Shown here: one piece after another, positions 1 through 64,000 of the stretch | How the letters are laid out: each line of letters starts with the position of its first letter | Numbering within the stretch: the first letter of the stretch is position 1 | Assembly (NCBI GenBank): GCA_028704885.1 | Contig: JAQWEN010000001.1 | Coordinates: 222,679 to 286,678, forward strand | Length of the DNA stretch: 64,000 nucleotides | DNA from: Candidatus Shapirobacteria bacterium | GTDB lineage: Bacteria; Patescibacteriota; Microgenomatia; UBA12405 | Direction of reading: 5' to 3' | Notes under the pieces: generated by a model | Database searches by the model: none | What the model saw: only the letters and a program-made list of their open reading frames with translations | What the model was told of the DNA's origin: nothing | Translations under genes and position numbers: made by a program

Positions 1-421
1 AGAAAATAGTCGGGACAATATGGTGATGGTAGCCAATGAATTGAGAGCTAAAAACAGTTCAAGCTTTGTAGTGGATGAACTTTTTAAAAGAGCCTTAGAA
101 TCGGGACAAAATTGCATAATTGAGAGTATTAGAACGCCAGGGGAAATTGAATCTTTAAGAAAAAAAGGAAATTTTACTTTATTGGCGGTCGATGCTGATC
201 CGAAAATTAGATACGAAAGAATAGTGAAAAGATCAACAACTACCGATGATATAAGTTTTGAAAAATTTTTGGCTGATGAAGAACGCGAAATGAGTTCGGA
301 AGATCCAAATAAACAGAATTTAAAAAAATGTATTGCGATGGCGGATTTTACAATCGTGAATAATAAAGATATTAATTATTTAAATCAACAAATTGAAGAA
401 ATATATGACCAAATTAAATAA
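1..421 (+). CDS. P-loop nucleotide/nucleoside kinase-like protein, C-terminal part (N-terminus lies outside the window)
   Basis: ORF 20..421 has no in-frame stop back to position 2. No Walker A motif is visible, so the N-terminus is probably upstream. The RYERIVKR and lid-like segments and the position next to dCMP deaminase suggest a dNMP kinase-like fold. Confidence 0.3.
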
Positions 422-893
422 AAGACCTACTTGGGATGAATATTTTATTAAAATTGCGGCATTGGTTTCTGAAAGATCGACTTGTTTAAGACATCATGTG
501 GGAGCGATTATTGTCAAAGATCGAAGAGTTTTAACTACTGGTTACAACGGAGCACCGGCTGGAGTTAAAGATTGTTTGGAACTTGGTTGTTTAAGAAATC
601 AATTAAATATTCCTTCCGGTGAAAGACATGAAATTTGTCGAGCTATTCATGGTGAACAAAATGCCATTATTCAAGCTGCCAAATATGGTGAAGATGTTTC
701 TGGTGGAACAATTTATTGTACCCACAGTCCGTGTATTATTTGTACAAAAATGATGATTAATGCTGGGATTAAAAAAATTGTAACTTATGGTAACTATCCT
801 GATATTGGCGGAGTTCAAGAATTGTTAAAAGAAGCGGGAGTGGAATTTGTCTTAGTTGAAAAACCAGGAGAAAAGATAAACTTTTTGGATTAG
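393..893 (+). CDS. comEB: deoxycytidylate (dCMP) deaminase, ComEB family
   Basis: Zinc-binding cytidine/dCMP deaminase motifs HGEQNAI and PCIICTKMM (H-x-E ... PC-x-x-C). Length 166 aa. Confidence 0.8.
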
Positions 894-902
894 AATTAAT
901 TT

Positions 903-1241
903 ATGATCGATTATTTAAATCAGCAGCTAAAAGAAATTAACGAAAAAATAAAGAGTGGGGAGAGTCAAAACTGGAAATTGATTCTAGAACACCATCGGGA
1001 AGCAATAAAATTTATGCAGCATGAAAGACTAATTCATTTATTGGTGACTTTGGCTTTTGGAATTTTGTTTGTGATATCGATGATGTTTAGTTTGGTTTGT
1101 TCGTCTTGGTTGTTGATGGTAGTAGATTTTTTGCTGTTGATTTTATTAGTGCCGTACATTTTCCATTATTTTAGATTGGAAAATGGAGTTCAAAAACTAT
1201 ACTGGATTGATAAGTTAATTCAAAAAAAGATTGAAGTTTAA
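903..1241 (+). CDS. hypothetical small membrane protein
   Basis: 112-aa ORF with two hydrophobic helices (LVTLAFGILFVISMMFSLV, VVDFLLLILLVPYIF). Confidence 0.35.
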   Translation: MIDYLNQQLKEINEKIKSGESQNWKLILEHHREAIKFMQHERLIHLLVTLAFGILFVISMMFSLVCSSWLLMVVDFLLLILLVPYIFHYFRLENGVQKLYWIDKLIQKKIEV

Positions 1242-1415
1242 CGACGGCCGCGATTGATGGTTCCCATGCGAGCATTGGGTTTGAAATTGACAGGGGCCTT
1301 GGTTCCAGGAAAATTTGGGATTTCTGGTTTAATAAAACCCTTAGTAATAGTCGACCTGTTGTCGTTTTTTGGTTTTTGTGATGATCTACTCATAATTCAA
1401 TTATATAATAATTGA

Positions 1416-1595
1416 TTATTTTAGTTTAGCTGATTCTTTGTGTTCAGTTCGCTTTTTGCACCAATTACAATATTTGACAAATTTTAGCTTGTCAGGAGTA
1501 TTGGTTTTATTTTTTTCAGTTAAATAATTTTGAGCGCCGCAGACCGAACAGACTAGGGCAATCAAAATACGTGGTGTTTTTTTAGATTTAGACAT
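1416..1595 (-). CDS. rpmG: 50S ribosomal protein L33
   Basis: 59-aa ORF not in the ORF track (shorter than 60 aa). Manual translation gives MSKSKKTPRILIALVCSVCGAQNYLTEKNKTNTPDKLKFVKYCNWCKKRTEHKESAKLK. This matches the L33 C-x2-C ... C-x2-C zinc ribbon and the conserved KNKxNxPxxLELKKYC pattern. Confidence 0.75.
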   Translation of the reverse strand: MSKSKKTPRILIALVCSVCGAQNYLTEKNKTNTPDKLKFVKYCNWCKKRTEHKESAKLK

Positions 1596-1622
1596 GCTGG
1601 TAGTTTATCAAGTTTCTTAAAA

Positions 1623-1943
1623 TTAGCCAAGACTGTAATTTACCTTGTCTTGCTTGTATTTTTTGATTTGTTTTTCCAATTGCTCCCGCATGCCAACTAT
1701 GGCCGAAACTAATTTAATATTATTGCATTCGGCAAAAAGGTGACCATCTTTACCAGGAAGGGCGATATCAAATTTAGTTTTGAAATGCTGGTATTTATCT
1801 CTTTCGAGATGAAGAAAGCCAGTTTTGATTTCTTCATTGAAATTAATAAGAAGCTGGTCGAGCTTGTGGACAAGTTTCTTATCGACCATATCCTTTATTT
1901 TCTGGGAAACATTTAAGTTAACACTGTTGATCTGTACGTTCAT
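1623..1943 (-). CDS. hpf: ribosome hibernation promoting factor / RaiA (sigma-54 modulation protein family)
   Basis: N-terminus MNVQINSVNLNVSQKIKDMVDKKL matches the HPF/YfiA beta-alpha-beta start (MNIxIxGxNxEITxALREYVEKKL). Length 106 aa. Confidence 0.65.
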   Translation of the reverse strand: MNVQINSVNLNVSQKIKDMVDKKLVHKLDQLLINFNEEIKTGFLHLERDKYQHFKTKFDIALPGKDGHLFAECNNIKLVSAIVGMREQLEKQIKKYKQDKVNYSLG

Positions 1944-2034
1944 ATAGATCTCCTATTTAACTTATAAATAAAAATTGGCGAGTGTGTCTGATTCACTATT
2001 ATTCTAACATTTTCTGAAGGAAAACTGAAATTTT

Positions 2035-2379
2035 TTATTCAGTGATGGTTTGGATGATGTCGTTGCAATCGGAGCGGAGATTATTGGTTTCGGTGAAAAT
2101 ATCGTTAAATTTTGGTTCGGTGGTCTTATAAACACGACTATCTTTGGCAGTTAAAGTAACTTCTAATTTACGTTTCTGAAAAATAGATTTAATTTGACAA
2201 TTTTGGATTAAATTAACAGCCTCTGGCCAAGTAATTTCAATAACCGGAGAGAGGGTTATTTCAATAGTTCCCTGATCAACAGGCTTATCTTTTTTGGTAA
2301 GACCAAAAATACAGATTATTAAAGCAGAGAGAATTAAAACAAGAAGAGAAATGTAAATTGTTAGTCTAATTTTGGTCAC
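2035..2379 (-). CDS. hypothetical membrane-anchored protein
   Basis: N-terminal TM helix (IYISLLVLILSALIICIFGL); ORF abuts the upstream gene. Confidence 0.35.
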   Translation of the reverse strand: MTKIRLTIYISLLVLILSALIICIFGLTKKDKPVDQGTIEITLSPVIEITWPEAVNLIQNCQIKSIFQKRKLEVTLTAKDSRVYKTTEPKFNDIFTETNNLRSDCNDIIQTITE

Positions 2380-2966
2380 TAATTAAGTGTAGCAGAGGAG
2401 GTGGAAGTTGACGTGGCAGATGTTTGGTAGATGAAGTTTCTTTCGAGGGTAATTGTTTTGTCGATGACAGTACTTTTAATTTTAATTTGAAGCTGTTTTT
2501 TACCTGGAGTGAGATTATAAAGACAAATATCATTATTATTAAAATCAGACCAAGAATCGGTGCCGAGTTTATATGACCAAGTAACTGGACAATATTTACC
2601 ATCGGTAGAAATATTAATACAAACATTATCAGAAGTGACAATTTCGCCTTCTTGAGGAGATAAAATTTCGATTGGTCCAATTTCTTTTTTACATTCTGCT
2701 CTGGATGGTAATGGCATTGGGGTTGTTTTAGTGTTGGTAACAGTGGAATTGGTAGCGGTGGGATTGTCAATGATTACTTGAATTGGAGCAGAAGTCGGAG
2801 TTGCTGTTTCAACTTTTTCTTTTTGAGCTTTAATATTATTCATGTTAACTAAAATAACAGTTAACATCATGGGTACTGAAAGAGCCGCGGTAATTAATTC
2901 GATGTGTCTCTTTTTGTCGGGGAGGCCACTATACCATTTTTTAATTTTTGGAAAAATATTTTTCAT
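2379..2966 (-). CDS. hypothetical secreted or membrane-anchored Thr-rich protein with Cys pairs
   Basis: TM or signal anchor (ITAALSVPMMLTVILV), a T/P-rich linker and spaced cysteines. No recognisable catalytic motif. Confidence 0.4.
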   Translation of the reverse strand: MKNIFPKIKKWYSGLPDKKRHIELITAALSVPMMLTVILVNMNNIKAQKEKVETATPTSAPIQVIIDNPTATNSTVTNTKTTPMPLPSRAECKKEIGPIEILSPQEGEIVTSDNVCINISTDGKYCPVTWSYKLGTDSWSDFNNNDICLYNLTPGKKQLQIKIKSTVIDKTITLERNFIYQTSATSTSTSSATLN

Positions 2967-3029
2967 GGGGCGTTGAATATTTAAGGATAGTATTGTATCA
3001 GACGAAAAGGAAGATGCAATTTACTTTTG

Positions 3030-3112
3030 CGGAGGGGACAGGAGTTGAACCTGCATGCCCTTGCGGGCGCTTGTTTTCAAAACAAGTTCCTTACCATTCG
3101 GAGCACCCCTCC
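3030..3112 (-). tRNA. tRNA-Ser (anticodon TGA)
   Basis: The reverse complement folds as a class II tRNA. Acceptor is GGAGGGG/CCCCTCC, the anticodon stem-loop is CTTGT-TTTGAAA-ACAAG (anticodon UGA), there is a long variable arm, and the T-loop is TTCAACT. Confidence 0.75.
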
Positions 3113-3154
3113 TTCGCAAAGCTTCGGATGGGCGATGCCCTCCTAACTTTTTTG

Positions 3155-3227
3155 AGCCCAGATTGGAACTCGAATCCAAGACCTTCCCCTTACCAAGGGG
3201 ATGCTCTACCAACTGAGCTATCTGGGC
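3155..3227 (-). tRNA. tRNA-Thr (anticodon GGT)
   Basis: Reverse complement is GCCCAGATAGCTCAGTTGGTAGAGCATCCCCTTGGTAAGGGGAAGGTCTTGGATTCGAGTTCCAATCTGGGCT. It is a 73-nt cloverleaf with anticodon loop TTGGTAA. Confidence 0.75.
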
Positions 3228-3271
3228 ACAGTGATACTTTGGTATTGTATCAAAATAATTTAGAAAAAATG

Positions 3272-3344
3272 AGCCTGAGGTCAGATTTGGACTGACGACC
3301 TGCTGTTTACAAAACAGCTGCTCTACCACTGAGCTACTCAGGCA
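3272..3344 (-). tRNA. tRNA-Thr (anticodon TGT)
   Basis: Reverse complement is GCCTGAGTAGCTCAGTGGTAGAGCAGCTGTTTTGTAAACAGCAGGTCGTCAGTCCAAATCTGACCTCAGGCT. Anticodon loop TTTGTAA; canonical D and T arms. Confidence 0.75.
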
Positions 3345-3390
3345 ACAGATTATTATATCAAGAGGATTAAAAATTAAGGTAAAATAGAGA

Positions 3391-4533
3391 ATGACAAAAA
3401 AGAAAGTTTTAGTCTTGACTGATCATATGCCTTGGGGACATAGGTCAATAGCTAAGGCGATATTTAACTATCTTAAAGCTAATGAAAAAGATTCGAATTA
3501 TGAAGTTGTTTATTCAGAAATAAAAGCGGAAACCGGTTTTGGAGATGATTTATACACTTTTGCTTATCGTTATCTTCCAGCTTCGAACAGATTAGCTCAT
3601 CGGGTTTTTGATAAAAAATTTGCCAGAGATTTAATGCGTAAAACTTCGGCTTTTAATTTACCAAGATTAAAGAAGGAAATTAATAAAATTAAGCCAGATT
3701 TGATAATTTCAGCTTATTTTTTTCATTCTCATAGTTTGGCTGGCTGGAAAAAAGAAGAAAAGAAAAAATTTAAATTATGGACAGTAGTAGCTGACCCTTG
3801 GACTATTAATCCAATTTCTTTTGTTAAGGGTTGTGATTTGAGTATAGTTTATGACCAAATTGGTGAAGATTTGGCTAAAAAATATGAGATTAAAAGTGAT
3901 CAGATTTTGAAGACTGGGTGGTGGGTAAGACCGGAGATGTATCAAAAAATTGACAAACAGGCAGCAAGAAAAAAGCTAGGAATTAATGACGATAGACCAG
4001 TTATTTTTGTAGGAGGAGGAAGTTTGGGAACTAATTCTCTGACTAAATTACTACCAACACTGATTTTTATTAAGAAAAAAGTAGCTTTTGTAATTAATAC
4101 AGGAGTGGATAAGTTTGCTTATAAAATGGTGGAAAGTTATATTAAGATTTTATCTAAAATGAGAAAAGATGATAACGTTTATATTAAAAATATGGGTTGG
4201 ATTGATAATATGGCAGAAGTTTTGGGAGCGGCGGATATTGTTTTTGGAAAAGCTGGTCCAAATTTTTTATTTGATGTGGTGGCTTGTCAAAAACCATTTG
4301 TGGCAATTACTCATATTGGAGGGCAGGAAGATGGAAATATCGACTTAATAAGAAAAAAGAATTTAGGGTGGGTTAGGGAAAAAAGCAGTGATTTGGTAAA
4401 TTTTTTATATCGATATCTTGATGATCCAAAATATTTTGAAAAAAAGTTTAAAAAATCGATTGAAGAAGAGGCACTGAATAACCAAAAAAGTTTGAAAATA
4501 ATTTTAGATCGAGTGAAAAAAGATTTGGAATAA
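3391..4533 (+). CDS. GT28-family glycosyltransferase (MGDG synthase / UgtP-like diacylglycerol glycosyltransferase; MurG-related fold)
   Basis: N-terminus KVLVLTDHMPWGHRSIAKAIF matches the MGDG-synthase/UgtP N-domain (VLILTxxxGxGHxxxAKAL). Length 380 aa and a C-terminal GT-B half. Confidence 0.55.
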   Translation: MTKKKVLVLTDHMPWGHRSIAKAIFNYLKANEKDSNYEVVYSEIKAETGFGDDLYTFAYRYLPASNRLAHRVFDKKFARDLMRKTSAFNLPRLKKEINKIKPDLIISAYFFHSHSLAGWKKEEKKKFKLWTVVADPWTINPISFVKGCDLSIVYDQIGEDLAKKYEIKSDQILKTGWWVRPEMYQKIDKQAARKKLGINDDRPVIFVGGGSLGTNSLTKLLPTLIFIKKKVAFVINTGVDKFAYKMVESYIKILSKMRKDDNVYIKNMGWIDNMAEVLGAADIVFGKAGPNFLFDVVACQKPFVAITHIGGQEDGNIDLIRKKNLGWVREKSSDLVNFLYRYLDDPKYFEKKFKKSIEEEALNNQKSLKIILDRVKKDLE

Positions 4534-4705
4534 AGAAGGTCCCACCAAAAGTTTTCTTCAATATTGGCTTTTCCATACTAAAAAATAGCGGAAAACTCTT
4601 TTAAGGCGCAAACCCTAAAAATATGCCTTCCTTTTCAGATGGATAGTTAGAAAAAACACCTTCTTAAAGTTCTGCTTTTGATAGGACTCCATATTTTAAC
4701 ATTTT

Positions 4706-4714
4706 TGGTATAAT
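4706..4714 (+). promoter_or_regulatory. extended -10 promoter element TGGTATAAT, 6 nt upstream of the ATG (probably leaderless)
   Basis: TGnTATAAT match. The same GGTATAAT motif recurs upstream of several genes in this window. Confidence 0.3.
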
Positions 4715-4720
4715 TTAGCC

Positions 4721-4942
4721 ATGAAAAATAAAGTCAAAATTACCAAAGATATTCTAATTTTAGATTTAATTGAGCAAAATCCAGCTTTGACTGAGGTTTT
4801 GACACAAGATTATGGACTTCATTGCATTGGTTGTATGGCGGCTTCGATGGAGACCTTGGAACAAGGGGCTTTGACGCATGGAATGACCGAAGATCAGATA
4901 AATAAAATGGTCGACGAATTAAACAAAAGATCAGACAAGTAA
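4721..4942 (+). CDS. DUF1858-type redox-active disulfide protein (hybrid-cluster-protein-associated family)
   Basis: 73 aa with a CIGC CxxC motif and the conserved ILxLDLIEQNPxxxEVL start of the DUF1858 family. Confidence 0.5.
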   Translation: MKNKVKITKDILILDLIEQNPALTEVLTQDYGLHCIGCMAASMETLEQGALTHGMTEDQINKMVDELNKRSDK

Positions 4943-5533
4943 AGATAAGACAAATTTGACGATAGGTGACATGATGGTTTGGAAAATTGGGGTGCCACCA
5001 ATTGGAAGAAAAACTAAAATAATCAAAAGAATAAATCCGTAACGATCAAAAGTTTCCTGCCATTGAAGTGATTTTTCCTGAGGGAGAAGATTTAAAAATA
5101 TTTTGGAACCATCTAATGGGGGGATTGGCAAAAGATTAAAAACAGCCAAAGAAACGTTAATTAAAATTAAAAGATAAAGTAAGATATTTTGGACGCCAAA
5201 GATTTTAGAGACAAGGGAACAAAGAACGGCAAGTAAGATATTGCCGACTGGTCCGGCTAGAGAAATTAAAATTTCATCTTTTTTAGGATTTTTAAGATTG
5301 TAAGGATCAATTGGAACGGGTTTAGCCCAACCAATAGTAGAGATGCCGGTAAAAGCGCTTAATAAGGGTAAAAGAATGGTGCCAACTGGATCAGCATGGG
5401 CAAGAGGATTTAAAGTTAGTCGACCAAAAGAGCGAGGGGTTGGGTCACCAAGACGGTCGGCGGTTAGGGCATGACAAAATTCATGAATAGTAATACTGAT
5501 GATGAGGGCGATGAAAGAAAAAATATTTACCAT
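4931..5533 (-). CDS. M50-family site-2 protease-like zinc metalloprotease (membrane)
   Basis: HEFCH HExxH motif inside a TM helix, a downstream LDG motif (PPLDGSKIF), and about five TM segments. Confidence 0.7.
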   Translation of the reverse strand: MVNIFSFIALIISITIHEFCHALTADRLGDPTPRSFGRLTLNPLAHADPVGTILLPLLSAFTGISTIGWAKPVPIDPYNLKNPKKDEILISLAGPVGNILLAVLCSLVSKIFGVQNILLYLLILINVSLAVFNLLPIPPLDGSKIFLNLLPQEKSLQWQETFDRYGFILLIILVFLPIGGTPIFQTIMSPIVKFVLSLLV

Positions 5534-5571
5534 ATTTCAAAAAATAAGTTGATTTGATATTATACCTTACT

Positions 5572-5778
5572 ATGAGAACATGTAGTTTATGTAACAAGGG
5601 AACCAAGATTGGTCAAAACCGATCACACGCCCAAAATAGAACACCTAGAACTTTTATGGCTAACATTCAAAAAGTTACCTTAACTGTGGGTGAGGATAAA
5701 ATTAGCGGTAGTTTTTGTACTAAGTGCTTGAAAAGAATCAAGAAAGAAACAAAAGAACAAAAAACGGCACTTAAATAA
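5572..5778 (+). CDS. rpmB: 50S ribosomal protein L28
   Basis: MRTCSLCNKGTKIGQNRSHAQNRTPRTFMANIQKV matches the L28 signature (C-x2-C ... GNNRSHAxNxTKRxFxPNLQ). The ORF-track start at 5554 is a TTG; the ATG at 5572 is preferred. Confidence 0.8.
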   Translation: MRTCSLCNKGTKIGQNRSHAQNRTPRTFMANIQKVTLTVGEDKISGSFCTKCLKRIKKETKEQKTALK

Positions 5779-5807
5779 GCACCGTTTTAAGTTTGAAACT
5801 TCACTTT

Positions 5808-5909
5808 TTACTTTTTCTTAGTTTTTTTAGCTACTTTCTTTTTGGCGACTTTTTTAACGACTTTTTTCTTAGCTACTTTTTTGGCAGCTTTCTTTTTTTT
5901 GACTGGCAT
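5808..5909 (-). CDS. unannotated 33-aa Lys/Ala-rich basic peptide
   Basis: Manual translation gives MPVKKKKAAKKVAKKKVVKKVAKKKVAKKTKKK. A perfect Shine-Dalgarno AAGGAGG sits 8 nt upstream of the ATG. The ORF is below the track length cutoff. Confidence 0.45.
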   Translation of the reverse strand: MPVKKKKAAKKVAKKKVVKKVAKKKVAKKTKKK

Positions 5910-6198
5910 ATTGTTTACCTCCTTAATATTAATTAAAAAGTATTTAAATAAAATGTCAAAAAATCAAAATCCTATCTTTAGGATAAATTTGATTTTTATT
6001 AAAGTAGATTTGAGATAATTTTTACAAATTTTTTAATAAATTATTCCTATTTATTGGCTAAATTTAAAAATGCAAAAAATTTAAATTTGAAATTTTTAAT
6101 TTTTAAATATTGATAAAAAGACGGAAGCTTACAGAAAAAAGACAATTCATTAATGGTGAAATTTTCCAATAAATTTAAAAAATGAATTTAAATTTAGC

Positions 6199-7044
6199 CT
6201 ATTTTTCGGATTTATCTATAGTGTAGTATTTGGAAATTTCTGACCAAGGAGTAATTTTTTTTCCTTCGATTTGGACTAAGGTTCGGTTAAACATCTTCAT
6301 TTTTAATTTTTGATTTTGCTGATTAGTGACAAAGGTCCAAGCAATTGGCCAGGGATTAAGAGCATTAATAAAGCGATTAATTTTGGACTGGTCCCAAGTC
6401 CAATCAATTTGGGCATTATCTTTATTTAATTTAGGAAAATAAGTTTTTTGAGTGTGATCTTGCTCCTGAAGAGATTTAGGATTTAAGATATATGATTTAA
6501 GAATGGTCTCAAGATTTTTAGCGGCAAGATCAAAAGCTTTTTGATAAAAAGTAGCAGCGGTTTCGTCTGGACTGATTTCAAAGGGAATCTGGGTGATAAT
6601 GGGACCGTGATCAGGTAAAGCGTCAATTTGAAAAAAGGTGACGGCGGATTTGGTCTCGCCATTAATTATCTGCCAAGGACCAGGGGTGGCACCGCGATAT
6701 TTTGGTAACGGAGATGGGTGAATATTGATGATTTTTAATTTTGGGATATCAATCATTTCTTGATCGAAATAAGGAGGGCCAAAGGCAACACAAACACCGA
6801 GATCTAATTTTAAATTTTTAATTTTTAATTTGAAATCGGGAGTAAATTCTTCGACTTGAAGAAGATTTAGATTGTTTTGATTGGAAAAGGCAGCCACGGG
6901 ATTGGCGGTAATTTCTTGATCTCGACCAACCGGCTTGTCAATTTTGGTAATAACAGCAGAAATATTAAAATCTTTAATTTCTAAGATTTTTTTTAAAATT
7001 ACAACAGAATGTTTGGATGAACCGAAAAAAATGAGGTTAGTCAT
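6199..7044 (-). CDS. fmt: methionyl-tRNA formyltransferase
   Basis: Formyl-transferase N-domain (IFFGSSKHSVVILKKIL ... VITKIDKPVGR) and C-domain. Contains an in-frame insertion PDFKLKIKNLKLDLG encoded by a dispersed AT repeat. Confidence 0.85.
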   Translation of the reverse strand: MTNLIFFGSSKHSVVILKKILEIKDFNISAVITKIDKPVGRDQEITANPVAAFSNQNNLNLLQVEEFTPDFKLKIKNLKLDLGVCVAFGPPYFDQEMIDIPKLKIINIHPSPLPKYRGATPGPWQIINGETKSAVTFFQIDALPDHGPIITQIPFEISPDETAATFYQKAFDLAAKNLETILKSYILNPKSLQEQDHTQKTYFPKLNKDNAQIDWTWDQSKINRFINALNPWPIAWTFVTNQQNQKLKMKMFNRTLVQIEGKKITPWSEISKYYTIDKSEK

Positions 7045-7071
7045 GATGTTATTTTATCAGGGTTTTGCTTA

Positions 7072-7099
7072 GTAGAGACGTTGCATGCAACGTCTCTAC
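7072..7099. promoter_or_regulatory. 28-nt perfect palindrome GTAGAGACGTTGCATGCAACGTCTCTAC in the divergent fmt/def intergenic region
   Basis: Exact inverted repeat read directly from the sequence. It lies between the divergently transcribed fmt (start 7044) and def (start 7129). Confidence 0.4.
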
Positions 7100-7128
7100 G
7101 GATAATATTTAGTTTGCTAAAATAGCTT

Positions 7129-7698
7129 ATGAGAAAAATAGTGATTTATCCGGCAGAAATTTTAAGACAAAGGACTGAAGAAATTAAAAATGTCGATAAA
7201 AAATTACTGGAAGAAATTGAAGATTTAAAAAAGATATTACAAAATGGCGATAATGCAGCGGGTTTAGCGGCGCCACAAATTGGAGTAAATAAAAGATTTT
7301 TTGGAGGTAAGGAGATTGGCAAGGGAAATGTTGGGGTTTTTATTAATCCTAGAATTGAAAAAGTTTACGGAGAAAAAGTCTATCCAAAATTAATTGACGA
7401 AAATAAAAAAGAAGAAGATTTTCTGGAAGGGTGTTTGTCTTTTCCGGGGTTTTTTGGAACGGTAAAAAGATTTTTGAAAATAGATGTGTCTTGGGATGAG
7501 ATTGGATCTCAGATCTCAAATTTCAGATTTCAGAGAAAAAAGAAGACTCTTAGTGGTTTTGAGGCGATAGTTTTCCAACATGAACTGGATCATTTAGAAG
7601 GAATTGTGTTTATTGATCATATTAAAGAAGAAAAAGGAAAATTTTTCAAAGATATTGGCGGGGAAATGGAAAAGTGGAGTTTAGAGATTTTTGAGTAA
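7129..7698 (+). CDS. def: peptide deformylase
   Basis: Motifs GLAAPQIG, EGCLSFPG and HELDHLEG (the three PDF motifs). Contains an in-frame insertion of about 9 aa (GSQISNFRFQ) encoded by a TCAGAT-NTCAG repeat. Confidence 0.9.
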   Translation: MRKIVIYPAEILRQRTEEIKNVDKKLLEEIEDLKKILQNGDNAAGLAAPQIGVNKRFFGGKEIGKGNVGVFINPRIEKVYGEKVYPKLIDENKKEEDFLEGCLSFPGFFGTVKRFLKIDVSWDEIGSQISNFRFQRKKKTLSGFEAIVFQHELDHLEGIVFIDHIKEEKGKFFKDIGGEMEKWSLEIFE

Positions 7699-9687
7699 TT
7701 TTTCAGCTTCGGTGTTGGTGGGATAGGAATAATCAACGGTTTTTTGGAGATTTTCTTTAGCTAACTTAGTTTCTTTTTGGTCTAGATAAATTTTACCTAA
7801 GGCAAAATAGGTATAATCATAATTTGGTTTTAATTCGATGGCTTTTTGATAGTAGGGAATAGCCTCTTTTTTCAAATTGGCGGTTTCTAAGAATTGACCA
7901 ATAGAATAATAAATTTTAGCGTCAGTGGGGGCTAGAAGACTGGCTTTGGTGAGGGCAGTAATAGATTCAGAAAAATATTTAGAATCGACTCCGGAAAGAT
8001 AAAGATAAGTTTGGGCACGTTGTTTCCAAAAATTAATATTGGCTGGAGATGTTTGAATAGTTAAATCGGAATATTTAACAGCTTGATCAACATCATCTTG
8101 GTTTTCGCTGTTTAAAGCGATTTTGGAATAAATGGTAGCCAGTTTGTCAGTATACAAAGGTTCTTTGGGGTTAAATTTATGGCTAGTTTGGGCATAAATT
8201 AGAGCGTTTTGATAGTTATTTATAGAATCATAATTTTCAGCTTTGGCAAAAGTAATGTCGGCTAAATAAAAAAGAATTGTTTTGATAGTAAGAAAAAGGC
8301 TAAGAATAAAAATTGGAATAAACAAAAAGGTTTTGGGTTTTTTTAATGGAGAAATTTTTTGATCTTGATTTAAAAGAGCGGGGAGAAGAAAGAAAAAGAG
8401 GGAAGTTATGACGACTGAAAAACCAGCGGAATTAGTAATTAGAATTGATAGATAACTGGCTAAAATTGGGAGAGTTAAATTTGAAATTTTTAATTTGAAA
8501 TTTTTAATCAAATAAAACAAAACAGAAATGATTATAAAACAATAGGCAGTAAAACCGACAGCGCCGGTGGTGGCGAGGTAATTAATGTATTCGTTGTGGG
8601 CTTTGTTGTAGAGATAATCCCACTCAGAGGTGAGATTGTGTTCGATTGGGCGAGTCCAATAATAGGAGTAAGCAAAAGTTTCGACTCCGGTACCAAAAAC
8701 AGGAAATTTTTTCCAAAGATCGATGGCGCCAGTCCAAACAATTTTGCGAATATCACCGGAAGAGGTAATTAAAATTTTTGATGGTTGAATATTATCTTCT
8801 AATATTATTGGTGAAATATGTTTGGTCTTTATAAAAGAAGTAAAACTATCTTTGATAGGGTTGTTTATAAAAATAGATAAAATTAGAATTAAGCCCACCA
8901 TCCCAATTAATTGGGATACCTCTACCCCTTTTGGGGTATCTATGGATCTTGACAGGGAGGCTTTACTTTTAATTTTGGAAAAAAAATAAATGGCAAAATA
9001 AATGGCGAGGGAAATGAGGCAGGCGATGATTCCTGATTTTGATTTGGTAAATAATAAAGACAAATAAAAACTGGAAGTAAGAAATAAGAAGTATGATTTA
9101 TGAATAAAACTTTTAGATTCCAGAAATTTAAAAATTGAAAAAGGAATAAGAATACAAAGATAAGCGGCGAGCCAATTTGGTTGACCAAGGGTGGAAAAAA
9201 CTCGGGATTGAACATCTTGAACCCACCAATTTTTATCGATACCAAAATGTTGAGCTATGGCATAAATGGAAATTAGAAAGCCGGATAAAAGAGAAAAATT
9301 AATAATTTGGGTTTTAAAATCGGAATTAATATAGACGGATAGGATTAGATATAAAATTGAGTAGCAAATTAAAGATAAAAGACCGCCATTAAGACGGGAA
9401 TAATAACCAAAAAAGGAAGTGTGAGGATCGATGGAATAAACAGTAGAAATGATTTGAGAAAGTAAAAATAAAGCTAAAGGAATGTTTAAAAAATTTTTTT
9501 TGATTAGAGGAACTTGTTTTTGAATGACATTTATTAAATGAAAAGTAGTTATCAAAATAGTTAACAAATAAACAAAATACATTTTAGGAAGTTCAAAAAG
9601 TTCGGAATTAGATTGAGTAAAAATAATAGGGGTTAAAAATAAGAGGGCCAAAAAAAGAAAGCGAACTGGTTTAACAAAAGACTTCAT
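7681..9687 (-). CDS. Wzy_C (O-antigen ligase / O-oligosaccharyltransferase-like) polytopic membrane protein with C-terminal TPR repeats
   Basis: More than 10 TM helices, a Wzy_C-like loop (GQPNWLAAYLCILIPF ... HNEYINYLATTG) and C-terminal TPR motifs (AIPYYQKAIELKPNYDYTYFALGKIY). Contains the in-frame repeat peptide IKNFKLKISNL. Confidence 0.6.
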   Translation of the reverse strand: MKSFVKPVRFLFLALLFLTPIIFTQSNSELFELPKMYFVYLLTILITTFHLINVIQKQVPLIKKNFLNIPLALFLLSQIISTVYSIDPHTSFFGYYSRLNGGLLSLICYSILYLILSVYINSDFKTQIINFSLLSGFLISIYAIAQHFGIDKNWWVQDVQSRVFSTLGQPNWLAAYLCILIPFSIFKFLESKSFIHKSYFLFLTSSFYLSLLFTKSKSGIIACLISLAIYFAIYFFSKIKSKASLSRSIDTPKGVEVSQLIGMVGLILILSIFINNPIKDSFTSFIKTKHISPIILEDNIQPSKILITSSGDIRKIVWTGAIDLWKKFPVFGTGVETFAYSYYWTRPIEHNLTSEWDYLYNKAHNEYINYLATTGAVGFTAYCFIIISVLFYLIKNFKLKISNLTLPILASYLSILITNSAGFSVVITSLFFFLLPALLNQDQKISPLKKPKTFLFIPIFILSLFLTIKTILFYLADITFAKAENYDSINNYQNALIYAQTSHKFNPKEPLYTDKLATIYSKIALNSENQDDVDQAVKYSDLTIQTSPANINFWKQRAQTYLYLSGVDSKYFSESITALTKASLLAPTDAKIYYSIGQFLETANLKKEAIPYYQKAIELKPNYDYTYFALGKIYLDQKETKLAKENLQKTVDYSYPTNTEAEKLLKNL

Positions 9688-9732
9688 AGTCTATATTGTA
9701 ACTTAAGAGGCCTAACTTGTTATAATTTTAGA

Positions 9733-10845
9733 GTGATTAAGTTTGGATTATTAAAAAATAAAATTAAAAATTTCTTTGGGCTTTTTTCGTGGGAAATAGG
9801 AGTTGATCTGGGAAGTAATAATACTTTGATTTATTTAAAAGATAGAGGAGTGATTATTGATGAACCGACAATGATTGCCCGCCAGAAAAAAAAGAGATGG
9901 ACAGGATTATCAGCACCAAAATCAAAAAAAAGTGGTCCAATTGCTTTCGGTTTTAAAGCCAAAGAAATGTTAAATCGAGAGCCAAAGCAAATTGAAGTAG
10001 TTTCACCAATTAAAAATGGAGTAATTTCCGATCTTGAGGCCTTGGAAAGTTTAATTTCCTATTATCTAAAATTAGTTTATGAAATTCCGTCTAAATATCC
10101 TAAAATTTTTAAGCCGAGAGTAATAGTTGGAGTGCCAAGTACAATTAATCAGGTACAAAAAAGAGCAGTAAAGTCAGTTTTTTTGAACGCAGGAGCAAAG
10201 GAAGTTATTCTTTTGGAGGAAGTAGTTTTGGCGGCGATTGGAATTGGTTTACCGGTTAATAGTTCATCTGGTTTAGTAATTGTTGATGTAGGTGGAGGAA
10301 AAACGGAAGTCAGTGTGATTTCAATGGGAGGAGTGGTGGTTGGTCGAGGAATCAAAACGGCGGGAAACGATTTAGATAACAGCATTATTAATTACGTCAA
10401 AATGAAATATGGAATTTTAATTGGTCCAAATAGTGCTGAAAGAATAAAAATGGAGGTGGGAAATTTAAATAAAGATGGGGACAAAAAAACAGCTTTGGTT
10501 AGAGGAAGAGATTTGGAAAGCGGTTTGCCAAAAACAGTGAAAATTACTGAAGATGAAGTCCGAGAAGCTATGGCAATGGAATTAACAAAAATAGTTAAGC
10601 TGGTAGCAACGGTTTTAGATGAAACACCACCAGAATTAATGGAAGATATTTTAAAAAGAGGAATTGTAATTGTAGGTAATGGAGGAAAAATAAGTGGACT
10701 AGCGTCTTTAATTGAAGCGGAAACGAAAATATTTACTAAGGTGTTGGATGAAGCAGGAATGATGATAATTAGAGGCTGTGGTGAATTAATTCAAAATAGA
10801 GAAATTTTAAAGCAAGTTAAATTGGTGTCAGGATTAAAAGAATGA
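9733..10845 (+). CDS. mreB: rod-shape determining actin homolog MreB
   Basis: Actin-fold phosphate 1 and 2 motifs (IGVDLGSNNTLIY; IVDVGGGKTEVSVIS) and an MreB-type connect region. The stop TGA overlaps the mrdA ATG. Confidence 0.85.
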   Translation: MIKFGLLKNKIKNFFGLFSWEIGVDLGSNNTLIYLKDRGVIIDEPTMIARQKKKRWTGLSAPKSKKSGPIAFGFKAKEMLNREPKQIEVVSPIKNGVISDLEALESLISYYLKLVYEIPSKYPKIFKPRVIVGVPSTINQVQKRAVKSVFLNAGAKEVILLEEVVLAAIGIGLPVNSSSGLVIVDVGGGKTEVSVISMGGVVVGRGIKTAGNDLDNSIINYVKMKYGILIGPNSAERIKMEVGNLNKDGDKKTALVRGRDLESGLPKTVKITEDEVREAMAMELTKIVKLVATVLDETPPELMEDILKRGIVIVGNGGKISGLASLIEAETKIFTKVLDEAGMMIIRGCGELIQNREILKQVKLVSGLKE

Positions 10846-12491
10846 ATCAAGTAGATGATAGTTCTTGGAAATATTGGTTAATGAAATTTGGTCTAATACT
10901 AAGTTTAGGAATTATTTTAGTGTCAATTTTTAAGTTGAGTGTGATTAAGGGAACTTATTATAAAAATTTAGCCATGGAAAATAAATTAATGGAAAAAAAG
11001 ATTCCGGCAGCCAGAGCAGTAATAAAAGACAGAAAAGGAAGAATAGTAGCAAAAAGTGTTTATCAATATTTTAGAATGGATGGAGAAAATAAAATTTATG
11101 AAGGTGTGGGTGATTTTCAGGGATATAAATTTGAAGGGGAAAATTTGGCTTATGAACTTAAAAGATCATATCCTTATGGAGAATCGATGTCTTTTATAAC
11201 TGGTTATGTGGGAAAAGTTAATCAAGATGATAAAAGTAGAAATGAATGTGGAATAAAATTGGATGATGATGAAGTCATAGGAAGGAGCGGAGTGGAATCT
11301 TTTTTAGATTGTCAATTAAGAGGGGTTGACGGAAGAAGATTAGTGGAAGTTGATGCCAAGGGAAAATATGTTAGAGAGTTGGGCCGACAAGAACCAAAAG
11401 TGTCACCAGATTTAAATTTATCAATAGATGCTTATTGGCAAGATAAAATTTACAAATTACTGGATGGTAAAAAGGCGGTAGTAATAATTAGTGAACCAAA
11501 AACTGGAAAAATAATAAGTTTAGTTTCTAGTCCTGCTTTTAACGCTAATGATTTTTCTTATGATGCAAATTCGGCAAAAATTAAAGAATATTTAAACGAT
11601 AATGAAAATTTACCAATGATGAATAGATCAATTTCGGGAAGATACAGTCCAGGATCAGTATTTAAAATTGTAATTTCGACGGCTGGATTGGAAAGTGGAG
11701 TAATAAACAAAGATAGTCTAATTGAAGATACTGGAATTATAAAAGTAGGGGATTATTCTTATTCAAATTGGTTATGGTCAAAAAGTGGGACAACTGATGG
11801 AATGGTTAATGTGGTTAAGGCAATTCAAAGATCAAATGATATCTTTTTTTATAAATTAGGGGAAATGTTAGGATTGGAAAGAATAGATACTTGGGCTAAA
11901 AAATATGGTTATGGAAAAAAAACCGGAGTGGAATTGGCAGGGGAATTGGATGGAATTGTGCCAGATGAAAAATGGAAAAAAGAAGTTAAAGGAGAAAATT
12001 GGTATTTGGGAGATACTTATCATTTATCAATAGGACAGGGAGGTTTGAGTATTACTCCTTTGCAAGTTAACCAAATGACAAATATTATTGCCAATAAAGG
12101 AGTTAAGTGTAAAATGAGTATTTTGAAAGATAGTAAGGTGGAATGCGAGGATTTGAAGATTAAAAAAGAAAATGTGGAATTAGTGGTTCAAGGAATGAAA
12201 AATGCTTGTAAAACCGGAGGAACGGCCTGGCCATTGTTTAATTTTAAAACTGAAATTGCCTGTAAAACTGGGACGGCTGAAGTAGGGGACGGGAGTAAAG
12301 ATACTCAGGCGTGGTTGACGGCTTTTGCGCCAGCGGATGATCCGCAGATTTCAATTACAGTCTTAGTCGAAAGAGGTGGAGAAGGATCTGATGTGGCGGC
12401 GCCAATTGTAGGAGATATATTAAAGGAATGGTTTGAAGAACCAAATACAGTGGTGCCAAGAAAAGCAGATAAAAAAATTATTTCTGAATAA
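10842..12491 (+). CDS. mrdA: penicillin-binding protein 2-type transpeptidase
   Basis: SxxK (SPGSVFK), SxN and KTG (KTGTAE) motifs, an N-terminal TM anchor, and a position directly downstream of mreB. Confidence 0.8.
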   Translation: MNQVDDSSWKYWLMKFGLILSLGIILVSIFKLSVIKGTYYKNLAMENKLMEKKIPAARAVIKDRKGRIVAKSVYQYFRMDGENKIYEGVGDFQGYKFEGENLAYELKRSYPYGESMSFITGYVGKVNQDDKSRNECGIKLDDDEVIGRSGVESFLDCQLRGVDGRRLVEVDAKGKYVRELGRQEPKVSPDLNLSIDAYWQDKIYKLLDGKKAVVIISEPKTGKIISLVSSPAFNANDFSYDANSAKIKEYLNDNENLPMMNRSISGRYSPGSVFKIVISTAGLESGVINKDSLIEDTGIIKVGDYSYSNWLWSKSGTTDGMVNVVKAIQRSNDIFFYKLGEMLGLERIDTWAKKYGYGKKTGVELAGELDGIVPDEKWKKEVKGENWYLGDTYHLSIGQGGLSITPLQVNQMTNIIANKGVKCKMSILKDSKVECEDLKIKKENVELVVQGMKNACKTGGTAWPLFNFKTEIACKTGTAEVGDGSKDTQAWLTAFAPADDPQISITVLVERGGEGSDVAAPIVGDILKEWFEEPNTVVPRKADKKIISE

Positions 12492-12542
12492 ATAATTTGA
12501 CAGTGATGATATGATGTTGTCATATAAAAATTATTCATTAAA

Positions 12543-12830
12543 ATGAATATGAGTTTTGAAACAATTAAAGATAATATTCAGGGTTATATCGAAACTAGAA
12601 AAGAATTAAAAAATTCAAAAAATTTGATTGATAAAAGTGAAGGTCTTGTTTCTATGAGAGTCTATAATAATTCTTCATCTAATTTACAGGGCAGACAATT
12701 TGGTCCAATGGGTTATTATGAGAATGAAATGGATGCTATTAGAAGAGAAATAAAAAAGGGTGATAGAGTAGTAGTTTCAGGGGAAAAAGGTATAGTAACA
12801 ATTTTAAATAGAAATAATAAAAGTAATTAA
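12543..12830 (+). CDS. hypothetical small protein
   Basis: 95-aa ORF with no recognisable motif, sitting between mrdA and topA in the same orientation. Confidence 0.3.
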   Translation: MNMSFETIKDNIQGYIETRKELKNSKNLIDKSEGLVSMRVYNNSSSNLQGRQFGPMGYYENEMDAIRREIKKGDRVVVSGEKGIVTILNRNNKSN

Positions 12831-12858
12831 TTTGTGGTTGACAGAGTGTCGGTAATAG

Positions 12859-14853
12859 ATGACAATGAAAGATAAAATGAAGAAACTATTAATTGTAGAG
12901 TCACCAACTAAGGCCAGAACTATTGGAAAATATTTAGGTAATGACTTTAAAGTATTGGCAACCGTAGGACATATTCGTGATTTGCCGACTAATAAAATGG
13001 CAGTTGATTTGAAGAATTTTACAGTGGAATATGTAATTGATGCTAAAAAGAAAAAGGTGGTTGATGAATTAGTAAAAGCTTCAAAAAGTGCTGATCAAAT
13101 ATTTTTAGCCTCCGATCCTGATCGTGAAGGAGAAGCAATTTCTTGGCATGTAAATTGGATTTTATTAAATGCCAAAAAACCGGTTAAAAAAGAAATAATT
13201 TCTCGAGTAACTTTTCATGAAATTACTAAAGAAGCAGTGGAAGAAGCAATAAAAAATTCTCGAGAGATTGATATGAATTTGGTTCAAGCCCAACAAGGGA
13301 GAAGAGTTTTGGATAGAGTGGTGGGTTACAGTTTGTCGCCACTTTTGTGGAAAAAAGTTAGACGGGGATTATCGGCTGGACGGGTGCAATCAGTGGCGGT
13401 AAGACTTATTTGTGAAAGAGAAAAGGAAATAGAAGCCTTTAAAAGAGAAAAATATTTCTCAATTTATAGTGAATTACAAAAAAATGGAGAAAAATTTAAC
13501 GCTGAATTAATTAAAGTTGATGGGAAAAATATTTATAAAACTGACAAGATAAAACTGTTTGATGGAGAATATTCTTACACTACTTCCTGCTTTAAGACAC
13601 AATCTGATGCTGATAGATATATTAAAAATGTAGAAAAAGACTTTTTGATAACTAAAATTTCTGGTAAGGAAGTTCATAGATTGCCATTACCAGCATTTAC
13701 AACTTCAAAGTTACAACAAGCCGCATCAAGAAAAATGGGTTGGTCGGGTAAACAAACAATGAGCGTGGCCCAAAAACTTTATGAAAAAGGTTTGATTACT
13801 TATCATAGAACTGATTCGGTTTATTTATCGGAAAAATCAATCTTGGAATTTAGAAAATATATCGGAGAAAAATTTGGAGAAAATTATGTGGTCCCAAAAA
13901 TTAGATTTTATAAAAATACCTCAAAAAATGCTCAGGAGGCTCATGAGGCAATAAGACCGACAAATGTCTCAAGACCAGTCATTGATGATGGCGATGTTAG
14001 AGAAAATAAATTGTATGAAATGATCTGGAAAAGGGCAGTAGCGACTCAAGCAGCAGCGGCAGTAATGAAAAATACAACTATATTATTTGCCAATGGCAAT
14101 GGGACATTTGAATCAAAAGGAGTAATAATGTTGTTCGATGGATTCTTAAAAATTACTGGTGATAAACATGAAGATCAAGTGTTGCCAGAACTTAATGAAA
14201 ATGAAAAAATTAATGGTAAAAAAAATTGGTCGGTGGAGTCAGAAACTAATCCAATGCCAAGATATAGTGATGCTAGTTTGGTGTCGTCTTTAGAAAAACA
14301 AGGAATTGGTAGACCATCAACTTATGCACCAATTATTTCAACTATTTTATTAAGACAATACGTGGAAAGAGAAGAAGGCCGATTTAGACCGACGGTTTTA
14401 GGTCAGGCAACTAATGAATTTTTAGTTAAGAATTTTGCTAATGTTTTATCTTTGCCTTTTACAGCAGAAATGGAAGAGGATTTGGATAAAATTGCCTTGA
14501 ATAAAATTGAGTGGGAAGAAATGATGAAGACATTTTGGAAACAATTTGAAAAGGAATTGAAGTTGGCCGAAAGCGGAAGCGAGAGGGTTAAAGTGGAAGC
14601 CGAAAAAACCGGCGAAAAATGCCCGCAATGTGGAGAAGGTGAATTAGTAATTAGACTGGGAAGGTTTGGAAAGTTTATTTCTTGTGATCGCTTTCCAGAT
14701 TGTAAATATACTCGACCATTTCAAGAAGCAGCAGGATTTAAATGTCCAGAATGTGGAGCTGAAGGAGTGGTTCGTAAAACTAAAACCGGGAGAAAATTTT
14801 TTGGCTGCTCTAAATATCCGGTTTGTAAGTGGGCGGGTTGGAAAAAACCTTAA
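12859..14853 (+). CDS. topA: DNA topoisomerase I
   Basis: Toprim start LLIVESPTKARTIGKYLG, a catalytic-Tyr region and C-terminal C4 zinc ribbons (CPQCGEG ... CDRFPDC; CPECGA ... CSKYPVC). Confidence 0.9.
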   Translation: MTMKDKMKKLLIVESPTKARTIGKYLGNDFKVLATVGHIRDLPTNKMAVDLKNFTVEYVIDAKKKKVVDELVKASKSADQIFLASDPDREGEAISWHVNWILLNAKKPVKKEIISRVTFHEITKEAVEEAIKNSREIDMNLVQAQQGRRVLDRVVGYSLSPLLWKKVRRGLSAGRVQSVAVRLICEREKEIEAFKREKYFSIYSELQKNGEKFNAELIKVDGKNIYKTDKIKLFDGEYSYTTSCFKTQSDADRYIKNVEKDFLITKISGKEVHRLPLPAFTTSKLQQAASRKMGWSGKQTMSVAQKLYEKGLITYHRTDSVYLSEKSILEFRKYIGEKFGENYVVPKIRFYKNTSKNAQEAHEAIRPTNVSRPVIDDGDVRENKLYEMIWKRAVATQAAAAVMKNTTILFANGNGTFESKGVIMLFDGFLKITGDKHEDQVLPELNENEKINGKKNWSVESETNPMPRYSDASLVSSLEKQGIGRPSTYAPIISTILLRQYVEREEGRFRPTVLGQATNEFLVKNFANVLSLPFTAEMEEDLDKIALNKIEWEEMMKTFWKQFEKELKLAESGSERVKVEAEKTGEKCPQCGEGELVIRLGRFGKFISCDRFPDCKYTRPFQEAAGFKCPECGAEGVVRKTKTGRKFFGCSKYPVCKWAGWKKP

Positions 14854-15037
14854 GGTCGAATTTTAATAGGATTATGTTTGTTGGGTTTTTCAATATGACG
14901 ATTATGTTGAGGATTATATTCTGAAGTAGGATGTTCTTTGGGTTTACTAGGATTTTTTTTTGGTTTTATAGTGTCGGCCGAGGGCGCTTTGATCATAAAA
15001 GTGTAATTAATCTAACTATCTGATTATACCATTTTGT

Positions 15038-17203
15038 TTATTTCTTTTTACCCCAGTGTTGTTGAGAAGTGGCAATGAGCTTGGCACGTTGTTGGTTTTT
15101 ACAAGAAAGAGGTGGAAGAGTGGTGGCATAGAAAGGTTCAGTGGTTTCAGAATCAATAGAAAGTTTGGAAATAATTTGATATTTACCAATTTTAACTAAA
15201 TCTTCTGGAGGGAATTGAGCCCCAAATTCTTTAGCGAGGATGAAAGCATCTTGATTACCAACAACAAAGGACATAATCGAGCCAACGTTACCTAAAATAG
15301 CGTCTTGAATAGTGCGATCGAGCTGAGCCATATATTGATTGGCAATGATTAGGTTAAGTTTGAATTTGCGAGCTTCGGAAAGAATTTTAATAAAGGCTTC
15401 GGTGGCAAAATTTTGAAATTCATCGACATATAAATAAAAATCGGAACGATCTTCACTGGCCTGAAAAACACGATTCATAGCGGAAAGTTGGATTTGAGTG
15501 ATTAACATGGCACCAAGAAGGGCAGAATTATCTTCACCTAATTTACCAGTAGAAAGGTCGGCAATCAAAATTTTCTTTTGATCCATGATTTCTTGAATAT
15601 TTATTTTTGATTTGGGATGAGCAACGGTATTTCTAATATTAGTGGAAGAAATAAACTGACCGACTTTATTTAAAATGGGGGAAACGGCTTCATTTTGAAA
15701 TTTGGGATCCATACGATCAAATTCGTTGTGCCAGAAATTAATTAAAGTTTGATTAGTTAATTGAGAAACGACTCTTTCGCGAAAATTTTTGTTGGTTAAA
15801 ATTTCAACGATATGAGTTAAATCACTGCCAGGAGTGTTGACTAAGGTTAAAACAGAATTTCTTAAAATATGTTCAAGACGAGGGCCCCAGGAAATATTGC
15901 CGTAAAGTTTTTTGAAAATAGAAATAACACCGGAGGCAATTAATTCTTTTTGATTTTCATTTTTAGCTTCTAAAACATTGAGAGGATAGGCATATTCTGG
16001 ATCGGCGGGGTTGAAATAACAACAATCATTAATTCGGTTTGAAGGGATATAGTCAAGAATAGTGTTGCACAAATCGCCGTGAGGATCGATGACGGCGACA
16101 CCGCGACCTTTACGAATATCATCGATGGCCATGTTGGCAATAAGAGTAGTTTTACCAGTACCAGATTTACCAATGATATAAGTGTGACGGCGACGATCTT
16201 CGCCCTGTTTGATACCAAAAATAGAATCTTTATTTCTAAATTCAGTTTTAGCAAAAAAGGTTATTTCATTTTTTTGTTCTGGAGTAAGATTATCGGCAAC
16301 TGGAAGATTTTCTGGTGGATCGGAATAAAGCTTTTTACCCCAAGCAATATTGGGAAGTTTGGTATTTAAATTAGGAAAATGCCAAATAGCGGCTAACTCT
16401 TCGGTATTAAAAATCTGACTTTTTAATTTAATATTAAATTTACGAGTACAAATTGATTCCTGGAGTTTCTTTTTGGCAAAAAATCCAGGAGTAAAATTTT
16501 TAATAAAATTACCACGAGGATTAGTGTAGGCACCAAAAGAAGAAGAAACGGAAGCGACGAGTCCGGGATTATTACTAAAAAGATTAATTTGGGTATAAAG
16601 ACCGGGAAATTGAATTTTTTGTTCAAAAATGGCTTTGTCGGGGTGAGCACTACGAATATTTCTTTCTCGATCAATTAAAATTCCATTTTGAATAGTGCTA
16701 ACAATACCACCCTGCCAATTTTTTGGAGCACCGCTGAGAAGAATTTGGAAGAGAAAAAAATCTTTGGCATTGTTAGACCTTGAAAGAGGAGCCAAAACGG
16801 AAGTTAATGGATCAGTGTCCTTAAAATCTTTAGCGGTTTTAGTTGGATAATCATAGGATCGGCCTAAACCAAGCTGAGTAAAAGTGATTGGCAAGGCTGG
16901 ATCGAGTTCAAGCAAATAATCTTTGGTATCTCGAAGAATAGCAGTGGAATATTGAGCTAAAATTTGGGAACGAAGAAATTCACTGTTATCAGAAAGGGCA
17001 GCAACATAAAAATGAATTTGACCATCTTTTAAGACGATTTCCAGGGAAACAATAGTTTTTTTCTTGCCAATTAATTTTTCAAAAAAAGAAAGGTTAGAAA
17101 CTTGGGTAAAGTTTGAAAGCAGAGCAGACATAGACTCAAAAGTATGTTCATTGGTTTGAGGCAAGCGGACTTCAAAAATTGAAAGACTGGCCGTATCGGA
17201 CAT
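15038..17203 (-). CDS. FtsK/HerA-superfamily ATPase of the type IV secretion coupling-protein type (VirD4/TraG-like, TraM-recognition/DUF87)
   Basis: Walker A IIGKSGTGKTTLI followed by VIDPHGDL, and a Walker B LYVDEFQNF. At 721 aa with an N-terminal non-ATPase region it resembles the stand-alone T4SS DNA-binding ATPases common in CPR genomes. Confidence 0.55.
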   Translation of the reverse strand: MSDTASLSIFEVRLPQTNEHTFESMSALLSNFTQVSNLSFFEKLIGKKKTIVSLEIVLKDGQIHFYVAALSDNSEFLRSQILAQYSTAILRDTKDYLLELDPALPITFTQLGLGRSYDYPTKTAKDFKDTDPLTSVLAPLSRSNNAKDFFLFQILLSGAPKNWQGGIVSTIQNGILIDRERNIRSAHPDKAIFEQKIQFPGLYTQINLFSNNPGLVASVSSSFGAYTNPRGNFIKNFTPGFFAKKKLQESICTRKFNIKLKSQIFNTEELAAIWHFPNLNTKLPNIAWGKKLYSDPPENLPVADNLTPEQKNEITFFAKTEFRNKDSIFGIKQGEDRRRHTYIIGKSGTGKTTLIANMAIDDIRKGRGVAVIDPHGDLCNTILDYIPSNRINDCCYFNPADPEYAYPLNVLEAKNENQKELIASGVISIFKKLYGNISWGPRLEHILRNSVLTLVNTPGSDLTHIVEILTNKNFRERVVSQLTNQTLINFWHNEFDRMDPKFQNEAVSPILNKVGQFISSTNIRNTVAHPKSKINIQEIMDQKKILIADLSTGKLGEDNSALLGAMLITQIQLSAMNRVFQASEDRSDFYLYVDEFQNFATEAFIKILSEARKFKLNLIIANQYMAQLDRTIQDAILGNVGSIMSFVVGNQDAFILAKEFGAQFPPEDLVKIGKYQIISKLSIDSETTEPFYATTLPPLSCKNQQRAKLIATSQQHWGKKK

Positions 17204-17284
17204 AAGATTATTTTAACAACATTTTAATCAAAATGAAGAAGGGGAAGAAAAATTATCTTATAATATTGACAAAATAGAGTTTTT

Positions 17285-17293
17285 TGGTATAAT
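17285..17293 (+). promoter_or_regulatory. extended -10 promoter element TGGTATAAT
   Basis: TTTTGGTATAATTGGG lies 21 nt upstream of the ATG at 17314 and is one of the recurring GGTATAAT motifs. Confidence 0.3.
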
Positions 17294-17313
17294 TGGGTTA
17301 TTAAAAACAATTT

Positions 17314-17508
17314 ATGGAAAAGCTTATTGAGATTTTTAATAAAGGAAGTGGTTTAAATTTAGAACAGGGTGATGTAGTTGTTTTATTTGATAGTAAGACT
17401 GAAAAAACGGTTGTGACTGGTCGATCAAATGCAGAAAATATGGTAAAGGATATTCATGAAACAGTTAAAATGGCATTGGAAAAGGCAGGAATTGAAACAA
17501 GAGAATAA
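17314..17508 (+). CDS. hypothetical small protein
   Basis: 64-aa ORF downstream of a promoter-like motif. No recognisable motif. Confidence 0.3.
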   Translation: MEKLIEIFNKGSGLNLEQGDVVVLFDSKTEKTVVTGRSNAENMVKDIHETVKMALEKAGIETRE

Positions 17509-17621
17509 AGGAAGTTAGCTTTGTGATATAATTTCCAAGTTAATAATTTTTAAATTTTTAACACGTATTTATCCTGGGTTAATTATTCCCTGTGTTAAAA
17601 ATCAACAATAAGGAAAACAAC

Positions 17622-18536
17622 ATGGCAGAAAAAAAGAAAGTCATAACAAAAACCGTCAACCGAAGCGGAAAATCTTTGGTTAAAAAGGCTTTAGTGGTTA
17701 AAACTAAAACTCAGAGCAATATTACTTCGGAAAACATCAAAAAGATGAATGAAAAAGTAGCGGCCGAGAAAATTGCTTTGGAAAAGAAAAAAAATGAAGT
17801 AGACGAGACCGCCGACATTAAAACTATGGCGGTTAAAGAAGATAAGAAATATAATTTAACGATTGGATTAAAAGATTTATTAAATGCTGGAAGTCATTTA
17901 GGACACAAAATTTCTAAAACTCATCCAAAAGCTTTGGAAAATGTTTACACTCAAAAAGATGGAGTCCAAGTTTTTGATTTAGTTAAAACTCTTGATGCTT
18001 TAGAAAAAGCCTGCAATTTTATTTACAATGCTAAAAGAAATGGTAAACAAATTGCTTTACTTGGAACTAAAAGACAAGCCAGAGAAGTTGTCCGACGAGT
18101 CGCTATGGAAGCTGGAGTTCCTTATGTTACTGACAGATGGTTAGGTGGAACTATCACTAATTGGGAACAAATTAAAAAGAATATTAAAAAATTAACTGAT
18201 CTTAAAGAAGGTTTAGAAAAAGGTAAATTTGTTGAGGCGACCAAAAAAGAATTATCGGTTATGAACAAGGAAATTGCCAGATTAGAAAAAATAGTCGGTG
18301 GTTTGGTTAATGTTGATAAATTTTTTGATATTTTGTTTGTAGTTGATGCTGGTTTTGAAAAAACAGCTATTAAAGAAGCTAAAATTCGAAATGTTAAAAC
18401 TGTCGGAATAGTGGATAGTGATGCTAATCCTTTCAAAATTAACTTTGCCATTCCAGCAAATGATGACAGCGTCAAAAGTGTAACTTTAATTGTCGAAGAA
18501 ATTGGTAAGGCAATTAAGGCTGCAGGAGTTAAATAA
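17622..18536 (+). CDS. rpsB: 30S ribosomal protein S2 with an N-terminal Lys-rich extension (or an internal start at 17826)
   Basis: S2 core LKDLLNAGSHLGHKISKTHPKA ... GTKRQAREVV ... TDRWLGGTITNW. An RBS-like AAGGAAA lies 8 nt before the ATG at 17622. The conserved core begins about 70 aa later, at the internal Met at 17826. Confidence 0.8.
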   Translation: MAEKKKVITKTVNRSGKSLVKKALVVKTKTQSNITSENIKKMNEKVAAEKIALEKKKNEVDETADIKTMAVKEDKKYNLTIGLKDLLNAGSHLGHKISKTHPKALENVYTQKDGVQVFDLVKTLDALEKACNFIYNAKRNGKQIALLGTKRQAREVVRRVAMEAGVPYVTDRWLGGTITNWEQIKKNIKKLTDLKEGLEKGKFVEATKKELSVMNKEIARLEKIVGGLVNVDKFFDILFVVDAGFEKTAIKEAKIRNVKTVGIVDSDANPFKINFAIPANDDSVKSVTLIVEEIGKAIKAAGVK

Positions 18537-18587
18537 TAGATTTCAGACTATCAGTCTGTTAGATCTCAGTTAAAATTTAAATTAAAT

Positions 18588-19046
18588 ATGGATAATAACA
18601 AAATAATTGAATTAGTTAAAAAACTTCGAGCTGAAATGGGCTTGGGAATTATGGAAATTAAAGCAGCTTTGGAAGAGGCTGAAGGCGATGAAACAAAAGC
18701 CAAGCAAATTTTAAAAGAAAAAGGTTTTAAAAAAGCGGAAAGTAAGGCAGAAAGAGAAACTCATCAAGGAAGAGTGGCGACTTATACTCATGCCACCGGT
18801 AAAATCGGAGTCATGGTGGAATTGCTTTGTGAAACTGATTTTGTGGCTAAACATGAAGATTTTTTAGCCTTAACCAAAGAACTTTGTTTGCAAGTGGCCG
18901 CAATGAATCCGGAAACTGTTGAAGAATTAATGAAACAAGAATTCATTAAAGATCCAAGTAGAACCATTGAAGAAATGGTTAAAGCTTTGATTTCTAAATT
19001 CGGTGAAAATATGAAAATCAACCGCTTTGCTAGATTTGAAATCTAA
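18588..19046 (+). CDS. tsf: elongation factor Ts (short form)
   Basis: N-terminal UBA-like ELVKKLRAEMGLGIMEIKAALEEAEGDETKAKQILKEKG and the ETDFVAK core. It directly follows rpsB. Confidence 0.85.
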   Translation: MDNNKIIELVKKLRAEMGLGIMEIKAALEEAEGDETKAKQILKEKGFKKAESKAERETHQGRVATYTHATGKIGVMVELLCETDFVAKHEDFLALTKELCLQVAAMNPETVEELMKQEFIKDPSRTIEEMVKALISKFGENMKINRFARFEI

Positions 19047-19079
19047 TCCTTCGACGTTGCTCAGGATAAAAATTGTCTA

Positions 19080-19108
19080 AAAACCCTCCGGAATTTCGGA
19101 GGGTTTTT
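19080..19108 (+). terminator. rho-independent terminator after tsf
   Basis: A GC stem CCCTCCG / CGGAGGG with a 6-nt loop, followed by TTTTT. Confidence 0.6.
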
Positions 19109-19164
19109 GATTGACATTTAATTAATAAGTTTTATTATTTTTTTAGCATTACTATTTTTTAATT

Positions 19165-19860
19165 ATGAAATATAAGGCTAAAAGTAAAAAATTGGGTAAA
19201 ATTAAATTCATGTTAACCCTCTTAGCTTTAAGTGGAGGATTATTGGTGGCAACAAAAATGGTGCAAACTAATCAAGAAAATAGAGGTAATGCTGTTGGTA
19301 GTACAGTTTACACGGGGTATTCGGTATTAAATAATACTTTGGAATGTAGAAATGCTGGTGGAATTTGCGCTACATTCAATACAGCTTCAACAAGTTATAG
19401 TTTATATAAAGGTACTTGTTCGGTAAATGGAGTTAGTGGAACTTTTATAACTGGAAAATGTGCTGGTGACTGGAGAACTACTTGCTGCAATACGGGAACA
19501 TCTTGCTATGTGGGAAATTATAGAATTCCTAATGGAGCTAAATTCTGCAATACTTTGGCTAAAACTAGAGTTTATGTTTGTAATAGTGGAAATATTGTTT
19601 ATCAAGGTTTAGATTGTTCTTCTAGGGGAAAAATTTGTGAAAATGGTAATTGTGTGACTAAACTTTCAGGGACTGATGCTGGGGCGGAAAAGTGTGTAAT
19701 TAAAGGTGGTAATTGTCAAACTAATTATGCTAGTTCAGGATTAATAGTTACACCGTCAGAGGGGACTGTGTGTATGATCGGGAATAAATTAGGAACTTTT
19801 AAATCTGGTTTGTGTAGTGGTAAATACATAACTGGATATCGATGTTGCGTTCCTAATTAG
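19165..19860 (+). CDS. secreted Cys-rich protein (paralog of the N-domain of the 21571 protein; ends in a CCVPN motif)
   Basis: N-terminal signal anchor (FMLTLLALSGGLLVA), then about 30 cysteines in spaced patterns. The C-terminal YRCCVPN resembles ARCCVPD in the protein at 21571. Confidence 0.5.
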   Translation: MKYKAKSKKLGKIKFMLTLLALSGGLLVATKMVQTNQENRGNAVGSTVYTGYSVLNNTLECRNAGGICATFNTASTSYSLYKGTCSVNGVSGTFITGKCAGDWRTTCCNTGTSCYVGNYRIPNGAKFCNTLAKTRVYVCNSGNIVYQGLDCSSRGKICENGNCVTKLSGTDAGAEKCVIKGGNCQTNYASSGLIVTPSEGTVCMIGNKLGTFKSGLCSGKYITGYRCCVPN

Positions 19861-19871
19861 GCTAAAAATTT

Positions 19872-19880
19872 TGGTATAAT
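19872..19880 (+). promoter_or_regulatory. extended -10 promoter TGGTATAAT, 8 nt upstream of the frr ATG (leaderless-like)
   Basis: TTTTGGTATAATTTGG is almost identical to the motifs at 4703 and 17284. Confidence 0.35.
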
Positions 19881-19887
19881 TTGGTAT

Positions 19888-20439
19888 ATGATAAATTTCA
19901 CCGACGTAAAAACTAGAATGGAAAAAATTAGTGCTTTGTTTGCTAATGATATTGCTTCAATAAGGACAGGAAGAGCAACTCCAGGATTAATTGAAAATGT
20001 AGTAGTGACGGTTTATAACGGCCAAAAAATGAAATTAATTGAATTAGGATCGATTGGAGTGCCAGATGTTCGCAGTTTAACTTTTGAACCATGGGATCAA
20101 CCAATAATAAGGGAAATTGCTAATGGAATTTCGGTGGCTAATATTGGAATGACACCAGTAGTAGATGGAAGTATTATTAGGATGAGCTTGCCAATGTTGA
20201 CAGTGGAACAGAGAGAAGATTATATAAAACTTTTGGGAAGAAAATTGGAGGGAGCTAGGGTGATGATTAGAGATGCTAGAGCTGATTTCAGATTTGATTT
20301 ACAAAAAGCTAAACAAGACAAATCGGTTTCAGAAGATGAACTTAAAAGAGATGAAACTGAGTTACAAAAAACAACTGATCTTTATGTGACCAAATTGGAA
20401 GAGATGGCCAAGAAAAAAGAATTGGAGATTAGAGGATAA
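19888..20439 (+). CDS. frr: ribosome recycling factor
   Basis: RRF family pattern: MEKISALFANDIASIRTGRATPGLIENVVV ... C-terminal coiled coil. Length 183 aa. Confidence 0.9.
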   Translation: MINFTDVKTRMEKISALFANDIASIRTGRATPGLIENVVVTVYNGQKMKLIELGSIGVPDVRSLTFEPWDQPIIREIANGISVANIGMTPVVDGSIIRMSLPMLTVEQREDYIKLLGRKLEGARVMIRDARADFRFDLQKAKQDKSVSEDELKRDETELQKTTDLYVTKLEEMAKKKELEIRG

Positions 20440-20441
20440 CT

Positions 20442-21479
20442 ATGGATTTGATAATTTTTATAGTAGCGCTGTCGATTTTAGTTTTGGTTCATGAATTTGG
20501 CCATTTTTTTGCGGCCAGAAGAACTGGAGTGAAAGTGGAAGAGTTTGGTTTGGGTTTGCCACCAAGAATTATGGGAAAGAAAATTGGAGATACTATATAT
20601 AGTATAAATTGGTTGCCAATTGGTGGTTTTTGTAAATTATATGGAGAAGATGGTGACGGCAAGGGTGGCGAAGCTTTTAATCATAAAAAACCATGGCAAA
20701 AATTAATAATAGTTTTGGGTGGAGTGTTGATGAATTTGGTCTTGGCAATTGTGATTTTTAGTGTGGTTTATACAATTTTAGGAATTCCAGAACAAACTGA
20801 TAAAGTGACAATCATTGGAATTTCAAAAGATTCACCGGCAGAAAAAGCTGGATTGAAAGAAGACGATGTTATTTTTAAGGTGGCAGACAAAGAAATTAAA
20901 AATCCAAATGAATTGACAACTGAAGTGGCAAAATATAAGGGGAAGGATGTTCAATTAATAATTAATAATAAAGAGATAGTTGTTAATGTTAGAGAAAATC
21001 CACCAGAAGGAGAAGGGGCAATTGGAATTGCAATTTCAAATACGGAAATGATAAAAGTGCCTTGGTATCGAATCGATAAAGAGATTATAGCTGGTTTTAA
21101 GGAAGCCTATTATTGGGGAAAAATTATAGCTGGGGGAGTGTTTAAAATGATTTCTGGATTATTTATGGGACAAGTACCAAAAGATGTTTCTGGTCCAATT
21201 GGAATGTATGAGGCGACCAGTTCAATTAATAAGAATCAAGGGTTTTTGGCAGTGGTTCATTTTTTTGGGATTGTGTCGGTTAATTTAGCGATAGTAAATA
21301 TTTTGCCTTTTCCAGCTTTGGATGGTGGCAGAATTATTTTTGTACTTTACGAAATGATCACTAAAAGAAAAGCCAATCAAAAATTAGAAATGGTGGTAAA
21401 CAATATTGGAATGATATTGCTTTTGGGATTGATCTTGTTGATAACAGTAGGGGATATTAGCCGAGTTTTGCAAAAGTAA
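20442..21479 (+). CDS. rseP: RIP metalloprotease RseP (M50 site-2 protease with PDZ)
   Basis: HEFGHFF HExxH motif in TM1, a PDZ domain (GISKDSPAEKAGLKEDDVI) and a C-terminal LDGG motif. Confidence 0.85.
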   Translation: MDLIIFIVALSILVLVHEFGHFFAARRTGVKVEEFGLGLPPRIMGKKIGDTIYSINWLPIGGFCKLYGEDGDGKGGEAFNHKKPWQKLIIVLGGVLMNLVLAIVIFSVVYTILGIPEQTDKVTIIGISKDSPAEKAGLKEDDVIFKVADKEIKNPNELTTEVAKYKGKDVQLIINNKEIVVNVRENPPEGEGAIGIAISNTEMIKVPWYRIDKEIIAGFKEAYYWGKIIAGGVFKMISGLFMGQVPKDVSGPIGMYEATSSINKNQGFLAVVHFFGIVSVNLAIVNILPFPALDGGRIIFVLYEMITKRKANQKLEMVVNNIGMILLLGLILLITVGDISRVLQK

Positions 21480-21570
21480 AATCAGCTGATTTTCAGGTGT
21501 TTTTGGAACTGATACGTTGACATGGTTTTTTAAAAGTGCTTTACTTTTCTATAAGATATTTTTTATAAAA

Positions 21571-23337
21571 ATGAAACAAAACAAAGGTATTTCCCAAATT
21601 ATGGTGATGCTTGTTATGTTGGTTTTAGCAATAGCACTTCCAATAACGACAAGATTAGTACAAAAGAGTCTGGAAAATAGAAGTAAAGCGACTATAGCTT
21701 TTTTAGATTATGCTGAAGTATGCACTGGAGATGCTAGTTGTAAACCACCATCTGGTCAAACTTCTGGTTTTTGTACAGATACTACACATTTAACTAATTG
21801 GCCATCTTTTAATAAAGGAGCTCCTCCTGTTTGTTCTTATGGATGGGGAAATAGTAGTAACACTAGACGTAATGAGGCTTGTATATCAGTAGGTGGTAGT
21901 TGTACTGAGGCATATGCAACTCCTTGGGGAAGTGATTGTAAAACAGATAAAGGTGTTGATGGTACTGTGGTTTGGAATTTGTGTTTGGCTGACCCCTATC
22001 TTGGTGTTGCAAGATGTTGTGTCCCTGATACTGTTTATGCTCAATGTGGGACTATTAATGATTCATGTGTTAAAGGAACGCTTACTCAAATGGATGATAC
22101 GGATACTCAATTTAAATGGAAATGTACGGGTTATGTAAATAAAGTAAGTGTTGAATGTAGTGCAGCTAAACCGGTCTGTACTACCGGTGATAAACAATGT
22201 TCCGGAACTAAACTTCAAACTTGTACCAATAATGCTTGGTCTGACACCACTGATTGTGGAGCTCTAGGTTGTAACTCAACTATTAAAGCTTGTAATGCTC
22301 AAGTCTGTACTACCGGATCGACGCAATGTTTGAATAGTAATACTAAACAAACTTGTGCCAATAATGCTTGGGGTGGAAATGAAACTTGTACTTATGGTTG
22401 TAGTGGTGGTACTTGTAGTAATCCAATTTGTGGTGCTACCGATAAGAAATGTTTAGATAATATATTACAAAAGTGTAATGCGGCTAGAACTGGTTGGGAA
22501 ACCGACACTGATTGTGGAGCTTTAGGCTGTAATTCAACTTCTAAAACTTGCAATGTATGTGTAAATGGATATCAAAAATGTAGTACGAGCGACAATTATT
22601 TTACCTGTAATGATGGTCAATGGTCGACTTCAACTACTGATTGCACAGGTGATAAAGTTTGTACTGATGGTGCAAATTCTGACTCTGTTTGTCATGATCC
22701 TGAATATGTGGCACCAAAATTAAATATGCAGATAGCTTTGTTGGGAGTAGGTGTTTCTGGTACGACACCTAAATGTTTGGGAGATATTAAATTAAAGATA
22801 AATGTATCTAAAGTTGGCCAGCCAGGAATTACTAGAGAAATAACAGCAACTAAGGTTGATGGTAAATTTTCAACTATAAAAACGGCTGGTGATGGTTATC
22901 AAGTTTATCAAGTTAGTAATTTTGCTCTTGATAACACTTTTGCATTAACAGATAAAATTTATATAAATATTACCGGGGCAAATAATAGTAATAATTTGAA
23001 ATTATTGACAACTCTTTATGGTAAAAATAATCAAACCGATGGTTTTGTGCCACAAGATGAAAGTCAGATATTAGTTTCTTCTTTAGTCAACAACACTTTA
23101 AATTTATATAATTATCCGATTTTAAATGGTGATATCGGTTCAGAAACTGCCAGTACTCAAGGAGATGGTGTTATAAATGGCTTTGATTTTGTGCATATGA
23201 AAAATCAATGGAATGAAAGTGTGACAGCTAATGAAACATTGAGGTCTGATTTGAATGGAGATTGTTTTGTCGACAGTATTGATCTTCAAATTTATAAGAA
23301 TTCGACATCGGTGCAATATAATGCAAAAACTTTTTAA
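21571..23337 (+). CDS. large secreted Cys-rich repeat protein with a C-terminal dockerin-like Ca-binding module
   Basis: Signal anchor MKQNKGISQIMVMLVMLVLAIALPI. An N-domain ends in RCCVPD, followed by at least four ~40-aa Cys repeats (CTTGxxQC ... QTCxNNAW ... DCGALGCNST.K.CN). The C-terminus has two dockerin-like loops (GDGVINGFDFVHMK; DLNGDCFVDSIDLQIYK). The ORF-track start at 21517 lies upstream of the signal peptide, so the ATG at 21571 is preferred. Confidence 0.55.
   Translation: MKQNKGISQIMVMLVMLVLAIALPITTRLVQKSLENRSKATIAFLDYAEVCTGDASCKPPSGQTSGFCTDTTHLTNWPSFNKGAPPVCSYGWGNSSNTRRNEACISVGGSCTEAYATPWGSDCKTDKGVDGTVVWNLCLADPYLGVARCCVPDTVYAQCGTINDSCVKGTLTQMDDTDTQFKWKCTGYVNKVSVECSAAKPVCTTGDKQCSGTKLQTCTNNAWSDTTDCGALGCNSTIKACNAQVCTTGSTQCLNSNTKQTCANNAWGGNETCTYGCSGGTCSNPICGATDKKCLDNILQKCNAARTGWETDTDCGALGCNSTSKTCNVCVNGYQKCSTSDNYFTCNDGQWSTSTTDCTGDKVCTDGANSDSVCHDPEYVAPKLNMQIALLGVGVSGTTPKCLGDIKLKINVSKVGQPGITREITATKVDGKFSTIKTAGDGYQVYQVSNFALDNTFALTDKIYINITGANNSNNLKLLTTLYGKNNQTDGFVPQDESQILVSSLVNNTLNLYNYPILNGDIGSETASTQGDGVINGFDFVHMKNQWNESVTANETLRSDLNGDCFVDSIDLQIYKNSTSVQYNAKTF
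22249..22554 (+). repeat. intragenic direct repeat (two ~48-nt copies at 22249-22296 and 22507-22554) within the Cys-rich repeat gene
   Basis: ACTGATTGTGGAGCTCTAGGTTGTAACTCAACTATTAAAGCTTGTAAT versus ACTGATTGTGGAGCTTTAGGCTGTAATTCAACTTCTAAAACTTGCAAT; the copies differ at 7 of 48 nt. Confidence 0.6.
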
Positions 23338-23353
23338 AAATTAAACCTAAACA

Positions 23354-23962
23354 ATGGAAAACAATAATAAAATACTGAAAATTTTGATACCAATAATAGC
23401 AGTAGTAATTATTTTTGAAAGTGTAATGTTGGTATCTGGTTTAGAAAAAAGTAATATTGTAACAAAAGAATCGACTGGTTCGGCGGAAACAAAAAAGGAG
23501 GAAGTGGTAGTTGGTAATGCTTTTGATTTGGTTTTTTCGACTGATTCTAAAGAAATGAAGGTTGATAAAAATTATCAAATTAAGTTGCAAGGTTTAGTAA
23601 AAGAAAAAAATACTTTGGATGCAATTGATATTTCAATCAAATATGATGCTAAAAATTTAGATATTACTAATTTGGTTTTTGATGAAAAATTACCGAAACC
23701 ATTTATAGGTCAAATAATAAAAGAAGACGGAATGATAGTGGTGAAATATTTGATAGAAACCAAACAGGGGATGACTTTTAATGTTAATGACGTTGTCTCT
23801 TTGGTTAGTTTTAATGTTAAAACAAGAGTGGCTGGCAATTATGAATTTGAAGTTGCTACTGGTAATGAAGATAAAAAATTTGCTACTATGTTTATAGAAA
23901 ATACTTCGGCTAAGGCTTTGCCTTTCTCAGGTAATAAATTAGAAATTAATGTAATTAAGTAA
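23354..23962 (+). CDS. membrane-anchored cohesin-like (beta-sandwich) domain protein
   Basis: N-terminal TM (ILIPIIAVVIIFESVMLV), then a segment AFDLVFSTDS ... IKLQGLV ... IDISIKYDAKNLDITNLVFDE that resembles the cohesin pattern (a.v.v.v ... l.yDp..L.v..v..G). Confidence 0.4.
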   Translation: MENNNKILKILIPIIAVVIIFESVMLVSGLEKSNIVTKESTGSAETKKEEVVVGNAFDLVFSTDSKEMKVDKNYQIKLQGLVKEKNTLDAIDISIKYDAKNLDITNLVFDEKLPKPFIGQIIKEDGMIVVKYLIETKQGMTFNVNDVVSLVSFNVKTRVAGNYEFEVATGNEDKKFATMFIENTSAKALPFSGNKLEINVIK

Positions 23963-23964
23963 AA

Positions 23965-24678
23965 ATGAAAAAGACAATATCAAATTTATTATTGACGGGA
24001 GCTTTTTTATTGTTGTCTACTAAAGTTGTAGCTGCGGCTGACCCAAAGTTATATTTTAGCCCAGCAACTGGGAGCTATCATGTTAACGATACTTTTGCAG
24101 TGACGATGATGATTGATTCTGGGGCGATGGTGGCTGGAGCAGCAGATTTAGTGGGAACTTTTGATCCGGCGTTGTTAGAGATTACAAGTATAGAAACTGC
24201 TACTGATATGGCATTTAATAAGAGTGTTAGCGGTGGTTCTTGTTCAAATAATTCTACTGCAGAATGGGCTACTGGAAAATTCTCGGCTGTTTGTTATTCA
24301 TCAATGACAGCTGGTGATCAGATAACTACTGGAAATTTAATGGTGATTACTTTTAAGGCAAAAGCAGTGGGTACAGCAACGGTTGGTTATACTTGTGATG
24401 GTACTTCTGGTGATTCAAATATAACTCAAACATCACCAATTAAAGATATTATAGTTTGTTCAGCTAATGGCAGTGGTTCTTATACAATAACAGCTGCAAC
24501 TGGGGATGCGGCTACTCCAACACCAACAACTGGTTCTTCAACCTCTACTTCCACAACAGTTACACCTACAACTGTTCCAACACAATTACCTCAGACAGGA
24601 GGGGTGGCAACAACTGTTGGTTTGATTGTTTTCGGAGCTATTAGTTTTGCCTCAGCATTGTTTTTGAAATTTCTATGA
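23965..24678 (+). CDS. cohesin-like surface protein with a Thr/Pro linker and a C-terminal LPXTG sortase sorting signal
   Basis: Signal peptide ending AAADP. A cohesin-like AVTMMIDSGAMVAGAADLVGTFDPALLEITSIETAT. A linker TPTPTTGSSTSTSTTVTPTTVPTQ. The C-terminus is LPQTGG, then a hydrophobic stretch, then K at the end. Confidence 0.5.
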   Translation: MKKTISNLLLTGAFLLLSTKVVAAADPKLYFSPATGSYHVNDTFAVTMMIDSGAMVAGAADLVGTFDPALLEITSIETATDMAFNKSVSGGSCSNNSTAEWATGKFSAVCYSSMTAGDQITTGNLMVITFKAKAVGTATVGYTCDGTSGDSNITQTSPIKDIIVCSANGSGSYTITAATGDAATPTPTTGSSTSTSTTVTPTTVPTQLPQTGGVATTVGLIVFGAISFASALFLKFL

Positions 24679-25343
24679 AAGGTAAGGTTAACTTAAAAAC
24701 GATAATTATTTTTGCTATTTTGATTGTAGTAATTGTATTGTCGGTTTTATTAGTTGGGAAAGCCAAAACTTTTTTAAGTGGAGCAACAGCTGATTATGAA
24801 CCACAAAATTTATTGGCCGTTCCTAAAGAAGATGGTAAAACAGCAATGGTTTCTTGGACAACTGATAAAGAAGTGAAGGCTTCTGTTTTTTACGGAACTA
24901 ATATGGCAAGTTTGCTTTTAATGGCAGAAGATGTGGAAGTGGCAGTTGATCATAATATTTTATTAACAAATTTAAAGAGTAATACGACTTATTACTATAA
25001 AATAGTGGTCGACAATGACAATATTTTTGATAATGGGGGAATGATGTATAACTTTAAAACTAATGGTAGCGATGAAGTATTAGAACCAGTAGTTACAATT
25101 GAACCGACATTAGTTCCAACTTTAACAGCTTCTTCATCAAGTAGTTCAGCGATTAGTTCATCAACTTGCAACAGAACAACAGATTATAACAAAGATGGGG
25201 TAATTAATAGTGTTGATTATATTTCCTGTACAAAAGGAATAATTACTCCAACAGCTGAGGACGCTTGTGCTGGTGATTATAATAAAGATGGAGTAACTAA
25301 CAGCTTAGACAGAATAAAGTGTTTACAAGACACCAAAAGATAG
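24675..25343 (+). CDS. FN3-like domain protein with a C-terminal canonical double dockerin repeat
   Basis: N-terminal TM; an FN3/PAP-N-like MVSWTTDKEV ... TYYYKIVV. Two dockerin Ca loops, TDYNKDGVINSVDYISC and GDYNKDGVTNSLDRIKC, fit the D-x-N-x-DG-x-V/I-N-x-x-D consensus. Confidence 0.5.
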   Translation: MKGKVNLKTIIIFAILIVVIVLSVLLVGKAKTFLSGATADYEPQNLLAVPKEDGKTAMVSWTTDKEVKASVFYGTNMASLLLMAEDVEVAVDHNILLTNLKSNTTYYYKIVVDNDNIFDNGGMMYNFKTNGSDEVLEPVVTIEPTLVPTLTASSSSSSAISSSTCNRTTDYNKDGVINSVDYISCTKGIITPTAEDACAGDYNKDGVTNSLDRIKCLQDTKR

Positions 25344-25384
25344 GTAAAATAAGAAACTTTAAATTAAAGGAGGTGTGAGTTTTA

Positions 25385-25603
25385 ATGCCAATTATAGTAA
25401 AGAAAAATAAAGGTGAATCAAAAGACGATATTATCGGTAAATTTAGAAGGCTTTGTTTGGAAGAGGATATTACTGAAGAAGTTAGAAAAAGAACTTCTTA
25501 TGTAAAACCATCTGAAGAAAGATATGCTAAAAAGAAAATAATTGTTTGGCGAGATAAATGTCGCAGAAAAGCAAAAAATTCCAGAAGACACGATGCGAAA
25601 TAA
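25385..25603 (+). CDS. rpsU: 30S ribosomal protein S21
   Basis: MPIIVKKNKGESKDDIIGKFRRLCLEEDITEEVRKRTSYVKPSEERYAKKK follows the S21 family pattern. RBS AAGGAGGTG lies 9 nt upstream. Confidence 0.85.
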   Translation: MPIIVKKNKGESKDDIIGKFRRLCLEEDITEEVRKRTSYVKPSEERYAKKKIIVWRDKCRRKAKNSRRHDAK

Positions 25604-26024
25604 ATTAAAACAAGACAGTTTTGATGCGTTAAAAAACCGTGATAATAAACGGGTGGATGTGTTGCGATTTTTAATTTCATTAATTGATAAAAAAGAATTG
25701 CAACTGCCACCCGGTGATATGACAGAAGTTGAAGAAATTGGAGTTTTGAGAAAAGAGTTAAAAAATAAAGAAGAATCGAGAGAAATGTTTTTAAAAGCGG
25801 GAAGACAGGATTTGGTCGATCAATTAGACTATGAAATAGTGGTGGTTAAAGAATATTTACCGGCAGAAATTAGTGAAGAAAAAATTACCGAGATTGTAGT
25901 TCAAGCGATTGCCAATAATGGTAATAATTTTGGATTAATCATGAAGGAAGTTATGACTAAAACCGGTGGAAGTGTTGACGGAGGAGTAATTTCCAAGATA
26001 GTTAAAGAAAAAATAAATGGATAA
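25593..26024 (+). CDS. yqeY: GatB/YqeY domain protein
   Basis: MRNKLKQDSFDALKNRDNKRVDVLRFLISLID has the YqeY N-terminal pattern. The start overlaps the rpsU stop, matching the conserved rpsU-yqeY pairing. Confidence 0.7.
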   Translation: MRNKLKQDSFDALKNRDNKRVDVLRFLISLIDKKELQLPPGDMTEVEEIGVLRKELKNKEESREMFLKAGRQDLVDQLDYEIVVVKEYLPAEISEEKITEIVVQAIANNGNNFGLIMKEVMTKTGGSVDGGVISKIVKEKING

Positions 26025-26379
26025 TTTGGTTTTGATAAATCACAATAAAAACTGGGGATTAAATGAGAGTTTAGTTGAAAAATTGGCAAAAAAAGCACTA
26101 AAAGAAAAAGGATTTAATGAAAATGTAGAATTGAGTATTAGATTTGTGGGAAGAAAAGTTGCCCGTGATTTAAATGTGAATTATAGAAAGATGAGTTATA
26201 TTCCTCAAGTTTTAGGATTCCCGATGTCAAAAGAGGAGGACGCTGATGGAAAAATTAGATTGGGAGATATTGTAATTTGTACTCAAAAACTGAAGTATGA
26301 GGTTGAATTTCAAAAGTCGAATTTGGATGTTGTTTTATATAGTTGGCTGGTTCATGGGGTTGAAAATTTGTTGAAATGA
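26017..26379 (+). CDS. ybeY: YbeY-like (UPF0054) protein with a degenerate metal-binding motif
   Basis: Aligns to YbeY through VLGFPM ... LGDIVICTQKL ... WLVHG, but ends VHGVENLLK-stop instead of HGxLHLxGYDH. Only the first His of the triad is present. Confidence 0.45.
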   Translation: MDNLVLINHNKNWGLNESLVEKLAKKALKEKGFNENVELSIRFVGRKVARDLNVNYRKMSYIPQVLGFPMSKEEDADGKIRLGDIVICTQKLKYEVEFQKSNLDVVLYSWLVHGVENLLK

Positions 26380-26425
26380 TATAGTTGCGATTATTGTAAA
26401 AGACTAGCTATTTTGGTTTAATCTT

Positions 26426-27979
26426 TTGATGTCAGTTTTTCATTTAAAATATAGACCAATTAAGTTTTCCGATCTTGATTTGACTGATGTGGCAAGTAGT
26501 TTAAAGAAGTATTTAGCTGGCAAAGATGTACCTCAATCGTTTTTATTTTCTGGACCTAAAGGGGCTGGGAAGACGTCAGCGGCGAGAATTTTGGCCAGAG
26601 CGGTAAATTGTACTGACTTACAGAACGGCGAACCTTGTGGAAAATGTGAAAATTGTAAAGAAATAATAAAAGGCGGAGCAATGGATATTATTGAAATGGA
26701 TGGAGCTTCGAATCGAGGAATTGAAGATGTTAGAAGTTTAAAAGATAAAGCCTATTTATTGCCAAGTAAATTAAGTAAAAAAGTTTTCATTATAGATGAA
26801 GTTCACATGTTAACAAAAGATGCTTTTAATGCACTTTTGAAGTTAATTGAAGAACCGCCAAAACATACAATTTTTATTTTATGCACCACAGACTCAGAAA
26901 AGATTCCAGAAACAGTTTTATCAAGATTGGTTAGAGTTGATTTTAGAAAAGGTGGAAAAAGTGAATTGATGAGTTCTTTGCAAAAAATTATAGAAGGTGA
27001 GGGAATTGAAATTGCCAAAGAAGCGATTGATTTTATCGTGGAAAAAAGTGATGGAAGTTTTAGAAATTTACAAAGAAATTTTAATGAATTGTATTTACAA
27101 TTAGGTAAAAAATTAAAAACTGATGAAGTTTTTAAATTTTATTTGGATAAAAGTGGTAGTTATAGTGAAGAAAATTTTGATAAAGATTTAGACGAGGGAA
27201 ATATAAAATTAATTTTGGAAAAACTGGAAAAAATGGCAAACGATGGAATCGATTTTTCTAGTTTTAGATTAAAATTGATGAACTTTTTTCAAAAGAAAAT
27301 TTTGGCATTTTACGGAATAGGAGATAATAAAAATATTGGATTAAATTTGGAAGAATCGGAGTTTTTAATAAATTTATTAGTAAAAGCGTCGAAACAGGAA
27401 AAAGAAGTAGAAATAGATCAATTACCATTAGAATTGGCAGTGGTGGAATTTGTGGGACAAAAGAGAAATAATGTTGATCAAAAAAATAAAAAAGAAATTG
27501 AAATTGTAAAAGAAAAGCCAATAATTGTTGAAACTATGGCGGTTGAGGAAAAAGTAGTTGAGGCTGAAGAACCAGTAATAGTAAACCAAGATTGTACTAT
27601 CGGGGTTGAAGCAGTGGAGGAAAAATGGGGTAATTTATTAATGGCAATCAAACCTTTTAATCATTCGGTCGAAGCATTTTTAAGGGCTTCCAGACCAAAA
27701 TCGATTAAAGGTAAAACCTTACTTTTGGAAGTTTTTTATCCTTTTCATAAAGATAGATTAGAGGAGGCAAAAAATAGAAAAATAGTAGAAGAATGTATGA
27801 CTAAAGTTTTTGGAATTGATTTATGTTTTGAATGTATCTTAGGAAAAAGTAAAAAAGAACCGTTGGTAATTAAAAATGACACGCCGATGCAAAATGTTAG
27901 TGATCAATTAATGGAAAATAAAAATGACAAGGCTGGTGGTGGGGATATTTATGATGTGGCTAAAGAGATATTTGGTTGA
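26426..27979 (+). CDS. dnaX: DNA polymerase III subunit gamma/tau
   Basis: Walker A GPKGAGKTSAARILARAVNC, zinc module CGKCENCKEI, and the clamp-loader motif SRLVRV (SRC-like). Confidence 0.85.
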   Translation: MMSVFHLKYRPIKFSDLDLTDVASSLKKYLAGKDVPQSFLFSGPKGAGKTSAARILARAVNCTDLQNGEPCGKCENCKEIIKGGAMDIIEMDGASNRGIEDVRSLKDKAYLLPSKLSKKVFIIDEVHMLTKDAFNALLKLIEEPPKHTIFILCTTDSEKIPETVLSRLVRVDFRKGGKSELMSSLQKIIEGEGIEIAKEAIDFIVEKSDGSFRNLQRNFNELYLQLGKKLKTDEVFKFYLDKSGSYSEENFDKDLDEGNIKLILEKLEKMANDGIDFSSFRLKLMNFFQKKILAFYGIGDNKNIGLNLEESEFLINLLVKASKQEKEVEIDQLPLELAVVEFVGQKRNNVDQKNKKEIEIVKEKPIIVETMAVEEKVVEAEEPVIVNQDCTIGVEAVEEKWGNLLMAIKPFNHSVEAFLRASRPKSIKGKTLLLEVFYPFHKDRLEEAKNRKIVEECMTKVFGIDLCFECILGKSKKEPLVIKNDTPMQNVSDQLMENKNDKAGGGDIYDVAKEIFG

Positions 27980-27987
27980 GGTATAAT
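27980..27987 (+). promoter_or_regulatory. -10 element GGTATAAT upstream of ybaB
   Basis: GAGGTATAAT lies 31 nt upstream of the ybaB ATG and is a member of the recurring motif. Confidence 0.25.
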
Positions 27988-28018
27988 AATTAAAAATTAA
28001 TAATTAAGAATTAATAAT

Positions 28019-28267
28019 ATGTTTGATAAAGCAAAAATGTTAGCCCAAGCTTATAAATTGAAGAAGGCGATCGAGGCCGAATCTTTTGAGATTGAAGAAA
28101 ATGGAGTAAAAGTAACCGTGACTGGTGATCAAAAAATTAAATTTTTGTCGGTTAATGGAATGGAAAATAAAGTTTTGGTAGATACTATTAATAAGGCGAT
28201 GAAAAAATCTCAAGAAATGGCAGCTAAAAGAATGAAGGATATGGGTGGGCTTGAAGGATTATTTTAA
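28019..28267 (+). CDS. ybaB: nucleoid-associated protein YbaB/EbfC
   Basis: MFDKAKMLAQAYKLKKAIEAE ... VTVTGDQKIKFLSVNG; the conserved dnaX-ybaB-recR arrangement. Confidence 0.8.
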   Translation: MFDKAKMLAQAYKLKKAIEAESFEIEENGVKVTVTGDQKIKFLSVNGMENKVLVDTINKAMKKSQEMAAKRMKDMGGLEGLF

Positions 28268-28268
28268 T

Positions 28269-28886
28269 ATGGTGGAATTACCAAAAAGCATTAAAAATTT
28301 AATTGCGGCTTTCGAAAGACTGCCGGGGATTGGGCCAAAAAGCGCTAGTCGATTGGTTTTTTATTTACTAAATACCCCAGAATCATATGTGGCCGAAATG
28401 GCCAGATCGCTTTTGGCAATTAAAAAAGAAATAAAGATATGTAAGACATGTTTTTCAGTATGCGAAGGGGAAATTTGTTCAATTTGTGATGACTCAGAGA
28501 GAAATAAAAAAATTATCTGTGTAGTGGAGAGAGCTATTGATGTAATGGCAATTGAAAATATTGGTGGCTATAAAGGCGTTTATCATGTTTTAGGTGGAGT
28601 AGTTAATCCATTGGAACATGTAGGCCCTGATGATTTAAAAATAGATGAATTAGTTAAAAGGGTTGAGGAAATAGTCACTGATGGAGAAATAGAAATTATT
28701 TTGGCGACCAACCCGACTATGGAAGGTGAGGCGACAGCTTTATATATTAAAAAAAGATTAGAAAGTTTGTCTGATAAAAATATTAAAATTTCCAGAATTG
28801 GAAGTGGTTTACCGATGGGGGCTGATCTGGAATATGCGGATCAGGCTACTTTAAGCCGAGCCATGGATGGAAGGAGAGAGATATAA
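28269..28886 (+). CDS. recR: recombination protein RecR
   Basis: HhH LPGIGPKSASRLVFYLL, C4 zinc finger CKTCFSVCEGEICSICDD, and a Toprim domain. The ATG at 28269 is preferred over the track start at 28245, which overlaps ybaB. Confidence 0.9.
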   Translation: MVELPKSIKNLIAAFERLPGIGPKSASRLVFYLLNTPESYVAEMARSLLAIKKEIKICKTCFSVCEGEICSICDDSERNKKIICVVERAIDVMAIENIGGYKGVYHVLGGVVNPLEHVGPDDLKIDELVKRVEEIVTDGEIEIILATNPTMEGEATALYIKKRLESLSDKNIKISRIGSGLPMGADLEYADQATLSRAMDGRREI

Positions 28887-28892
28887 TAAATT

Positions 28893-29369
28893 ATGAATCA
28901 AATAGTAAAAGATTTTGGAAAAGGATTTAAACAATTAGGGGTAGAAACGGCGGAAAAATTAGTTAATGAAACAGGAAAAATTGCGGAATCAATAATTACG
29001 GCAAAAGAACTTTTGGGTGACATTAAACCATTAAATGATCAAGAATTGACTCAAAAGAAAGCTGAAGATGAAAGAAAAAAACAAGAAGAAATAGCAAACG
29101 TTAGATCACAAATGGCTGGTAGAAATGTAGAAAGTGAAATTGAACAAATTAGTAATCAGAAAAAAAGAGAAGAAAATGAAAAAGAAAAAATGTTTTTAGA
29201 AAATTTAAGAAGACAAAGAGAAGTCGAAAGGCAAAATCAAATTATGAATTCAGAAATAATGACGCCATCAAAACACCATAAGGATAAAGGCGGAAATAAA
29301 CATAAGACCCAACAGCCAGATGAAAGCCAAATGTCGCAAACAAGCGAGTTTAAGGGTAAAATAGATTAA
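28893..29369 (+). CDS. hypothetical coiled-coil, Lys/Glu-rich protein
   Basis: 158 aa, charged low-complexity with KKQEEIANVRSQ ... repeats. No catalytic motif. Confidence 0.3.
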   Translation: MNQIVKDFGKGFKQLGVETAEKLVNETGKIAESIITAKELLGDIKPLNDQELTQKKAEDERKKQEEIANVRSQMAGRNVESEIEQISNQKKREENEKEKMFLENLRRQREVERQNQIMNSEIMTPSKHHKDKGGNKHKTQQPDESQMSQTSEFKGKID

Positions 29370-29372
29370 AAG

Positions 29373-30752
29373 ATGAAATTTTATAATACTTTAACTAGAG
29401 AAAAACAGGAATTTAAACCAATAAAAGAAAATGAAGTGGGGATTTATTCTTGTGGACCAACGGTTTATTCTAGCCCTCATATTGGAAATATGTATGCCTA
29501 TGTTTGTTGGGATGTTTTGGTAAGAAGTTTAAATTATTTAGGATATAAAACTAATTGGGTGATGAATATAACTGATGTGGGACATCTAACCTCTGATGCA
29601 GATAGTGGTGAAGACAAGATGGAAAAAGGGTCAAAAAAAGAAGGCTTATCAGTTTGGGAAATTGCTAAAAAATATGAAAATGAATTTTTAGAAAATTTAA
29701 AAGAATTGAATATTAAAACACCTTGGAAAATGCCAAGAGCGACTGATCATATTAATGAACAAATTGAATTAATTAAAAAAATCGAAGCTAATGGTTTTAC
29801 TTATAAAATAAGTGATGGAATTTATTTTGATACGTCGAAATTTGCTGATTATGGAAAATTTGCTAATTTGAATTTGGAAAAATTGAGAGAGGGGGCGAGG
29901 GTGGAAATTAACGAAGAAAAGAAAAACCCAGCTGATTTTGCCTTGTGGAAGTTTTCTCCTATAAATGAAAAAAGACAAATGGAATGGGAAAGTCCATGGG
30001 GAATGGGATTCCCAGGCTGGCATATTGAATGTACAGCCATGTCAACAAAATATTTAGGCGAAACTTTTGATATTCATACAGGTGGTGAAGATCATATTAA
30101 TGTTCATCATACTAATGAAATTGCACAAGGATTTGGGGCTTTTGGGCACAACACAGCTCATTATTGGATGCATAATGCTTTTATTACTTTTGCTGGATCA
30201 AAAATTAGTAAATCTAGTGGTGGTTTATATACTGTAAAAGATTTAATTGATTTGGATTTTGATCCGTTGGCCTATCGATATTTAGTATTAGGATCGCATT
30301 ATAGAAAAGGGATGGAATTTTCGTTGGAGAATTTAAAAGTAGCAGAGAATGCGTTGAATAGATTAAGGAATCTTAGAGTAGAGACGCATCATGATGCGTC
30401 TCTACATAAAATTAATCAGGCTTTTAAACAGGAATTTGTGGAGAAAATTGGTGATGATTTGGCAATGCCGGAAGTATTGGCTTTGGTTTGGAAGGTAGCT
30501 AAATCAGATTTAAATCCAGAAGAAAAATGGGCAACTATTTTGGATTTTGATAAAGTTTTGGGATTAAATTTAAATAAAGAAATTGCAGAAGAAGAAATTC
30601 CGGAGGAAATTTTAAAATTGGGAGAAGAGAGAAAAGAGGCGAGAGTAAATAAAAATTGGACAGAGTCCGACAGACTTAGGGAAATTATTAAAAATAAAGG
30701 TTATCTAGTTGAAGATTTAGAAAATACCTGTAAAATCAAACCAATAAAGTAA
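29373..30752 (+). CDS. cysS: cysteinyl-tRNA synthetase
   Basis: Class I motifs HIGN (CGPTVYSSPHIGNMYAY) and KMSKS (KISKSSG). Confidence 0.9.
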   Translation: MKFYNTLTREKQEFKPIKENEVGIYSCGPTVYSSPHIGNMYAYVCWDVLVRSLNYLGYKTNWVMNITDVGHLTSDADSGEDKMEKGSKKEGLSVWEIAKKYENEFLENLKELNIKTPWKMPRATDHINEQIELIKKIEANGFTYKISDGIYFDTSKFADYGKFANLNLEKLREGARVEINEEKKNPADFALWKFSPINEKRQMEWESPWGMGFPGWHIECTAMSTKYLGETFDIHTGGEDHINVHHTNEIAQGFGAFGHNTAHYWMHNAFITFAGSKISKSSGGLYTVKDLIDLDFDPLAYRYLVLGSHYRKGMEFSLENLKVAENALNRLRNLRVETHHDASLHKINQAFKQEFVEKIGDDLAMPEVLALVWKVAKSDLNPEEKWATILDFDKVLGLNLNKEIAEEEIPEEILKLGEERKEARVNKNWTESDRLREIIKNKGYLVEDLENTCKIKPIK

Positions 30753-30780
30753 TTGTCAAATTACGCTTAATATGTTAATC
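30752..30780 (+). promoter_or_regulatory. candidate sigma-70 promoter (TTGTCA, 17-nt spacer, TAATCT) for the rpsF-ssb-rpsR operon
   Basis: -35 at 30752-30757 and -10 at 30775-30780, with a 17-nt spacer, about 10 nt upstream of the rpsF ATG. Confidence 0.3.
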
Positions 30781-30790
30781 TAGTGAGTTC

Positions 30791-31081
30791 ATGAAAGGAA
30801 ATAAATATCAATATCAAATTATAATGGTTTTGAACCCCAAAACCGAAGACAAAGAAAAAGTTTTAACAAAAGCTTATTCTTGGTTAGAAAGTAATAAAGC
30901 TGAAATCTCTAATAAAGATCATATGGGTCTTAAAGAGTTGGCTTACGAAATAAAAGGTCACGATAAAGGTGATTTTTGGGTCTTAGATCTAGAGTCTAAA
31001 GAACCTTTAAAAATAAAAGAATTTAATCTTTTATTAGACAGAGAAACAAATATTATTCGTTATTTAATTTTAAAAAAGTAA
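30791..31081 (+). CDS. rpsF: 30S ribosomal protein S6
   Basis: YQIIMVLNP resembles the S6 start (YEIVFMV.P). Supported by the rpsF-ssb-rpsR synteny. Confidence 0.7.
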   Translation: MKGNKYQYQIIMVLNPKTEDKEKVLTKAYSWLESNKAEISNKDHMGLKELAYEIKGHDKGDFWVLDLESKEPLKIKEFNLLLDRETNIIRYLILKK

Positions 31082-31093
31082 GGGGAAACATAT

Positions 31094-31591
31094 ATGCCAA
31101 GTAGATGTCTCAATAGGGTAATGTTAATCGGTAATTTAACTCGTGACCCAGAGTTAAGATATACTCCAGCTGGTATGGCTGTAGCTTCTTTTGGTTTAGC
31201 TACCAATAGAGTTTGGGTAACAAAACAAGGTGAAAGAAAAGAAGATGCTCAATTTCACCGAATTGTGGCTTGGAATAAATTAGCTGAGCTTTGTTCACAA
31301 CTTTTGTCTAAAGGCCGAAGAGTTTATGTTGATGGTAGAATTCAATATCGAGAATTTAATGATCAAGAAAACAATAAAAAGCAAATTGCTGAAATTGTGA
31401 TTGATGATATGATTATTCTTGATAATAAGGGTAACAATAATGATCATAATGTATCTGGAGATTTGGGTGGTGAGGCAGATATGTCAATTAATGAAGGTCA
31501 TGAAGCTCAAATTGAGGATATAGTTATTCCAGATGATTTGGGAGAAATTCCAGTTACTGAAGATAAAAAGGGTGAAGAAATGCCTTTTTAA
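31094..31591 (+). CDS. ssb: single-stranded DNA-binding protein
   Basis: OB-fold start LNRVMLIGNLTRDPELRYTPAGMAVASFGLATN and an acidic C-terminal tail ending EEMPF. Confidence 0.85.
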   Translation: MPSRCLNRVMLIGNLTRDPELRYTPAGMAVASFGLATNRVWVTKQGERKEDAQFHRIVAWNKLAELCSQLLSKGRRVYVDGRIQYREFNDQENNKKQIAEIVIDDMIILDNKGNNNDHNVSGDLGGEADMSINEGHEAQIEDIVIPDDLGEIPVTEDKKGEEMPF

Positions 31592-31600
31592 GGAGAAAAT

Positions 31601-31852
31601 ATGATTAAGAAAAGCAAAAAAGATAATATATTAGCAGCAAAAAGAAGAGGCCGAGAAAAGGGTTGTTCTTATTGCAAAACTAATACAACTCCAAATTGGC
31701 AGGAATATGAAAAAATGGGTGAATTCTTATCAGCTAGATCAAGAATTTTAGGAGCTCAGTTTAGTGGAGTTTGTGCCAAACACCAAAGAAAATTGGTTAA
31801 AGCAATTAAGCAAGCTAGACATTTGGCTTTGATGCCTTTTACAACCCAATAA
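31601..31852 (+). CDS. rpsR: 30S ribosomal protein S18
   Basis: CSYCKTN ... FLSARSRILGAQFSGVCAKHQRKLVKAIKQARHLALMPF matches the S18 family. Confidence 0.85.
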   Translation: MIKKSKKDNILAAKRRGREKGCSYCKTNTTPNWQEYEKMGEFLSARSRILGAQFSGVCAKHQRKLVKAIKQARHLALMPFTTQ

Positions 31853-31875
31853 AGGCTAATTTTGTATTTAAATTA

Positions 31876-31905
31876 AAGACCCTCCGAAATTTCGGAGGGT
31901 CTTTT
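31876..31905 (+). terminator. rho-independent terminator after rpsR
   Basis: GACCCTCCG-AAATTT-CGGAGGGTC followed by TTTT. The stem sequence is nearly identical to the tsf terminator. Confidence 0.6.
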
Positions 31906-31962
31906 CGGCCAGAGGCCGATCAGCCTGTGGCTGAGGTTATATAAACAATATATAATGAATGA

Positions 31963-32709
31963 ATGAGATCGAAAGATAAAGCCAGTTGGATAATTAAATT
32001 ACCGGCTAAGGCAAAAATTTTAGTTGAGGTTGGAGATAAAGTTTCCGAAGGTGATAAATTGGCAGTTTTTAGTAGTCATAAAATAGAAACTTTTGATTAT
32101 AGTGGCCCTTTGTCAAAGATGAATGAAAACAAAAGAGAAGAATTAAATAACTTTATTAAAGAAAAACAAGTAACATCTGGTGATATATTTTATGATTTGG
32201 GAATTTTTAAGAATAAAATTTGTTTTCCTTTAACTGGTTTGTGTTTAGGATTAGATGAATTTAAAAACTTGAGAATTGAAAAAGTAGAAAATGAAAAAAA
32301 GGAGATTTTTGCTCCAGTTGAGGCTAAAATTAGTAAGATTGAGGAAGGAAAAATGGTTTTAGAGTTTAAGGCCAAAGAATATAAAGGAGAAGGATTAAAT
32401 CAATTGAAGGCGTGGGGAGAAGGGGAAATCAAAATTATTGATGAGATTAAACTTTTGAATTTTGAATTAAATAATAATGTTTTATTTACAAAAAATTTAG
32501 ATAAAGCTTTTTTATTAAAAGCACAAGTGGTTGGGGTAAGAGCAATAGTAATATCAGATAATAATGAAATTAAGGAAGTGAATATTAACCTACCAGTATT
32601 GAGGATGGAAAAAGAAAATTGGAATGAGTTTATGAAGGAAAATTTAGGAAAAAATAAAAAAATGCTAGTCAATTCTAAAATGAATAAATTATTATTAATG
32701 TTAGAATAG
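31963..32709 (+). CDS. hypothetical protein
   Basis: 248-aa ORF, Lys/Glu-rich with no recognisable motif, directly upstream of ctpA. Confidence 0.3.
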   Translation: MRSKDKASWIIKLPAKAKILVEVGDKVSEGDKLAVFSSHKIETFDYSGPLSKMNENKREELNNFIKEKQVTSGDIFYDLGIFKNKICFPLTGLCLGLDEFKNLRIEKVENEKKEIFAPVEAKISKIEEGKMVLEFKAKEYKGEGLNQLKAWGEGEIKIIDEIKLLNFELNNNVLFTKNLDKAFLLKAQVVGVRAIVISDNNEIKEVNINLPVLRMEKENWNEFMKENLGKNKKMLVNSKMNKLLLMLE

Positions 32710-33915
32710 ATGATGAAATTTAAATATATAAGAAATTTAGTTGTACTTTTGGCCTTATTATCGGTAGTTTCTCTTGTTAGTTTTAAAATTGGTAGAGATT
32801 CTAGTGGAGTAGTTACTAGTAACGGAGATAAGTTGAATTTATCTTTAATGTGGCAGGTGAAAGATAAATTGAATCAAATGTTCTTAGAGAAAGATAAATT
32901 GGTTGATAAAAATATGGAATATGGAGCTATTCAAGGGATGGTGGCTTCTTTAGGTGATCCGTACACAGTATTTTTACCTCCAACTGACAATAAAAGTGCT
33001 AATGAAGATTTAGCAGGTGAATTTGGAGGGGTGGGAATTTCTTTGGGTTATAAAGATAAAAATTTAGCAGTGGTGTCGCCAGTGGCTAAAAGTCCAGCTG
33101 AAAAAGCTGGAGTTAAAGCTGGAGATTTAATTTTAAAGATAACTGATAAAGCCAACAACATAGATAAAGAAACAACAGATATGTCTTTGAGCGAAGCTGT
33201 TAGTTTAATTAGGGGGAAAATAGGAACTGAAGTAACTTTAAAAATGTATCGGGAGGGTAAGAGTGATTATTTTGATGTGGTTTTGAAAAGAGATAATATT
33301 GTGGTTCCTAGTATTGAATTAGAATGGAAAGAACAGGGTGGAAAAAAGGTGGCTTGGGTTAAATTATATAAATTTACAGATACATTATTTACTGACTGGC
33401 CGGCAAAAGTGGAAGAAATTAAACAAGAAAAGGCCAAAGGTAATTTTGGAGGAATAATATTAGACTTGAGAAATAATCCAGGTGGTTATTTACAAGCCAG
33501 TGTGTTGGTAGCTTCTGATTTTGTGAAGAGTGGAACAATTGTGACTCAAAAATCTTATGATGGCAGTGAAGAAAAATATGATGTGATCGAAGGAATGGGC
33601 AATCTGTTGGACGAAAAGCTGGTAGTTTTAATAAATGGTGGTTCGGCTTCAGCATCAGAAATTTTGGCTGGGGCATTGAAAGATTTTAATCGAGCTAAAT
33701 TAGTTGGTGAAAAAAGTTTTGGAAAAGGAACAGTTCAACAACCTGAGGATTTTAAAGATGGCAGTGGACTTCATATAACTATTGCTAAATGGTTATTACC
33801 AAATGGAGCAAATATTCATAAAGTAGGAATTGAACCTGATATTGAAGTTAAGCCTGGTGATGATGCCAATGTTGATTTGCAGTTGAATAAAGCATTGGAA
33901 ACAGTTTTAAAATAG
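32710..33915 (+). CDS. ctpA: carboxyl-terminal processing protease (S41, tail-specific protease)
   Basis: PDZ (GVGISLGYKDKNLAVVSPVAKSPAEKAGVKAGD) and S41 catalytic region (VLINGGSASASEILAGALKD ... K). N-terminal TM. Confidence 0.8.
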   Translation: MMKFKYIRNLVVLLALLSVVSLVSFKIGRDSSGVVTSNGDKLNLSLMWQVKDKLNQMFLEKDKLVDKNMEYGAIQGMVASLGDPYTVFLPPTDNKSANEDLAGEFGGVGISLGYKDKNLAVVSPVAKSPAEKAGVKAGDLILKITDKANNIDKETTDMSLSEAVSLIRGKIGTEVTLKMYREGKSDYFDVVLKRDNIVVPSIELEWKEQGGKKVAWVKLYKFTDTLFTDWPAKVEEIKQEKAKGNFGGIILDLRNNPGGYLQASVLVASDFVKSGTIVTQKSYDGSEEKYDVIEGMGNLLDEKLVVLINGGSASASEILAGALKDFNRAKLVGEKSFGKGTVQQPEDFKDGSGLHITIAKWLLPNGANIHKVGIEPDIEVKPGDDANVDLQLNKALETVLK

Positions 33916-33920
33916 ATTTT

Positions 33921-34904
33921 ATGAAAAAAGGAATCATTATTGGTTTGTTTTTGGGAGTATTAATAACTGGATTGATCTTTATATTTCTTAATAAAAAAGA
34001 AGTTGTAAGTGTCAAAAAAGAAATCGTTAATGAGGAATCAGTGGTGACTAAAGTAGTGGAAGAATCAACTCCAAGCGTGGTAACGATTAGAACAGAACAA
34101 GACGTAGGAACAGGTTTTATTATTAGCAGCGATGGTTTGATTGTGACCAATAAACATGTAGTGGCTGATGTAACAGTTAGTTATAAAGTAGTGATTGGAA
34201 AAGATGAAGTAGTGGAAGTTAAAAATATTTATAGAGACCCCTTAAATGATTTGGCTATTATTAAGATAGAAAAAACTAACTTAAATATGGTTAATTTAGG
34301 TGATTCGGATAAATTAAAAGTTGGCCAATCAGTAATTGCGATTGGGACAGCTTTAGGGGAATTTAGATCAACAGTGACAACTGGAGTGATTTCGGGATTG
34401 GGCAGAGGGATTACGGCCGGAGCTGTTGGTGAAACAGAAAAATTGGATAATGTAATTCAAACTGATGCGGCTATTAATCCTGGTAATTCCGGGGGTCCAT
34501 TATTTAATTCGAGCGGCGAGGTAATTGGGGTAAACGTGGCGGTATCGCAGAGTGGTCAAAATATTGGTTTTGCTTTACCGATTAATTTAATTAAAGAATC
34601 CATTGCTTATTTTAGAAAAACAGGGGAGTTTGAAAGGCCTTATTTAGGCGTGGGCTATAAAATGATAAAAGATTCTGGGGCTTGGGTGCAAAGTGTTTCT
34701 GAAAATAGTCCCGCATTTAAGGCTGGAATTGAAAAAGGAGATATTATTACCGAAGTCGATTCGGAAAAATTAATAGATAGTGATAGCGGTGATTTAGTGA
34801 AAGTGATTAATACAAAAAAGATTGGTGATGTAATTGAAGTAAAAATCTGGCGAGAAAAAATAGAAAAAACTATTAAAGTGACTTTAGAAAAGAAAATTAA
34901 TTAG
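33921..34904 (+). CDS. htrA: HtrA/DegP-family serine protease (S1C) with PDZ
   Basis: Catalytic triad context HVV, D, and GNSGGPLFN, plus a C-terminal PDZ. N-terminal TM. Confidence 0.8.
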
Positions 34905-35628
34905 TTTTATTTTCTTCTTCTGGTTGGTCAAGGACGGTGAGTTCGAGAAATAAATCGTCTAAATTACCCTGCATAATGCTGTCCAAGTTATTAAATGTTT
35001 TGTCGATTCTATGGTCTTTTATTTGATTTCTGGGGTAATTATATGTTCGGATTTTATCGGCACGAGTTGATTGACTGATATTGGCACGACCAGCAGAGAC
35101 TTGAGAGGCGCGTTTTTCTTCTTCCAACTGATAAAGTTTGTTTTTAAGTAATTCAAGAGCAATTTCTCGATTTTGTTGTTGATAACGTTCGGTGCGGACA
35201 TCAAACATTAAACCAGTGGGTTTATGAACTAAATGAATGGCAGTGGAAACTTTATTAACATTTTGACCACCATTACCGCCAGCGCGACAGGCGGTGATGG
35301 TAACATCTTCCATTCTAAAATTGACCTCTTTAGAGTCGATTTTAGGCATGACAGCGATTGAAGCGGTAGAAGTTTGAATACGGCCTCTTTTTTCAGTTTC
35401 TGGAATACGTTGAACACGATGAGTGCCAGCTTCGTATTTTAATTGATTATAAGCATCAAAGCCGGTTATTTGGATGATAAAGCCGTCGATTTGACGGACT
35501 TTCCAACCAACTTTATTAGCATAGCGGATATACATGTTCATTAAATCTTGGGCCCAAAGAGTTGCCTCTTGGCCGCCAGGACCGGGGTGAAATTCCATAA
35601 TGGCAATGTTGTTGTTGATATTAGGCAT
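34897..35628 (-). CDS. prfA: class I peptide chain release factor, RF1 type (PET tripeptide, GGQ), lacking N-terminal domain 1
   Basis: [23 protein letters not shown] aligns to the RF1 domain 2 start (AGTGGDEAALFAGDLFRMY). It has [14 protein letters not shown] (PxT), GGQ (GGNGGQNVN) and DHRIDKT. An in-frame stop lies 58 nt upstream and rpmE is the upstream neighbour. Confidence 0.7.
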
Positions 35629-35716
35629 AATTTTAAATTTAAAATTTTTAATTTTTAATAAAATGTAATAAAAAAACCGCCAAATTTACAAGAAATTAAA
35701 GCGGTTTTTAGAGTAG

Positions 35717-35971
35717 CTAATTTGATTTTTTGACTGTTTTTTTTGCAGCTTTAGCAGCAGCATATTTTTTACCTTGGTTGACTTTTTCTTTAAACTTATC
35801 AATTCTTCCTTTAATGTCGACAAATTTTTGTTGACCAGTAAAGAAAGGATGACATTTAGAACAAACTTCAACGTCGATTTTTTCCAGAGTTGAACCAGTG
35901 GTAAATTTATTGCCACAGGCACAAGTGACTTGGCAATTATCAAAATATTTAGGATGAATTCCTTGTTTCAT
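35717..35971 (-). CDS. rpmE: 50S ribosomal protein L31 with a Lys/Ala-rich C-terminal tail
   Basis: [29 protein letters not shown] ... [13 protein letters not shown] matches the L31 zinc-ribbon family. The tail is [16 protein letters not shown]. Confidence 0.85.
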
Positions 35972-36042
35972 AGGGTCTATTATAACAGAAAAATTAAAAA
36001 AAAGATTATTGTTCCCCGTACCGCGGGGAACAATATGTCAGC

Positions 36043-37281
36043 TTAATTTATAATTTTTATTAGTTCATCAAAGCTAACTAATTTCTGTTCAGTAGTGATT
36101 AAATTTTTAACAGTAATTTGATTGTTTTTAGCTTCGTCGGGGCCAATAATGGCTAGATAATTAATTCCTAAAGAAAGGGCATATTTAATTTGTTTTGCCA
36201 ATTTGTCATTATCTGGATAAACAATGGAAGCAATATCTTTATCTCGAAGATTGGAAACTAAATTTAAAATATTAGATTCGGTTTCTGGTCCAAAGTTAGC
36301 GACTAAAATTTTAGTTTTTGATTGATTAGCTTGGGGAAGGAGATTGAGTTCTTGAATAACATCGACAACTCGTTCGAAACCAAAAGCAAAACCAACGGCA
36401 GGAATATTAGGACCACCTAGGGTGGAAACTAAATTGTCATAACGACCACCACCGCCAATGGCACCGATTTTTGGCTCGGTAACACTAACTTCAAAAATAG
36501 TTCCGGTGTAATAATCGCAACCACGGACTAAGGTGGGATCGAAAATATAAGAATTATCAGGGAGACCAAGGGCTTCTAATTTATTTAAAACTAATTTTAA
36601 TTTTTCGTCTGGTTGAGCTTCTTTGATATATTTAAAAAGGTTAGTAATTTGGCTTTGAGACAAAGCTTTAGACTTGAGTTCATTTATTACTCCATCTTCA
36701 CCTATTTTGCCTATTTTATCGAGAGATTGAAGTACTGAATTTTGATCTTTTTCAATAGCACTTTTAGCTAAAATATCAAAAAGAACTTGACGACTATTTA
36801 TAGAGATAATGGCGTTTTTAAAATTTAGTTTTTGAACGCCAGCATAAATTATAGAAATGATTTCAGCATCAGCAATCGGGGATGAGGTGCCAAAAATATC
36901 AATATCACATTGGACAAATTCCCGATAACGACCTTTTTGAGTGTTTTCGGCACGCCAGACTGGTTGAATTTGATAACGTTTAAATGGAAGCTGAAGGTCA
37001 TTAGAGTAAATAGCTAAAACTTTGGCAGCAGGTACAGTTAAGTCATAACGAAGACCGATTTCGCGATCACCGTTATCTTTAAAAAAGTAACCAAGTTTAT
37101 CATCGGTTTCGTTACTATATTTACCTTTTAAGACAGAAGCGTATTCAAGAGCCGGGGTTTCGAGGGGTAAAAAGCCATAATTCTCAAAAACTTCAATTAA
37201 GGTATTTTTGACATAATTACGAATACCCATGTCTTTAGGCAAAAAATCTCGAAAACCTTTTAGTGTTTGTGGTTTGGTCAT
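36043..37281 (-). CDS. hisS: histidyl-tRNA synthetase
   Basis: Class II motifs, e.g. QIQPVWRAENTQKGRYREFVQCDIDIFG, and a C-terminal anticodon-binding domain. The start MTKPQTLKGFRDFLP at 37281 is preferred. Confidence 0.85.
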   Translation of the reverse strand: MTKPQTLKGFRDFLPKDMGIRNYVKNTLIEVFENYGFLPLETPALEYASVLKGKYSNETDDKLGYFFKDNGDREIGLRYDLTVPAAKVLAIYSNDLQLPFKRYQIQPVWRAENTQKGRYREFVQCDIDIFGTSSPIADAEIISIIYAGVQKLNFKNAIISINSRQVLFDILAKSAIEKDQNSVLQSLDKIGKIGEDGVINELKSKALSQSQITNLFKYIKEAQPDEKLKLVLNKLEALGLPDNSYIFDPTLVRGCDYYTGTIFEVSVTEPKIGAIGGGGRYDNLVSTLGGPNIPAVGFAFGFERVVDVIQELNLLPQANQSKTKILVANFGPETESNILNLVSNLRDKDIASIVYPDNDKLAKQIKYALSLGINYLAIIGPDEAKNNQITVKNLITTEQKLVSFDELIKIIN

Positions 37282-37323
37282 GATGTATTTTAAATGAAAG
37301 CGACTTTGAAGTAAAATAGAGCA

Positions 37324-38046
37324 ATGAATACAGTGCAATTAGATTTTGAAAATTGGGAATTGGTAGTGGATTTGGAGGGTGGCAGGATTGATAGTTTAAA
37401 AAATAAAGGAATTTTAATCTTGGGTAGTTTTGAAAGAATAGATAGTAAAAGAGGTAATACTCATGTTTGCGTACCTAATTTTGCTAACGATGGAGTTAAA
37501 AAATATGGTTTGCCTTTTCATGGATATTTTAGAACTGCACCGTGGGTGTTGGTGCAAAAAACAGAAAATTTATTGGAAATAAATTGCGAAACGATGGGTT
37601 TTGATGTTCATCAAATTTTTTCTTTAAATAAAGAATATTTTAGTCAAAAATTGACAGTGGAAAATAAAAATGAAGAAGAAAAGCCGGTGAATGTGGCAAT
37701 CCATAATTATTGGTCAAGCGAATTAGGATGGCAGGGAGCGACTTTAAATGGTTTTGATTTAAGTGTGGGGATAAAAAATAATGATTTTACAAATTTACGT
37801 CAGTTAAATGATATTGATATTCCAGGAAAACCTTTAATTAAATGGCAACTAATGGGTTTTAATTACGCTAAATTATGGACAGGTTTTTTAGAAGAGGGAA
37901 ATAATAAAATTTTTGATAATAATTATCTTTGTATTGAGCCGATTATGGAAAAAGATGAAAATTTCTTTGGAAGCGAGGAATCAATGCTACAGTCAAAAAC
38001 AAAAATTGAACTAAGGCAGATGATTGGGGTGGTATATCGGACTTGA
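37324..38046 (+). CDS. aldose 1-epimerase-family (glucose-6-phosphate 1-epimerase-like) protein
   Basis: VVDLEGGRIDSLKNKG ... HVCVPNFAN ... GLPFHGYFRTAPW resembles the mutarotase/YeaD fold. Confidence 0.35.
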   Translation: MNTVQLDFENWELVVDLEGGRIDSLKNKGILILGSFERIDSKRGNTHVCVPNFANDGVKKYGLPFHGYFRTAPWVLVQKTENLLEINCETMGFDVHQIFSLNKEYFSQKLTVENKNEEEKPVNVAIHNYWSSELGWQGATLNGFDLSVGIKNNDFTNLRQLNDIDIPGKPLIKWQLMGFNYAKLWTGFLEEGNNKIFDNNYLCIEPIMEKDENFFGSEESMLQSKTKIELRQMIGVVYRT

Positions 38047-38112
38047 ACCGACAACCTCAGCTTTCACAGAGCTGCGCTCTAACCAATTGAGCTAATACCA
38101 CCATGAGGTTAA
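38035..38112 (-). tRNA. tRNA-His (anticodon GTG) with genomically encoded G-1 and 3' CCA
   Basis: Reverse complement is G-GTGGTAT TA GCTC AATTGGTTA GAGC G CAGCT CTGTGAA AGCTG AGGTT GTCGG TTCAAGT CCGAT ATACCAC C CCA. The anticodon is GUG and the extra 5' G pairs with C73. Confidence 0.8.
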
Positions 38113-38165
38113 ACAGTATGAATTTTACCAATAAATTGACGATTTGGGAAATTTTATTTAAAAAA

Positions 38166-38864
38166 TTAGTTATTGGTTGAAGTTTCTGGAACTTGGGCAG
38201 TAATGGAATCTATGGTTATGATTTTGGAAACGTAAAAAGTTTTAGCAATTTTGGCGTCTGGTTGGATGACAACGACGATTTTTTGACCTGATTTTAATTT
38301 ATCTAAAGTTAATTTATTATTATCTTTATTTAAAATTTCGGTTTTAGTGTCGGTTTTAATTTGATATTGAATTTCTTTATTTTTGATGGGGATTAAAATA
38401 AAAACAGGTGATGATTGGGAAATATCGACAATTTTTCCGAGAACTATTTCATTTTTATTTTCAATAGTTTTTAGGTCAGTAATAACGACTCTTTTGGCTT
38501 CAAAATTACCATACTGATTAAGATAACCCATAGCTAGAATATCTTGGCCGGCTTTAATATTATCAATTTTGGTTTTATTTCTTTTGGCATCAATAAAAAC
38601 AGTTTCTTCGGTTATAGTGATAGTTTTTGATTCGTTTTTATAATTAACAATTATTTGACTAGAGTTAATTTGGGTAATAGTGCCAATGATTGATTTTGGT
38701 TCGGTTGAAGTAGCTGTAGTACTTTGGAGCATGTCTTTAACTTTTTGTTGAACCATTTCTAAAACTTCTTTATTGGGAGCTTTAGTGGGAACAACAGTGG
38801 CTTCTTGAGAGAAAGAAGATATTGGAAAAAGTAAGGAGGAGAGGAGTAATAAAAACAAATACAT
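38166..38864 (-). CDS. hypothetical secreted protein
   Basis: Signal peptide MYLFLLLLSSLLFPISSFSQEA; no motif recognised. Confidence 0.35.
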   Translation of the reverse strand: MYLFLLLLSSLLFPISSFSQEATVVPTKAPNKEVLEMVQQKVKDMLQSTTATSTEPKSIIGTITQINSSQIIVNYKNESKTITITEETVFIDAKRNKTKIDNIKAGQDILAMGYLNQYGNFEAKRVVITDLKTIENKNEIVLGKIVDISQSSPVFILIPIKNKEIQYQIKTDTKTEILNKDNNKLTLDKLKSGQKIVVVIQPDAKIAKTFYVSKIITIDSITAQVPETSTNN

Positions 38865-38868
38865 AAAA

Positions 38869-39363
38869 TTAAATTTTAGCGGTTGAATAAGTAAGACTTA
38901 ATTCGACTTCACTTTGATTGTCTTCTGGATCAATACTATTAACTTTAATTAAATTAATACCACTATCAAGTTCAATACTAATACTAAAAACACCATTAGC
39001 ATTACTTTTATCACTAAAAGTTTTAGTGGGAGTGGAAATGACGATTAGGCTATTTGGGGTGCTATCACCTTTGATACTAATTTTAGAATTAGAGAGAACG
39101 GTATTATTTTCTGGGGAAGTAATATTAATGGAAGATTCTGTTTTGGAAGCTGCGGGTGTAGTTGAAATCTGGGTTGACATTTGTAAATCAGTGACAGTGG
39201 GGGTTGGGGCAATTTCAACTGAATTTTGTTTTGGGGTGGTTTTATTCTTATTGAGAGCAAAGAAAGCTCCGGTAATACCGAATCCTAAAATTGACCCGAG
39301 AGCGATGGCTAAAAAGAGTTCTTTAATCATTTTACTATTATAGATGATATCACAAATAGTCAA
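38869..39363 (-). CDS. hypothetical membrane-anchored or secreted Ser/Thr-rich protein
   Basis: N-terminal TM (LFLAIALGSILGFGITGAFFAL) and a T/S-rich region. Confidence 0.35.
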   Translation of the reverse strand: MTICDIIYNSKMIKELFLAIALGSILGFGITGAFFALNKNKTTPKQNSVEIAPTPTVTDLQMSTQISTTPAASKTESSINITSPENNTVLSNSKISIKGDSTPNSLIVISTPTKTFSDKSNANGVFSISIELDSGINLIKVNSIDPEDNQSEVELSLTYSTAKI

Positions 39364-39386
39364 AAGTTGATGATAGAATTGAAGAT

Positions 39387-39968
39387 ATGGAAATAAAAAT
39401 ATTAGAAAATCAATCAGTTTATTTAAAGGGTAAAAAAGAAAATGTTTTAATTAATCCAGCCAAAGAGGTGAGAAATGATAATAAATATTCGTCAAGAATT
39501 TTTTTATTTACTGCCGAGAAATATGATGGGATGGGGTTTGAGGGAGAAAAAATTTTGATTAGAGCTCCAGGAGAATATGAAGTTGGCGGAGTGGAGATAA
39601 ATGGTTACAACTCAGGAAATGACAATACGCTTTTCGTGATTCATATTGATGGAATTAAAGTAGTATTTTTGGGTGATCTAGAAGAAACTTTAAGTGATAA
39701 AAGAATTGAAAAAATAGATTCGGCTGATGTTCTTTTGGCTCCAGTTTTAATAAAAGATAGTGCTAGTGGAAAATTGGTTTTAGATTGGGCTAAAAAATGG
39801 GGAGTAAATTATTTAGTTCCGATGGGTTATGATGATGAAAATAAAAAAGATTTAGACAAATTTTTGGATCAGGCAGATCAAGAGGGATTAGAAGCAATTG
39901 AATGTTTAAAAGTAGACAAAGATGATCTTCCAGACGGTTTAGAGTTGAAAGTCTTAAAGAAGGTATAA
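39387..39968 (+). CDS. hypothetical protein (possible MBL-like fold)
   Basis: 193-aa ORF with weak resemblance to metallo-hydrolase-like proteins. No clear HxHxDH motif. Confidence 0.25.
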   Translation: MEIKILENQSVYLKGKKENVLINPAKEVRNDNKYSSRIFLFTAEKYDGMGFEGEKILIRAPGEYEVGGVEINGYNSGNDNTLFVIHIDGIKVVFLGDLEETLSDKRIEKIDSADVLLAPVLIKDSASGKLVLDWAKKWGVNYLVPMGYDDENKKDLDKFLDQADQEGLEAIECLKVDKDDLPDGLELKVLKKV

Positions 39969-39969
39969 T
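39962..39969 (+). promoter_or_regulatory. -10 element GGTATAAT, 6 nt upstream of the dnaB ATG (leaderless-like)
   Basis: AAGGTATAATATAAAT-ATG; a member of the recurring motif. Confidence 0.3.
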
Positions 39970-39975
39970 ATAAAT

Positions 39976-41286
39976 ATGAATACAGATGCTATCAGACTGC
40001 CCCCCAGCTCTGAAGAAGCTGAAGTTTGCGTATTAGGGTCGATTTTAATTGATAATGATGCAGTTTTGGCGGTGTCGGAATTTTTAAGACCAGAACATTT
40101 TTACAATTCTAATTATGGCAAGATTTATGAGGGGATGATGAAGCTCTATGAAGAGCGAATGCCAATTGATATTGTGACAGTAGCGGAGAAATTAAAGGAG
40201 TTAAATGTATTAAAAAAAATTGGAGGAAAAGGGTTTCTGACTAGATTGGCTAGTGAGGTTCCAACAGCGGCTAATGCGGAAAGTTATGGTCATATTATTA
40301 AATCATTATCAGCTAAAAGAGAATTGATATCGGCGGCGGGAAGGATTAGTGAAAAAGCTTTTGATCCAACATTACCGGCTGACCAATTATTAGATATCGC
40401 CGAACAAGAAATTTTTTCTTTATCTCAAAAACATTTGAAATCAATTCCGACTTCATTAAAAGAAGTGTTAACAGCTAGTTTTGATAGATTAGATGAATTA
40501 CAAAAATTAGGAACTGGATTAAGAGGGGTTCCAAGCGGTTTTAAGGGTTTGGATAATATTTTGGCAGGAATGCAGGATAGCAATTTATTGATTTTGGCCG
40601 CTCGACCAGGGGTAGGTAAAACAGCTTTTGGTTTAAATATTGCCAGACATGTAGCAGTCGAAGAGAAAATGCCAGTTTGTATGTTTTCATTAGAAATGAG
40701 CAAGGAGGAATTAGTTGATCGTTTATTGGTAAGACAGGGATTAATTGATGCTTGGAAATTAAAAACAGGACAATTATCGGCTAATGATTTTGATGCTTTA
40801 TCTGAAGCTATGGGAGTTTTAGCTGAAGCTCCACTTTATATTGATGATACTCCAGGATTAACAGTAACAGAATTGAGAACCAAGGCTCGAAGATTACAGG
40901 TTGATAAGGGAATTAAATTTATAATTGTTGATTATTTGCAATTGATGCATGGATCGACTCGAGATAATAGAGTTCAGGAAGTTTCAGAAATTTCGCAGGG
41001 TTTAAAAAATTTGGCGAGAGAATTAAAAGTTCCAGTATTGGCATTGGCCCAGTTATCTAGAGCTATGGAAGCTAGGGGAGGAAAGCCAAGATTATCGGAT
41101 TTAAGAGAATCGGGAAGTATCGAACAAGATGCTGACGTGGTTTTCTTTTTATCAAGAGAAGATGAAGAGGTAAGAGAAATGGTGACTTGTAGTGTTGAAA
41201 AACACCGAAATGGTCCAACAGGAAGCTTTAATTTGTATTTCAATGGCAAACAAGTTAGTTTCTTCGATGTGGAAAAGAAGCAATAA
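39976..41286 (+). CDS. dnaB: replicative DNA helicase DnaB
   Basis: DnaB N-domain and RecA-like domain with Walker A ARPGVGKTAFGLNIA, plus motifs H2 to H4. Confidence 0.9.
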   Translation: MNTDAIRLPPSSEEAEVCVLGSILIDNDAVLAVSEFLRPEHFYNSNYGKIYEGMMKLYEERMPIDIVTVAEKLKELNVLKKIGGKGFLTRLASEVPTAANAESYGHIIKSLSAKRELISAAGRISEKAFDPTLPADQLLDIAEQEIFSLSQKHLKSIPTSLKEVLTASFDRLDELQKLGTGLRGVPSGFKGLDNILAGMQDSNLLILAARPGVGKTAFGLNIARHVAVEEKMPVCMFSLEMSKEELVDRLLVRQGLIDAWKLKTGQLSANDFDALSEAMGVLAEAPLYIDDTPGLTVTELRTKARRLQVDKGIKFIIVDYLQLMHGSTRDNRVQEVSEISQGLKNLARELKVPVLALAQLSRAMEARGGKPRLSDLRESGSIEQDADVVFFLSREDEEVREMVTCSVEKHRNGPTGSFNLYFNGKQVSFFDVEKKQ

Positions 41287-41320
41287 TTTTTAATTTTAGG
41301 TTATAATAAGATTACTTTTA

Positions 41321-41403
41321 GCCGAAGTGGTGGAATGGTAGACACGCACGCCTCAAGAGCGTGTGGCAGCAATGTCATGGGGGTTCAAGTCCCTCCTTCG
41401 GCA
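41321..41403 (+). tRNA. tRNA-Leu (anticodon CAA)
   Basis: GCCGAAGTGGTGGAATGGTAGACACGCACGCCTCAAGAGCGTGTGGCAGCAATGTCATGGGGGTTCAAGTCCCTCCTTCGGCA. Anticodon loop CTCAAGA, long variable arm. A TATAAT sits 13 nt upstream (41302-41307). Confidence 0.8.
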
Positions 41404-41504
41404 CAAATTTAGATTGAAACAAAAAAGAAAAAATAATTTATTTTTTCGGCTCGTAAAATATTTTCAATAATCTTACATTGATTTTTAAAATGTTAAAATA
41501 AGTT

Positions 41505-42170
41505 ATGAGTTTGGGAATATTAAGAATTGTTGGAATAATACTTTTTGTTTATTTAACTTGGAGAAATTTAAAAAATAATTACGAAGAAGATAAAATCGTA
41601 AACTACTCATGGATAGCTTTGTTAGGTTTTTTTGTTGTGGGCAGAATCACTTATGGTTTAGTTAATTTTGGGATTTGGAATGATAGTTGGTTAAGCTGGT
41701 TTTCGGTTTGGAATAAACCAGGAATGGATTATATTGGTGGTTTTTTAGCCTTAATTTTGATTAATTTTATTTTTTCAAAAATAAACAGTTGGAAATTTAT
41801 ACCATTTTGTGAAGATGGATTAGTTAACTCTTTGTTCTTTTTGGTTTTTTTAATAGCGGATGAATTTTTAAGAAGTAAATTTGACTTGAAAACAGGAGTT
41901 TATTTATTATTTTTAGTCTTAATGATACTTTTGGCCAATTTAGCTAAGAAAAAATATCGATCGTTAGTGTGGTATAAGAGTGGAAAGAAAGGTTTTGCTT
42001 TTTTAATAACTGGATTTTTTGCTTTTTTAATATTAGGATTTTTAGGGCTTTATTTTAAAATTAATTTGCCTTATTTAATTTTATATTGGCTTATTAGTTT
42101 GATTTCTTTGACAGGATTGTGTATTTTAGGTGAAGTATTTAATTTTTTAGTGATTAACAAAAGGAGATAA
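41505..42170 (+). CDS. hypothetical polytopic membrane protein
   Basis: 221 aa with about 6 predicted TM helices; no motif recognised. Confidence 0.35.
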   Translation: MSLGILRIVGIILFVYLTWRNLKNNYEEDKIVNYSWIALLGFFVVGRITYGLVNFGIWNDSWLSWFSVWNKPGMDYIGGFLALILINFIFSKINSWKFIPFCEDGLVNSLFFLVFLIADEFLRSKFDLKTGVYLLFLVLMILLANLAKKKYRSLVWYKSGKKGFAFLITGFFAFLILGFLGLYFKINLPYLILYWLISLISLTGLCILGEVFNFLVINKRR

Positions 42171-42171
42171 T

Positions 42172-42549
42172 ATGAAAAAGAAAACAGGGAATTTAAGTTT
42201 ACCAGGTAGATTACTATCGCCAATTAAAGTTTTTTTGGAGAAAGAATTGGTTCTTCTTAAAAGAAGAAAAAAACAATTGAAAAAAAATGATCCGTTTTTT
42301 GCTGAAAATAGAGCCAATGAAAATTCTTTTGAAGAGGATTTAGATGAACAGATTGGCCATTTCGATAACGAGGTTAAGGCAAAATTTTTAAGTAAAGAGA
42401 TAGTCCAATTTAGAACAGCCTTAACTCGAATGAAAATAGGTAAATACGGCATCTGTGAAAAGTGTGGAAAGATGATTGATACTGATAGATTGGCAGTTCA
42501 GCCGGAGGCAACTATGTGTATTAAGTGTAGTAAAAAAAGTGAAGAATAG
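42172..42549 (+). CDS. DksA/TraR-family C4 zinc-finger protein
   Basis: C-terminal CEKCGKMIDTDRLAVQPEATMCIKC (CxxC-17-CxxC) preceded by a coiled-coil region. Confidence 0.55.
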   Translation: MKKKTGNLSLPGRLLSPIKVFLEKELVLLKRRKKQLKKNDPFFAENRANENSFEEDLDEQIGHFDNEVKAKFLSKEIVQFRTALTRMKIGKYGICEKCGKMIDTDRLAVQPEATMCIKCSKKSEE

Positions 42550-42846
42550 TTGATATTTATGGTTAAAAACTATGGTATAAGTTTTGGAATAAATGGGGTA
42601 TTTTTTATTGTATTGAGTATATTTTTTGTTCTATTATTTTTGTTTTTAAGTATAAAGAAAGGAAAGGGCTATTGGTTAATTTTTATGGGGGGTTTAGCCA
42701 ATTTAATTGAGAGGATTGTTTTGGGATATGTAAGAGATTATTGGAATTTTTTAGGATTGGGACTTTACAATAATATTAATGATTGGATAATTGGAATAGG
42801 AGTTTTATTTTGTTTAAGCGATTTATTATGGAAGAAATCAAAATAG
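42550..42846 (+). CDS. lspA: lipoprotein signal peptidase II (LspA), N-terminally truncated (98 aa, TTG start)
   Basis: NYGISFG aligns to NxGAAFS and GGLANLIERIVLGYVRDYW to GGALGNLxDRxxxGxVVDF. The catalytic Asp contexts VRDYWNF and NINDW are present, but the first TM helix (about 45 aa) is missing and an in-frame TAG lies immediately upstream. Confidence 0.5.
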   Translation: MIFMVKNYGISFGINGVFFIVLSIFFVLLFLFLSIKKGKGYWLIFMGGLANLIERIVLGYVRDYWNFLGLGLYNNINDWIIGIGVLFCLSDLLWKKSK

Positions 42847-43502
42847 TTTTTGAAGACAAAGATCTAATGATAGTTGAAAAACCACCATTGATGACAACAA
42901 CTAAAGAAAAAAAGGAAGAAAAAGGAACATTGGAAGATTATTTACGGGAAATTAGGCCAAATAATTTACCGAGAAATGGAATTCTGCATAGGTTAGACAA
43001 GGGGACTTCTGGTTTAATAATAGTGGCTAAGACAGAAGAGGCATTTTTAAACCTTAAGAAACAATTCAAAGAGAGATCTTTAATGAAAAAGTATTATTGT
43101 TTGGTCGGCGGAGATAGTTCTTTTGAAGGAACAATAGATATGCCAATTGCTAGATCAAAATATGTTTTTGCTAAATTTGGAGTAAACGAAGATGGGAAGA
43201 GAGCATTGACAAATTTTAATTTGATTAAAAAATATCGTAAAGATGGAAAGATTTATAGTTTATTAGATATTGATTTAAAAACTGGAAGGACACACCAGAT
43301 TAGAGTTCATTTAAGTCATTTAAGATGGCCTTTGGTAGGTGATAGAGTTTATGGAGGTGAGAGTGTTGATGGTTTAAAAAGACCATTTTTGCATGCTTAT
43401 AAAATAATTTTTAAACATCCAATTAATGGTCAAAAAATGGAATTTAAAATAGATTTACCGAAAGATTTAAGTGAAATTTTGAAAAAATATGAGGAATACT
43501 AG
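42828..43502 (+). CDS. rluD: RluA-family pseudouridine synthase (RluD-like)
   Basis: Catalytic Asp motif HRLDKGTSGLIIVAKT and HQIRVHL. The ATG at 42828 is preferred over the track start at 42783, which overlaps lspA. The conserved lspA-rluD linkage supports this. Confidence 0.75.
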   Translation: MEEIKIVFEDKDLMIVEKPPLMTTTKEKKEEKGTLEDYLREIRPNNLPRNGILHRLDKGTSGLIIVAKTEEAFLNLKKQFKERSLMKKYYCLVGGDSSFEGTIDMPIARSKYVFAKFGVNEDGKRALTNFNLIKKYRKDGKIYSLLDIDLKTGRTHQIRVHLSHLRWPLVGDRVYGGESVDGLKRPFLHAYKIIFKHPINGQKMEFKIDLPKDLSEILKKYEEY

Positions 43503-44316
43503 AATAAAAAAAAAGATAAATCTAAAATTGTTTTTTGGAGTAATTTTGTTGTTATTTTTGACGTTTTTAGTGTTATTAAGTTTCTTTAAAAAAGACAATA
43601 GTGATAAAAATTTAGACTACAAATTGGGAATAATTGCAAATGATGGAATTACTTTGGTGTCAATATCTAATGAAAGAAAAATGATTAATGTTTTAAATTT
43701 AGGGGAAGAATCTTCGGAAGAATTTAAAAGAATTGTAGGAAAAGAAAATAATATAGATTTAATTAAACATATTTATTGGTATAACTTTGGATTTTATCCA
43801 GATAAAATTTTGAATTTAAATTCAACTAGTCAATGGAAAAATAATGATGTTTTGATTGAAAATTTAGGTTTTTTAAATTGGATTAGATATAAAAAAGATT
43901 ATGGAAAAATGCTTTTAAAACAGGAGAAAATAAATGGTTTATTAAATGAAAATAGATTGATTTTGGATGAAATACTGGTTCGTGATTTTTCAGAAAGTAA
44001 ATTAAATAATGAAGAGTTAAGACTGTCTATTTTTAATAATACAAACGAAAGTGGTTTAGCTGGTTTTATAACAAAAAGATTAGAATGGTCGGGATTTTCG
44101 GTAGTTTCGAATGATAATGATACTCAAAAAATAAATAATTGTTTGATTGTTTATGGTAATAAAGTTGATCAAAATTATGGTTGGAAGTTGATAAATAAAA
44201 TTTTTAATTGTGATAAAAAATTTGATGAAAATTTAAATGAAAATGAATTGGAACTATATTTTGGTGATAATTTTGCTTCAGTGATAAAATACTCAAGCTA
44301 TACAATTAATAATTAA
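43489..44316 (+). CDS. membrane-anchored LytR_C-domain protein
   Basis: N-terminal TM, then a C-terminal LRLSIFNNTNESGLAGFITKRLEWSGFSVVSND that fits the LytR C-terminal domain pattern. Confidence 0.4.
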   Translation: MRNTRIKKKINLKLFFGVILLLFLTFLVLLSFFKKDNSDKNLDYKLGIIANDGITLVSISNERKMINVLNLGEESSEEFKRIVGKENNIDLIKHIYWYNFGFYPDKILNLNSTSQWKNNDVLIENLGFLNWIRYKKDYGKMLLKQEKINGLLNENRLILDEILVRDFSESKLNNEELRLSIFNNTNESGLAGFITKRLEWSGFSVVSNDNDTQKINNCLIVYGNKVDQNYGWKLINKIFNCDKKFDENLNENELELYFGDNFASVIKYSSYTINN

Positions 44317-44350
44317 AAATTAATAATTAAAAATTAATAATTAAGAATTT

Positions 44351-45073
44351 ATGTCAGGTCATTCCAAATGGTCAAATATTAAAAACCGAAAAGGGGCTCA
44401 AGATAAAAAAAGAAGTGAGTCGTTTACGAGAACTTCAAGAGATATTTTAACTGCAATTAGACTTGGAGGGGGAATTACTAATCCGGAGGCTAATTTAGGT
44501 CTTAAAATTGCAATCGAAAAAGCGAGAGAGGTTAATATGCCAAAGGAAAATGTTGATAGATTATTGACTCGATTTGAAGAAAGAAAGGTAAATTTAGTGG
44601 CAATGACAATGGAGGGTTATGGTCCTTTTGGAGTGCCGATGATTATAGAATTGGAAACCGATAATAAAAATAGAACATTAGGAGAGATTAAACTTATTTT
44701 TAGAAATTATGGCGGTAATTTAGGTGAAAGTAATTCGGTTATGTTCCAATTTAAGAGAGTGGGAGAAGTGGAAATATCAGGTTTATCAGATATCAGTTCG
44801 TCAGATCTCAGTTTGGAATTGATTGATGCGGGGGCGGTTGATTTTGATGGAAATATTATTTTAACAGAACCGAATGGTCTAAATGAAATGGTTAAAAAAG
44901 TTGAGGAGATGGGATTAAAAATAGAAAGATCGGAATTGTCGATGAGGGCTAATAATCCGATCATGTTAAGTTCAGAGGATGAAGTAGGTAAAATTTTAGA
45001 TATGATCGAAGAATTAGAAGAAAACGATGATGTTATAAATGTTTTTGCAGGATTCGATTATAAAAAGGTATAA
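44351..45073 (+). CDS. yebC: YebC/PmpR-family transcriptional regulator
   Basis: MSGHSKWSNIKNRKGAQDKKRSESFTRTSRDI is the YebC family signature. Contains an in-frame repeat-encoded insert GLSDISSSDLS. Confidence 0.85.
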   Translation: MSGHSKWSNIKNRKGAQDKKRSESFTRTSRDILTAIRLGGGITNPEANLGLKIAIEKAREVNMPKENVDRLLTRFEERKVNLVAMTMEGYGPFGVPMIIELETDNKNRTLGEIKLIFRNYGGNLGESNSVMFQFKRVGEVEISGLSDISSSDLSLELIDAGAVDFDGNIILTEPNGLNEMVKKVEEMGLKIERSELSMRANNPIMLSSEDEVGKILDMIEELEENDDVINVFAGFDYKKV

Positions 45074-45074
45074 T
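45067..45074 (+). promoter_or_regulatory. -10 element GGTATAAT, 6 nt upstream of the ATG at 45081
   Basis: AAAAGGTATAATTTATCA-ATG; this supports 45081 as the true start of the downstream membrane protein. Confidence 0.3.
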
Positions 45075-45080
45075 TTATCA

Positions 45081-45863
45081 ATGTCAAAAAGACTTAGATA
45101 TTTAATATCATCGATTTTAGCTACAATTGGTTTTTATTTTTTTTTAAGTTTACCCTATGAATCTCATTATTATGGTTTATTAGTGGGAATAGTTTTAATT
45201 ATTTTTTGTTTTTGGTTTGGATTGGGGATTGTCTTTGATAAAAGTATTTATATTCGATTAATGTCGATAGTAATGCCAGGAGCTTTTTTTATAGGATTTG
45301 CTTTATTTGCAACATTGTTACCCCAGACTTTTTTATTAAGTTTAATTTATAGCTTATTTTTTGGAATCATAATTTATGCGATGTTTCTGGTGGAAAATGT
45401 TTTTTTGGTAGCAATTGGATTTAGAACACCACCGCTTTATCGGGCGGCATATACAGTGGGATTAATTTTATTATTATTGACTTCTTTTTTCTTATTCGAC
45501 AGTCTTTTTTCTTTTAAATTTATTTATTGGTTGAACATATTGTCAGTTTTTGTGATTTCGATAATAATTTTTTTATATATATTTTTTAGCGTAACAATAG
45601 AATTACCCGACGATGGAAAAAATAAAAATGTTTGGTATTATGTTTTGATTCCGTCAATTTTAATGTCAGAAATGGCCTTAGTTTTAAGTTTTTTACCAGT
45701 TGGCATTTTTAAAGGTTCTATTTATTTAGTGATGATAGTTTATATTTTTGGAGGGTTATTACACGCTGAATTAAGAGATAGATTGTTTAAGAGAACTTGG
45801 TTGGTTTTTATTTGGGTAGGCGTGGCTACAATTTTAGGAATTATTATTACTGGATTGAGGTAA
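45081..45863 (+). CDS. hypothetical polytopic membrane protein
   Basis: About 8 TM helices. The start is placed at MSKRLRYL because of the promoter position; the track start at 45039 overlaps yebC. Confidence 0.4.
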   Translation: MSKRLRYLISSILATIGFYFFLSLPYESHYYGLLVGIVLIIFCFWFGLGIVFDKSIYIRLMSIVMPGAFFIGFALFATLLPQTFLLSLIYSLFFGIIIYAMFLVENVFLVAIGFRTPPLYRAAYTVGLILLLLTSFFLFDSLFSFKFIYWLNILSVFVISIIIFLYIFFSVTIELPDDGKNKNVWYYVLIPSILMSEMALVLSFLPVGIFKGSIYLVMIVYIFGGLLHAELRDRLFKRTWLVFIWVGVATILGIIITGLR

Positions 45864-46785
45864 TGGCAACAGTGGTGACAATATCCTGAACATTACAGCC
45901 GCGAGAAAGATCATTAATAGGTTTTCTGATACCTTGGGTAAGAGGCCCGTAAGCGTTGGCATTAGCAATTCTTTCAACTAATTTATAGGCAATGTTGCCG
46001 GAATTTAAATCGGGAAAAATTAGAATATTAGCTTGACCGCCAATACAATTACCAGGGAATTTACGATCGCAAATATGAGGAACTAAAGCAGCATCGCCTT
46101 GAAGTTCACCTTCGACAATTAAATCTGGTTGTTTTTGACGAATTAGGATAGTAGCCTCTCTGATTTTGTCGATAAACTCACCTTTGGCACTGTTGTTGGT
46201 GGAATAAGAAAGCATGGCGATTAGAGGAGTTTTTTGGGTGAGAAGTTTGAAACTAGCGGCGGTTTGAATGGCAATTTCCGATAAATCTTCTGCGGTTGGA
46301 TTAACATTTAAACCACAATCAGCAAAAAACAACAGTCCTTCTTCACCCAAACTTAAGTTTTTGGTTTCCATAATGAAAAAACTAGAAACTAATTTGGAAT
46401 CTTTGGCAGTTTTAATAATTTGAAGAGCAGGTCGAACGGTTTCAAGGGTGGTATGTTTGGCTCCGGCAACCATACCGTCGGCTAAACCAAGATGAACCAT
46501 TAAAGTGCCAAAATAAATAGGGTCTTTAACTAATTTATTAGCTTCGTCGATAGTCATAGCTTTTTCTTTTCTGAGTTCGAAAAGAGTTTGAGTTAATTGA
46601 TCAGCAAGAGTGGAAGTTTCCGGATTAATGTCACCATTTTTACCCAGAACTATGAGTTCAGCAATTTTTTGATCGCGAATGATTTTGGCAGCTTCAATAA
46701 CTCGATCATCGTCGCCTTCAGCCAAAATGATTTTTTTATAATTAATCTTGGCTTGGCTATAAATATTTTCAATAATAGGATTCAT
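45847..46785 (-). CDS. pta: phosphate acetyltransferase (phosphotransacetylase)
   Basis: PTA_PTB family: ILAEGDDDRVIEAAKII ... SGNIAYKL ... Length 312 aa. Confidence 0.85.
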   Translation of the reverse strand: MNPIIENIYSQAKINYKKIILAEGDDDRVIEAAKIIRDQKIAELIVLGKNGDINPETSTLADQLTQTLFELRKEKAMTIDEANKLVKDPIYFGTLMVHLGLADGMVAGAKHTTLETVRPALQIIKTAKDSKLVSSFFIMETKNLSLGEEGLLFFADCGLNVNPTAEDLSEIAIQTAASFKLLTQKTPLIAMLSYSTNNSAKGEFIDKIREATILIRQKQPDLIVEGELQGDAALVPHICDRKFPGNCIGGQANILIFPDLNSGNIAYKLVERIANANAYGPLTQGIRKPINDLSRGCNVQDIVTTVAITSIQ

Positions 46786-47664
46786 ATGGATAATCTATTT
46801 TAAGCTGAATCTATTTATATTCAATATATAAAATAATACCTTAAGATAGGCATATTATTAATATAGAAGGGGAATGCAGGGGAATTGGAGATCAGAATTT
46901 CGGTTTGTCAGATATCAGATTTCAGCTAAAACAAGACAATAATGAAGCTAAACTAATTAAATAAATTAAAGCTAAATTAGGTTCAAAAAAAGATAGTAGA
47001 CGAACAGGGCAGAGGGGAGTCCTATAATATACAACATCCTATAATATTTTCACGAATTATCCTATAGTTTTCACGGAGCAGGTGATACAGTGTGATATAG
47101 TCTCTGTGGAAAACTTGTATTCGGCCAAGTGTATCAAAATGAACTCATCAAGAGGGAGGAGTATGGGTTAATTAGACGTTAATTAATAATGAAGAATTAA
47201 TAATTAGATGAAAATATCAGAGGAGAGAGAAGAGTTTTAATTCCTATCTCCTAGCAGAAGGCGGTTCAATATGCTATGTCGCACAATGTATCTTTTGCGA
47301 CTCTATCTAAAGATTTAGGCAGGGGGAGTACCACTTTGGTGGATTAATTTTAAATTTTTAATTTACAATTTTTCTAACTTATTTTTATCTAATTATTCTT
47401 ATTTATTAATTATGGTTAAATTCCCCATTTGACTTCCCGGCTTATAAATTGTCTTATCAGTCTCAAATTCTAGGACTTGACTCCCCTATGCCTTTTTCGA
47501 ACAGGTGACTTTGATGTTTTTGCCTAAAGATAGGCAAATTGAACCTAAAACGTCACCAGAGGCCCTAGAAATGAAGATTGTATAATTGCCGATTACTTTT
47601 ACCTGTTGTTTATTAAATTAACTGTAAGGTCTTGGCAAAACTGACTATCATGATAAGATAGTTT

Positions 47665-48612
47665 ATGGAAAATGATTTAGACATTTTGATTAGACGATTT
47701 TTGGAACACCTAGAAATTGAAAGAAATTGTTCAAGATTAACAATTAGAAATTATCAACATTATTTAGATGTTTTAGTTCATTTCTTGTCAGAGGAAAATA
47801 AAGACAAGAAGTTAACAATAAATAATATAACTTCAGATGTAATAAGAAGGTTTAGACTATTTTTAGCCAGACAGAAGGGAAGTATCGGAGAAATGAAATT
47901 GGTAACTCAGGGTTATTATGTAATTGCTTTAAGATCGTTTTTAAAATGGTTAGTAAAGAATGATTATAAAGTACTGCAGCCGGAAAAATTAGATGTGCCA
48001 AGAACTAAGGATCATTCACTTAAATTTTTAGATGGGGATCAGATGGAGAGACTTTTAGTCCAACCACTCCCCTCTAGCAAAAGCGGTTTTAGAGACAGAG
48101 CAATTTTGGAACTTTTATTTTCAACTGGATTGCGGGTGTCGGAATTGGTTCGCTTGAATCGTGATCAAATTAATTTAAAAACTCGAGAGTTCGGAGTGAT
48201 TGGAAAAGGCGGAAGATCAAGAGTGGTCTTTATTTCTATTCAAGCAGCTGAACATGTCGCAAAATATTTGATGAGCCGGGAAGACAAATATAAACCCCTG
48301 TTTATAAGAAATCTAAGACCGAATGAAATTCCGGTTAGTGATGAAGCAGTAAGGTTAACGGCCAGATCAATTCAAAGATTAGTAAAACATTATGTAAAAA
48401 CGGCTAATTTGCCAGTGGAGGCAACACCACATACGTTAAGACATTCGATGGCGACTGATCTTCTTAGAGCTGGAGCAGATTTGAGATCGGTTCAAGAAAT
48501 TTTGGGTCATAAGAACATTGCCACGACTCAAATTTATACTCATGTAACCGATGCCAGATTACGTGAAATTCATAATAAATATCACAGTGGTAACAGAGGT
48601 GAGAATAAATAA
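47665..48612 (+). CDS. tyrosine recombinase, XerC/XerD-like (phage-integrase family)
   Basis: C-terminal catalytic region HTLRHSMATDLLRAGADLRSVQEILGHKNIATTQIYTHV (R ... HxxR ... Y) and an N-terminal SAM-like core-binding domain. Confidence 0.8.
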   Translation: MENDLDILIRRFLEHLEIERNCSRLTIRNYQHYLDVLVHFLSEENKDKKLTINNITSDVIRRFRLFLARQKGSIGEMKLVTQGYYVIALRSFLKWLVKNDYKVLQPEKLDVPRTKDHSLKFLDGDQMERLLVQPLPSSKSGFRDRAILELLFSTGLRVSELVRLNRDQINLKTREFGVIGKGGRSRVVFISIQAAEHVAKYLMSREDKYKPLFIRNLRPNEIPVSDEAVRLTARSIQRLVKHYVKTANLPVEATPHTLRHSMATDLLRAGADLRSVQEILGHKNIATTQIYTHVTDARLREIHNKYHSGNRGENK

Positions 48613-48816
48613 AGCTTATACCCTATAGTGACGCCATTTTCCCAAAAAATAGTCCCCTATCCTGTTTTGATAAAATTTACTTTTGAATGATAGTTATTTA
48701 TCCCTAAATTAGGCCAAAAAATAAATTGTTGGGTAATTTAGCACTCTTGTAATTTAACTGCTAATTGTTACTTATTGAATATGTACACCCTATAGTATCA
48801 CTATTAATCCCCTACT

Positions 48817-51471
48817 CTACTTAACTTTTTCGTCTTCTATGGTGGAATCGTTTTTATCGATAATAGTCATGGCACTTAATTTGTCATCAGTGGATTTAAA
48901 TCTCATAAGAATGACACCTTTAGTGTTGCGGCTAAGAGTTGGAATATTCTTTAAAGGTAATTTAATGGTGATGGCTTTTTTAGAAACTAAGACAACTTGG
49001 TCGTCAGTTTCAGAGACAACTTGAGCGGCAGCAATCTTACCATTTTTAGTACTGAGATTAGCGACCTTGATACCAATACCGCCTCTTTTTTGAGATGGGT
49101 AGAGATAGACATCAGTTCTTTTGCCGACACCATTTTCAGTGACAACTAAAAGATGTTTAAAGATACCTTTTTCTTTTTTATCAATAACACTAGGAACAAC
49201 ATCCATACCGACTAAAGTGTCGCCTTCTTTAAGAAGAATGCCGCGAACACCTCGAGTTTGGCGACCCATAGGTCGACAATCTTTTTCATCAAAGCGAATA
49301 CATTTGCCATTTTTAGTAACCATAAATACTTGATTGTCACCTTCGGTTAATTTGGCCCAGGTAAGTTGATCGTTAAGATCGAGTTTAATGGCGGCTAAAC
49401 CGGTTTGGCGAATATTCTTGAATTTATCTATGGAAGTTTTTTTAACGACTCCATTTTTAGTAGCGAGTAGAATAAATTTAGCTTTGGTATTTTTACCAAT
49501 TGGAAGGATAGTTTGGACAGTTTCACCTTGAACAATATTAATTAGATTAACAACAGCTTGACCTTTGGCTTGTCGGGTGCCTTCCTGGACATCCCAAACT
49601 TTGGTTTTGAAAACTCGGCCACGATTAGTGAAGAACAAAAGATCGTCGTGAGTATCAACCGAAAGCATACATTCAATTTCGTCTTCATTTTTAGTGGTCA
49701 TACCAACAACACCAACGCCGCCACGTTTTTGAGTGTGATAGGTTTCTTTGGCAACGCGTTTCATGTAACCAGTTTTGGTTAAAGCAACTAAAACAGCTTC
49801 ATTAGGAACTAAATCTTCTTCACTAAATTCTTCTAATCCACGGGCGTAAATTTTGGTTCTTCTATTATCACCATATTTTTCCATGATTTCATTATTTTCT
49901 TGTTTGAGAACAGCAGTCATGACTTCTGGTTTAGTAATAATATCAGTAAGATTGGCAATAGCTGTTTCTATTTCATTATATTCATCATCAAGTTTTTGTC
50001 TTTCAAGTCCAGAAAGTTTCTTAAGCTGCATTTCTAAAATAGCTTGGGCTTGTAGATCAGTAAATCCAAATTTTTCCATTAACTTACCTTTTGGATCTTC
50101 TTCTGGTTTGGTATTACGAATAGTTTTAATAACTTCTTCGATGAAATCAAGAGCTTTTTTAAGACCTTCTAAGATATGGGCACGCAATAAATCGCCTTTA
50201 AGATCATAAATACTGCGGCGGCGAATAACGTTTTCTCGATGACGTAAAAAAAGAAGTAACATCTGTCGTAAATTTAGAGTTTGAGGAACATTGTCGACTA
50301 AGGCCAACATATTGGCAGAATATGATGATTGAAGAGCGGTATATTTGTAAAGTTTATTTAAAATGGACTTTGGCTTACCTATTTTTTTAATTTCGACGAC
50401 AACTCGAATACCATGACGATCAGACTCATCACGAAGGTCGGAAATTCCAATGATTTTTTTATCACGAACTAAATCAGCAATTTTTTTAACTAATTCAGCT
50501 TTGTTTACTTGATATGGTAACTCAGTAATAATAATTCTGATTCGGCCGGATTTAGTTTCTTCAATATTAGTTTTGCCACGGACAATGAATTTACCACGAC
50601 CAGTGGAATACATTTCAATTATCCCGGTTTTTCCATAAATTTCACCAGCGGTTGGAAAATCTGGTCCTTGAACAAATTTAACTAAATCTTCAACAGTGGC
50701 ACTGGTTTCAAAATTAAAATGCTCTTTTGCTAATTCAAAAGCTGGTCTCAAAACCATTTCTTGAGTATTTTTAGGTGGAGCTAAAAAATTATTTAACTCT
50801 TCTTTGTTTTCGATTCTTTCTAATCGACTGTTGTTTAAAATAAAATCGATAGCTTGGCAAAGTTCTTTTAAGTTATGAGGAGGAATACGAGTAGCCATAC
50901 CGACAGCAATACCATCGGCGCCATTTAAAAGTAGAGTGGGAATTTTAGTTGGAAGAACGGATGGTTCTTTTTCGGTGGCATCGAAATTATCAACCATATC
51001 AACAGTTTCTTTGTTTATATCAGCCACTATTTCGGTAGTAATTTTATCTAATTTGACTTCGGTATAACGCATGGCGGCTGGAGGATCACCATCAATGGAA
51101 CCGAAATTTCCTTGGCCTTTAATAAGAGTGTAGCGAAGAGAAAAATCCTGAGCTAAACGAACAAGGGCGCCATACACAGACATATCACCATGGGGATGAT
51201 ATTTACCTAGAACATCACCAACAACTTTGGCTGATTTACAAGTTTTGCCGCCACTACCGAGACCCATTTTATCCATGTCAAAAATTATGCGGCGGTGGAC
51301 TGGTTTAAGGCCATCTCTAACATCAGGTAAGGCTCTAGAAACGATAACTGACATGGCATAGTCAAGATAAGAGGTTTCCATTTCGGGAACAATATCAACT
51401 TCCATAATTTTACCAATACTTGAATTAGTTCTTTTAATGTCAGTGACAATAGTATTTTTTTCTTCAGTCAT
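48817..51471 (-). CDS. gyrA: DNA gyrase subunit A
   Basis: Active-site region AMRYTE, the QRDR-like [21 protein letters not shown], and the GyrA box and C-terminal beta-pinwheel repeats (QRGGIGI). Confidence 0.95.
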
Positions 51472-51477
51472 ATTAAA

Positions 51478-53430
<1,953 letters not shown>

Positions 53431-53533
53431 CTAGCAGAGCAAAATTAGGTTTACAATAAGCAAAATATTCGTATCTTTAGGATAAATATATTTATAAAAA
53501 AGGTTTAAAATACAGTGAAAATTATGCCCTATT

Positions 53534-54076
53534 TTAGGCATTTTTATGTGTTAATTTAGATACAACATCAAAACTTATGACAGAAGTGGCAACTAAGACG
53601 TTTAAAGATATATTTATCCCAAACATAGGTATTTCTACTACTTTATCGACCAAATTTAAAACATCTTTGGAAATTCCATAAGATTCACTGCCAGCAATAA
53701 TGGCAACTTTTGATTTATATTTGGCATCTAAGTAATTAATACTGTCTTTTGTTTGTTCACAAGCGATTATCTGATAACCATCTTTTTTTAATTGGGAAAT
53801 GCATTCTTTGGTGCTTTTATATTGTTCCCAAGGAACCCATTTCCAAGTGCCAATAGAAGCACGGTGGATTTTAATATTGGGAGGAGTAACAACTGGTCCA
53901 CAAAGACAGATTTTTTCAACAGCTAAAGCATCGGCTAGTCTAAAAAAAGAACCGATATTGTAAGTGTCGAGAACATTGTCGAGAACTAAAATAATGGGGT
54001 TACGTTTAATTTCCTTTTGTAATTTTTGAGAATCCCCTACTTTAGATTGGCGGATTTGATGAGAATTTAATTTCAT
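53534..54076 (-). CDS. SpoU/TrmH-family RNA 2'-O-methyltransferase
   Basis: SPOUT fold pattern (ILVLDNVLDTYNIGSFFRLADAL ... IIAGSESYGIS). Length 180 aa. Confidence 0.55.
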   Translation of the reverse strand: MKLNSHQIRQSKVGDSQKLQKEIKRNPIILVLDNVLDTYNIGSFFRLADALAVEKICLCGPVVTPPNIKIHRASIGTWKWVPWEQYKSTKECISQLKKDGYQIIACEQTKDSINYLDAKYKSKVAIIAGSESYGISKDVLNLVDKVVEIPMFGINISLNVLVATSVISFDVVSKLTHKNA

Positions 54077-54095
54077 AGGTTATTTTAACAAAGAA

Positions 54096-54125
54096 AAACC
54101 CTCCACCGGTGGTAGAGGGTTTTTA
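54096..54125 (-). terminator. rho-independent terminator (hairpin with flanking A/T tracts) after the thioredoxin-like gene
   Basis: AAAAACCCTCCACCGGTGGTAGAGGGTTTTT: a GC stem around the CACCGGTG palindrome, A-tract on one side and T-tract on the other. Confidence 0.5.
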
Positions 54126-54138
54126 ATTATTTACAAAA

Positions 54139-55176
54139 TTAATTGCAATTAGCAGCAGGAGCAGCCCCACTGTCAGCGGCTGCAGCAGCATTTGGATCTT
54201 CAAGAACGGTTTTACATTCTTTTGGAGCTTTATTGAAAGCACTACAAAGAGCTTCTTTAATAACGTCTGGAGTTCTGGTTTGACTTAAACTGAAGACTTT
54301 ATTACCGATTTTAAGATTTTGATCAGTTGAAGTTGAATCCACTTCAGGAGGGAAAACTTGATCACCAATCATTAGGGATGGTGAACCTTGGATTTTGTAT
54401 TTAGTAGTATCAGCAATTTCTTTTTCAATTAGGCTGGCAGCATCTTTATTGAAACATTCTTTAATTTTATTGGTGTCATAACCAGCTTTTTGGGCTTGTT
54501 CTTCCCAACATGTGTCGGCATTTTTGGAAGTACAATTATCATTGACATTTTTGACGAAATCCCACCAAAGTTTTTTATCTTCAGTAAGGTTATAGGCACA
54601 AATTTCGCGAACATCTTGATTAGCTTCGATTCGACCGTGAAGGGATGAATAAAGATTATTACCTATTTTTAAATATTTGCTTTCATCGTTACAGCTTTTG
54701 ACCATGGCAGCGATTTGATTTTGACAGTCAGCCTTATCTTTAAGTTGGCCACCACTGTTTTTGACATAAGTATCACATTGAGCAGGATCTGGACTACTGG
54801 TTTTACAATAAGCGGCTAAATTGCCTTCAATTTTTTCAAAAATATAACGAGGTTTAATTTCAACTTTATTACCAAGAAGATCGAAAATTGGTCTTAAGGT
54901 AGTTTCCATTTGATTACCGTATGGACAAAAACTCATAACATAGAAATCTAATTGAGGTTTATTAGCTTTGGTGGCGGCAAAAACATTTTTGGAAGTTAGT
55001 TTGGCAGTGTCAGAACCAGCTATTTTAAGTTTAATTTTCATTAAAACAACTCCAGCTGCAAGTGAGGCACCGGCTAATAATAAGGAAAAAATAATAGCGG
55101 CAACGAGAGAGACTTGAATAGTTTTTCTTGCTGGAAGAAGTTCGTTTTTTTCTTTTTTAATTATTTTTTTTGGCAT
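54139..55176 (-). CDS. membrane-anchored thioredoxin-fold / DsbA-like thiol:disulfide oxidoreductase
   Basis: N-terminal TM, a CxxC active site (FCPYG), about 12 additional Cys, and an Ala-rich C-terminal tail. Confidence 0.5.
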   Translation of the reverse strand: MPKKIIKKEKNELLPARKTIQVSLVAAIIFSLLLAGASLAAGVVLMKIKLKIAGSDTAKLTSKNVFAATKANKPQLDFYVMSFCPYGNQMETTLRPIFDLLGNKVEIKPRYIFEKIEGNLAAYCKTSSPDPAQCDTYVKNSGGQLKDKADCQNQIAAMVKSCNDESKYLKIGNNLYSSLHGRIEANQDVREICAYNLTEDKKLWWDFVKNVNDNCTSKNADTCWEEQAQKAGYDTNKIKECFNKDAASLIEKEIADTTKYKIQGSPSLMIGDQVFPPEVDSTSTDQNLKIGNKVFSLSQTRTPDVIKEALCSAFNKAPKECKTVLEDPNAAAAADSGAAPAANCN

Positions 55177-55190
55177 ATTTTTATAAATTA

Positions 55191-55385
55191 TTAATTTTCT
55201 TCAATAGTAATTGCCCCAACTGGACAAGCTTCGACTGCTGATTTAACAGCGTCAGTAATTTTTTCTGGTTGTTTTTTTACTTTAGCTTTGTAGGTAGTAG
55301 TATCCATCTCAAAAGTTTCTGGGTCCATTAAAGGACAAGTATTACAACCAATACATTTGTTTTGATCAAGTATTATTTTAGACAT
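55191..55385 (-). CDS. small ferredoxin (single Fe-S cluster)
   Basis: CIGCNTCP ... CP Cys motif in 64 aa. Confidence 0.6.
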   Translation of the reverse strand: MSKIILDQNKCIGCNTCPLMDPETFEMDTTTYKAKVKKQPEKITDAVKSAVEACPVGAITIEEN

Positions 55386-55448
55386 GCTTTTATATTACTT
55401 GATTTGATTCTGATGTCAATATTAATTTAATTGATATAATATGATTCT

Positions 55449-56438
55449 ATGGAAGTTAAGTCGCAAATTAGTAATTTGAAAAATCATCAGATTTTTTTGG
55501 AGACAAAAAGGTTAATTGATGTTTTTTTACAAAAAAAAGCTTTTATAAAAGTAGATACTCCCCTACTTTCGCCCAAATTAATTCCAGAGTCATATTTGGA
55601 AATTTTTGAGACAGAAAATTTATATTCTGATAATAAAGAGAAGTTATATTTGATCCCTTCACCGGAATTATTTTTAAAGAGATTGATCGTTAAGGGAATT
55701 GGTAATTGTTATTCATTGGGAAAATCTTTTCGAAATAATGAGCCGGTAGAGAAAAAACATTCCTATGAATTTACAATGTTAGAGTTTTATCGAGTAAATG
55801 CAGATTATTTTGATATTGCGGAAGATGTAATGAATTTAATTAGATTTATAACTAAAGAATTATTTGGAAAAGAAATTATTAATTATCAAGGAAAGATTAT
55901 TGATTTGGGAAAATTTGAAAAAATTACTGTGGCCGAGGCTTTTAAAAAATATGCCGAAATAACGGATATTTTTGATCATAAAGAATTTTTTAAACAGGCA
56001 AAAGAAAAAGGTTATCGAGTGGAAAATATGGATTATACCGATGTCTGGTCGCAAATTTATGGAATAGAAGTGGAGCCAAATTTGGGAAAAAATGGCTTAG
56101 TAACTTTTATTTATGAATATCCACCTGAGTTAGCGGCCATTATTAAAATTAATGAGAAAAATATTGCCGAAAGATTTGAATTTTATATAGAAGGAATTGA
56201 AATGGGTAATTGCGGTAACGAAGGAGTAATTATCGAAGAATATAAAAAAAGATTTGAAAAAGATATTGATATTCGGCAAAAACTGGGGTTAATAAATTAC
56301 AAAGTAGATGATGAATTTATTGAGATTTTGGAAAAATTACCAAAATGTGCCGGAATTGCAATTGGAGTGGACAGATTGGCAATGATTTTTGCTGATGTAA
56401 AAAGTATTAACGATTTAAAATTAATTACAATTGAATAA
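55449..56438 (+). CDS. epmA: EF-P lysine beta-lysyltransferase EpmA (GenX/PoxA; LysRS class II catalytic-domain paralog)
   Basis: Class II aaRS motifs without an anticodon-binding domain (329 aa): LGKSFRNNE ... EFTMLEFYRV ... GIAIGVDRL. Confidence 0.7.
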   Translation: MEVKSQISNLKNHQIFLETKRLIDVFLQKKAFIKVDTPLLSPKLIPESYLEIFETENLYSDNKEKLYLIPSPELFLKRLIVKGIGNCYSLGKSFRNNEPVEKKHSYEFTMLEFYRVNADYFDIAEDVMNLIRFITKELFGKEIINYQGKIIDLGKFEKITVAEAFKKYAEITDIFDHKEFFKQAKEKGYRVENMDYTDVWSQIYGIEVEPNLGKNGLVTFIYEYPPELAAIIKINEKNIAERFEFYIEGIEMGNCGNEGVIIEEYKKRFEKDIDIRQKLGLINYKVDDEFIEILEKLPKCAGIAIGVDRLAMIFADVKSINDLKLITIE

Positions 56439-57255
56439 AATGAAAGATATTTTTTTTGAAGACAAAGTAACTCCAGTTAAAGGTTTGATCAGAAGATATC
56501 ATGCTAGAGTTTTGGTTGAATTGACAATGAAATGTCCAATTGATTGCGAATTTTGCTTTAGAAAATGGAAAAAGGAAGAAAATAGGGAAACTTTGACTAA
56601 AAATGAAGCGGATAAAATTGTGGAATATATTTCTAAAAATAAAGAGATTACAGAAGTAATTTTTTCTGGTGGTGAACCTTTGATGGCGGTGGGCTTAATG
56701 GAATATTTAATTAAAAAATTAAAAGTTTTAGATCAAATAAAAATTTTTAGAATTCATAGTCGAGCAGTGGTGACCGCTCCCCTGCTGGTTTCGGAAAAAT
56801 TTTTGAAAATTTTAAAAGGAAAATATAAACAGATAATTTATCTTTCAATTCACATCAACAGTGATAAAGAATTAAACTCAGAAGTGGAATTAGCTATTGA
56901 AAAGATCCGAAAAACTGGGGTAATTTTATATTCTCAATCAGTGTTTCTGAAAGGAATTAATGATTCAGTTGAAGTTTTAGAAGAACTATTTTCCAGATTA
57001 ATTGAAATTGGAGTTAGACCTTACAATATTTATCAATGTAATAAAATTGAAGGTATTGAACATTTTATAGTGCCATTAAAAAAAGAAAGAGAGATTATAA
57101 CAGAACTAAGAAAAAGAATTTCCGGTTTAGCCTGTCCGACTTTGATTTTTGATGTTCCAGAAAATGCTAATAAAATTCCAGTGTCATTGGATTTTTGGGA
57201 GGACAAAAAAACAATAATTGATTTTAATGGAAAGAAGTTTTTGATCGACGAATAA
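56431..57255 (+). CDS. epmB: KamA-family radical SAM protein (EpmB / lysine 2,3-aminomutase-like)
   Basis: CPIDCEFC radical SAM CxxxCxxC and a KamA-like core. Overlaps the epmA stop (operon). Confidence 0.65.
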   Translation: MNKMKDIFFEDKVTPVKGLIRRYHARVLVELTMKCPIDCEFCFRKWKKEENRETLTKNEADKIVEYISKNKEITEVIFSGGEPLMAVGLMEYLIKKLKVLDQIKIFRIHSRAVVTAPLLVSEKFLKILKGKYKQIIYLSIHINSDKELNSEVELAIEKIRKTGVILYSQSVFLKGINDSVEVLEELFSRLIEIGVRPYNIYQCNKIEGIEHFIVPLKKEREIITELRKRISGLACPTLIFDVPENANKIPVSLDFWEDKKTIIDFNGKKFLIDE

Positions 57256-57745
57256 TATCTTGATTTTGAATGAGAAATTCCCCTGCCTTGATGATGGCTC
57301 TTAAGAGTAAATCGATTCTATCTTCGGCTTCATTTCGGGATAAATTTTGAGAAGTGCCAGGAAAATAATGAAAAATTTCGTTTCGGCCAAATTTCCAGGC
57401 GTCCCAAAGATTTTCGGCTAATTCTTCTCCGTTTTCATGAATGTCGGATAGCTTTTGAAAAACAGAAAATCTTTTATAGCGAAGGGATGGATTTAGGGTT
57501 TTACCAACTCTGAATCGGTCACTTTCATAATCATTTTCAGAAATTATGCCTATTTTAAGGAAAAAATCTTTTAAAAAACCTTCATAAGCTTTGGAGATTG
57601 GAGCAACAAAAAAGGCATAATCATTAATATGATCCTCTAATTTCATTTTTAGAATAATTGTTTCAACATCAGTTAAAAGATTCTGTTGCTGCGGGGTTAA
57701 AAACTTTTTGGCTTCGTCAAAAAGTTGGGGTGATGACATAATCAT
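57224..57745 (-). CDS. hypothetical alpha-helical protein with a HEPN-like R-x4-H motif
   Basis: WKFGRNEIFHYF contains Rx4H. No other catalytic motifs. It overlaps the downstream membrane-protein gene by 4 nt. Confidence 0.3.
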   Translation of the reverse strand: MIMSSPQLFDEAKKFLTPQQQNLLTDVETIILKMKLEDHINDYAFFVAPISKAYEGFLKDFFLKIGIISENDYESDRFRVGKTLNPSLRYKRFSVFQKLSDIHENGEELAENLWDAWKFGRNEIFHYFPGTSQNLSRNEAEDRIDLLLRAIIKAGEFLIQNQDIIRRSKTSFH

Positions 57746-58305
57746 GCTTTAGATTTTACAAGAAGAAAAAGGAAAATAGTGAAGAGAATAATAAAAACTA
57801 TCAAATATTTTTTTAGAAATTTGATTGGCAATTGTTTTTCTTCTCGGGCAAAAAGCCAATCTTGAAGAAATTTGGGATTTTTGAAATAATCTTTAATTTC
57901 ATCGGTTAATAAATGTAAATTTACAGCTAAGAGAAAAGAAAGAATAAAGGTGTTTGAATAAGAATTGAAGATAAAAAAAGATATTAAAGTAAGTCCAATT
58001 TGAAAAAAATAATGATGAAAAATTAAATTATTATGACTAGATCTGGCAGCTTTAATTAATTTATATACTGATTTGAAATCCTTGTTTTCGATGGTGGTTT
58101 TAACAATTCGACTTTCATCGGTGTTGGGTTTGCGATAAAACCAATAAATAATATGGTCAATATCTAAGAAAAAAGTGCCTAAAATTAGGCCAACTAAAAG
58201 ATAAATAATTTCAATATTAGAAACACCAAAGACAACCCAAAAAAGGGAAACTATTATAAAAACAACAAAAGCTGGTAATAGACGAAAAAGTAAATCTCGT
58301 TTCAC
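57742..58305 (-). CDS. hypothetical polytopic membrane protein
   Basis: 4-5 TM helices; the start overlaps the upstream ORF (ATGA). Confidence 0.35.
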   Translation of the reverse strand: MKRDLLFRLLPAFVVFIIVSLFWVVFGVSNIEIIYLLVGLILGTFFLDIDHIIYWFYRKPNTDESRIVKTTIENKDFKSVYKLIKAARSSHNNLIFHHYFFQIGLTLISFFIFNSYSNTFILSFLLAVNLHLLTDEIKDYFKNPKFLQDWLFAREEKQLPIKFLKKYLIVFIILFTIFLFLLVKSKA

Positions 58306-58328
58306 TAATTAATGATAGCAGATTGGTT

Positions 58329-59552
58329 TTACTCATATCTAAGGGCTTCGATGGGAGAAAGTTTAGAAGCTTTACGAGCTGGAGCAACACCAAAGATAAT
58401 ACCGACGGCAGAAGAAACACCAAAGGCCAAAAGAATGGAAGAAATGGTAATTTTGGCGGGAAAGAAACTGTTAATAGCAACGGTGCCAAGGCTACCAAGA
58501 ATGACACCGACCAAACCGCCAAAACAAGAAAGAATAACGGCTTCAATTAAAAATTGAATAAGAATAGCTCGAGGATAAGCACCAATAGCTTTTCGGAGAC
58601 CGATTTCGCGAGTGCGTTCAGTGACAGAAACTAACATAATATTCATAATGCCAACTCCGCCAACAACCAAGGAAATAGCAGCAATACCAGTAAGGGCAAT
58701 GGTTAAAACACTAATAATGGAATTAATAGAACTTAAAAGTTGAGAACTGTCAAAAACAGAAAAGGCATCAGAATCATATTTTTCTAACATGACTTTAGTG
58801 ATTTCTTTTTTAGTAGAGGCAATTAAATCTTTATTAGGAGCTTTAACCACAAAAGTATTAATATTGTCGTTACCAGCTAGATCAGAAACAACCGAAAATG
58901 GGGCATAAACAGCATCATCGACACTTGGTCCACCCATAGAAGCACCTTTTTGATCAACAACGCCGATTACTTTTAGAGTTTTACCTTTGATAATAACTTT
59001 TTTGCCGATAGCGGTTGATTTGGGAAAAAGAGTTTGAGCAATTTTGTAGCCCAAAACAACGACAGGAGTTTTTTTATCATTTTCTTCATTGGTAAACCAA
59101 TGGCCATTACCATCAGATGGAACCACATTATTACTTTTACCGTATTCTTCGGTTGAGCCGTCAATTTCAGTAGTTTTTTTAATAGCGTAACTTGACTTGA
59201 TATCAGCATAAGCAGCATTGACGGGCATAATGATAGTGTTTTTAAGTTTTCGGTTAAGAAGATTAAAATCTTTTTGGGTAAAACTAGTGGTCATAGCTGT
59301 AGTCATACTGCTTTGAGAAAAACCACCATTATCATTAAAAATTTTACCTGGACTAATAAAAATAGAATTGGCACCGAGAGCGTCAAATTGTTGGGTGACA
59401 TAGTTTTTAAGACCGTTACCAATAGAGGTGAGTAAAATGACAGAGGTAACACCGATAATAATTCCAAGTGAAGTTAAAATTGTTCGGCTTTTGTTTTTTA
59501 AAATCGATCGAAAACTGGATCTTAGAAGATCACTAAATGAAGGTTTGAGCAT
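58329..59552 (-). CDS. ABC transporter permease, MacB/FtsX family
   Basis: N-terminal TM, a large periplasmic MacB_PCD-like domain, and a C-terminal FtsX 3-TM bundle (RTREIGLRKAIGA). Confidence 0.75.
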   Translation of the reverse strand: MLKPSFSDLLRSSFRSILKNKSRTILTSLGIIIGVTSVILLTSIGNGLKNYVTQQFDALGANSIFISPGKIFNDNGGFSQSSMTTAMTTSFTQKDFNLLNRKLKNTIIMPVNAAYADIKSSYAIKKTTEIDGSTEEYGKSNNVVPSDGNGHWFTNEENDKKTPVVVLGYKIAQTLFPKSTAIGKKVIIKGKTLKVIGVVDQKGASMGGPSVDDAVYAPFSVVSDLAGNDNINTFVVKAPNKDLIASTKKEITKVMLEKYDSDAFSVFDSSQLLSSINSIISVLTIALTGIAAISLVVGGVGIMNIMLVSVTERTREIGLRKAIGAYPRAILIQFLIEAVILSCFGGLVGVILGSLGTVAINSFFPAKITISSILLAFGVSSAVGIIFGVAPARKASKLSPIEALRYE

Positions 59553-60259
59553 TATTTTTCCTCCAATATTTTACCGTCTTTAATAATAATGGTGCGGTTA
59601 GCTTGTTTGGCCAGATCCATGTCGTGGGTAACAAAAATAATGGTTCTCCCCTCTTTTTCGTTTAACTGATGAAAAAATTTCATGACTTCAGCTCCGGATT
59701 TACTGTCAAGATTACCAGTAGGTTCATCGGCAAGAATTATTTGAGGATTGTTGATTAAAGCTCTGGCGATGGCGACCCGTTGTTGTTGACCACCAGAAAG
59801 TTGAGCAGGAGTGTTAGAAGCTTTATTTTCAAGTCCTACTTTGATTAACATTTCTATTCCCATTTGATGTCTGACGTTTTTAGGAACATCTGAATAAAGA
59901 AGAGGTAATAAGACATTTTCAAGAGAAGATGTTTTGGCTAATAAATTGAATTGTTGGAAAACAAAACCTAAAGTAACATTTCTAATTTGAGCTAACTGAT
60001 GTTCTTTGAGTCGAGAAATGTTTTTGCCGTTTAATAAAACTTCACCGGAAGTGGGGTTATCAAGAAGACCAACAATATGCATTAAAGTTGATTTACCAGA
60101 TCCTGAGGGACCAGTAATAGAAACAAATTCGCCTTGATGAATTTTTAAACTAACGTTATCCAGGGCGGTAAAACAATTGGTCCCAGTGGCGTAGGTTTTA
60201 GTAATATTTTTTAATTCCAAAATAACATTGGAATTATTTTTTGATGACGATTTGGTCAT
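59552..60259 (-). CDS. ABC transporter ATP-binding protein (MacB/LolD type)
   Basis: Walker A GPSGSGKST, Q-loop, signature LSGGQQQRVAIARAL, Walker B ILADEPTGNLD, and an H-loop. Confidence 0.85.
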   Translation of the reverse strand: MTKSSSKNNSNVILELKNITKTYATGTNCFTALDNVSLKIHQGEFVSITGPSGSGKSTLMHIVGLLDNPTSGEVLLNGKNISRLKEHQLAQIRNVTLGFVFQQFNLLAKTSSLENVLLPLLYSDVPKNVRHQMGIEMLIKVGLENKASNTPAQLSGGQQQRVAIARALINNPQIILADEPTGNLDSKSGAEVMKFFHQLNEKEGRTIIFVTHDMDLAKQANRTIIIKDGKILEEK

Positions 60260-61265
60260 TTTCAGTAATTCCTTCTAAAATTTCAACTTCAGTGTCAGTT
60301 TCGATTCCTATCTTGACAGTTTTTTTAATGATTTTTTTATTTTGATCGATAGTAAGGACATAATTTTGATCTTGTTCTTGAGAAATTGCTTCAATAGGTA
60401 AGGTTAAGGCATTAGAAATTTCTTTTAAAATAATATCGACATCGCCGTCCATACCTAAACGGTAAAGTAAATCTTCATTTTCTTTTGGTAATTCAAATCG
60501 AACTTCATAAACAGTTGAACTTTCTCCAATAACAGGAATAAAGGAAATATAAGTGATTTTTGATTCGAAAACTTTATCAGGAAAACTGTCGATAATAATT
60601 TTAGCCTTGTCGCCGACTTTAATTTTAACTACATCTTCTTGATCAATTTTAGATTTGAAATAAATACTTTGAGGATCAACGACAGAAATAATATTATTGG
60701 CCGGAGTAACATTAATTCCAGAATCTGGTTGATCAACAGCGACGACAATACCAGAGATTGGACTGAATAGATTAGAGTATTTAATGGCTAAATCACCTAA
60801 TTCATAACTGGCGACAGAATTATTAAGAGTGTTTTGTGATCTTTCAAGAATTCTTTTGATTTCAGTAGTAATGACAGAATCTTTATATTGATCGTTAGTG
60901 TCGTAAAAACTGGAGGATGTAGTTTTGTAATTATTGAAATCAATTTCAAGTTGTTTTTTTAATAAATCTTTATTGAGGCTGGCAACTGATTGATATTTTT
61001 TAACTTTATCGCCAACTTTGACTCCAATCCAGGCTAATTGGCCACTGGTTTGAAATTTTAATTCAGCCTTGGAAGCAGCATTGATTGATCCAGCCAAAGT
61101 TATGACTTCGGTTAAATTCTTTTTTTCAGGATTAATTAAAGTTTCAGTTTTGGAGTTAAATTTTTGACTGTCGTTTTTAGCTTTGATTTTAAAGCCAATA
61201 AATAAGGCAATTAAAATAACAACAACGACAATAATAATTTTGAAATGTTTTTTGAAAAATGACAT
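60234..61265 (-). CDS. periplasmic adaptor (membrane fusion protein, HlyD/MacA-like)
   Basis: N-terminal TM, a coiled-coil hairpin and beta-barrel/lipoyl segments. Forms an operon with the ABC genes. Confidence 0.7.
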   Translation of the reverse strand: MSFFKKHFKIIIVVVVILIALFIGFKIKAKNDSQKFNSKTETLINPEKKNLTEVITLAGSINAASKAELKFQTSGQLAWIGVKVGDKVKKYQSVASLNKDLLKKQLEIDFNNYKTTSSSFYDTNDQYKDSVITTEIKRILERSQNTLNNSVASYELGDLAIKYSNLFSPISGIVVAVDQPDSGINVTPANNIISVVDPQSIYFKSKIDQEDVVKIKVGDKAKIIIDSFPDKVFESKITYISFIPVIGESSTVYEVRFELPKENEDLLYRLGMDGDVDIILKEISNALTLPIEAISQEQDQNYVLTIDQNKKIIKKTVKIGIETDTEVEILEGITENDQIVIKK

Positions 61266-61291
61266 AGAGATACTATTATACTACAGACAGG

Positions 61292-61585
61292 CTATTTCTT
61301 CTCTTTTCTTAATTCCTTTAACTTCCACATAAAAAGTTTATATGGAGTTTTGATGGTACCGGGATTTTGATCTTTAACAAAATAACGGGCTTTTTCCAAA
61401 ATATCTCTGGGAGTATTTTTAGCCAATCGAAGGTAGAGAGAACGATTTTTCCAATCATCTAATTCCTTGGCAAGATCTAAACCATAGGCTTGAAATTCAT
61501 TTTTGACATATTTACCTCTTTTTTCTAAAGTTTCTTTAAATTTAAATAATTGATCACTAATTAATGTTGGTTGATTTTTGGTCAT
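61292..61585 (-). CDS. hypothetical small basic protein
   Basis: 97 aa; the start overlaps the PAP2 gene's stop. Confidence 0.3.
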   Translation of the reverse strand: MTKNQPTLISDQLFKFKETLEKRGKYVKNEFQAYGLDLAKELDDWKNRSLYLRLAKNTPRDILEKARYFVKDQNPGTIKTPYKLFMWKLKELRKEKK

Positions 61586-63111
61586 TTGTCTTGGAGATAT
61601 AGGATGTAAGCTTGGCCGTCGGTTAGGAAATTATTACCGCTTTTTTTAGTACCATAACTTAAACCAGTCATATCGATTTTTTCAGATGATTTAACGAAAC
61701 CATTTTTTTCGAGATCAGACTTAAGTTCTTCTCTTTCTTTGTCGACAATTAATTCAGTGCTATGGATTGGTAAAATTAAAAAGCCTTTCTTTTGAATTGA
61801 TTGATCAAAATGAGCGGTACCGACCCAGATTGATTGACCATCTGGAGTGATAAAAGAAGTTTCCCAAAAATGAATGTGATGACGGGAACTGGCTAGATTT
61901 TCAAGGGTGGGTTTACCAAAACCAATATCGTTGGAACGAGTGTCCCAAAAAACGGGAAGACCGGGAGTAGTAGGATAAGACTCTTTTTTAATAACAGCTT
62001 CGACTATTTTTAAACTAGTTTTAAGACTGATTTTATCTAATAAAAACCAACCAGAACTAACAAAGGCTTTATTTAAAGTTTCTTGATTGGCAATAACAAT
62101 TATATTAATTGGTTCGGCGGGAGCACCAGTTATAGTTTCGCTGATTTTTGGTAGATTAGCGAATAATTTATTATCGATTTGGTTTGTTTGAATAATGGTT
62201 TTTGGATTAGAAATAACATCTATTTGTTTTAATGGATGGGTTAAATAAAAACGTCTAATGAAAATGAAAAACAAAACAATAAGCAAAAGACTAATTTTGA
62301 CAACAGTTTTATGTTTTAGATGAGGCGGATGAATAATTTTAGGGTTGAATTTTTTCTTAATATGAGAAATAGTAATAATGAGAGTTAACCAAGCTAGGCC
62401 AGAGGCAAAACTGGCTAAAACATCTGATGGCCAATGGGCACCAAGATAAATTCTGGAAGCTCCTATTAATAGAATAAGAATTATTCCTAAAACTAAAGTT
62501 AAAATTTTAAGCCATTTTCTTTTTAAGCTTTCGAAGATAAAAAAGGTAATTAGGCCATAAAAGGCTATAGCGACAAAACTGTGACCACTAGGAAAACTAT
62601 AACTATTTTCAATAACAAGAGATTCGGCTAATGGAGGGCGTGGTCTTTCGATAATATTTTTAATAATCCAAACAAAAAGTTCACCACCAAGGACAAAAAT
62701 TAAAAGGCTTCGAAAATAAGACCATTTGCGAAGTAAAAATAAAATAATTAGAGAAAAAATAACAGCTACGGTTATAATTTCGCCTTTAGCCAAATAGGTA
62801 ATAAAAAGCATGAATTGATTGACGCCTGGGCTGCGAAAATGACTAACTAGATTTATGATTCTGGGGTCAGCTCGAACTAAAGGGTCTTGACCAATATAGT
62901 CTTGGATAATACCGAAAAATAAATAGATAAAGAAAAAGGTAATTAAACTGCCAATGGTTAAATAAAGACCGTATTTTTCGCTGGGGGTAAGGCGTTTTTT
63001 AATAAAATTAAAAAAACGAGGATATTTGTGGCGGAGACGTTGAACTTCAGGATCATTTTTGATGCCGTGACCAACTGATTTAAAAACTGATTTAAATATA
63101 TTTTTCACCAT
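61582..63111 (-). CDS. PAP2-family membrane phosphatase with a C-terminal extracytoplasmic domain
   Basis: PAP2 motifs KxxxxxxRP (IIERPRPPL), PSGH (SFPSGHSF) and SRxxxxxHxxxD (ASRIYLGAHWPSDVL), plus a C-terminal domain of about 250 aa. Confidence 0.6.
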   Translation of the reverse strand: MVKNIFKSVFKSVGHGIKNDPEVQRLRHKYPRFFNFIKKRLTPSEKYGLYLTIGSLITFFFIYLFFGIIQDYIGQDPLVRADPRIINLVSHFRSPGVNQFMLFITYLAKGEIITVAVIFSLIILFLLRKWSYFRSLLIFVLGGELFVWIIKNIIERPRPPLAESLVIENSYSFPSGHSFVAIAFYGLITFFIFESLKRKWLKILTLVLGIILILLIGASRIYLGAHWPSDVLASFASGLAWLTLIITISHIKKKFNPKIIHPPHLKHKTVVKISLLLIVLFFIFIRRFYLTHPLKQIDVISNPKTIIQTNQIDNKLFANLPKISETITGAPAEPINIIVIANQETLNKAFVSSGWFLLDKISLKTSLKIVEAVIKKESYPTTPGLPVFWDTRSNDIGFGKPTLENLASSRHHIHFWETSFITPDGQSIWVGTAHFDQSIQKKGFLILPIHSTELIVDKEREELKSDLEKNGFVKSSEKIDMTGLSYGTKKSGNNFLTDGQAYILYLQDK

Positions 63112-63112
63112 G

Positions 63113-63183
63113 TGGACCTAGGCGGACTCGAACCGCCAACGACTCAGTGCGACTGAGCTGTTTTACCATTAGACTATGGGCCC
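63113..63183 (-). tRNA. tRNA-Ala (anticodon CGC) with a G3:U70 pair; atypical (two stem mismatches)
   Basis: Reverse complement is GGGCCCATAGTCTAATGGTAAAACAGCTCAGTCGCACTGAGTCGTTGGCGGTTCGAGTCCGCCTAGGTCC+A. T-arm GGCGG-TTCGAGT-CCGCC; anticodon loop GTCGCAC; G3:U70 wobble; C6-A67 and one D-stem mismatch. Confidence 0.5.
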
Positions 63184-63196
63184 TTTTAATTAGATT

Positions 63197-63733
63197 TTAG
63201 ATCGTAGAGGTTAGATCATCGATCTTTTTAATTATTTCTGGGGTGATGTTATTTATTACAACTAACTCTTCTTTTGAAAAAGGTTGAAGAACATAATCTT
63301 CAACGGGAATATTATTTTGGGATTTACCAATGCCGATTCTAATACGGTTAAATTGTTGAGTGTTTAAATTTTCAATGATAGATTTGATGCCATTGTGGCC
63401 GGCTGGTCCACGATCGAATTGGATTTTATATTCGCCGACTGGTAAATCGAGATCATCATGAATTATATAAATGTCACTTGGGGAAATTTTATAAAAATTG
63501 GCAATTTTTTGAACGGTCAAACCAGAATTATTCATGTAGTCGGTAGAGATAGCAAAAATATTTTTATTAATCCCCTGCCCGGTTTCACAAATTTGAGCTA
63601 ATAAAGAAGATTTTTCAGAGAATGAATTATTTAATTCGGATTTAACATAATTGATGATTATGTTTTGGCCTAAATTATGGCGAGTATTTTGATATTTTTT
63701 ATCAGGATTGCCTAAACCAACGATTAGTTTCAT
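63197..63733 (-). CDS. pth: peptidyl-tRNA hydrolase
   Basis: MKLIVGLGNPDKKYQNTRHNLG is the Pth signature. The internal Met at 63733 is preferred over the track start at 63763. Confidence 0.85.
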   Translation of the reverse strand: MKLIVGLGNPDKKYQNTRHNLGQNIIINYVKSELNNSFSEKSSLLAQICETGQGINKNIFAISTDYMNNSGLTVQKIANFYKISPSDIYIIHDDLDLPVGEYKIQFDRGPAGHNGIKSIIENLNTQQFNRIRIGIGKSQNNIPVEDYVLQPFSKEELVVINNITPEIIKKIDDLTSTI

Positions 63734-63835
63734 AAGATATTCTATCATCGATAAATGATGCAATTTGTTATAGATAGATGCTTATTTATACCCTAAAGTA
63801 AGGGAAAAGTAAAATGAGTAGTTATTTTAGCAGTC

Positions 63836-64000
63836 TTAACGTTCGACTGCTAATGATTCAAATTCAATTTCTGATATTATTTTTGTACCAAACTTGCGGG
63901 CATTTATAAATTTACTAGAGTTAGATTCTTCTTCATTGGTAATTAAATAGTTGGTATTAGAAGAAACTGATGAAGATATTTGGCCTCCCAAGGAGATTAT
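63836..64000 (-). CDS. ligA: C-terminal BRCT-domain fragment of a gene continuing beyond the window (probably NAD-dependent DNA ligase)
   Basis: Manual translation of the minus strand gives ...GGQISSSVSSNTNYLITNEEESNSSKFINARKFGTKIISEIEFESLAVER-stop. This matches the LigA BRCT pattern (G.KVsgSVSkKTdyvVaGe.aGSKl.KA.eLGi.ii.E.ef). Confidence 0.4.
   Translation of the reverse strand: MISLGGQISSSVSSNTNYLITNEEESNSSKFINARKFGTKIISEIEFESLAVER

Follow-up and report, generated by a model that had tools for sequence, protein, structure and literature searches.

The four TCAG modules

Four copies of a short TCAG-rich module, designated W1 to W4, were located in a 64-kb stretch (the window) of a Candidatus Shapirobacteria genome of 735 kb; the window together with related loci made up a search space of 565 kb. 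W1 (7504..7533, + strand) is a 30-nt array within def (7129..7698, + strand; peptide deformylase, PF01327), where it occupies codons G126-Q135. W2 (44774..44812, + strand) is a 39-nt module covering codons I142-S154 of yebC (44351..45073, + strand; YebC/PmpR family). The remaining copies lie in spacers: W3 (18537..18569, + strand) is a 33-nt module in the rpsB-tsf spacer, immediately 3' of the rpsB stop codon, and W4 (46888..46925, + strand), of 38 nt, lies between the divergently oriented pta and xerC. All four lie in the same orientation, on the leading strand and in the sense of the flanking genes. The TCAGAT-N-TCAG letters quoted in the initial annotation were found at each site, and the coordinates given here are refined versions.

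W1 is composed of approximately 4.3 head-to-tail heptamers (GATCTCA GATCTCA AATTTCA GATTTCA G) and was called by TRF at 7505-7534 with period 7 and 4.3 copies. The 3' end of W4 carries three exact heptamer units (TCAGATA TCAGATT TCAG). W2 and W3 consist only partly of such units, with a mixed spacing of 7-9 nt: W2 has five TCAG spaced 7-9 nt apart and a 15-nt periodicity (TRF period 15), and W3 contains the shared 11-mer AGATCTCAGTT. At the module ends stand AGATYTCAG... and ...TCAGTT, in direct and not inverted orientation; when folded, W1, W2 and W4 show no end-to-end pairing of terminal inverted repeats. The RNA folding z-scores were +0.65 for W1, +1.12 for W2 and +0.73 for W4, and a mobile palindrome like the Rickettsia elements was not borne out, as these three copies are no more structured than shuffled controls. 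W3, with a z-score of -1.98, does contain the CAGAC-TATCA-GTCTG hairpin that had been described, a modest one.

Occupied and unoccupied sites in related genomes

Insertion polymorphism, which had been proposed from the window, was observed against close relatives in three forms: W3 is inserted, the def loop is empty in the relatives, and yebC sequence is replaced. Compared with L122, whose spacer is 15 nt long and whose flanks are ~96% identical, W3 is a clean 33-nt insertion, and it is also absent from L123/L124, L125 and L126. Its junctions relative to the unoccupied L122 site (TAAATAA on the left, TT(T)AAA on the right) show at most a 1-2-nt repeat or a loose GTTAAA repeat, and the flanks contain nothing of which W3 could be a tandem array. 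No clear target-site duplication was detected at the W3 junctions or at the coding copies.

W4 is preceded by a conserved AGGGGA(A/G)T box, and a conserved non-coding element of 620 nt begins ~85 nt downstream. Rfam searches returned only tRNAs at the gathering threshold and nothing credible around W4 at E<=10, and ARAGORN found no tmRNA. L002-L004 carry an orthologous array of 5-6 units (TTAGATC TCAGTTC TCAGATT TCAGATG TCAGTTT). An array beside the box is kept in the window and in L002, though the sequences differ; the W4 position is occupied by other sequence in L088, L089 and L095.

In def, the W1 peptide G126-SQISNFRF-Q135 stands where relatives have 18 nt (EKGKLV), and L127, L128 and L129 show this loop without the array. 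Protein alignment placed the net gain of four residues over the nearest orthologs exactly at this point, in agreement with the greater length of Def that had been noted. The array was identical in the independent assembly L001 (SRR22315502), which represents one extra sample. A phase-variable simple-sequence contingency locus, in which repeat number would differ between close strains and switch the frame, is not supported, given this identity in the one extra sample, the essential nature of the gene and the in-frame reading.

In yebC, the W2 peptide I142-SGLSDISSSDL-S154 corresponds to one of three forms of the YebC loop (form C), which is also present in L002-L004 and L005. Relative to L086, W2 is a local replacement of ~33 nt with a gain of 9 nt, between flanks ~92% identical; the window and L086 are 91-98% identical over 4.7 kb save for two dips in yebC, one of them exactly at W2. 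The protein is accordingly three residues longer than its nearest orthologs, as had been claimed, and the alignment puts the difference exactly there. The orthologs of L002 and L005 share both the peptide and the nucleotide motif, so that the refuting condition set in the initial annotation, a common peptide lacking nucleotide similarity, does not hold.

A 9-aa indel at the N-terminus is combined with the loop forms A, B and C in all six possible ways, in patterns discordant with relatedness at the flanking genes. yebC is therefore a mosaic gene among Shapirobacteria, and the occurrence of the yebC copy in three lineages is better explained by recombination in this mosaic gene than by repeated insertion. 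A test for an excess of synonymous conservation within W2 gave no significant result, the codon divergence among three genomes being that of the gene background; hence W2 is an old copy and offers no evidence that the module moved recently. On the same test, nucleotide-level constraint or a very recent transfer of the yebC copy was dropped as an explanation.

Both coding copies are in frame, as had been noted, and lie in surface loops of the predicted structures: the W1 segment forms the tip of a beta-hairpin between strands 117-125 and 134-142 of Def (AlphaFold), and the W2 segment a predicted strand-helix loop of YebC (143-152). They replace 18-33 nt of resident sequence and are not simple insertions. 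These loops are hotspots of insertion and deletion with other independent inserts; as a parallel case, an 18-nt palindrome, GATTCTGC-NNN-GCAGAAT, occupies the same Def and YebC loops in other genomes. A TCTGC-AAA-GCAGA palindrome in topA of L125 proved to be native (KSAKQI vs KSADQI), with no insertion.

Relatedness and origin of the modules

W1 to W4 are related to one another. They form a genuine family at the nucleotide level, as the initial annotation had claimed, with copies in coding and spacer DNA. In a search of both strands of the whole window, the best matches of each element were other elements, reciprocally. The best match of W3 was W2 (~84% identical), with an alignment score of 17.5 that was reached by none of 150 shuffles; the W2-W4 score of 14.5-15 was reached by 4-5 of 150 (p ~0.03). 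The similarity of W1 and W4 within the window was at the chance level given by shuffles. Because the kinship of W1 to the window's own copies is at this level, its membership depends on the L002 array at the spacer orthologous to W4, with which it shares 26 of 29 positions without gaps (score 21.5, shuffle maximum 15.5, z ~9.6). When W1 and the L002 spacer array were left out of the training set of an nhmmer profile, these two ranked top among the non-training matches, and the profile of the module found no further copies in the 565 kb of window and related loci. The shared motif is read as SQISNFRFQ in def and, in a different frame, as SDISSSDLS in yebC, and it is also present in non-coding DNA. 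W3 is recent, yet its identity to W2 is only ~84%, and W1 is nearer to the L002 version of W4 than to the W4 of the window, so the window copies are probably not direct parents of each other. Additional copies are presumably present elsewhere in the 735-kb genome.

The motif TCAGATNTCAG has five exact matches at three loci of the 64-kb window, every one on the + strand, where shuffles predict 0.08, a frequency well above chance; W3 contains it as one-mismatch versions. It is absent from the sampled loci of most other Shapirobacteria and has two matches in 1.28 Mb of unrelated bacteria, a negative control made up of contigs of other phyla with YebC relatives of 35-43% identity, among the matches listed. 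On the other hand, one-mismatch variants are not clearly enriched in the window (15 vs 9.5 expected), TCAG-N2-TCAG is as enriched as TCAG-N3-TCAG, and many 10-11-mers of the window reach three loci with p ~1e-6. Motif counting after a post-hoc choice of pattern is therefore feeble support, and the alignment-based tests are stronger. The over-represented 8-mer GTAGGGGA is unrelated and mostly reflects a V-G-D coding string.

We give about an even chance to the explanation that W1-W4 represent a small, lineage-restricted copy-and-paste family retained only at permissive sites. Modules of ~30-40 nt, non-palindromic and built of TCAG(A/T)(T)N heptamer units, would be carried to new chromosomal sites and would survive only where they are harmless. 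Spacers would tolerate any length (W3, W4), and within genes the survivors would be frame-keeping copies in solvent-exposed loops (W1, W2). The translated peptide would be filler with no motif of its own, a view taken because def and yebC read the module in different frames. Ordinary homologous recombination would then pass gene alleles bearing a module among related Shapirobacteria, and the patchy distribution of the yebC copy would follow from it. The copying step is most likely a short templated insertion or ectopic short-patch conversion, helped by microhomology in the AT-rich, GAAAT-like left flanks, since the coding copies replace resident sequence and hallmarks of transposons are lacking.

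A bolder form of this explanation is quite unlikely in our judgement. Here Shapirobacteria would possess a hitherto undescribed copy-and-paste route for modules of ~18-40 nt, copied from single-stranded DNA or a transcript in one orientation, overwriting GAAAT-like sites and repeatedly remodelling the same surface loops of essential proteins. Such a route would account for the presence of two unrelated module families in exactly the same Def and YebC loops of different genomes, for the replacement of resident codons, and for a source-like array next to the conserved 620-nt candidate non-coding RNA.

The modules could instead be a functional strand-specific cis signal, either an array for an oligomeric RNA- or DNA-binding protein reading (C/U)AG every 7 nt or a signal of the uptake or segregation type that biased recombination has spread. 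The signal would then be the reason why copies are retained or driven, with the peptides as a tolerated by-product. HutP, for instance, reads UAG-N4 repeats. NAG does recur every 7 nt in W1, W4 and the L002 array, and the orthologous spacer of L089, with a different heptamer array, still has TAG/TGG at that interval. The single strand in the sense of transcription, the conserved place of the array beside the AGGGGA(A/G)T box despite its different sequences, a motif-bearing yebC allele common to divergent lineages, as molecular drive predicts, and the absence of transposon hallmarks all fit such a signal. However, four modules per 64 kb is far below the density of known uptake signals, the sampled loci of most relatives have none, and close relatives function without W1, W2 and W3; one-mismatch versions show no clear enrichment, W2 lacks excess synonymous conservation, and there is no candidate binding protein. 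We therefore regard a signal as unlikely.

A common origin would be unnecessary if each locus had arisen by independent local slippage or tandem duplication, the likeness being due to chance and low complexity. Arrays with periods of 7 and 14 nt are abundant in the window, W1 and W2 are themselves repetitive, with periods of 7 and 15 nt, the counting statistics are unremarkable once corrected for post-hoc choice, and W1 and W4 resemble each other within the window only at chance level. This explanation has little chance of being right, as the W2-W3 similarity and that of W1 to the L002 array are well above shuffles, the unoccupied sites hold no TCAG that could have seeded slippage, and W3 is not a tandem copy of its flanking sequence.

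There is also a slim chance that the modules are classical non-autonomous transposable elements of the MITE/RPE type, moved by a trans-acting transposase whose gene lies in another part of the genome. The copies are dispersed, differ in presence between genomes and lie in frame in conserved genes, as is reported for Rickettsia RPEs and, in PMC5896051 and PMC10969869, for Coxiella MITEs. However, W1, W2 and W4 lack terminal inverted repeats or a stable hairpin, target-site duplications are not clear, 30-40 nt is smaller than known MITEs and RPEs, the coding copies replace instead of inserting, no transposase was found in the 64-kb window, and copies are few (four loci, none more in 565 kb).

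Other candidate sources were rejected. The window contains no transposase or reverse transcriptase, Pfam annotation included. Two scans of viral contigs gave chance matches or none, and a match from the same metagenome as L003 was to an unrelated GC-rich sequence. DGR-type retrohoming was discarded because the modules are too short and are not at target C-termini, and their copy differences are not adenine-specific. A sequencing or adapter artefact was ruled out, the def and yebC variants recurring in independent assemblies.

If modules are indeed copied around the chromosome, even the streamlined CPR genomes of ~0.7 Mb, in which few mobile elements can be recognised, would harbour a selfish or mutational process that adds new stretches of peptide to essential proteins. 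To our knowledge, such peptide-writing repeats have so far been documented mainly for Rickettsia and Coxiella. The process would provide a concrete origin for the lineage-specific insertions that are often seen in loops of CPR proteins, and insertion polymorphisms would mark recombination between co-occurring Shapirobacteria. The Def and YebC loop segments of this Shapirobacteria clade are not residue-by-residue homologous and should be masked in annotation and phylogenetics.

Comparison with known repeat systems

Rickettsia palindromic elements (RPEs) are palindromes of 100-150 bp, of which there are tens to hundreds of copies. They were reportedly described by Ogata et al. in 2000 as lying in frame inside conserved genes as well as between genes. 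The likeness to RPEs drawn in the initial annotation holds in part. Like them, the TCAG modules are short repeats found in intergenic DNA and in frame in housekeeping genes, at surface positions where a peptide is added without loss of function, and their presence varies between related genomes. The palindrome, the length and the pure insertion do not carry over: the modules have 30-40 nt, are built of direct heptamer units and are mostly unstructured; four were seen in the 64-kb window, and those in genes take the place of codons already there.

The short tandemly repeated repetitive (STRR) heptanucleotides of heterocystous cyanobacteria, which Mazel et al. are said to have reported in 1990, are likewise dispersed tandem 7-nt arrays, family-specific and lineage-restricted, and W1, W4 and the L002 array, with 3-6 heptamers, resemble them. 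STRRs differ in being mostly intergenic, in their high copy number and in their unit sequences, whereas two of the four TCAG loci are translated and W2/W3 are a 33-39-nt composite and not a pure heptamer array.

The uptake signals of Pasteurellaceae (USS) and Neisseria (DUS) occur about once per kb and in both orientations. In common with the TCAG modules they are short motifs of coding and non-coding DNA, read in any frame that fits poorly constrained protein segments, lack transposon hallmarks and have motif alleles common to lineages through recombination. The modules differ in their number (4 per 64 kb), their single strand and their absence from the sampled loci of most relatives.

MITEs typically exceed 100 bp and are bounded by terminal inverted repeats and target-site duplications; the TCAG modules show neither inverted ends nor clear duplications, nor this size. 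They are nevertheless comparable to bacterial MITEs inserted in ORFs, such as the Coxiella QMITEs (PMC5896051; review PMC10969869), as non-autonomous repeats that can be read in frame and alter proteins.

The TCAG module family in the window

The source is a metagenome-assembled genome of Candidatus Shapirobacteria (CPR/Microgenomates), on a contig of 735,491 nt. The window (GC content 0.33) carries the housekeeping genes fmt, def, mreB, a PBP, topA, a TrwB-like ATPase, rpsB, tsf, frr, dnaX, recR, cysS, ssb, hisS, dnaB, yebC, pta, xerC, gyrA and gyrB; neither a transposase nor a reverse transcriptase was found there. GC skew was very strong (+0.25 to +0.40) across 1-48 kb of the window and dropped to near 0 between 48 and 56 kb, in the part whose genes turn to the minus strand (gyrA, gyrB); since it never changes sign, no origin or terminus lies inside the window.

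Four modules are built of TCAG heptamers. W1, in def (7504-7533), consists of some 4.3 tandem heptamers and nothing else, and W4, in the pta/xerC spacer (46888-46925), ends in three exact heptamers, its ortholog in the related locus L002 having five to six. W2, in yebC (44774-44812), and W3, in the rpsB-tsf spacer (18537-18569), have in common a composite 33-nt module in which TCAGA(T/CT)ATCAG is followed by T(TC/CT)G and T(C/T)AGATCTCAG. The four repeat sequences quoted in the initial annotation were all present as given, and its claim of a nucleotide-level repeat within def and yebC held: the one motif is translated as S-Q-I-S-N-F-R-F-Q in def and, in a different frame, as S-D-I-S-S-S-D-L-S in yebC, so the likeness is one of DNA, not of peptide.

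The sequence TCAGATNTCAG had five matches at three loci of the window, in every case on the plus strand, against 0.08 expected, and W3 holds two one-mismatch versions. It was absent from all other related loci, and loci of unrelated bacteria, 1.28 Mb in total, gave only two matches. By themselves such counts are unconvincing, because the pattern was picked after looking and many other 10-11-mers are equally recurrent: unrelated ones at ≥3 loci of the window are many (nominal p ~1e-6), and over-representation was equal for TCAG-N2-TCAG and TCAG-N3-TCAG. An unbiased local-alignment scan of both strands was therefore run instead, with 150 dinucleotide shuffles as the null for scores. The best matches of W2, W3 and W4 were other elements. 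The W2-W3 score (17.5) was equalled in none of the 150 shuffles and the W2-W4 score (14.5-15) was reached in 4-5, while that of W1-W4 (13) was at chance level. W1 was identical, ungapped, at 26 of 29 bases to the L002 array in the spacer orthologous to that of W4, with a score of 21.5 where shuffles averaged 12.2 (sd 0.97) and peaked at 15.5, and the best window match of the L002 array was W1, above its ortholog W4. A profile made from W2, its two orthologs, W3 and W4 returned the L002 array and W1 as top non-training matches and no other copies in 565 kb. The TCAG module family is real but small, and the repeat observation is confirmed as a dispersed module family, though not as one with the structure of Rickettsia palindromic elements (RPEs).

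Module sites in related Shapirobacteria

At rpsB-tsf the closest relative, L122 (neighbouring protein 97% identical, nucleotide flanks ~96%), has a spacer of 15 nt; between matching flanks the window carries another 33 nt as a clean insertion, which is also missing in three further genomes. W3 was certainly written into a new place. In def, the window has 30 nt in place of the 18 nt of its relatives, which encode E-K-G-K-L-V. L127 and L128/L129 are unoccupied at this site; L129 shares its metagenome, and probably its genome, with L003 and L124. This loop is an insertion/deletion hotspot that also has other, independent inserts. W1 was probably written into a new place. These sites show that, in this lineage, members of a short-module family have come to be written at new positions.

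At yebC the closest relative is L086, which matches the window at 91-98% identity along 4.7 kb but for two local dips, both within yebC (44351-45073), where identity falls from ~93% to 58-62% only at a 9-aa N-terminal indel and at a loop. One dip coincides exactly with W2, the window having 9 additional nt and ~33 nt replaced. The loop with W2, form C, is shared by L002-L004 and by L005, a more distant genome, and all of these have the nucleotide motif as well; about 10 other Shapirobacteria lack form C and carry either form A (10 aa) or form B (14-15 aa). In the YebC alignment the N-terminal indel (GGGxTNxExNLGL versus G-VGLK) and the loop forms occurred in all six combinations, independently of relatedness at flanking genes. 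Hence yebC is a recombining mosaic among Shapirobacteria, and no repeated insertion is needed to account for the patchy distribution of W2. Codon divergence within W2 equals the gene background, which makes W2 old.

AlphaFold models built from alignments placed both coding modules in surface loops. In Def (pLDDT 86.7) W1, at residues 126-133, forms the predicted tip of the beta-hairpin made by strands 117-125 and 134-142, and in YebC (pLDDT 80.6) W2 falls in the loop 143-152 that links a strand to a helix. The proposed lengthening of both proteins at the repeats was borne out by the longer def site and the extra nucleotides of yebC relative to L086.

In the pta/xerC spacer the TCAG arrays follow a conserved AGGGGA(A/G)T box in both the window and L002. 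Different sequence stands at the W4 position in L088, L089 and L095; in L089 (~12250-12300) and L090 it is another heptamer array, TAGGATT TAGGTTA TGGATGG TAGATCG TGGGTTA, after the same AGGGGAGT box, with the period retained and the unit different. The spacer also contains a non-coding element of ~620 nt (window 47006-47640; L002 10650-11326; L089 12370-13083; also L088 and L095), with blocks of near-100% nucleotide identity in five Shapirobacteria genomes whose flanking proteins are merely 62-90% identical. Rfam gave no match for it, even at E<=10. RNAalifold predicted long-range helices, e.g. CAGAGGGGAGUC with GACUCCCCUAUG, a structure that is unproven because nearly all predicted pairs are invariant. 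The element carries three direct repeats, TCCTATA(A/G)T...TTTTCACG, and a DnaA-box-like TGTGGAAAA, and could be a new large non-coding RNA or a cis region at the DNA level.

Other repeats of the region and its relatives

An 18-nt palindrome, GATTCTGC-NNN-GCAGAAT, absent from the window, lies in frame in the same Def and YebC loops of other genomes. It folds into an 8-bp hairpin and is translated as D-S-A-x-Q-N (DSAKQN) in one frame and L-Q-S-R-I in another. In Def it occurs once in the loop of L130 (10379-10396), and in L125 (~21480-21520 and 21310) twice in the loop and once at the C-terminus; in L102 (9968), L087 (1882) and L088 (~9960) it is YebC form B. That two different short-module families use one pair of loops suggests a phenomenon general to the clade. 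The topA gene of L125 (12182-14168) was called as three consecutive ORFs, with frameshifts that are possibly long-read assembly errors, so indel-based arguments from this contig call for caution. In L126 a bAvd/23S_rRNA_IVP-family gene (DGR accessory protein; 12245-12607) adjoins the TrwB-like ATPase gene, and the window has no counterpart at that position.

Further repeats were observed in the window. The 8-9-mer (A)GTAGGGGA was over-represented, at six loci (11745, 12282, 21447 and, on the minus strand, 48815, 54040 and 55566) versus 0.1-0.3 expected; since its copies mostly encode the string V-G-D, the excess is probably codon and peptide bias and not a signal. Two near-identical, mutually inverted GC-rich hairpins, CCCTCCG-AAATT-TCGGAGGG, flanked by T/A runs on either side, lie downstream of tsf (19079-19117) and of an ORF ending at 31852 (31866-31904), and look like shared bidirectional terminators. 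AT-rich arrays of TAATAATTAAAAAT type, with periods of 7 and 14 nt, occur at many loci, on the plus strand (27984-28018, 44304-44349) and as the complement (6076-6108, 6805-6836, 8470-8508, 35628-35659, 47345-47376), and also in the rpsB-tsf spacer of L126. They often stand immediately 5' of start codons, oriented like the downstream gene (e.g. before the yebC ATG and the ATG at 28019), and could serve as a leader or in translation initiation, or else form a further heptamer repeat family.

Origin of the modules

The coding copies overwrite resident codons, which favours templated, conversion-like insertion over cut-and-paste transposition and points to the former as the process that may write the modules; they would be kept only at permissive sites. 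W3, although recent, is only ~84% identical to W2, and W1 is nearer to the L002 array than to W4, so the true donors are probably other copies outside the window.

A functional signal, either a strand-specific putative protein-binding array in which (C/U)AG recurs at 7-nt intervals or a signal driven by recombination, would explain both the single orientation of the copies and the array position kept beside the AGGGGA box; it is unlikely given that motif density is low, that close relatives lack the modules and that synonymous constraint is missing. Both the alignment statistics and the unoccupied sites, which have no TCAG seed, contradict pure chance plus slippage.

Judged by folding and by their ends, the modules are not RPEs or MITEs (small non-autonomous transposable elements). 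They have no terminal inverted repeats; W3 folded better than shuffled sequence (z -2.0), and W1, W2 and W4 did not. The interpretation in the initial annotation is thus supported in part: the repeats read in frame stood, and the parallel with RPEs held only partly. In agreement with its claim of novelty, no description of selfish short repeats read in frame was found for CPR in the literature searched. Written into new places by what may be templated insertion, the modules are a variant of the known selfish short repeats that are read through in frame.

Follow-up and report, generated by a model that had tools for sequence, protein, structure and literature searches.

What are cohesin and dockerin modules for in a bacterium where no glycoside hydrolase is encoded beside them? 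The question is raised by a 64-kb stretch of DNA (hereafter the window) from the 735-kb genome of a Candidatus Shapirobacteria (Microgenomates/CPR) MAG, in which the four same-strand ORFs described by an earlier note are all in place, as is every peptide quoted in it:

21571–23337, + strand: p1, the cargo gene, an ORF of 588 aa counted from its ATG
23354–23962, + strand: p2, an ORF of 202 aa
23965–24678, + strand: p3, an ORF of 237 aa
24675–25343, + strand: p4, an ORF of 222 aa

The intergenic gaps are 16 bp (p1/p2) and 2 bp (p2/p3), while p3 and p4 overlap by 4 bp (ATGA). Our analysis confirms that the four genes encode two cohesin anchor proteins and two dockerin proteins, in the order variable X-dockerin cargo, TM-cohesin, cohesin-LPXTG and FN3-dockerin, and family HMMs applied to all ORFs of at least 40 aa found no further cohesins or dockerins in the window. 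The domain-level interpretation previously offered is thus supported; docking between these modules, sortase anchoring and host attachment we infer. Our preferred reading, to which we attach a probability of about 0.55, is that the cassette builds a non-cellulosomal, two-tier platform (membrane and wall) showing swappable, probably adhesive surface proteins.

The two anchor proteins contain the following features:

23366–23437, + strand: p2 transmembrane helix (aa 5–28; a helix in the AlphaFold model, with Glu22-Ser23 invariant)
23522–23959, + strand: p2 cohesin domain (aa 57–202)
24079–24438, + strand: p3 cohesin domain (aa 39–158, Pfam-aligned)
24586–24675, + strand: p3 C-terminal sorting signal (LPQTG from nt 24586, a hydrophobic segment, then KFL)

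p2 is a single cohesin with a membrane anchor at its N-terminus and a stalk of about 25 aa in the AlphaFold model, and belongs to a family of approximately 200-aa proteins in which clustering at 50% identity yields at least 139 groups. Its 32-aa TM segment has the highest mean pairwise identity of all cassette modules (0.58); the Glu-Ser pair shows no exception among 29 aligned homologues or among the p2 orthologues listed for related loci, and gives way to other residues in the most distant family members. p2 has no Pfam match, but its profile matches nine, six and four stretches in proteins with nine, six and four Pfam cohesins respectively, and structure and profile together show that p2 is a cohesin despite the silence of Pfam, as had been proposed. 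p3 combines a signal peptide, a cohesin, a Thr/Pro/Ser stalk and an LPQTG sorting signal, and NCBI labels it a 'cohesin domain-containing protein'. Its cohesin-like segment exceeds the gathering score for Pfam Cohesin (35.0 bits against a cut-off of 24.1, E 2e-8), and PF00963 is precomputed for most of 81 homologues. The proteins starting at 23354 and 23965, for which the earlier note had treated the lack of any cohesin HMM or structural match as decisive against its view, therefore both have such a match.

The LPXTG signal is conserved throughout the p3 family. L and P are invariant in 40 homologues, with T and G at least 90% conserved, and of the 27 loci in which the p3 C-terminus is complete, 25 fit LPx[T/A]G and two read LLQTG; generic anchor HMMs score p3 just under their cut-offs (18.5 against 20 for Gram_pos_anchor). 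No sortase was found in the window by SrtA phmmer and L.TC motif scans over all ORFs of at least 40 aa, in agreement with the first inspection, nor in any flank examined of related loci. A sortase is reported from a complete Microgenomates genome (PMC7143001).

The features of the two dockerin proteins are as follows:

21571–21690, + strand: p1 N-terminal leader (KG-ISQI, a hydrophobic segment, then LVQKSLENRSKA)
22177–22704, + strand: four tandem six-Cys repeats of p1, 41–49 aa each (aa 203–378)
22705–23160, + strand: conserved beta-rich X-like module of p1, ahead of the dockerin (aa 379–530; aligned over 20 loci, A3)
23161–23301, + strand: p1 dockerin (aa 531–577; loop 1 degenerate, loop 2 canonical, DLNGDCFVDSID)
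24813–25061, + strand: p4 FN3-like domain (aa 47–129; Pfam Pur_ac_phosph_N, 34.6 bits against a cut-off of 30)
25179–25313, + strand: p4 dockerin (aa 169–213; near-identical canonical loops DYNKDGVINSVD and DYNKDGVTNSLD, with Cys bracketing each)

p1 consists of a leader, a Cys-rich ectodomain, a conserved beta module and a dockerin, and contains 40 Cys. Homologue N-termini (MNKQKGISQI...) favour the ATG start over an upstream TTG at 21517. The leader matches nothing in Pfam or NCBIfam; 23 of 28 candidate cargo N-termini conform to its strict pattern, the five misses being four near-variants and one spurious overlapping ORF. It is also common to p0 (19165), a nearby Cys-rich paralogue without a dockerin. 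The Cys-rich modules of about 40 aa noticed earlier hold up at the protein level, as the four six-Cys repeats (38–56% identity to the first) enclosed by a Cys-rich region of aa 51–374; they correspond to no tandem repeat in the DNA and to no Pfam family. The Pfam search recognised no adhesin, lectin or enzyme domain in the cargo. In every related locus the gene that directly precedes p2 closes with the same module of approximately 210 aa, of which the X-like part gave an AlphaFold model of low confidence (pLDDT 46.8) that does not establish its fold. The dockerin of p1 is well above threshold (Dockerin_1, 32.6 bits against 22.9, aa 531–577) and the family profile (A3) finds type-I dockerins of solved structure, with a best E of 4.1e-11. 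Of the two Ca-binding loops that had been suggested, the second is canonical, but the first is degenerate (S-T-Q-G-D-G...), and across many species it is degenerate or interrupted.

p4 comprises an N-terminal hydrophobic segment, an FN3-like domain, a Ser-rich linker and a dockerin, and its earlier description as an FN3-like dockerin protein is borne out by Pur_ac_phosph_N and Dockerin_1 (28.1 bits against 22.9) alike. With a mean pairwise identity of 0.52, the FN3 domain ranks with the best-conserved parts of the cassette, exceeded by the p2 TM segment only. In the orthologue alignment the second dockerin repeat is missing in four of 22 species, so a canonical p4-cohesin interaction cannot be universal.

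The order cargo-p2-p3-p4 is kept in all 20 untruncated species-level loci, with rpsU next in 19, and the cargo-p2-p3 order extends to the most distant p2 relatives detected. Throughout the lineage the p2-p3-p4 core occupies a fixed position between rseP and rpsU, within a housekeeping block (rpsB-tsf-frr-rseP ... rpsU-yqeY-ybeY-dnaX). Since neighbouring genes account for three independent domain calls above threshold and the arrangement persists in more than 20 species, the cassette is not a product of chance. The cargo is a mosaic, its ectodomain being replaced even among near-identical strains: between L002 and L003, whose flanks are 99.4–99.9% identical, cargo identity is 92% at the N-terminus and 99% over the last 246 aa, but the central 350–520 aa are unalignable and the Cys-rich region is unrelated. 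The X-dockerin dyad moves as a unit onto other proteins in relatives, where it is fused with a NAGPA phosphodiester glycosidase domain in a gene lying 5 kb away from the cassette (L021:12220-14025), with another Cys-rich protein, and with cohesins in adaptor-like proteins (L004:8104-9372 and L031).

In the platform that we favour, the N-terminal helix and short stalk of p2 keep one cohesin at the membrane, and p3, after Sec export, would be joined to peptidoglycan by a sortase encoded outside the window. The asymmetric X-dockerin of the cargo would plug Ca2+-dependently into a cohesin, with p3 the likeliest partner, thereby exposing on the cell surface a swappable disulfide-rich module, probably adhesive or host-recognising; the symmetric p4 dockerin may fill the other cohesin, possibly that of p2, near the membrane. 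Housekeeping-controlled distance-matrix correlations, which are confounded by gene linkage, reach 0.81 between the p3 cohesin and the cargo dockerin and 0.80 between the p3 cohesin and the X module, compared with 0.20–0.46 for the p4 modules against either cohesin, and these sequence distances hint that the p3 cohesin may pair with the cargo dockerin and X module. That the cargo is probably an adhesin we infer solely from its richness in Cys, its position at the surface and its hypervariability, and we assume an episymbiotic lifestyle for the organism. The whole would operate much as ScaE does when it anchors the cellulosome of Ruminococcus flavefaciens, minus the enzymes.

Alternatively, p2, p3 and p4 might form a structural tether from the membrane to the wall or S-layer, the p2 cohesin in the membrane or the p4 dockerin binding wall-linked p3 in the service of envelope integrity, with the cargo incidental. 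Such a role would suit a trio that is a lineage-wide core set inside a housekeeping block, has conserved N-terminal hydrophobic segments on p2 and p4 alike, includes in p4 one of the most conserved modules, and has a p2 stalk that puts its cohesin within the wall zone. We nonetheless consider it unlikely: a dockerin-bearing cargo gene always lies directly upstream, both cohesins co-vary with the dockerin and the X module of that cargo, half of the p4 dockerin is gone in four species that retain p2 and p3, and we know of no case in which cohesin-dockerin pairs serve a structural purpose. That there is no functional system at all, generic EF-hand or thrombospondin-type repeats and Ig-like folds being adjacent by coincidence, is scarcely credible; a weak TSP_3 match in p4 (E 0.12), the absence of p2 from Pfam and a weak p2-vs-p3 profile comparison (hhalign probability 3%) might suggest it, but three modules exceed Pfam gathering thresholds, the p2 profile picks up each of the cohesin repeats in canonical scaffoldins and synteny is unbroken in the untruncated loci. 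Pfam, the structure and profile of p2, and the solved-dockerin matches effectively refute the generic-repeat reading.

Two further explanations concern what is displayed. A minimal cellulosome-, amylosome- or mucinolysome-like machine degrading polymers or host walls, with its hydrolase clients encoded elsewhere, gains some credence from the X-dockerin-NAGPA fusion, from the cohesin plus X-dockerin adaptors, which show that the network can be hierarchical, and from the inspection having covered 64 kb of the genome. It seems distinctly unlikely when the window contains no glycoside hydrolase, as was noted at the outset, and no dockerin-bearing enzyme of any kind (scanned with Pfam, 30 further large ORFs gave housekeeping genes only), when none of ten Pfam-scanned in-cassette cargo proteins from related loci has a catalytic domain, and when no multi-cohesin scaffoldin (in the window) or CBM was found; the original view that this is not an enzymatic cellulosome is upheld. 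Secreted toxins often contain small disulfide-rich modules, and the cargo could be a surface-loaded effector, antagonistic or host-manipulating and varying through an arms race. The swapping of its central region between conserved termini and the dockerin-less paralogue p0 accord with this, but polymorphic toxins vary at the C-terminus whereas the cargo varies centrally, Pfam detected no toxin or enzymatic domain in it, and the gene lists showed no immunity-like neighbour, making an effector very unlikely.

We found no earlier description of a CPR cohesin-dockerin cassette within the literature searched. The closest known architecture is R. flavefaciens ScaE with its X-dockerin clients. Those clients (ScaB, CttA and a cysteine peptidase) carry an X-module and dockerin dyad resembling the cargo C-terminus, CttA being a non-enzymatic adhesive client, and the sca genes are clustered, as are those of the cassette. 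ScaE itself, with a signal peptide, a single cohesin, a linker and an LPXTG motif by which sortase links it covalently to the wall (PMC12484212, PMC11557425), has the same architecture as p3. Unlike R. flavefaciens, the Shapirobacteria window displays neither a primary multi-cohesin scaffoldin nor dockerin-bearing glycoside hydrolases; a second cohesin is tethered by a transmembrane helix at its N-terminus; the cargo is Cys-rich and hypervariable, and its X-like module is a putative counterpart of the X-module; and the cassette lies inside a ribosomal and housekeeping block of a CPR genome of about 0.7 Mb.

Assembly outside cellulose degradation is likewise seen in the Archaeoglobus fulgidus cohesin 2xdh and the Clostridium perfringens glycosidase/toxin cohesins 2vo8, 2jh2 and 2w1n. 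In C. perfringens the modules belong to large secreted enzymes, which they join into enzyme-enzyme complexes, whereas the Shapirobacteria cassette is a conserved operon with small proteins dedicated to anchoring. The Ruminococcus bromii amylosome and the mucinolysome also apply cohesin-dockerin logic to a non-cellulose purpose, sortase-anchored scaffoldins included (PMC4611034, PMC12997984), but they are multi-enzyme degradative complexes, while the window is without an enzyme client. In Southlakia epibionticum, a CPR epibiont in cultivation that belongs to the Saccharibacteria, another CPR lineage than Shapirobacteria, Tn-seq identified the dockerin-domain envelope protein SEML1_0315 as essential, in a report that mentions no cohesin partner or cassette (PMC10633639); the likeness, drawn by domain, is to a dockerin-domain envelope protein relevant to the epibiotic growth of a CPR bacterium.

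The four consecutive genes which the earlier note had placed on one strand are present exactly as described, and form a compact cassette between rseP and rpsU:

21571-23337, + strand: ORF p1, the 'cargo' (Cys-rich part, X-like module, dockerin)
23354-23962, + strand: ORF p2, a protein anchored by an N-terminal transmembrane (TM) segment
23965-24678, + strand: ORF p3, signal peptide, cohesin, Thr/Pro/Ser stalk and LPQTG motif
24675-25343, + strand: ORF p4, FN3-like domain and dockerin

Judged from spacing only (16 bp between p1 and p2, 2 bp between p2 and p3, and a 4-bp overlap of p3 and p4), the four genes are probably co-transcribed; the promoter scan (39 promoter-like sites found against 30 expected) and the terminator scan (one weak terminator within p1 against 2.5 expected) were both uninformative. 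Three of the proteins score above the curated Pfam gathering thresholds of their families: p3 with Cohesin (PF00963; 35.0 bits against 24.1, residues 39-158), p1 and p4 with the type I dockerin family Dockerin_1 (PF00404; 32.6 and 28.1 bits respectively, against 22.9), and p4 also with the FN3-like Pur_ac_phosph_N (34.6 against 30). A protein identical to p3 is named 'cohesin domain-containing protein' by NCBI and one identical to p2 'hypothetical protein'. Family HMMs run over the whole window found no further members of the four families, which leaves two cohesins and two dockerins as the local total.

The second of these cohesins, p2, has no Pfam match at E <= 1 and no NCBIfam match, and its recognition depends on structure and on profiles. 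An AlphaFold2 model built from 29 homologues has an N-terminal helix (residues 5-28), a disordered stalk, and then a nine-stranded beta-sandwich (jelly-roll) of the cohesin type, with pLDDT above 90 over residues 57-202. The top 38 Foldseek matches of this model in the PDB are all cohesins (best E 1.3e-8; TM about 0.75, normalised to the target), those of C. perfringens (2vo8) and A. fulgidus (2xdh) being among the best, and a search of PDB sequences with the p2 family profile matched three chains, again all cohesins. Exhaustive comparison of the profile with 1.84 billion representatives returned 271 proteins at E <= 1e-3, of which 139 reach E <= 1e-10; almost all have a length of about 200 aa. 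The long proteins among them include GH9-CBM3-Coh6 and CBM3-X2-Coh4 scaffoldins, and here the profile matched 9, 6 and 4 separate stretches where Pfam counts 9, 6 and 4 cohesins; in canonical scaffoldins every cohesin repeat was matched, at library-wide E values of 1e-13 to 1e-22. One distant member of the p2 family also has a precomputed PF00963 match. The 'cohesin-like segment' that had been claimed for p2 was thus rightly recognised, though standard annotation misses it, and p2 is a cryptic cohesin. Direct comparison of the p2 and p3 profiles is weak (hhalign probability 3%); the two cohesins are too diverged for a direct link, each being linked separately to canonical cohesins. Searching PDB sequences with the p3 profile gave marginal cohesin matches (E 0.2-0.4) together with a streptococcal R28 domain, and this result was set aside. 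Midway along the p2 TM helix (window 23366-23437) lies a Glu-Ser pair that is invariant in every close orthologue and becomes Gln-Thr, or disappears, in the most distant members of the family; it may make an intramembrane contact with some partner.

The C-terminus of p3 consists of LPQTG, 22 hydrophobic residues and KFL, which is the combination of LPXTG motif, hydrophobic segment and positively charged tail that characterises ScaE-type, sortase-anchored proteins. Over 40 homologues the L and P of the motif never vary, and its T and G are conserved to 90% or more; LPx[T/A]G is present at 25 of 27 loci and LLQTG at the other two, a pattern that clearly points to constraint on the sorting signal. 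Scores against generic anchor models fall slightly below threshold (Gram_pos_anchor 18.5 against 20; TIGR01167 14.5 against 15.9). Motif scans (TLxTC, L.TC) and a phmmer search with the SrtA of S. aureus found no sortase in the window or in the fetched flanks of 30 loci; a sortase is reported from another Microgenomates genome (PMC7143001).

A type I dockerin consists of two tandem segments of about 22 residues, in each of which a helix comes after a 12-residue Ca2+-binding loop (D-x-[DN]-x-[DN]-G-...-D). The two dockerins of the cassette depart from each other in this respect. In p4 both loops are canonical (DYNKDGVINSVD and DYNKDGVTNSLD), the repeats are almost identical and a Cys stands on each side; such symmetry suggests a dual binding mode, by analogy with other type I dockerins. 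Four of 22 p4 orthologues (L006, L017, L018 and L027 among the related loci) stop after the first repeat, and since only about 47 bp are then left before rpsU, the second repeat is truly absent in those species. In p1, loop 2 is canonical (DLNGDCFVDSID) and loop 1 is degenerate, and in many orthologues loop 1 is broken by an insertion of 6-8 residues. In its asymmetry the cargo dockerin appears to resemble the X-dockerins that bind anchoring scaffoldins.

Every gene directly upstream of p2 in the alignment of cargo C-termini (20 loci) ends in the same module of about 210 residues, a beta-rich domain followed by the dockerin, which we call the X-dockerin. The profile of the cargo family matches solved type I dockerins at E 4.1e-11, and Dockerin_1 was above threshold in all six cargo proteins of this type tested. 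A homologue search with the cargo C-terminus returned two homologues only, and the AlphaFold model of the X-like module, made from three sequences, reached a pLDDT of only 46.8. In relatives a Cys-rich protein encoded between ybeY and dnaX also carries the X-dockerin dyad, and outside the cassette the dyad stands N-terminal to a NAGPA phosphodiester-glycosidase domain; it is a portable unit. Two relatives encode cargo proteins in which a p3-like cohesin precedes the X-dockerin, apparently an adaptor-scaffoldin architecture, and one relative has an additional Pfam-cohesin protein upstream of frr.

Cargo and X-dockerin proteins of interest at related loci
L021:12220-14025: X-dockerin fused to NAGPA phosphodiester glycosidase
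L015:10088-11344: further Cys-rich X-dockerin protein
L004:8104-9372: adaptor-like, p3-like cohesin before X-dockerin
L031:2-964: adaptor-like, p3-like cohesin before X-dockerin
L006:5512-6993, L014:3184-5763, L019:3367-5196: second-class Cys-rich cargo
L020:1-1218, L023:3245-5755, L026:2616-5624: second-class Cys-rich cargo, continued

Cys-rich cargo of the second class has two copies of a 'D.NCDG....DYS.W' motif at its C-terminal end. These dockerin-like C-termini score 13-20.8 bits with Dockerin_1, below the cut-off of 22.9, or give no score, and may represent a divergent dockerin type.

The cassette is a stable feature of its lineage. There are 81 clusters of p3 homologues, and a word-indexed search found 45 of p2; all those with a taxonomic name belong to Shapirobacteria or Woesebacteria. 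We examined the contexts of three diverged p3 homologues and of 23 species-representative loci (phmmer, HMMs): p2, p3 and p4 are contiguous and in the same order at all 20 untruncated species-level loci, rpsU is the next gene at 19 of these, and the cassette begins after rseP at every locus with enough upstream sequence, giving the neighbourhood rpsB-tsf-frr-rseP-[cassette]-rpsU-yqeY-ybeY-dnaX-ybaB-recR. The remotest p2 relatives found (profile E about 1e-13 to 1e-20) still have an X-dockerin protein on one side and, on the other, a p3-like cohesin. Mean pairwise identity is 0.52 for the FN3 domain of p4, exceeded among cassette modules only by the 32-aa TM segment of p2 (0.58), and 0.65 for housekeeping proteins; the N-terminus of p4 is nearly invariant (MKGKxNLKTII...KTFMSGA). 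Several other features of the surrounding DNA were recorded. A TrwB/VirD4-like coupling-protein ATPase (DUF87/DUF8128; 15038-17203, - strand) occupies the same place upstream of rpsB in relatives. GC skew is strongly positive (0.2-0.47) over positions 1-46000, where almost all genes lie on the + strand, and falls to about 0 at 48000-54000, where gyrA and gyrB are on the - strand; an unusual strand composition disparity has been described in one Microgenomates genome (PMC7143001). Two separate parts of GyrA itself (48817-51471, - strand) match the DNA_topoisoIV model, and the protein may carry an insertion in its N-terminal domain.

Outside its C-terminal module the cargo is highly variable in sequence and in length (about 400-1020 aa) and usually Cys-rich, with a single Big_2 as the only recognisable domain in the variable part; in many species there is a second cargo gene, or a third. 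Among the 40 cysteines of p1 are those of four tandem repeats, each 41-49 residues long and with six Cys, and no relevant tandem repeat was seen at the DNA level. Variation extends to strains. Two assemblies of one species (L002 and L003) have identical p2 and p3 and flanks of 99.4-99.9% DNA identity; their cargo proteins are 92% identical over the N-terminal 219 aa and 99% over the C-terminal 246 aa, and the central 350-520 aa cannot be aligned. The displayed part has thus been exchanged at strain level, and the export and docking ends have been kept. The cargo gene is also interrupted by an assembly break in L001, an independent Logan assembly of the source sample, and contains runs of N in one relative (L017:5783-5876); the two observations fit strain heterogeneity of the cargo region.

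A common leader is found on the cargo proteins (window 21571-21690; L002-L027) and on one further protein (window 19165-19300):

19165-19860, + strand: p0, a 231-aa secreted protein with 18 Cys, between tsf and frr

The N-region of the leader is short and basic (often KG-I-[SA]-Q-I), and a hydrophobic segment and then '[KN]LVQ[QK]xQ[ED][NT]R[SR]xA' follow; 23 of 28 candidate N-termini fit the strict pattern, the misses being four near-variants and one spurious ORF. It is absent from p2, p3 and p4, has no Pfam or NCBIfam match, and could be a signal dedicated to sorting or processing. A type IV pilin reading (KG|ISQI...) was rejected, there being no N-methyl/prepilin HMM match at E <= 1 and no Glu at +5. 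Besides the leader, p0 has a 'C..GG.C...CC.P' module in common with p1, and lacks a dockerin; in relatives the equivalent slots between housekeeping genes are taken by an extra cohesin protein (L015:1-1287) or by a PA14 protein (L004:3118-5100). Elsewhere in the window, a 345-aa protein with a thioredoxin-like domain (54139-55176, - strand; VSR_TRX, 34.7 bits) could be an extracytoplasmic disulfide oxidoreductase for Cys-rich secreted proteins.

The identities of the domains, the signals for anchoring, the operon-like order of the genes, their conservation across the lineage and the mosaic nature of the cargo are shown by the evidence above, and a mechanism can be proposed upon them. A sortase encoded elsewhere would link p3 to the wall; the cargo X-dockerin would dock in a Ca2+-dependent manner on a cohesin, most likely that of p3; the other cohesin, possibly p2, would receive p4 near the membrane; and the displayed Cys-rich module would mediate adhesion or recognition. 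The evidence for such docking is indirect, coming from conserved synteny and correlated divergence. Mirror-tree correlations of distance matrices (18 taxa, controlled for housekeeping divergence) fit this pairing. The p3 cohesin correlates at 0.81 with the cargo dockerin and 0.80 with the X module, the p2 cohesin at 0.76 with the X module and 0.71 with the cargo dockerin, and the p4 modules at 0.20-0.46 with either cohesin, values that offer a hint only because adjacent genes share recombination history. The term 'adhesin' reflects the location, composition and variability of the cargo, and the lifestyle of the organism is assumed from its phylogenetic position. A bolder reading, to which we give a probability of roughly one in four, is that Shapirobacteria and related Microgenomates have in the cassette an organelle for recognising hosts or substrates, with a two-tier anchor, comprising a membrane cohesin and a wall-linked cohesin, fixed in the core genome; that strains plug into it interchangeable, recombining Cys-rich X-dockerin adhesins which set partner specificity; and that the cargo leader, with its hydrophobic segment and LVQxxQ[ED][NT]R..A, marks a dedicated route of export or processing.

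Most surface proteins of CPR/Patescibacteria are annotated 'hypothetical', and to our knowledge little has been learned of partner attachment or recognition in these organisms besides type IV pili. The cohesin-dockerin pair is well understood as a protein-protein interaction module and lends itself to experiment, and its presence as a lineage-wide core feature with strain-variable cargo supplies hypotheses that can be tested without cultivation. Because Pfam does not see one of the two cohesins, which is labelled only as hypothetical, cohesin-dockerin networks outside the Firmicutes may be under-counted; other divergent cohesins have recently been found that are visible only with structure prediction (PMC11557425, PMC13463774). 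Cellulosome research gains an anchoring tier that is minimal and free of enzymes, together with a cohesin held by a transmembrane segment.

The cassette is not itself a cellulosome. Scans of its four proteins, ten cargo proteins of relatives and 30 other large window ORFs found no GH or CAZyme domain, and hence none borne with a dockerin; nor was there a primary scaffoldin with multiple cohesins and a CBM, p2 and p3 having one cohesin each, with no CBM and no other cohesin in the window. Searchable literature on cohesins or dockerins in CPR, Patescibacteria, Microgenomates, Shapirobacteria and Woesebacteria does not describe the cassette; an essential dockerin-domain protein is reported from a cultivated Saccharibacterium (PMC10633639). 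In function and architecture alike, its nearest counterpart is the ScaE tier of the Ruminococcus flavefaciens cellulosome, in which ScaE is a single-cohesin, LPXTG-anchored scaffoldin that takes X-dockerin clients (PMC12484212; PMC11557425), and the cassette belongs to the broader class of non-cellulosomal cohesin-dockerin systems. What is new here is the CPR host, the pairing of membrane- and wall-anchored single cohesins, the fixed place within a block of housekeeping genes, the hypervariable Cys-rich cargo and the leader motif specific to it.

Follow-up and report, generated by a model that had tools for sequence, protein, structure and literature searches.

A probable housekeeping release factor 1 without domain 1, widespread in the Microgenomates

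An uninterrupted open reading frame on the minus strand of the 64,000-nucleotide stretch of DNA analysed here (hereafter the window) encodes a class I release factor that consists of structural domains 2, 3 and 4 only. The protein is most probably the housekeeping release factor 1 (RF1, the prfA orthologue) of its host, an ultrasmall bacterium of the CPR, serving UAA and UAG; it has been shortened by the whole of domain 1, some 105 residues, and by a hairpin of 10 residues in domain 2. Such domain-1-less RF1s are spread over a large part of the Microgenomates, with hundreds of relatives. The gene and its surroundings comprise the following features.

34897..35628, minus strand: coding sequence of the domain-1-less RF1, ATG to TAA, 243 aa plus the stop, domains 2, 3 and 4 (profiles, structures, model)
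33921..34904, plus strand: htrA-like serine protease gene, a convergent and conserved neighbour that shares the last 8 nt of its 3' end with that of RF1
35629..35716, minus strand: spacer of 88 nt between rpmE and RF1, with stops in all three frames (frame inspection)
35628..35659, no strand: AT-rich tandem repeat of the heptamer TAATTTT, 4.6 copies, abutting the start codon (sequence)
35665..35709, minus strand: terminator-like hairpin of 15 pairs with an internal loop, then U7, directly after rpmE (folding)
35717..35971, minus strand: rpmE (bL31), the conserved upstream neighbour (gene identification, synteny)
36043..37338, minus strand: hisS, a conserved neighbour, given as its longest ORF; from the NCBI call of 412 aa the start is probably at 37281
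19888..20439: RRF gene of normal length, found within the window

Against the RF1 equivalog models of NCBIfam, the protein covers positions 104-343 of 347 in NF001859 (276.4 bits) and 110-356 of 361 in TIGR00019 (268.9 bits). Both scores lie under the respective cut-offs (400 and 423.25), which is expected for a protein that misses a third of its length. Pfam places it at positions 99-194 of 194 in PCRF and 3-116 of 116 in RF-1, and its alignments with solved RF1 structures (E 1e-62 to 1e-47) begin at residue 86 of the T. maritima protein, 105 of the T. thermophilus protein and 110 of the E. coli protein, with about 40% identity to each of the three across the common region. The domain 1 expected of an RF1 was thus not found in it, and the claim of the sequence-only reading that an RF1 carrying the PxT (here PET) and GGQ motifs aligns from the start of domain 2 to the C-terminus is borne out by NCBIfam, Pfam and the PDB alike. 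The fold is predicted: an AlphaFold2 model built on a 50-sequence alignment reached a pLDDT of 81.7, and Foldseek found domains 2-4 of ribosome-bound (open) RF1 as its best match (TM 0.75, rmsd about 4 Å), the closed crystal forms fitting less well (TM 0.55-0.58).

The region upstream leaves no room for domain 1, since the spacer that separates the gene from rpmE is short, is closed by stops in every frame and contains the terminator hairpin. The hairpin (-12.1 kcal/mol, z -4.8, none of 200 shuffles as good), followed by its U7 right after rpmE, argues that the spacer is a genuine intergenic region and not decayed coding sequence. The nearest in-frame stop upstream, a TAA at 35686..35688, starts 60 nt before the ATG with no start codon in between; the 58 nt given for it earlier becomes 57 to 60 nt depending on how one counts, and the stop itself is there as described, as is the rpmE neighbour. 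We saw no Shine-Dalgarno-like motif before the RF1 start codon. A sigma-70-like promoter whose -10 element would end 2 nt before the ATG was dropped, its match being no better than those of shuffles.

The same short start recurs throughout the relatives. A first family, of the Shapirobacteria type (family A), comprises at least 120 protein clusters with 64-95% identity to the ORF and lengths of 226-251 aa, apart from one entry of 211 aa, whose match spans no more than 84% of the query; its named clusters are assigned to Candidatus Shapirobacteria or Patescibacteria or are called 'release factor-like protein'. A second family, of the Gottesmanbacteria type (family B), was collected with one of the short forms (P0122, 235 aa) as query and comprises at least 120 clusters, of 232-235 aa and with identities of 79% or higher, that have the same architecture and likewise no domain 1; one named member is Candidatus Gottesmanbacteria and several lie on contigs of 1.0-1.2 Mb. 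When representatives were taken at 50% identity, ordinary RF1s of 350-370 aa (40-49% identity) appeared together with a few other short forms and with three whose N-terminus is reduced: P0123 (256 aa), P0124 (303 aa) and P0127 (331 aa). Representatives with N-termini of 12-50 residues that start inside the LLPKDPND linker resemble gene fragments or miscalled starts of ordinary RF1 and were left uncounted as natural truncations. Two longer entries, P0121 (477 aa) and P0125 (481 aa), were considered as fusions of two factors and rejected, the two release-factor stretches in each being internal tandem duplications. The trait is far wider than the one genome in which it had been noticed.

That the short gene might be an artefact of assembly or annotation, or a decaying pseudogene, is a suspicion that any metagenome-derived sequence invites, and we regard it as refuted. 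In the GTDB scan, which took one genome per species, all 33 species genomes with close relatives carry a gene whose start resembles MPTINPN and is preceded by an in-frame stop at a distance of 0-17 codons; the comparison with related CPR genomes that had been called for thus gave the same short start everywhere. Two contigs, of which one belongs to the NCBI MAG GCA_028685145.1, encode the identical 243-aa protein, and many samples, assembled independently, agree on the start. The gap between rpmE and RF1 shrinks to only 15 nt in a relative with 66% identity. Pairwise dN/dS across 34 gene copies (369 pairs) has a median of 0.07 and a maximum of 0.22: the short RF1 is under strong purifying selection. 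With a confident predicted fold in addition, an artefact or a pseudogene is next to impossible. The loss in the short RF1 lineage is apparently long-standing.

The gene order rpmE-RF1-(convergent htrA), mostly with hisS further upstream, is common to family A, family B and a set of RF1 forms of 306-318 aa from Cerribacteria and other MAGs, which retain a domain-1 remnant of 66-77 aa; ctpA, ssb and rpsF follow further downstream wherever 10-kb flanks were examined. Because the short genes occupy the same rpmE-RF1-htrA slot as the longer RF1 genes, they are their orthologues, that is, prfA. The juxtaposition of rpmE and RF1 resembles that in Firmicutes-type prfA loci; prmC does not lie immediately downstream of the short RF1. 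In a neighbour-joining tree on the common core (100 bootstraps), families A and B each have a support of 100, the group of A, B and the reduced-domain-1 forms 61, and A and B alone 29. Both short families start with a common derived N-terminus (M-x-T-I-N-P-[ND], then EF-R-x-GPGG), which hints that the complete loss of domain 1 may have been a single event.

Across the sister lineages, the length of domain 1 falls from 66-77 aa to 21 aa to 0. This progressive shortening, which is not what fission of the gene would leave, speaks against the idea that another gene now supplies domain 1 as a small protein of its own, which would join the factor in trans. A split gene of this kind is also opposed by our search for the missing piece: an HMM for domain 1, derived from nine full-length RF1s, found nothing in six-frame translations of the window and three syntenic loci, the best score (E 0.03) being a chance-level match in the rpsB ORF (17583..18533). 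As far as the account of Mora 2003 in PMC1586002 goes, domain 1 is moreover dispensable in E. coli. We consider a split gene very improbable, and the earlier statement that domain 1 is wholly absent agrees with the profile matches, which run from 104 or 110 onward, with the lack of coding room upstream and with the empty HMM search.

The elements through which an RF1 acts are retained, with a few replacements. Positions in the E. coli protein follow the standard numbering (PAT at 188, His197, GGQ at 233).

35608..35628, minus strand: N-terminus MPNINNN (family consensus MPTINPN), which aligns with the LPKDPND linker of full-length RF1
35563..35583, minus strand: GPGGQEA, residues 16-22, tip of helix alpha-5, with G18, G19 and E21 invariant (alignment)
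35479..35484, minus strand: site of the 10-residue deletion in domain 2, between G49 and F50 (E. coli RF1 about 151-160)
35395..35403, minus strand: PET, the RF1-type PxT tripeptide, residues 76-78 (P76-E77-T78) (alignment)
35374..35376, minus strand: Gln85, at the position of E. coli His197 (GRIHTS) (alignment counts)
35263..35271, minus strand: GGQ catalytic motif, residues 120-122, invariant (alignment)

Since the N-terminal heptapeptide aligns with the linker of the full-length protein, the truncation falls exactly at the boundary between domains 1 and 2. The helix alpha-5 tip (GGxE), which in established RF1 structures reads the first stop-codon base, is present together with the YN(F/Y)P...DHR segment, as in RF1. 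In the PxT tripeptide, P and T are invariant in the 121 members of family A, x being I, V, E, A, L, T or S. Gln85 takes the place of the His in GRIHTS, which is otherwise near-universal: Gln is found in 95 of 121 family-A members, whereas 69 of 73 representatives of full-length RF1 keep His, as do 119 of 119 members of family B. This His197 is reportedly important to A-site binding in E. coli RF1, according to Field et al. in 2010. Family A further carries Arg in 121 of 121 members at the position of E. coli Q314, Lys in 120 of 121 at that of T318, and a basic residue at position 81; family B keeps His, Gln and Thr at the His197, Q314 and T318 positions. The 10-residue gap in domain 2 is present in both short families and in the intermediates, and the segment that it removes contains E155/H156, which in E. 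coli RF1 are reported to touch the anticodon stem-loop of the P-site tRNA (PMC6076264).

Since the recognition elements are of the RF1 type, a housekeeping UAA/UAG factor is the best reading of this gene. Among the counterpoints to it are the Gln that replaces the His197-equivalent in most family-A members and the deletion of the loop that holds the P-tRNA contacts E155/H156. The principal competing explanation is a specialised paralogue, PrfH-like or of the rescue type, with a full-length RF1 elsewhere in the genome performing routine termination. PrfH does have the same domain-1-less architecture (PMC1586002), the ORF scores under the RF1 equivalog cut-offs, NCBI calls its relatives 'peptide chain release factor-like protein', and the search for other release factors covered the window and about 9 kb to its left. 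Within that range, tblastn with the ORF protein found no second release-factor paralogue in the window and none was seen in the 9 kb beyond its left edge. The profiles requested of such a comparison rank RF1 (TIGR00019) above RF2 (TIGR00020, 198 bits, cut-off 370) and PrfH last (TIGR03072, 63.7 bits against a cut-off of 166.65, over residues 52-198 only, while NF001859 gives RF1 276 bits). PDB chains of PrfH match the GGQ domain only (E 2e-14 and 9e-08), and the ArfB model matches only residues 100-135, the GGQ loop (42.6 bits, cut-off 100). A paralogue of this kind would sit poorly with the canonical PxT and helix-5 elements, with the orthologous slot held by longer RF1 genes in sister lineages, and with fixation in every sampled relative under a dN/dS of 0.07; neither is an rtcB-type ligase gene adjacent, the neighbours being rpmE upstream and the convergent htrA downstream. 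The rpmE-RF1-htrA context, found in both families and in the relatives that bear a remnant, thus identifies the gene as prfA and not as PrfH, as had been suggested from the sequence. We find a specialised paralogue unlikely, and the housekeeping assignment made at the outset most probably stands, given synteny with longer RF1s, lineage-wide fixation and strong purifying selection.

The 62 ORFs of the window end in TAA (42), TAG (11) or TGA (9, one of them a spurious ORF over tRNA genes), and its conserved genes are intact under the standard code. As all three stop codons are used, the cell needs both RF1-type and RF2-type activities, and an RF2 is expected elsewhere in the genome. One could instead imagine that the short protein is omnipotent, the sole class I release factor of the cell and a reader of all three stops: TGA serves as a stop, RF2 is unseen in the 64-kb window, and the family-A substitutions Q85, R81, R200 and K204 are unusual and lie near the decoding elements. 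Against this, the protein keeps PxT and the residues typical of RF1 recognition and has nothing resembling SPF; family B is built alike although Q85, R200 and K204 do not occur in it; and since 64 kb are less than 10% of the genome, an unseen prfB means little. Among 150 representatives a single sequence, P0242, is of the RF2 type; it has the usual full length, and its organism is unrelated. Here too the sequence-only reading was right that the gene has neither SPF nor an RF2 frameshift site: it carries PET, its frame is continuous, and it scores far under the RF2 cut-off. An omnipotent factor thus seems highly unlikely, and we retain an RF1 that would be specific for UAA and UAG.

How could such a shortened RF1 work? 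With its helix-5 tip and PxT loop, the domain 2/4 module would recognise a stop codon placed in the A site of the 30S subunit. As canonical RF1 does, it would then release the peptide by a swing of domain 3 that brings the GGQ loop to the peptidyl-transferase centre. What has gone is the arm formed by domain 1, which touches the uL11/bL12 stalk base and lies beside RF3. Recruitment may then be independent of the stalk, and departure from the ribosome could be spontaneous or brought about by subunit rotation and RRF/EF-G. In E. coli, RF1 from which domain 1 was removed kept codon-specific release and worked in vivo, to the extent that Mora 2003 is recounted in PMC1586002; the same source describes domain 1 as the least conserved release-factor domain and small genomes as having yielded no prfC. 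During delivery of RF1, bL12 touches domain 1, and RF3 still recycles an RF1 without domain 1 by acting through subunit rotation (PMC6076264). The specific loss would thus be the stalk-side contact. The altered factor recycling that had been deduced from the loss of domain 1 finds partial backing in the literature, and a necessary effect on recycling by RF3 is less certain.

The core of the short proteins is more basic, with a net charge of +4.3 in family A and +7.9 in family B against +0.7 (sd 5) for the same region of 73 full-length RF1s, a difference that lies approximately within one sd of the full-length proteins and is uncontrolled for phylogeny and proteome composition. Domain 1 of these 73 RF1s has a charge of -6.5. 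This suggests that the basic core may offset the binding energy lost with domain 1, a form of electrostatic compensation. A broader scheme, possible rather than probable, is that much of the Microgenomates has a natural minimal termination system, in which an RF1 reduced to the domain 2-3-4 core, and perhaps a similarly reduced RF2, would act without RF3 and independently of the uL11/bL12 stalk, the basic core and, in the Shapirobacteria branch, changes on the decoding side (His197 to Gln, Arg/Lys near the switch region) providing compensation. A half-length EF-Ts is encoded in the same window, and a minimal termination system would fit both this and the other ribosome reductions of the lineage.

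Canonical bacterial RF1 and RF2 are described as always having the N-terminal helical domain that faces the GTPase, and only PrfH, ArfB, ICT1, C12orf65 and MRPS35 are listed as devoid of it (PMC6514570); release factors go unmentioned in a study of ribosome reduction in CPR bacteria (PMC9297842). In the literature that we searched, no published description of a housekeeping RF1 without domain 1 was found, the sequences themselves being already in the databases as 'peptide chain release factor 1' or 'release factor-like protein'. Annotation pipelines use the latter name because the equivalog models miss the short forms, and marker-gene estimates of completeness could undercount them for their part. 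To a termination specialist the finding should be moderately surprising. Evolution has repeated a deletion that E. coli RF1 tolerates in laboratory work. Factors previously recognised as exceptions (PrfH, ArfB, ICT1) serve in accessory or rescue roles, whereas the short gene would encode the RF1 on which an entire uncultivated lineage relies for routine termination. To the ribosome components that are reduced in CPR bacteria, translation factors can now be added. In the short RF1s nature has set up a test of how much termination owes to domain 1, to the bL12/uL11 stalk contact and to the coupling with RF3, and their sequences can serve directly as minimal RF1s in biochemistry, cryo-EM and cell-free systems.

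Comparison with known systems places the short RF1 closest to bacterial RF1 (PrfA; TIGR00019/NF001859), with which it shares domains 2-4, PxT, GGQ, the GGxE tip and the rpmE neighbourhood, and from which it differs by the absence of domain 1 and of the domain-2 hairpin, by Gln at the His197-equivalent and, relative to E. coli RF1, by Arg and Lys at the Q314 and T318 positions and a net positive charge. The engineered truncations of E. coli RF1 and RF2 (Mora 2003 via PMC1586002 and PMC6076264) have the same domain 2-4 architecture and, as these two sources summarise the work, show codon-specific release in vitro, with truncated RF1 functional in vivo; they were made in the laboratory, in a host that has RF3, and by the same summaries at a cost in growth, whereas the deletion described here is natural, ancient and accompanied by further changes. 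PrfH/RFH (TIGR03072), which is linked to RtcB, is likewise a natural class I release-factor homologue without domain 1, with a codon-recognition-like domain and GGQ. Its recognition loops are divergent and it is sporadic, horizontally transferred and always beside rtcB, whereas the short RF1 has canonical RF1 loops, is vertically fixed and occupies the prfA slot. ArfB (YaeJ), ICT1 and mtRF-R are also GGQ-domain peptidyl-tRNA hydrolases without the release-factor domain 1; they lack the codon-recognition domains as well and sense empty mRNA channels with a basic C-terminal tail, whereas the short RF1 has kept its domains 2 and 4.

At residue 85 of the domain-1-less RF1 (window 35374..35376), Gln replaces the near-universal His of the GRIHTS motif (E. 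coli RF1 His197). This Gln is shared by 95 of the 121 members of the Shapirobacteria-type family of short RF1 and is found at the equivalent position in 4 of 73 full-length RF1 representatives; in the Gottesmanbacteria-type family, the second family of short RF1, the His is not replaced by Gln. Many of the GTDB species-representative MAGs that carry RF1 loci of the Shapirobacteria type, with RF1 proteins 83-93% identical and the same synteny, are titled 'uncultured Gammaproteobacteria' and are evidently mislabelled third-party assemblies; the loci L005, L008, L009 and L011 of relatives, among others, are cases in point. In the 50%-identity protein library, the RF1 representatives P0121 and P0125 (477 and 481 aa) each have an internal stretch of about 115-130 residues repeated exactly in tandem, probably an assembly artefact that raises their scores.

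RF1 is accompanied in the window by a second shortened translation factor, EF-Ts, encoded in the following region:

17592..18536 (+), ribosomal protein S2
18588..19046 (+), tsf, product of only 152 aa
19165..19860 (+), 231-aa ORF between tsf and frr

Because only the N-terminal part of the EF-Ts profiles was matched (positions 6-145 of 293 in TIGR00116 and 1-76 of 204 in Pfam EF_TS), this EF-Ts lacks its C-terminal half. The slot between tsf and frr is the usual site of pyrH, and the 231-aa ORF that occupies it gave no Pfam match at E<=1e-5 and no NCBIfam match at E<=0.01. The S2 protein is extended at its N-terminus by ~90 residues, its matches to the S2 models being confined to residues 91-311, and the GTG start of its ORF may have been miscalled.

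Other gene calls also call for comment. The longest hisS ORF (36043..37338, -) is 431 aa from a TTG start; at the identical locus the NCBI call is 412 aa with a start at about 37281, and the HisS model begins matching at residue 24. Two ORFs of more than 100 aa (2948..3295, +, and 3021..3329, -) are spurious, since they lie across three tRNA genes (Ser, Thr, Thr); one of the two is included in the count of nine TGA stops for the window.

AT-rich heptamer tandem repeats, of 4-6.6 copies each and mostly intergenic, occur at six places:

6076..6108
27984..28018
35628..35659
44304..44349
47180..47206, in the 46785-47665 gap
47346..47372, in the same gap

Two start codons, those of RF1 and yebC, are abutted by such repeats. 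In loci L004-L037, the RF1 regions of relatives, the last 40 nt ahead of the RF1 ATG hold other repeats, likewise periodic at 7-9 nt, and a GGAGG-like Shine-Dalgarno motif is absent. Such repeats may characterise promoters or initiation regions in this lineage.

Further genes of the window are the following:

15038..17203 (-), TrwB/HerA-like coupling ATPase, 721 aa
21517..25343 (+), gene run encoding proteins of 606 aa (dockerin), 237 aa (cohesin) and 222 aa (dockerin)
47665..48612 (+), tyrosine recombinase, Xer or phage-integrase type
55449..56438 (+), 329-aa protein made up solely of the catalytic core of class II aaRS (tRNA-synt_2)
56431..57255 (+), radical-SAM gene, overlapping the preceding one

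The coupling ATPase and the recombinase are possibly related to type IV secretion or a mobile element, or the latter is simply XerC/D. Its succession of dockerin and cohesin domains suggests that the 21517..25343 run encodes a cell-surface assembly system. The aaRS-core and radical-SAM genes could be an EpmA/EpmB-like pair for EF-P modification.
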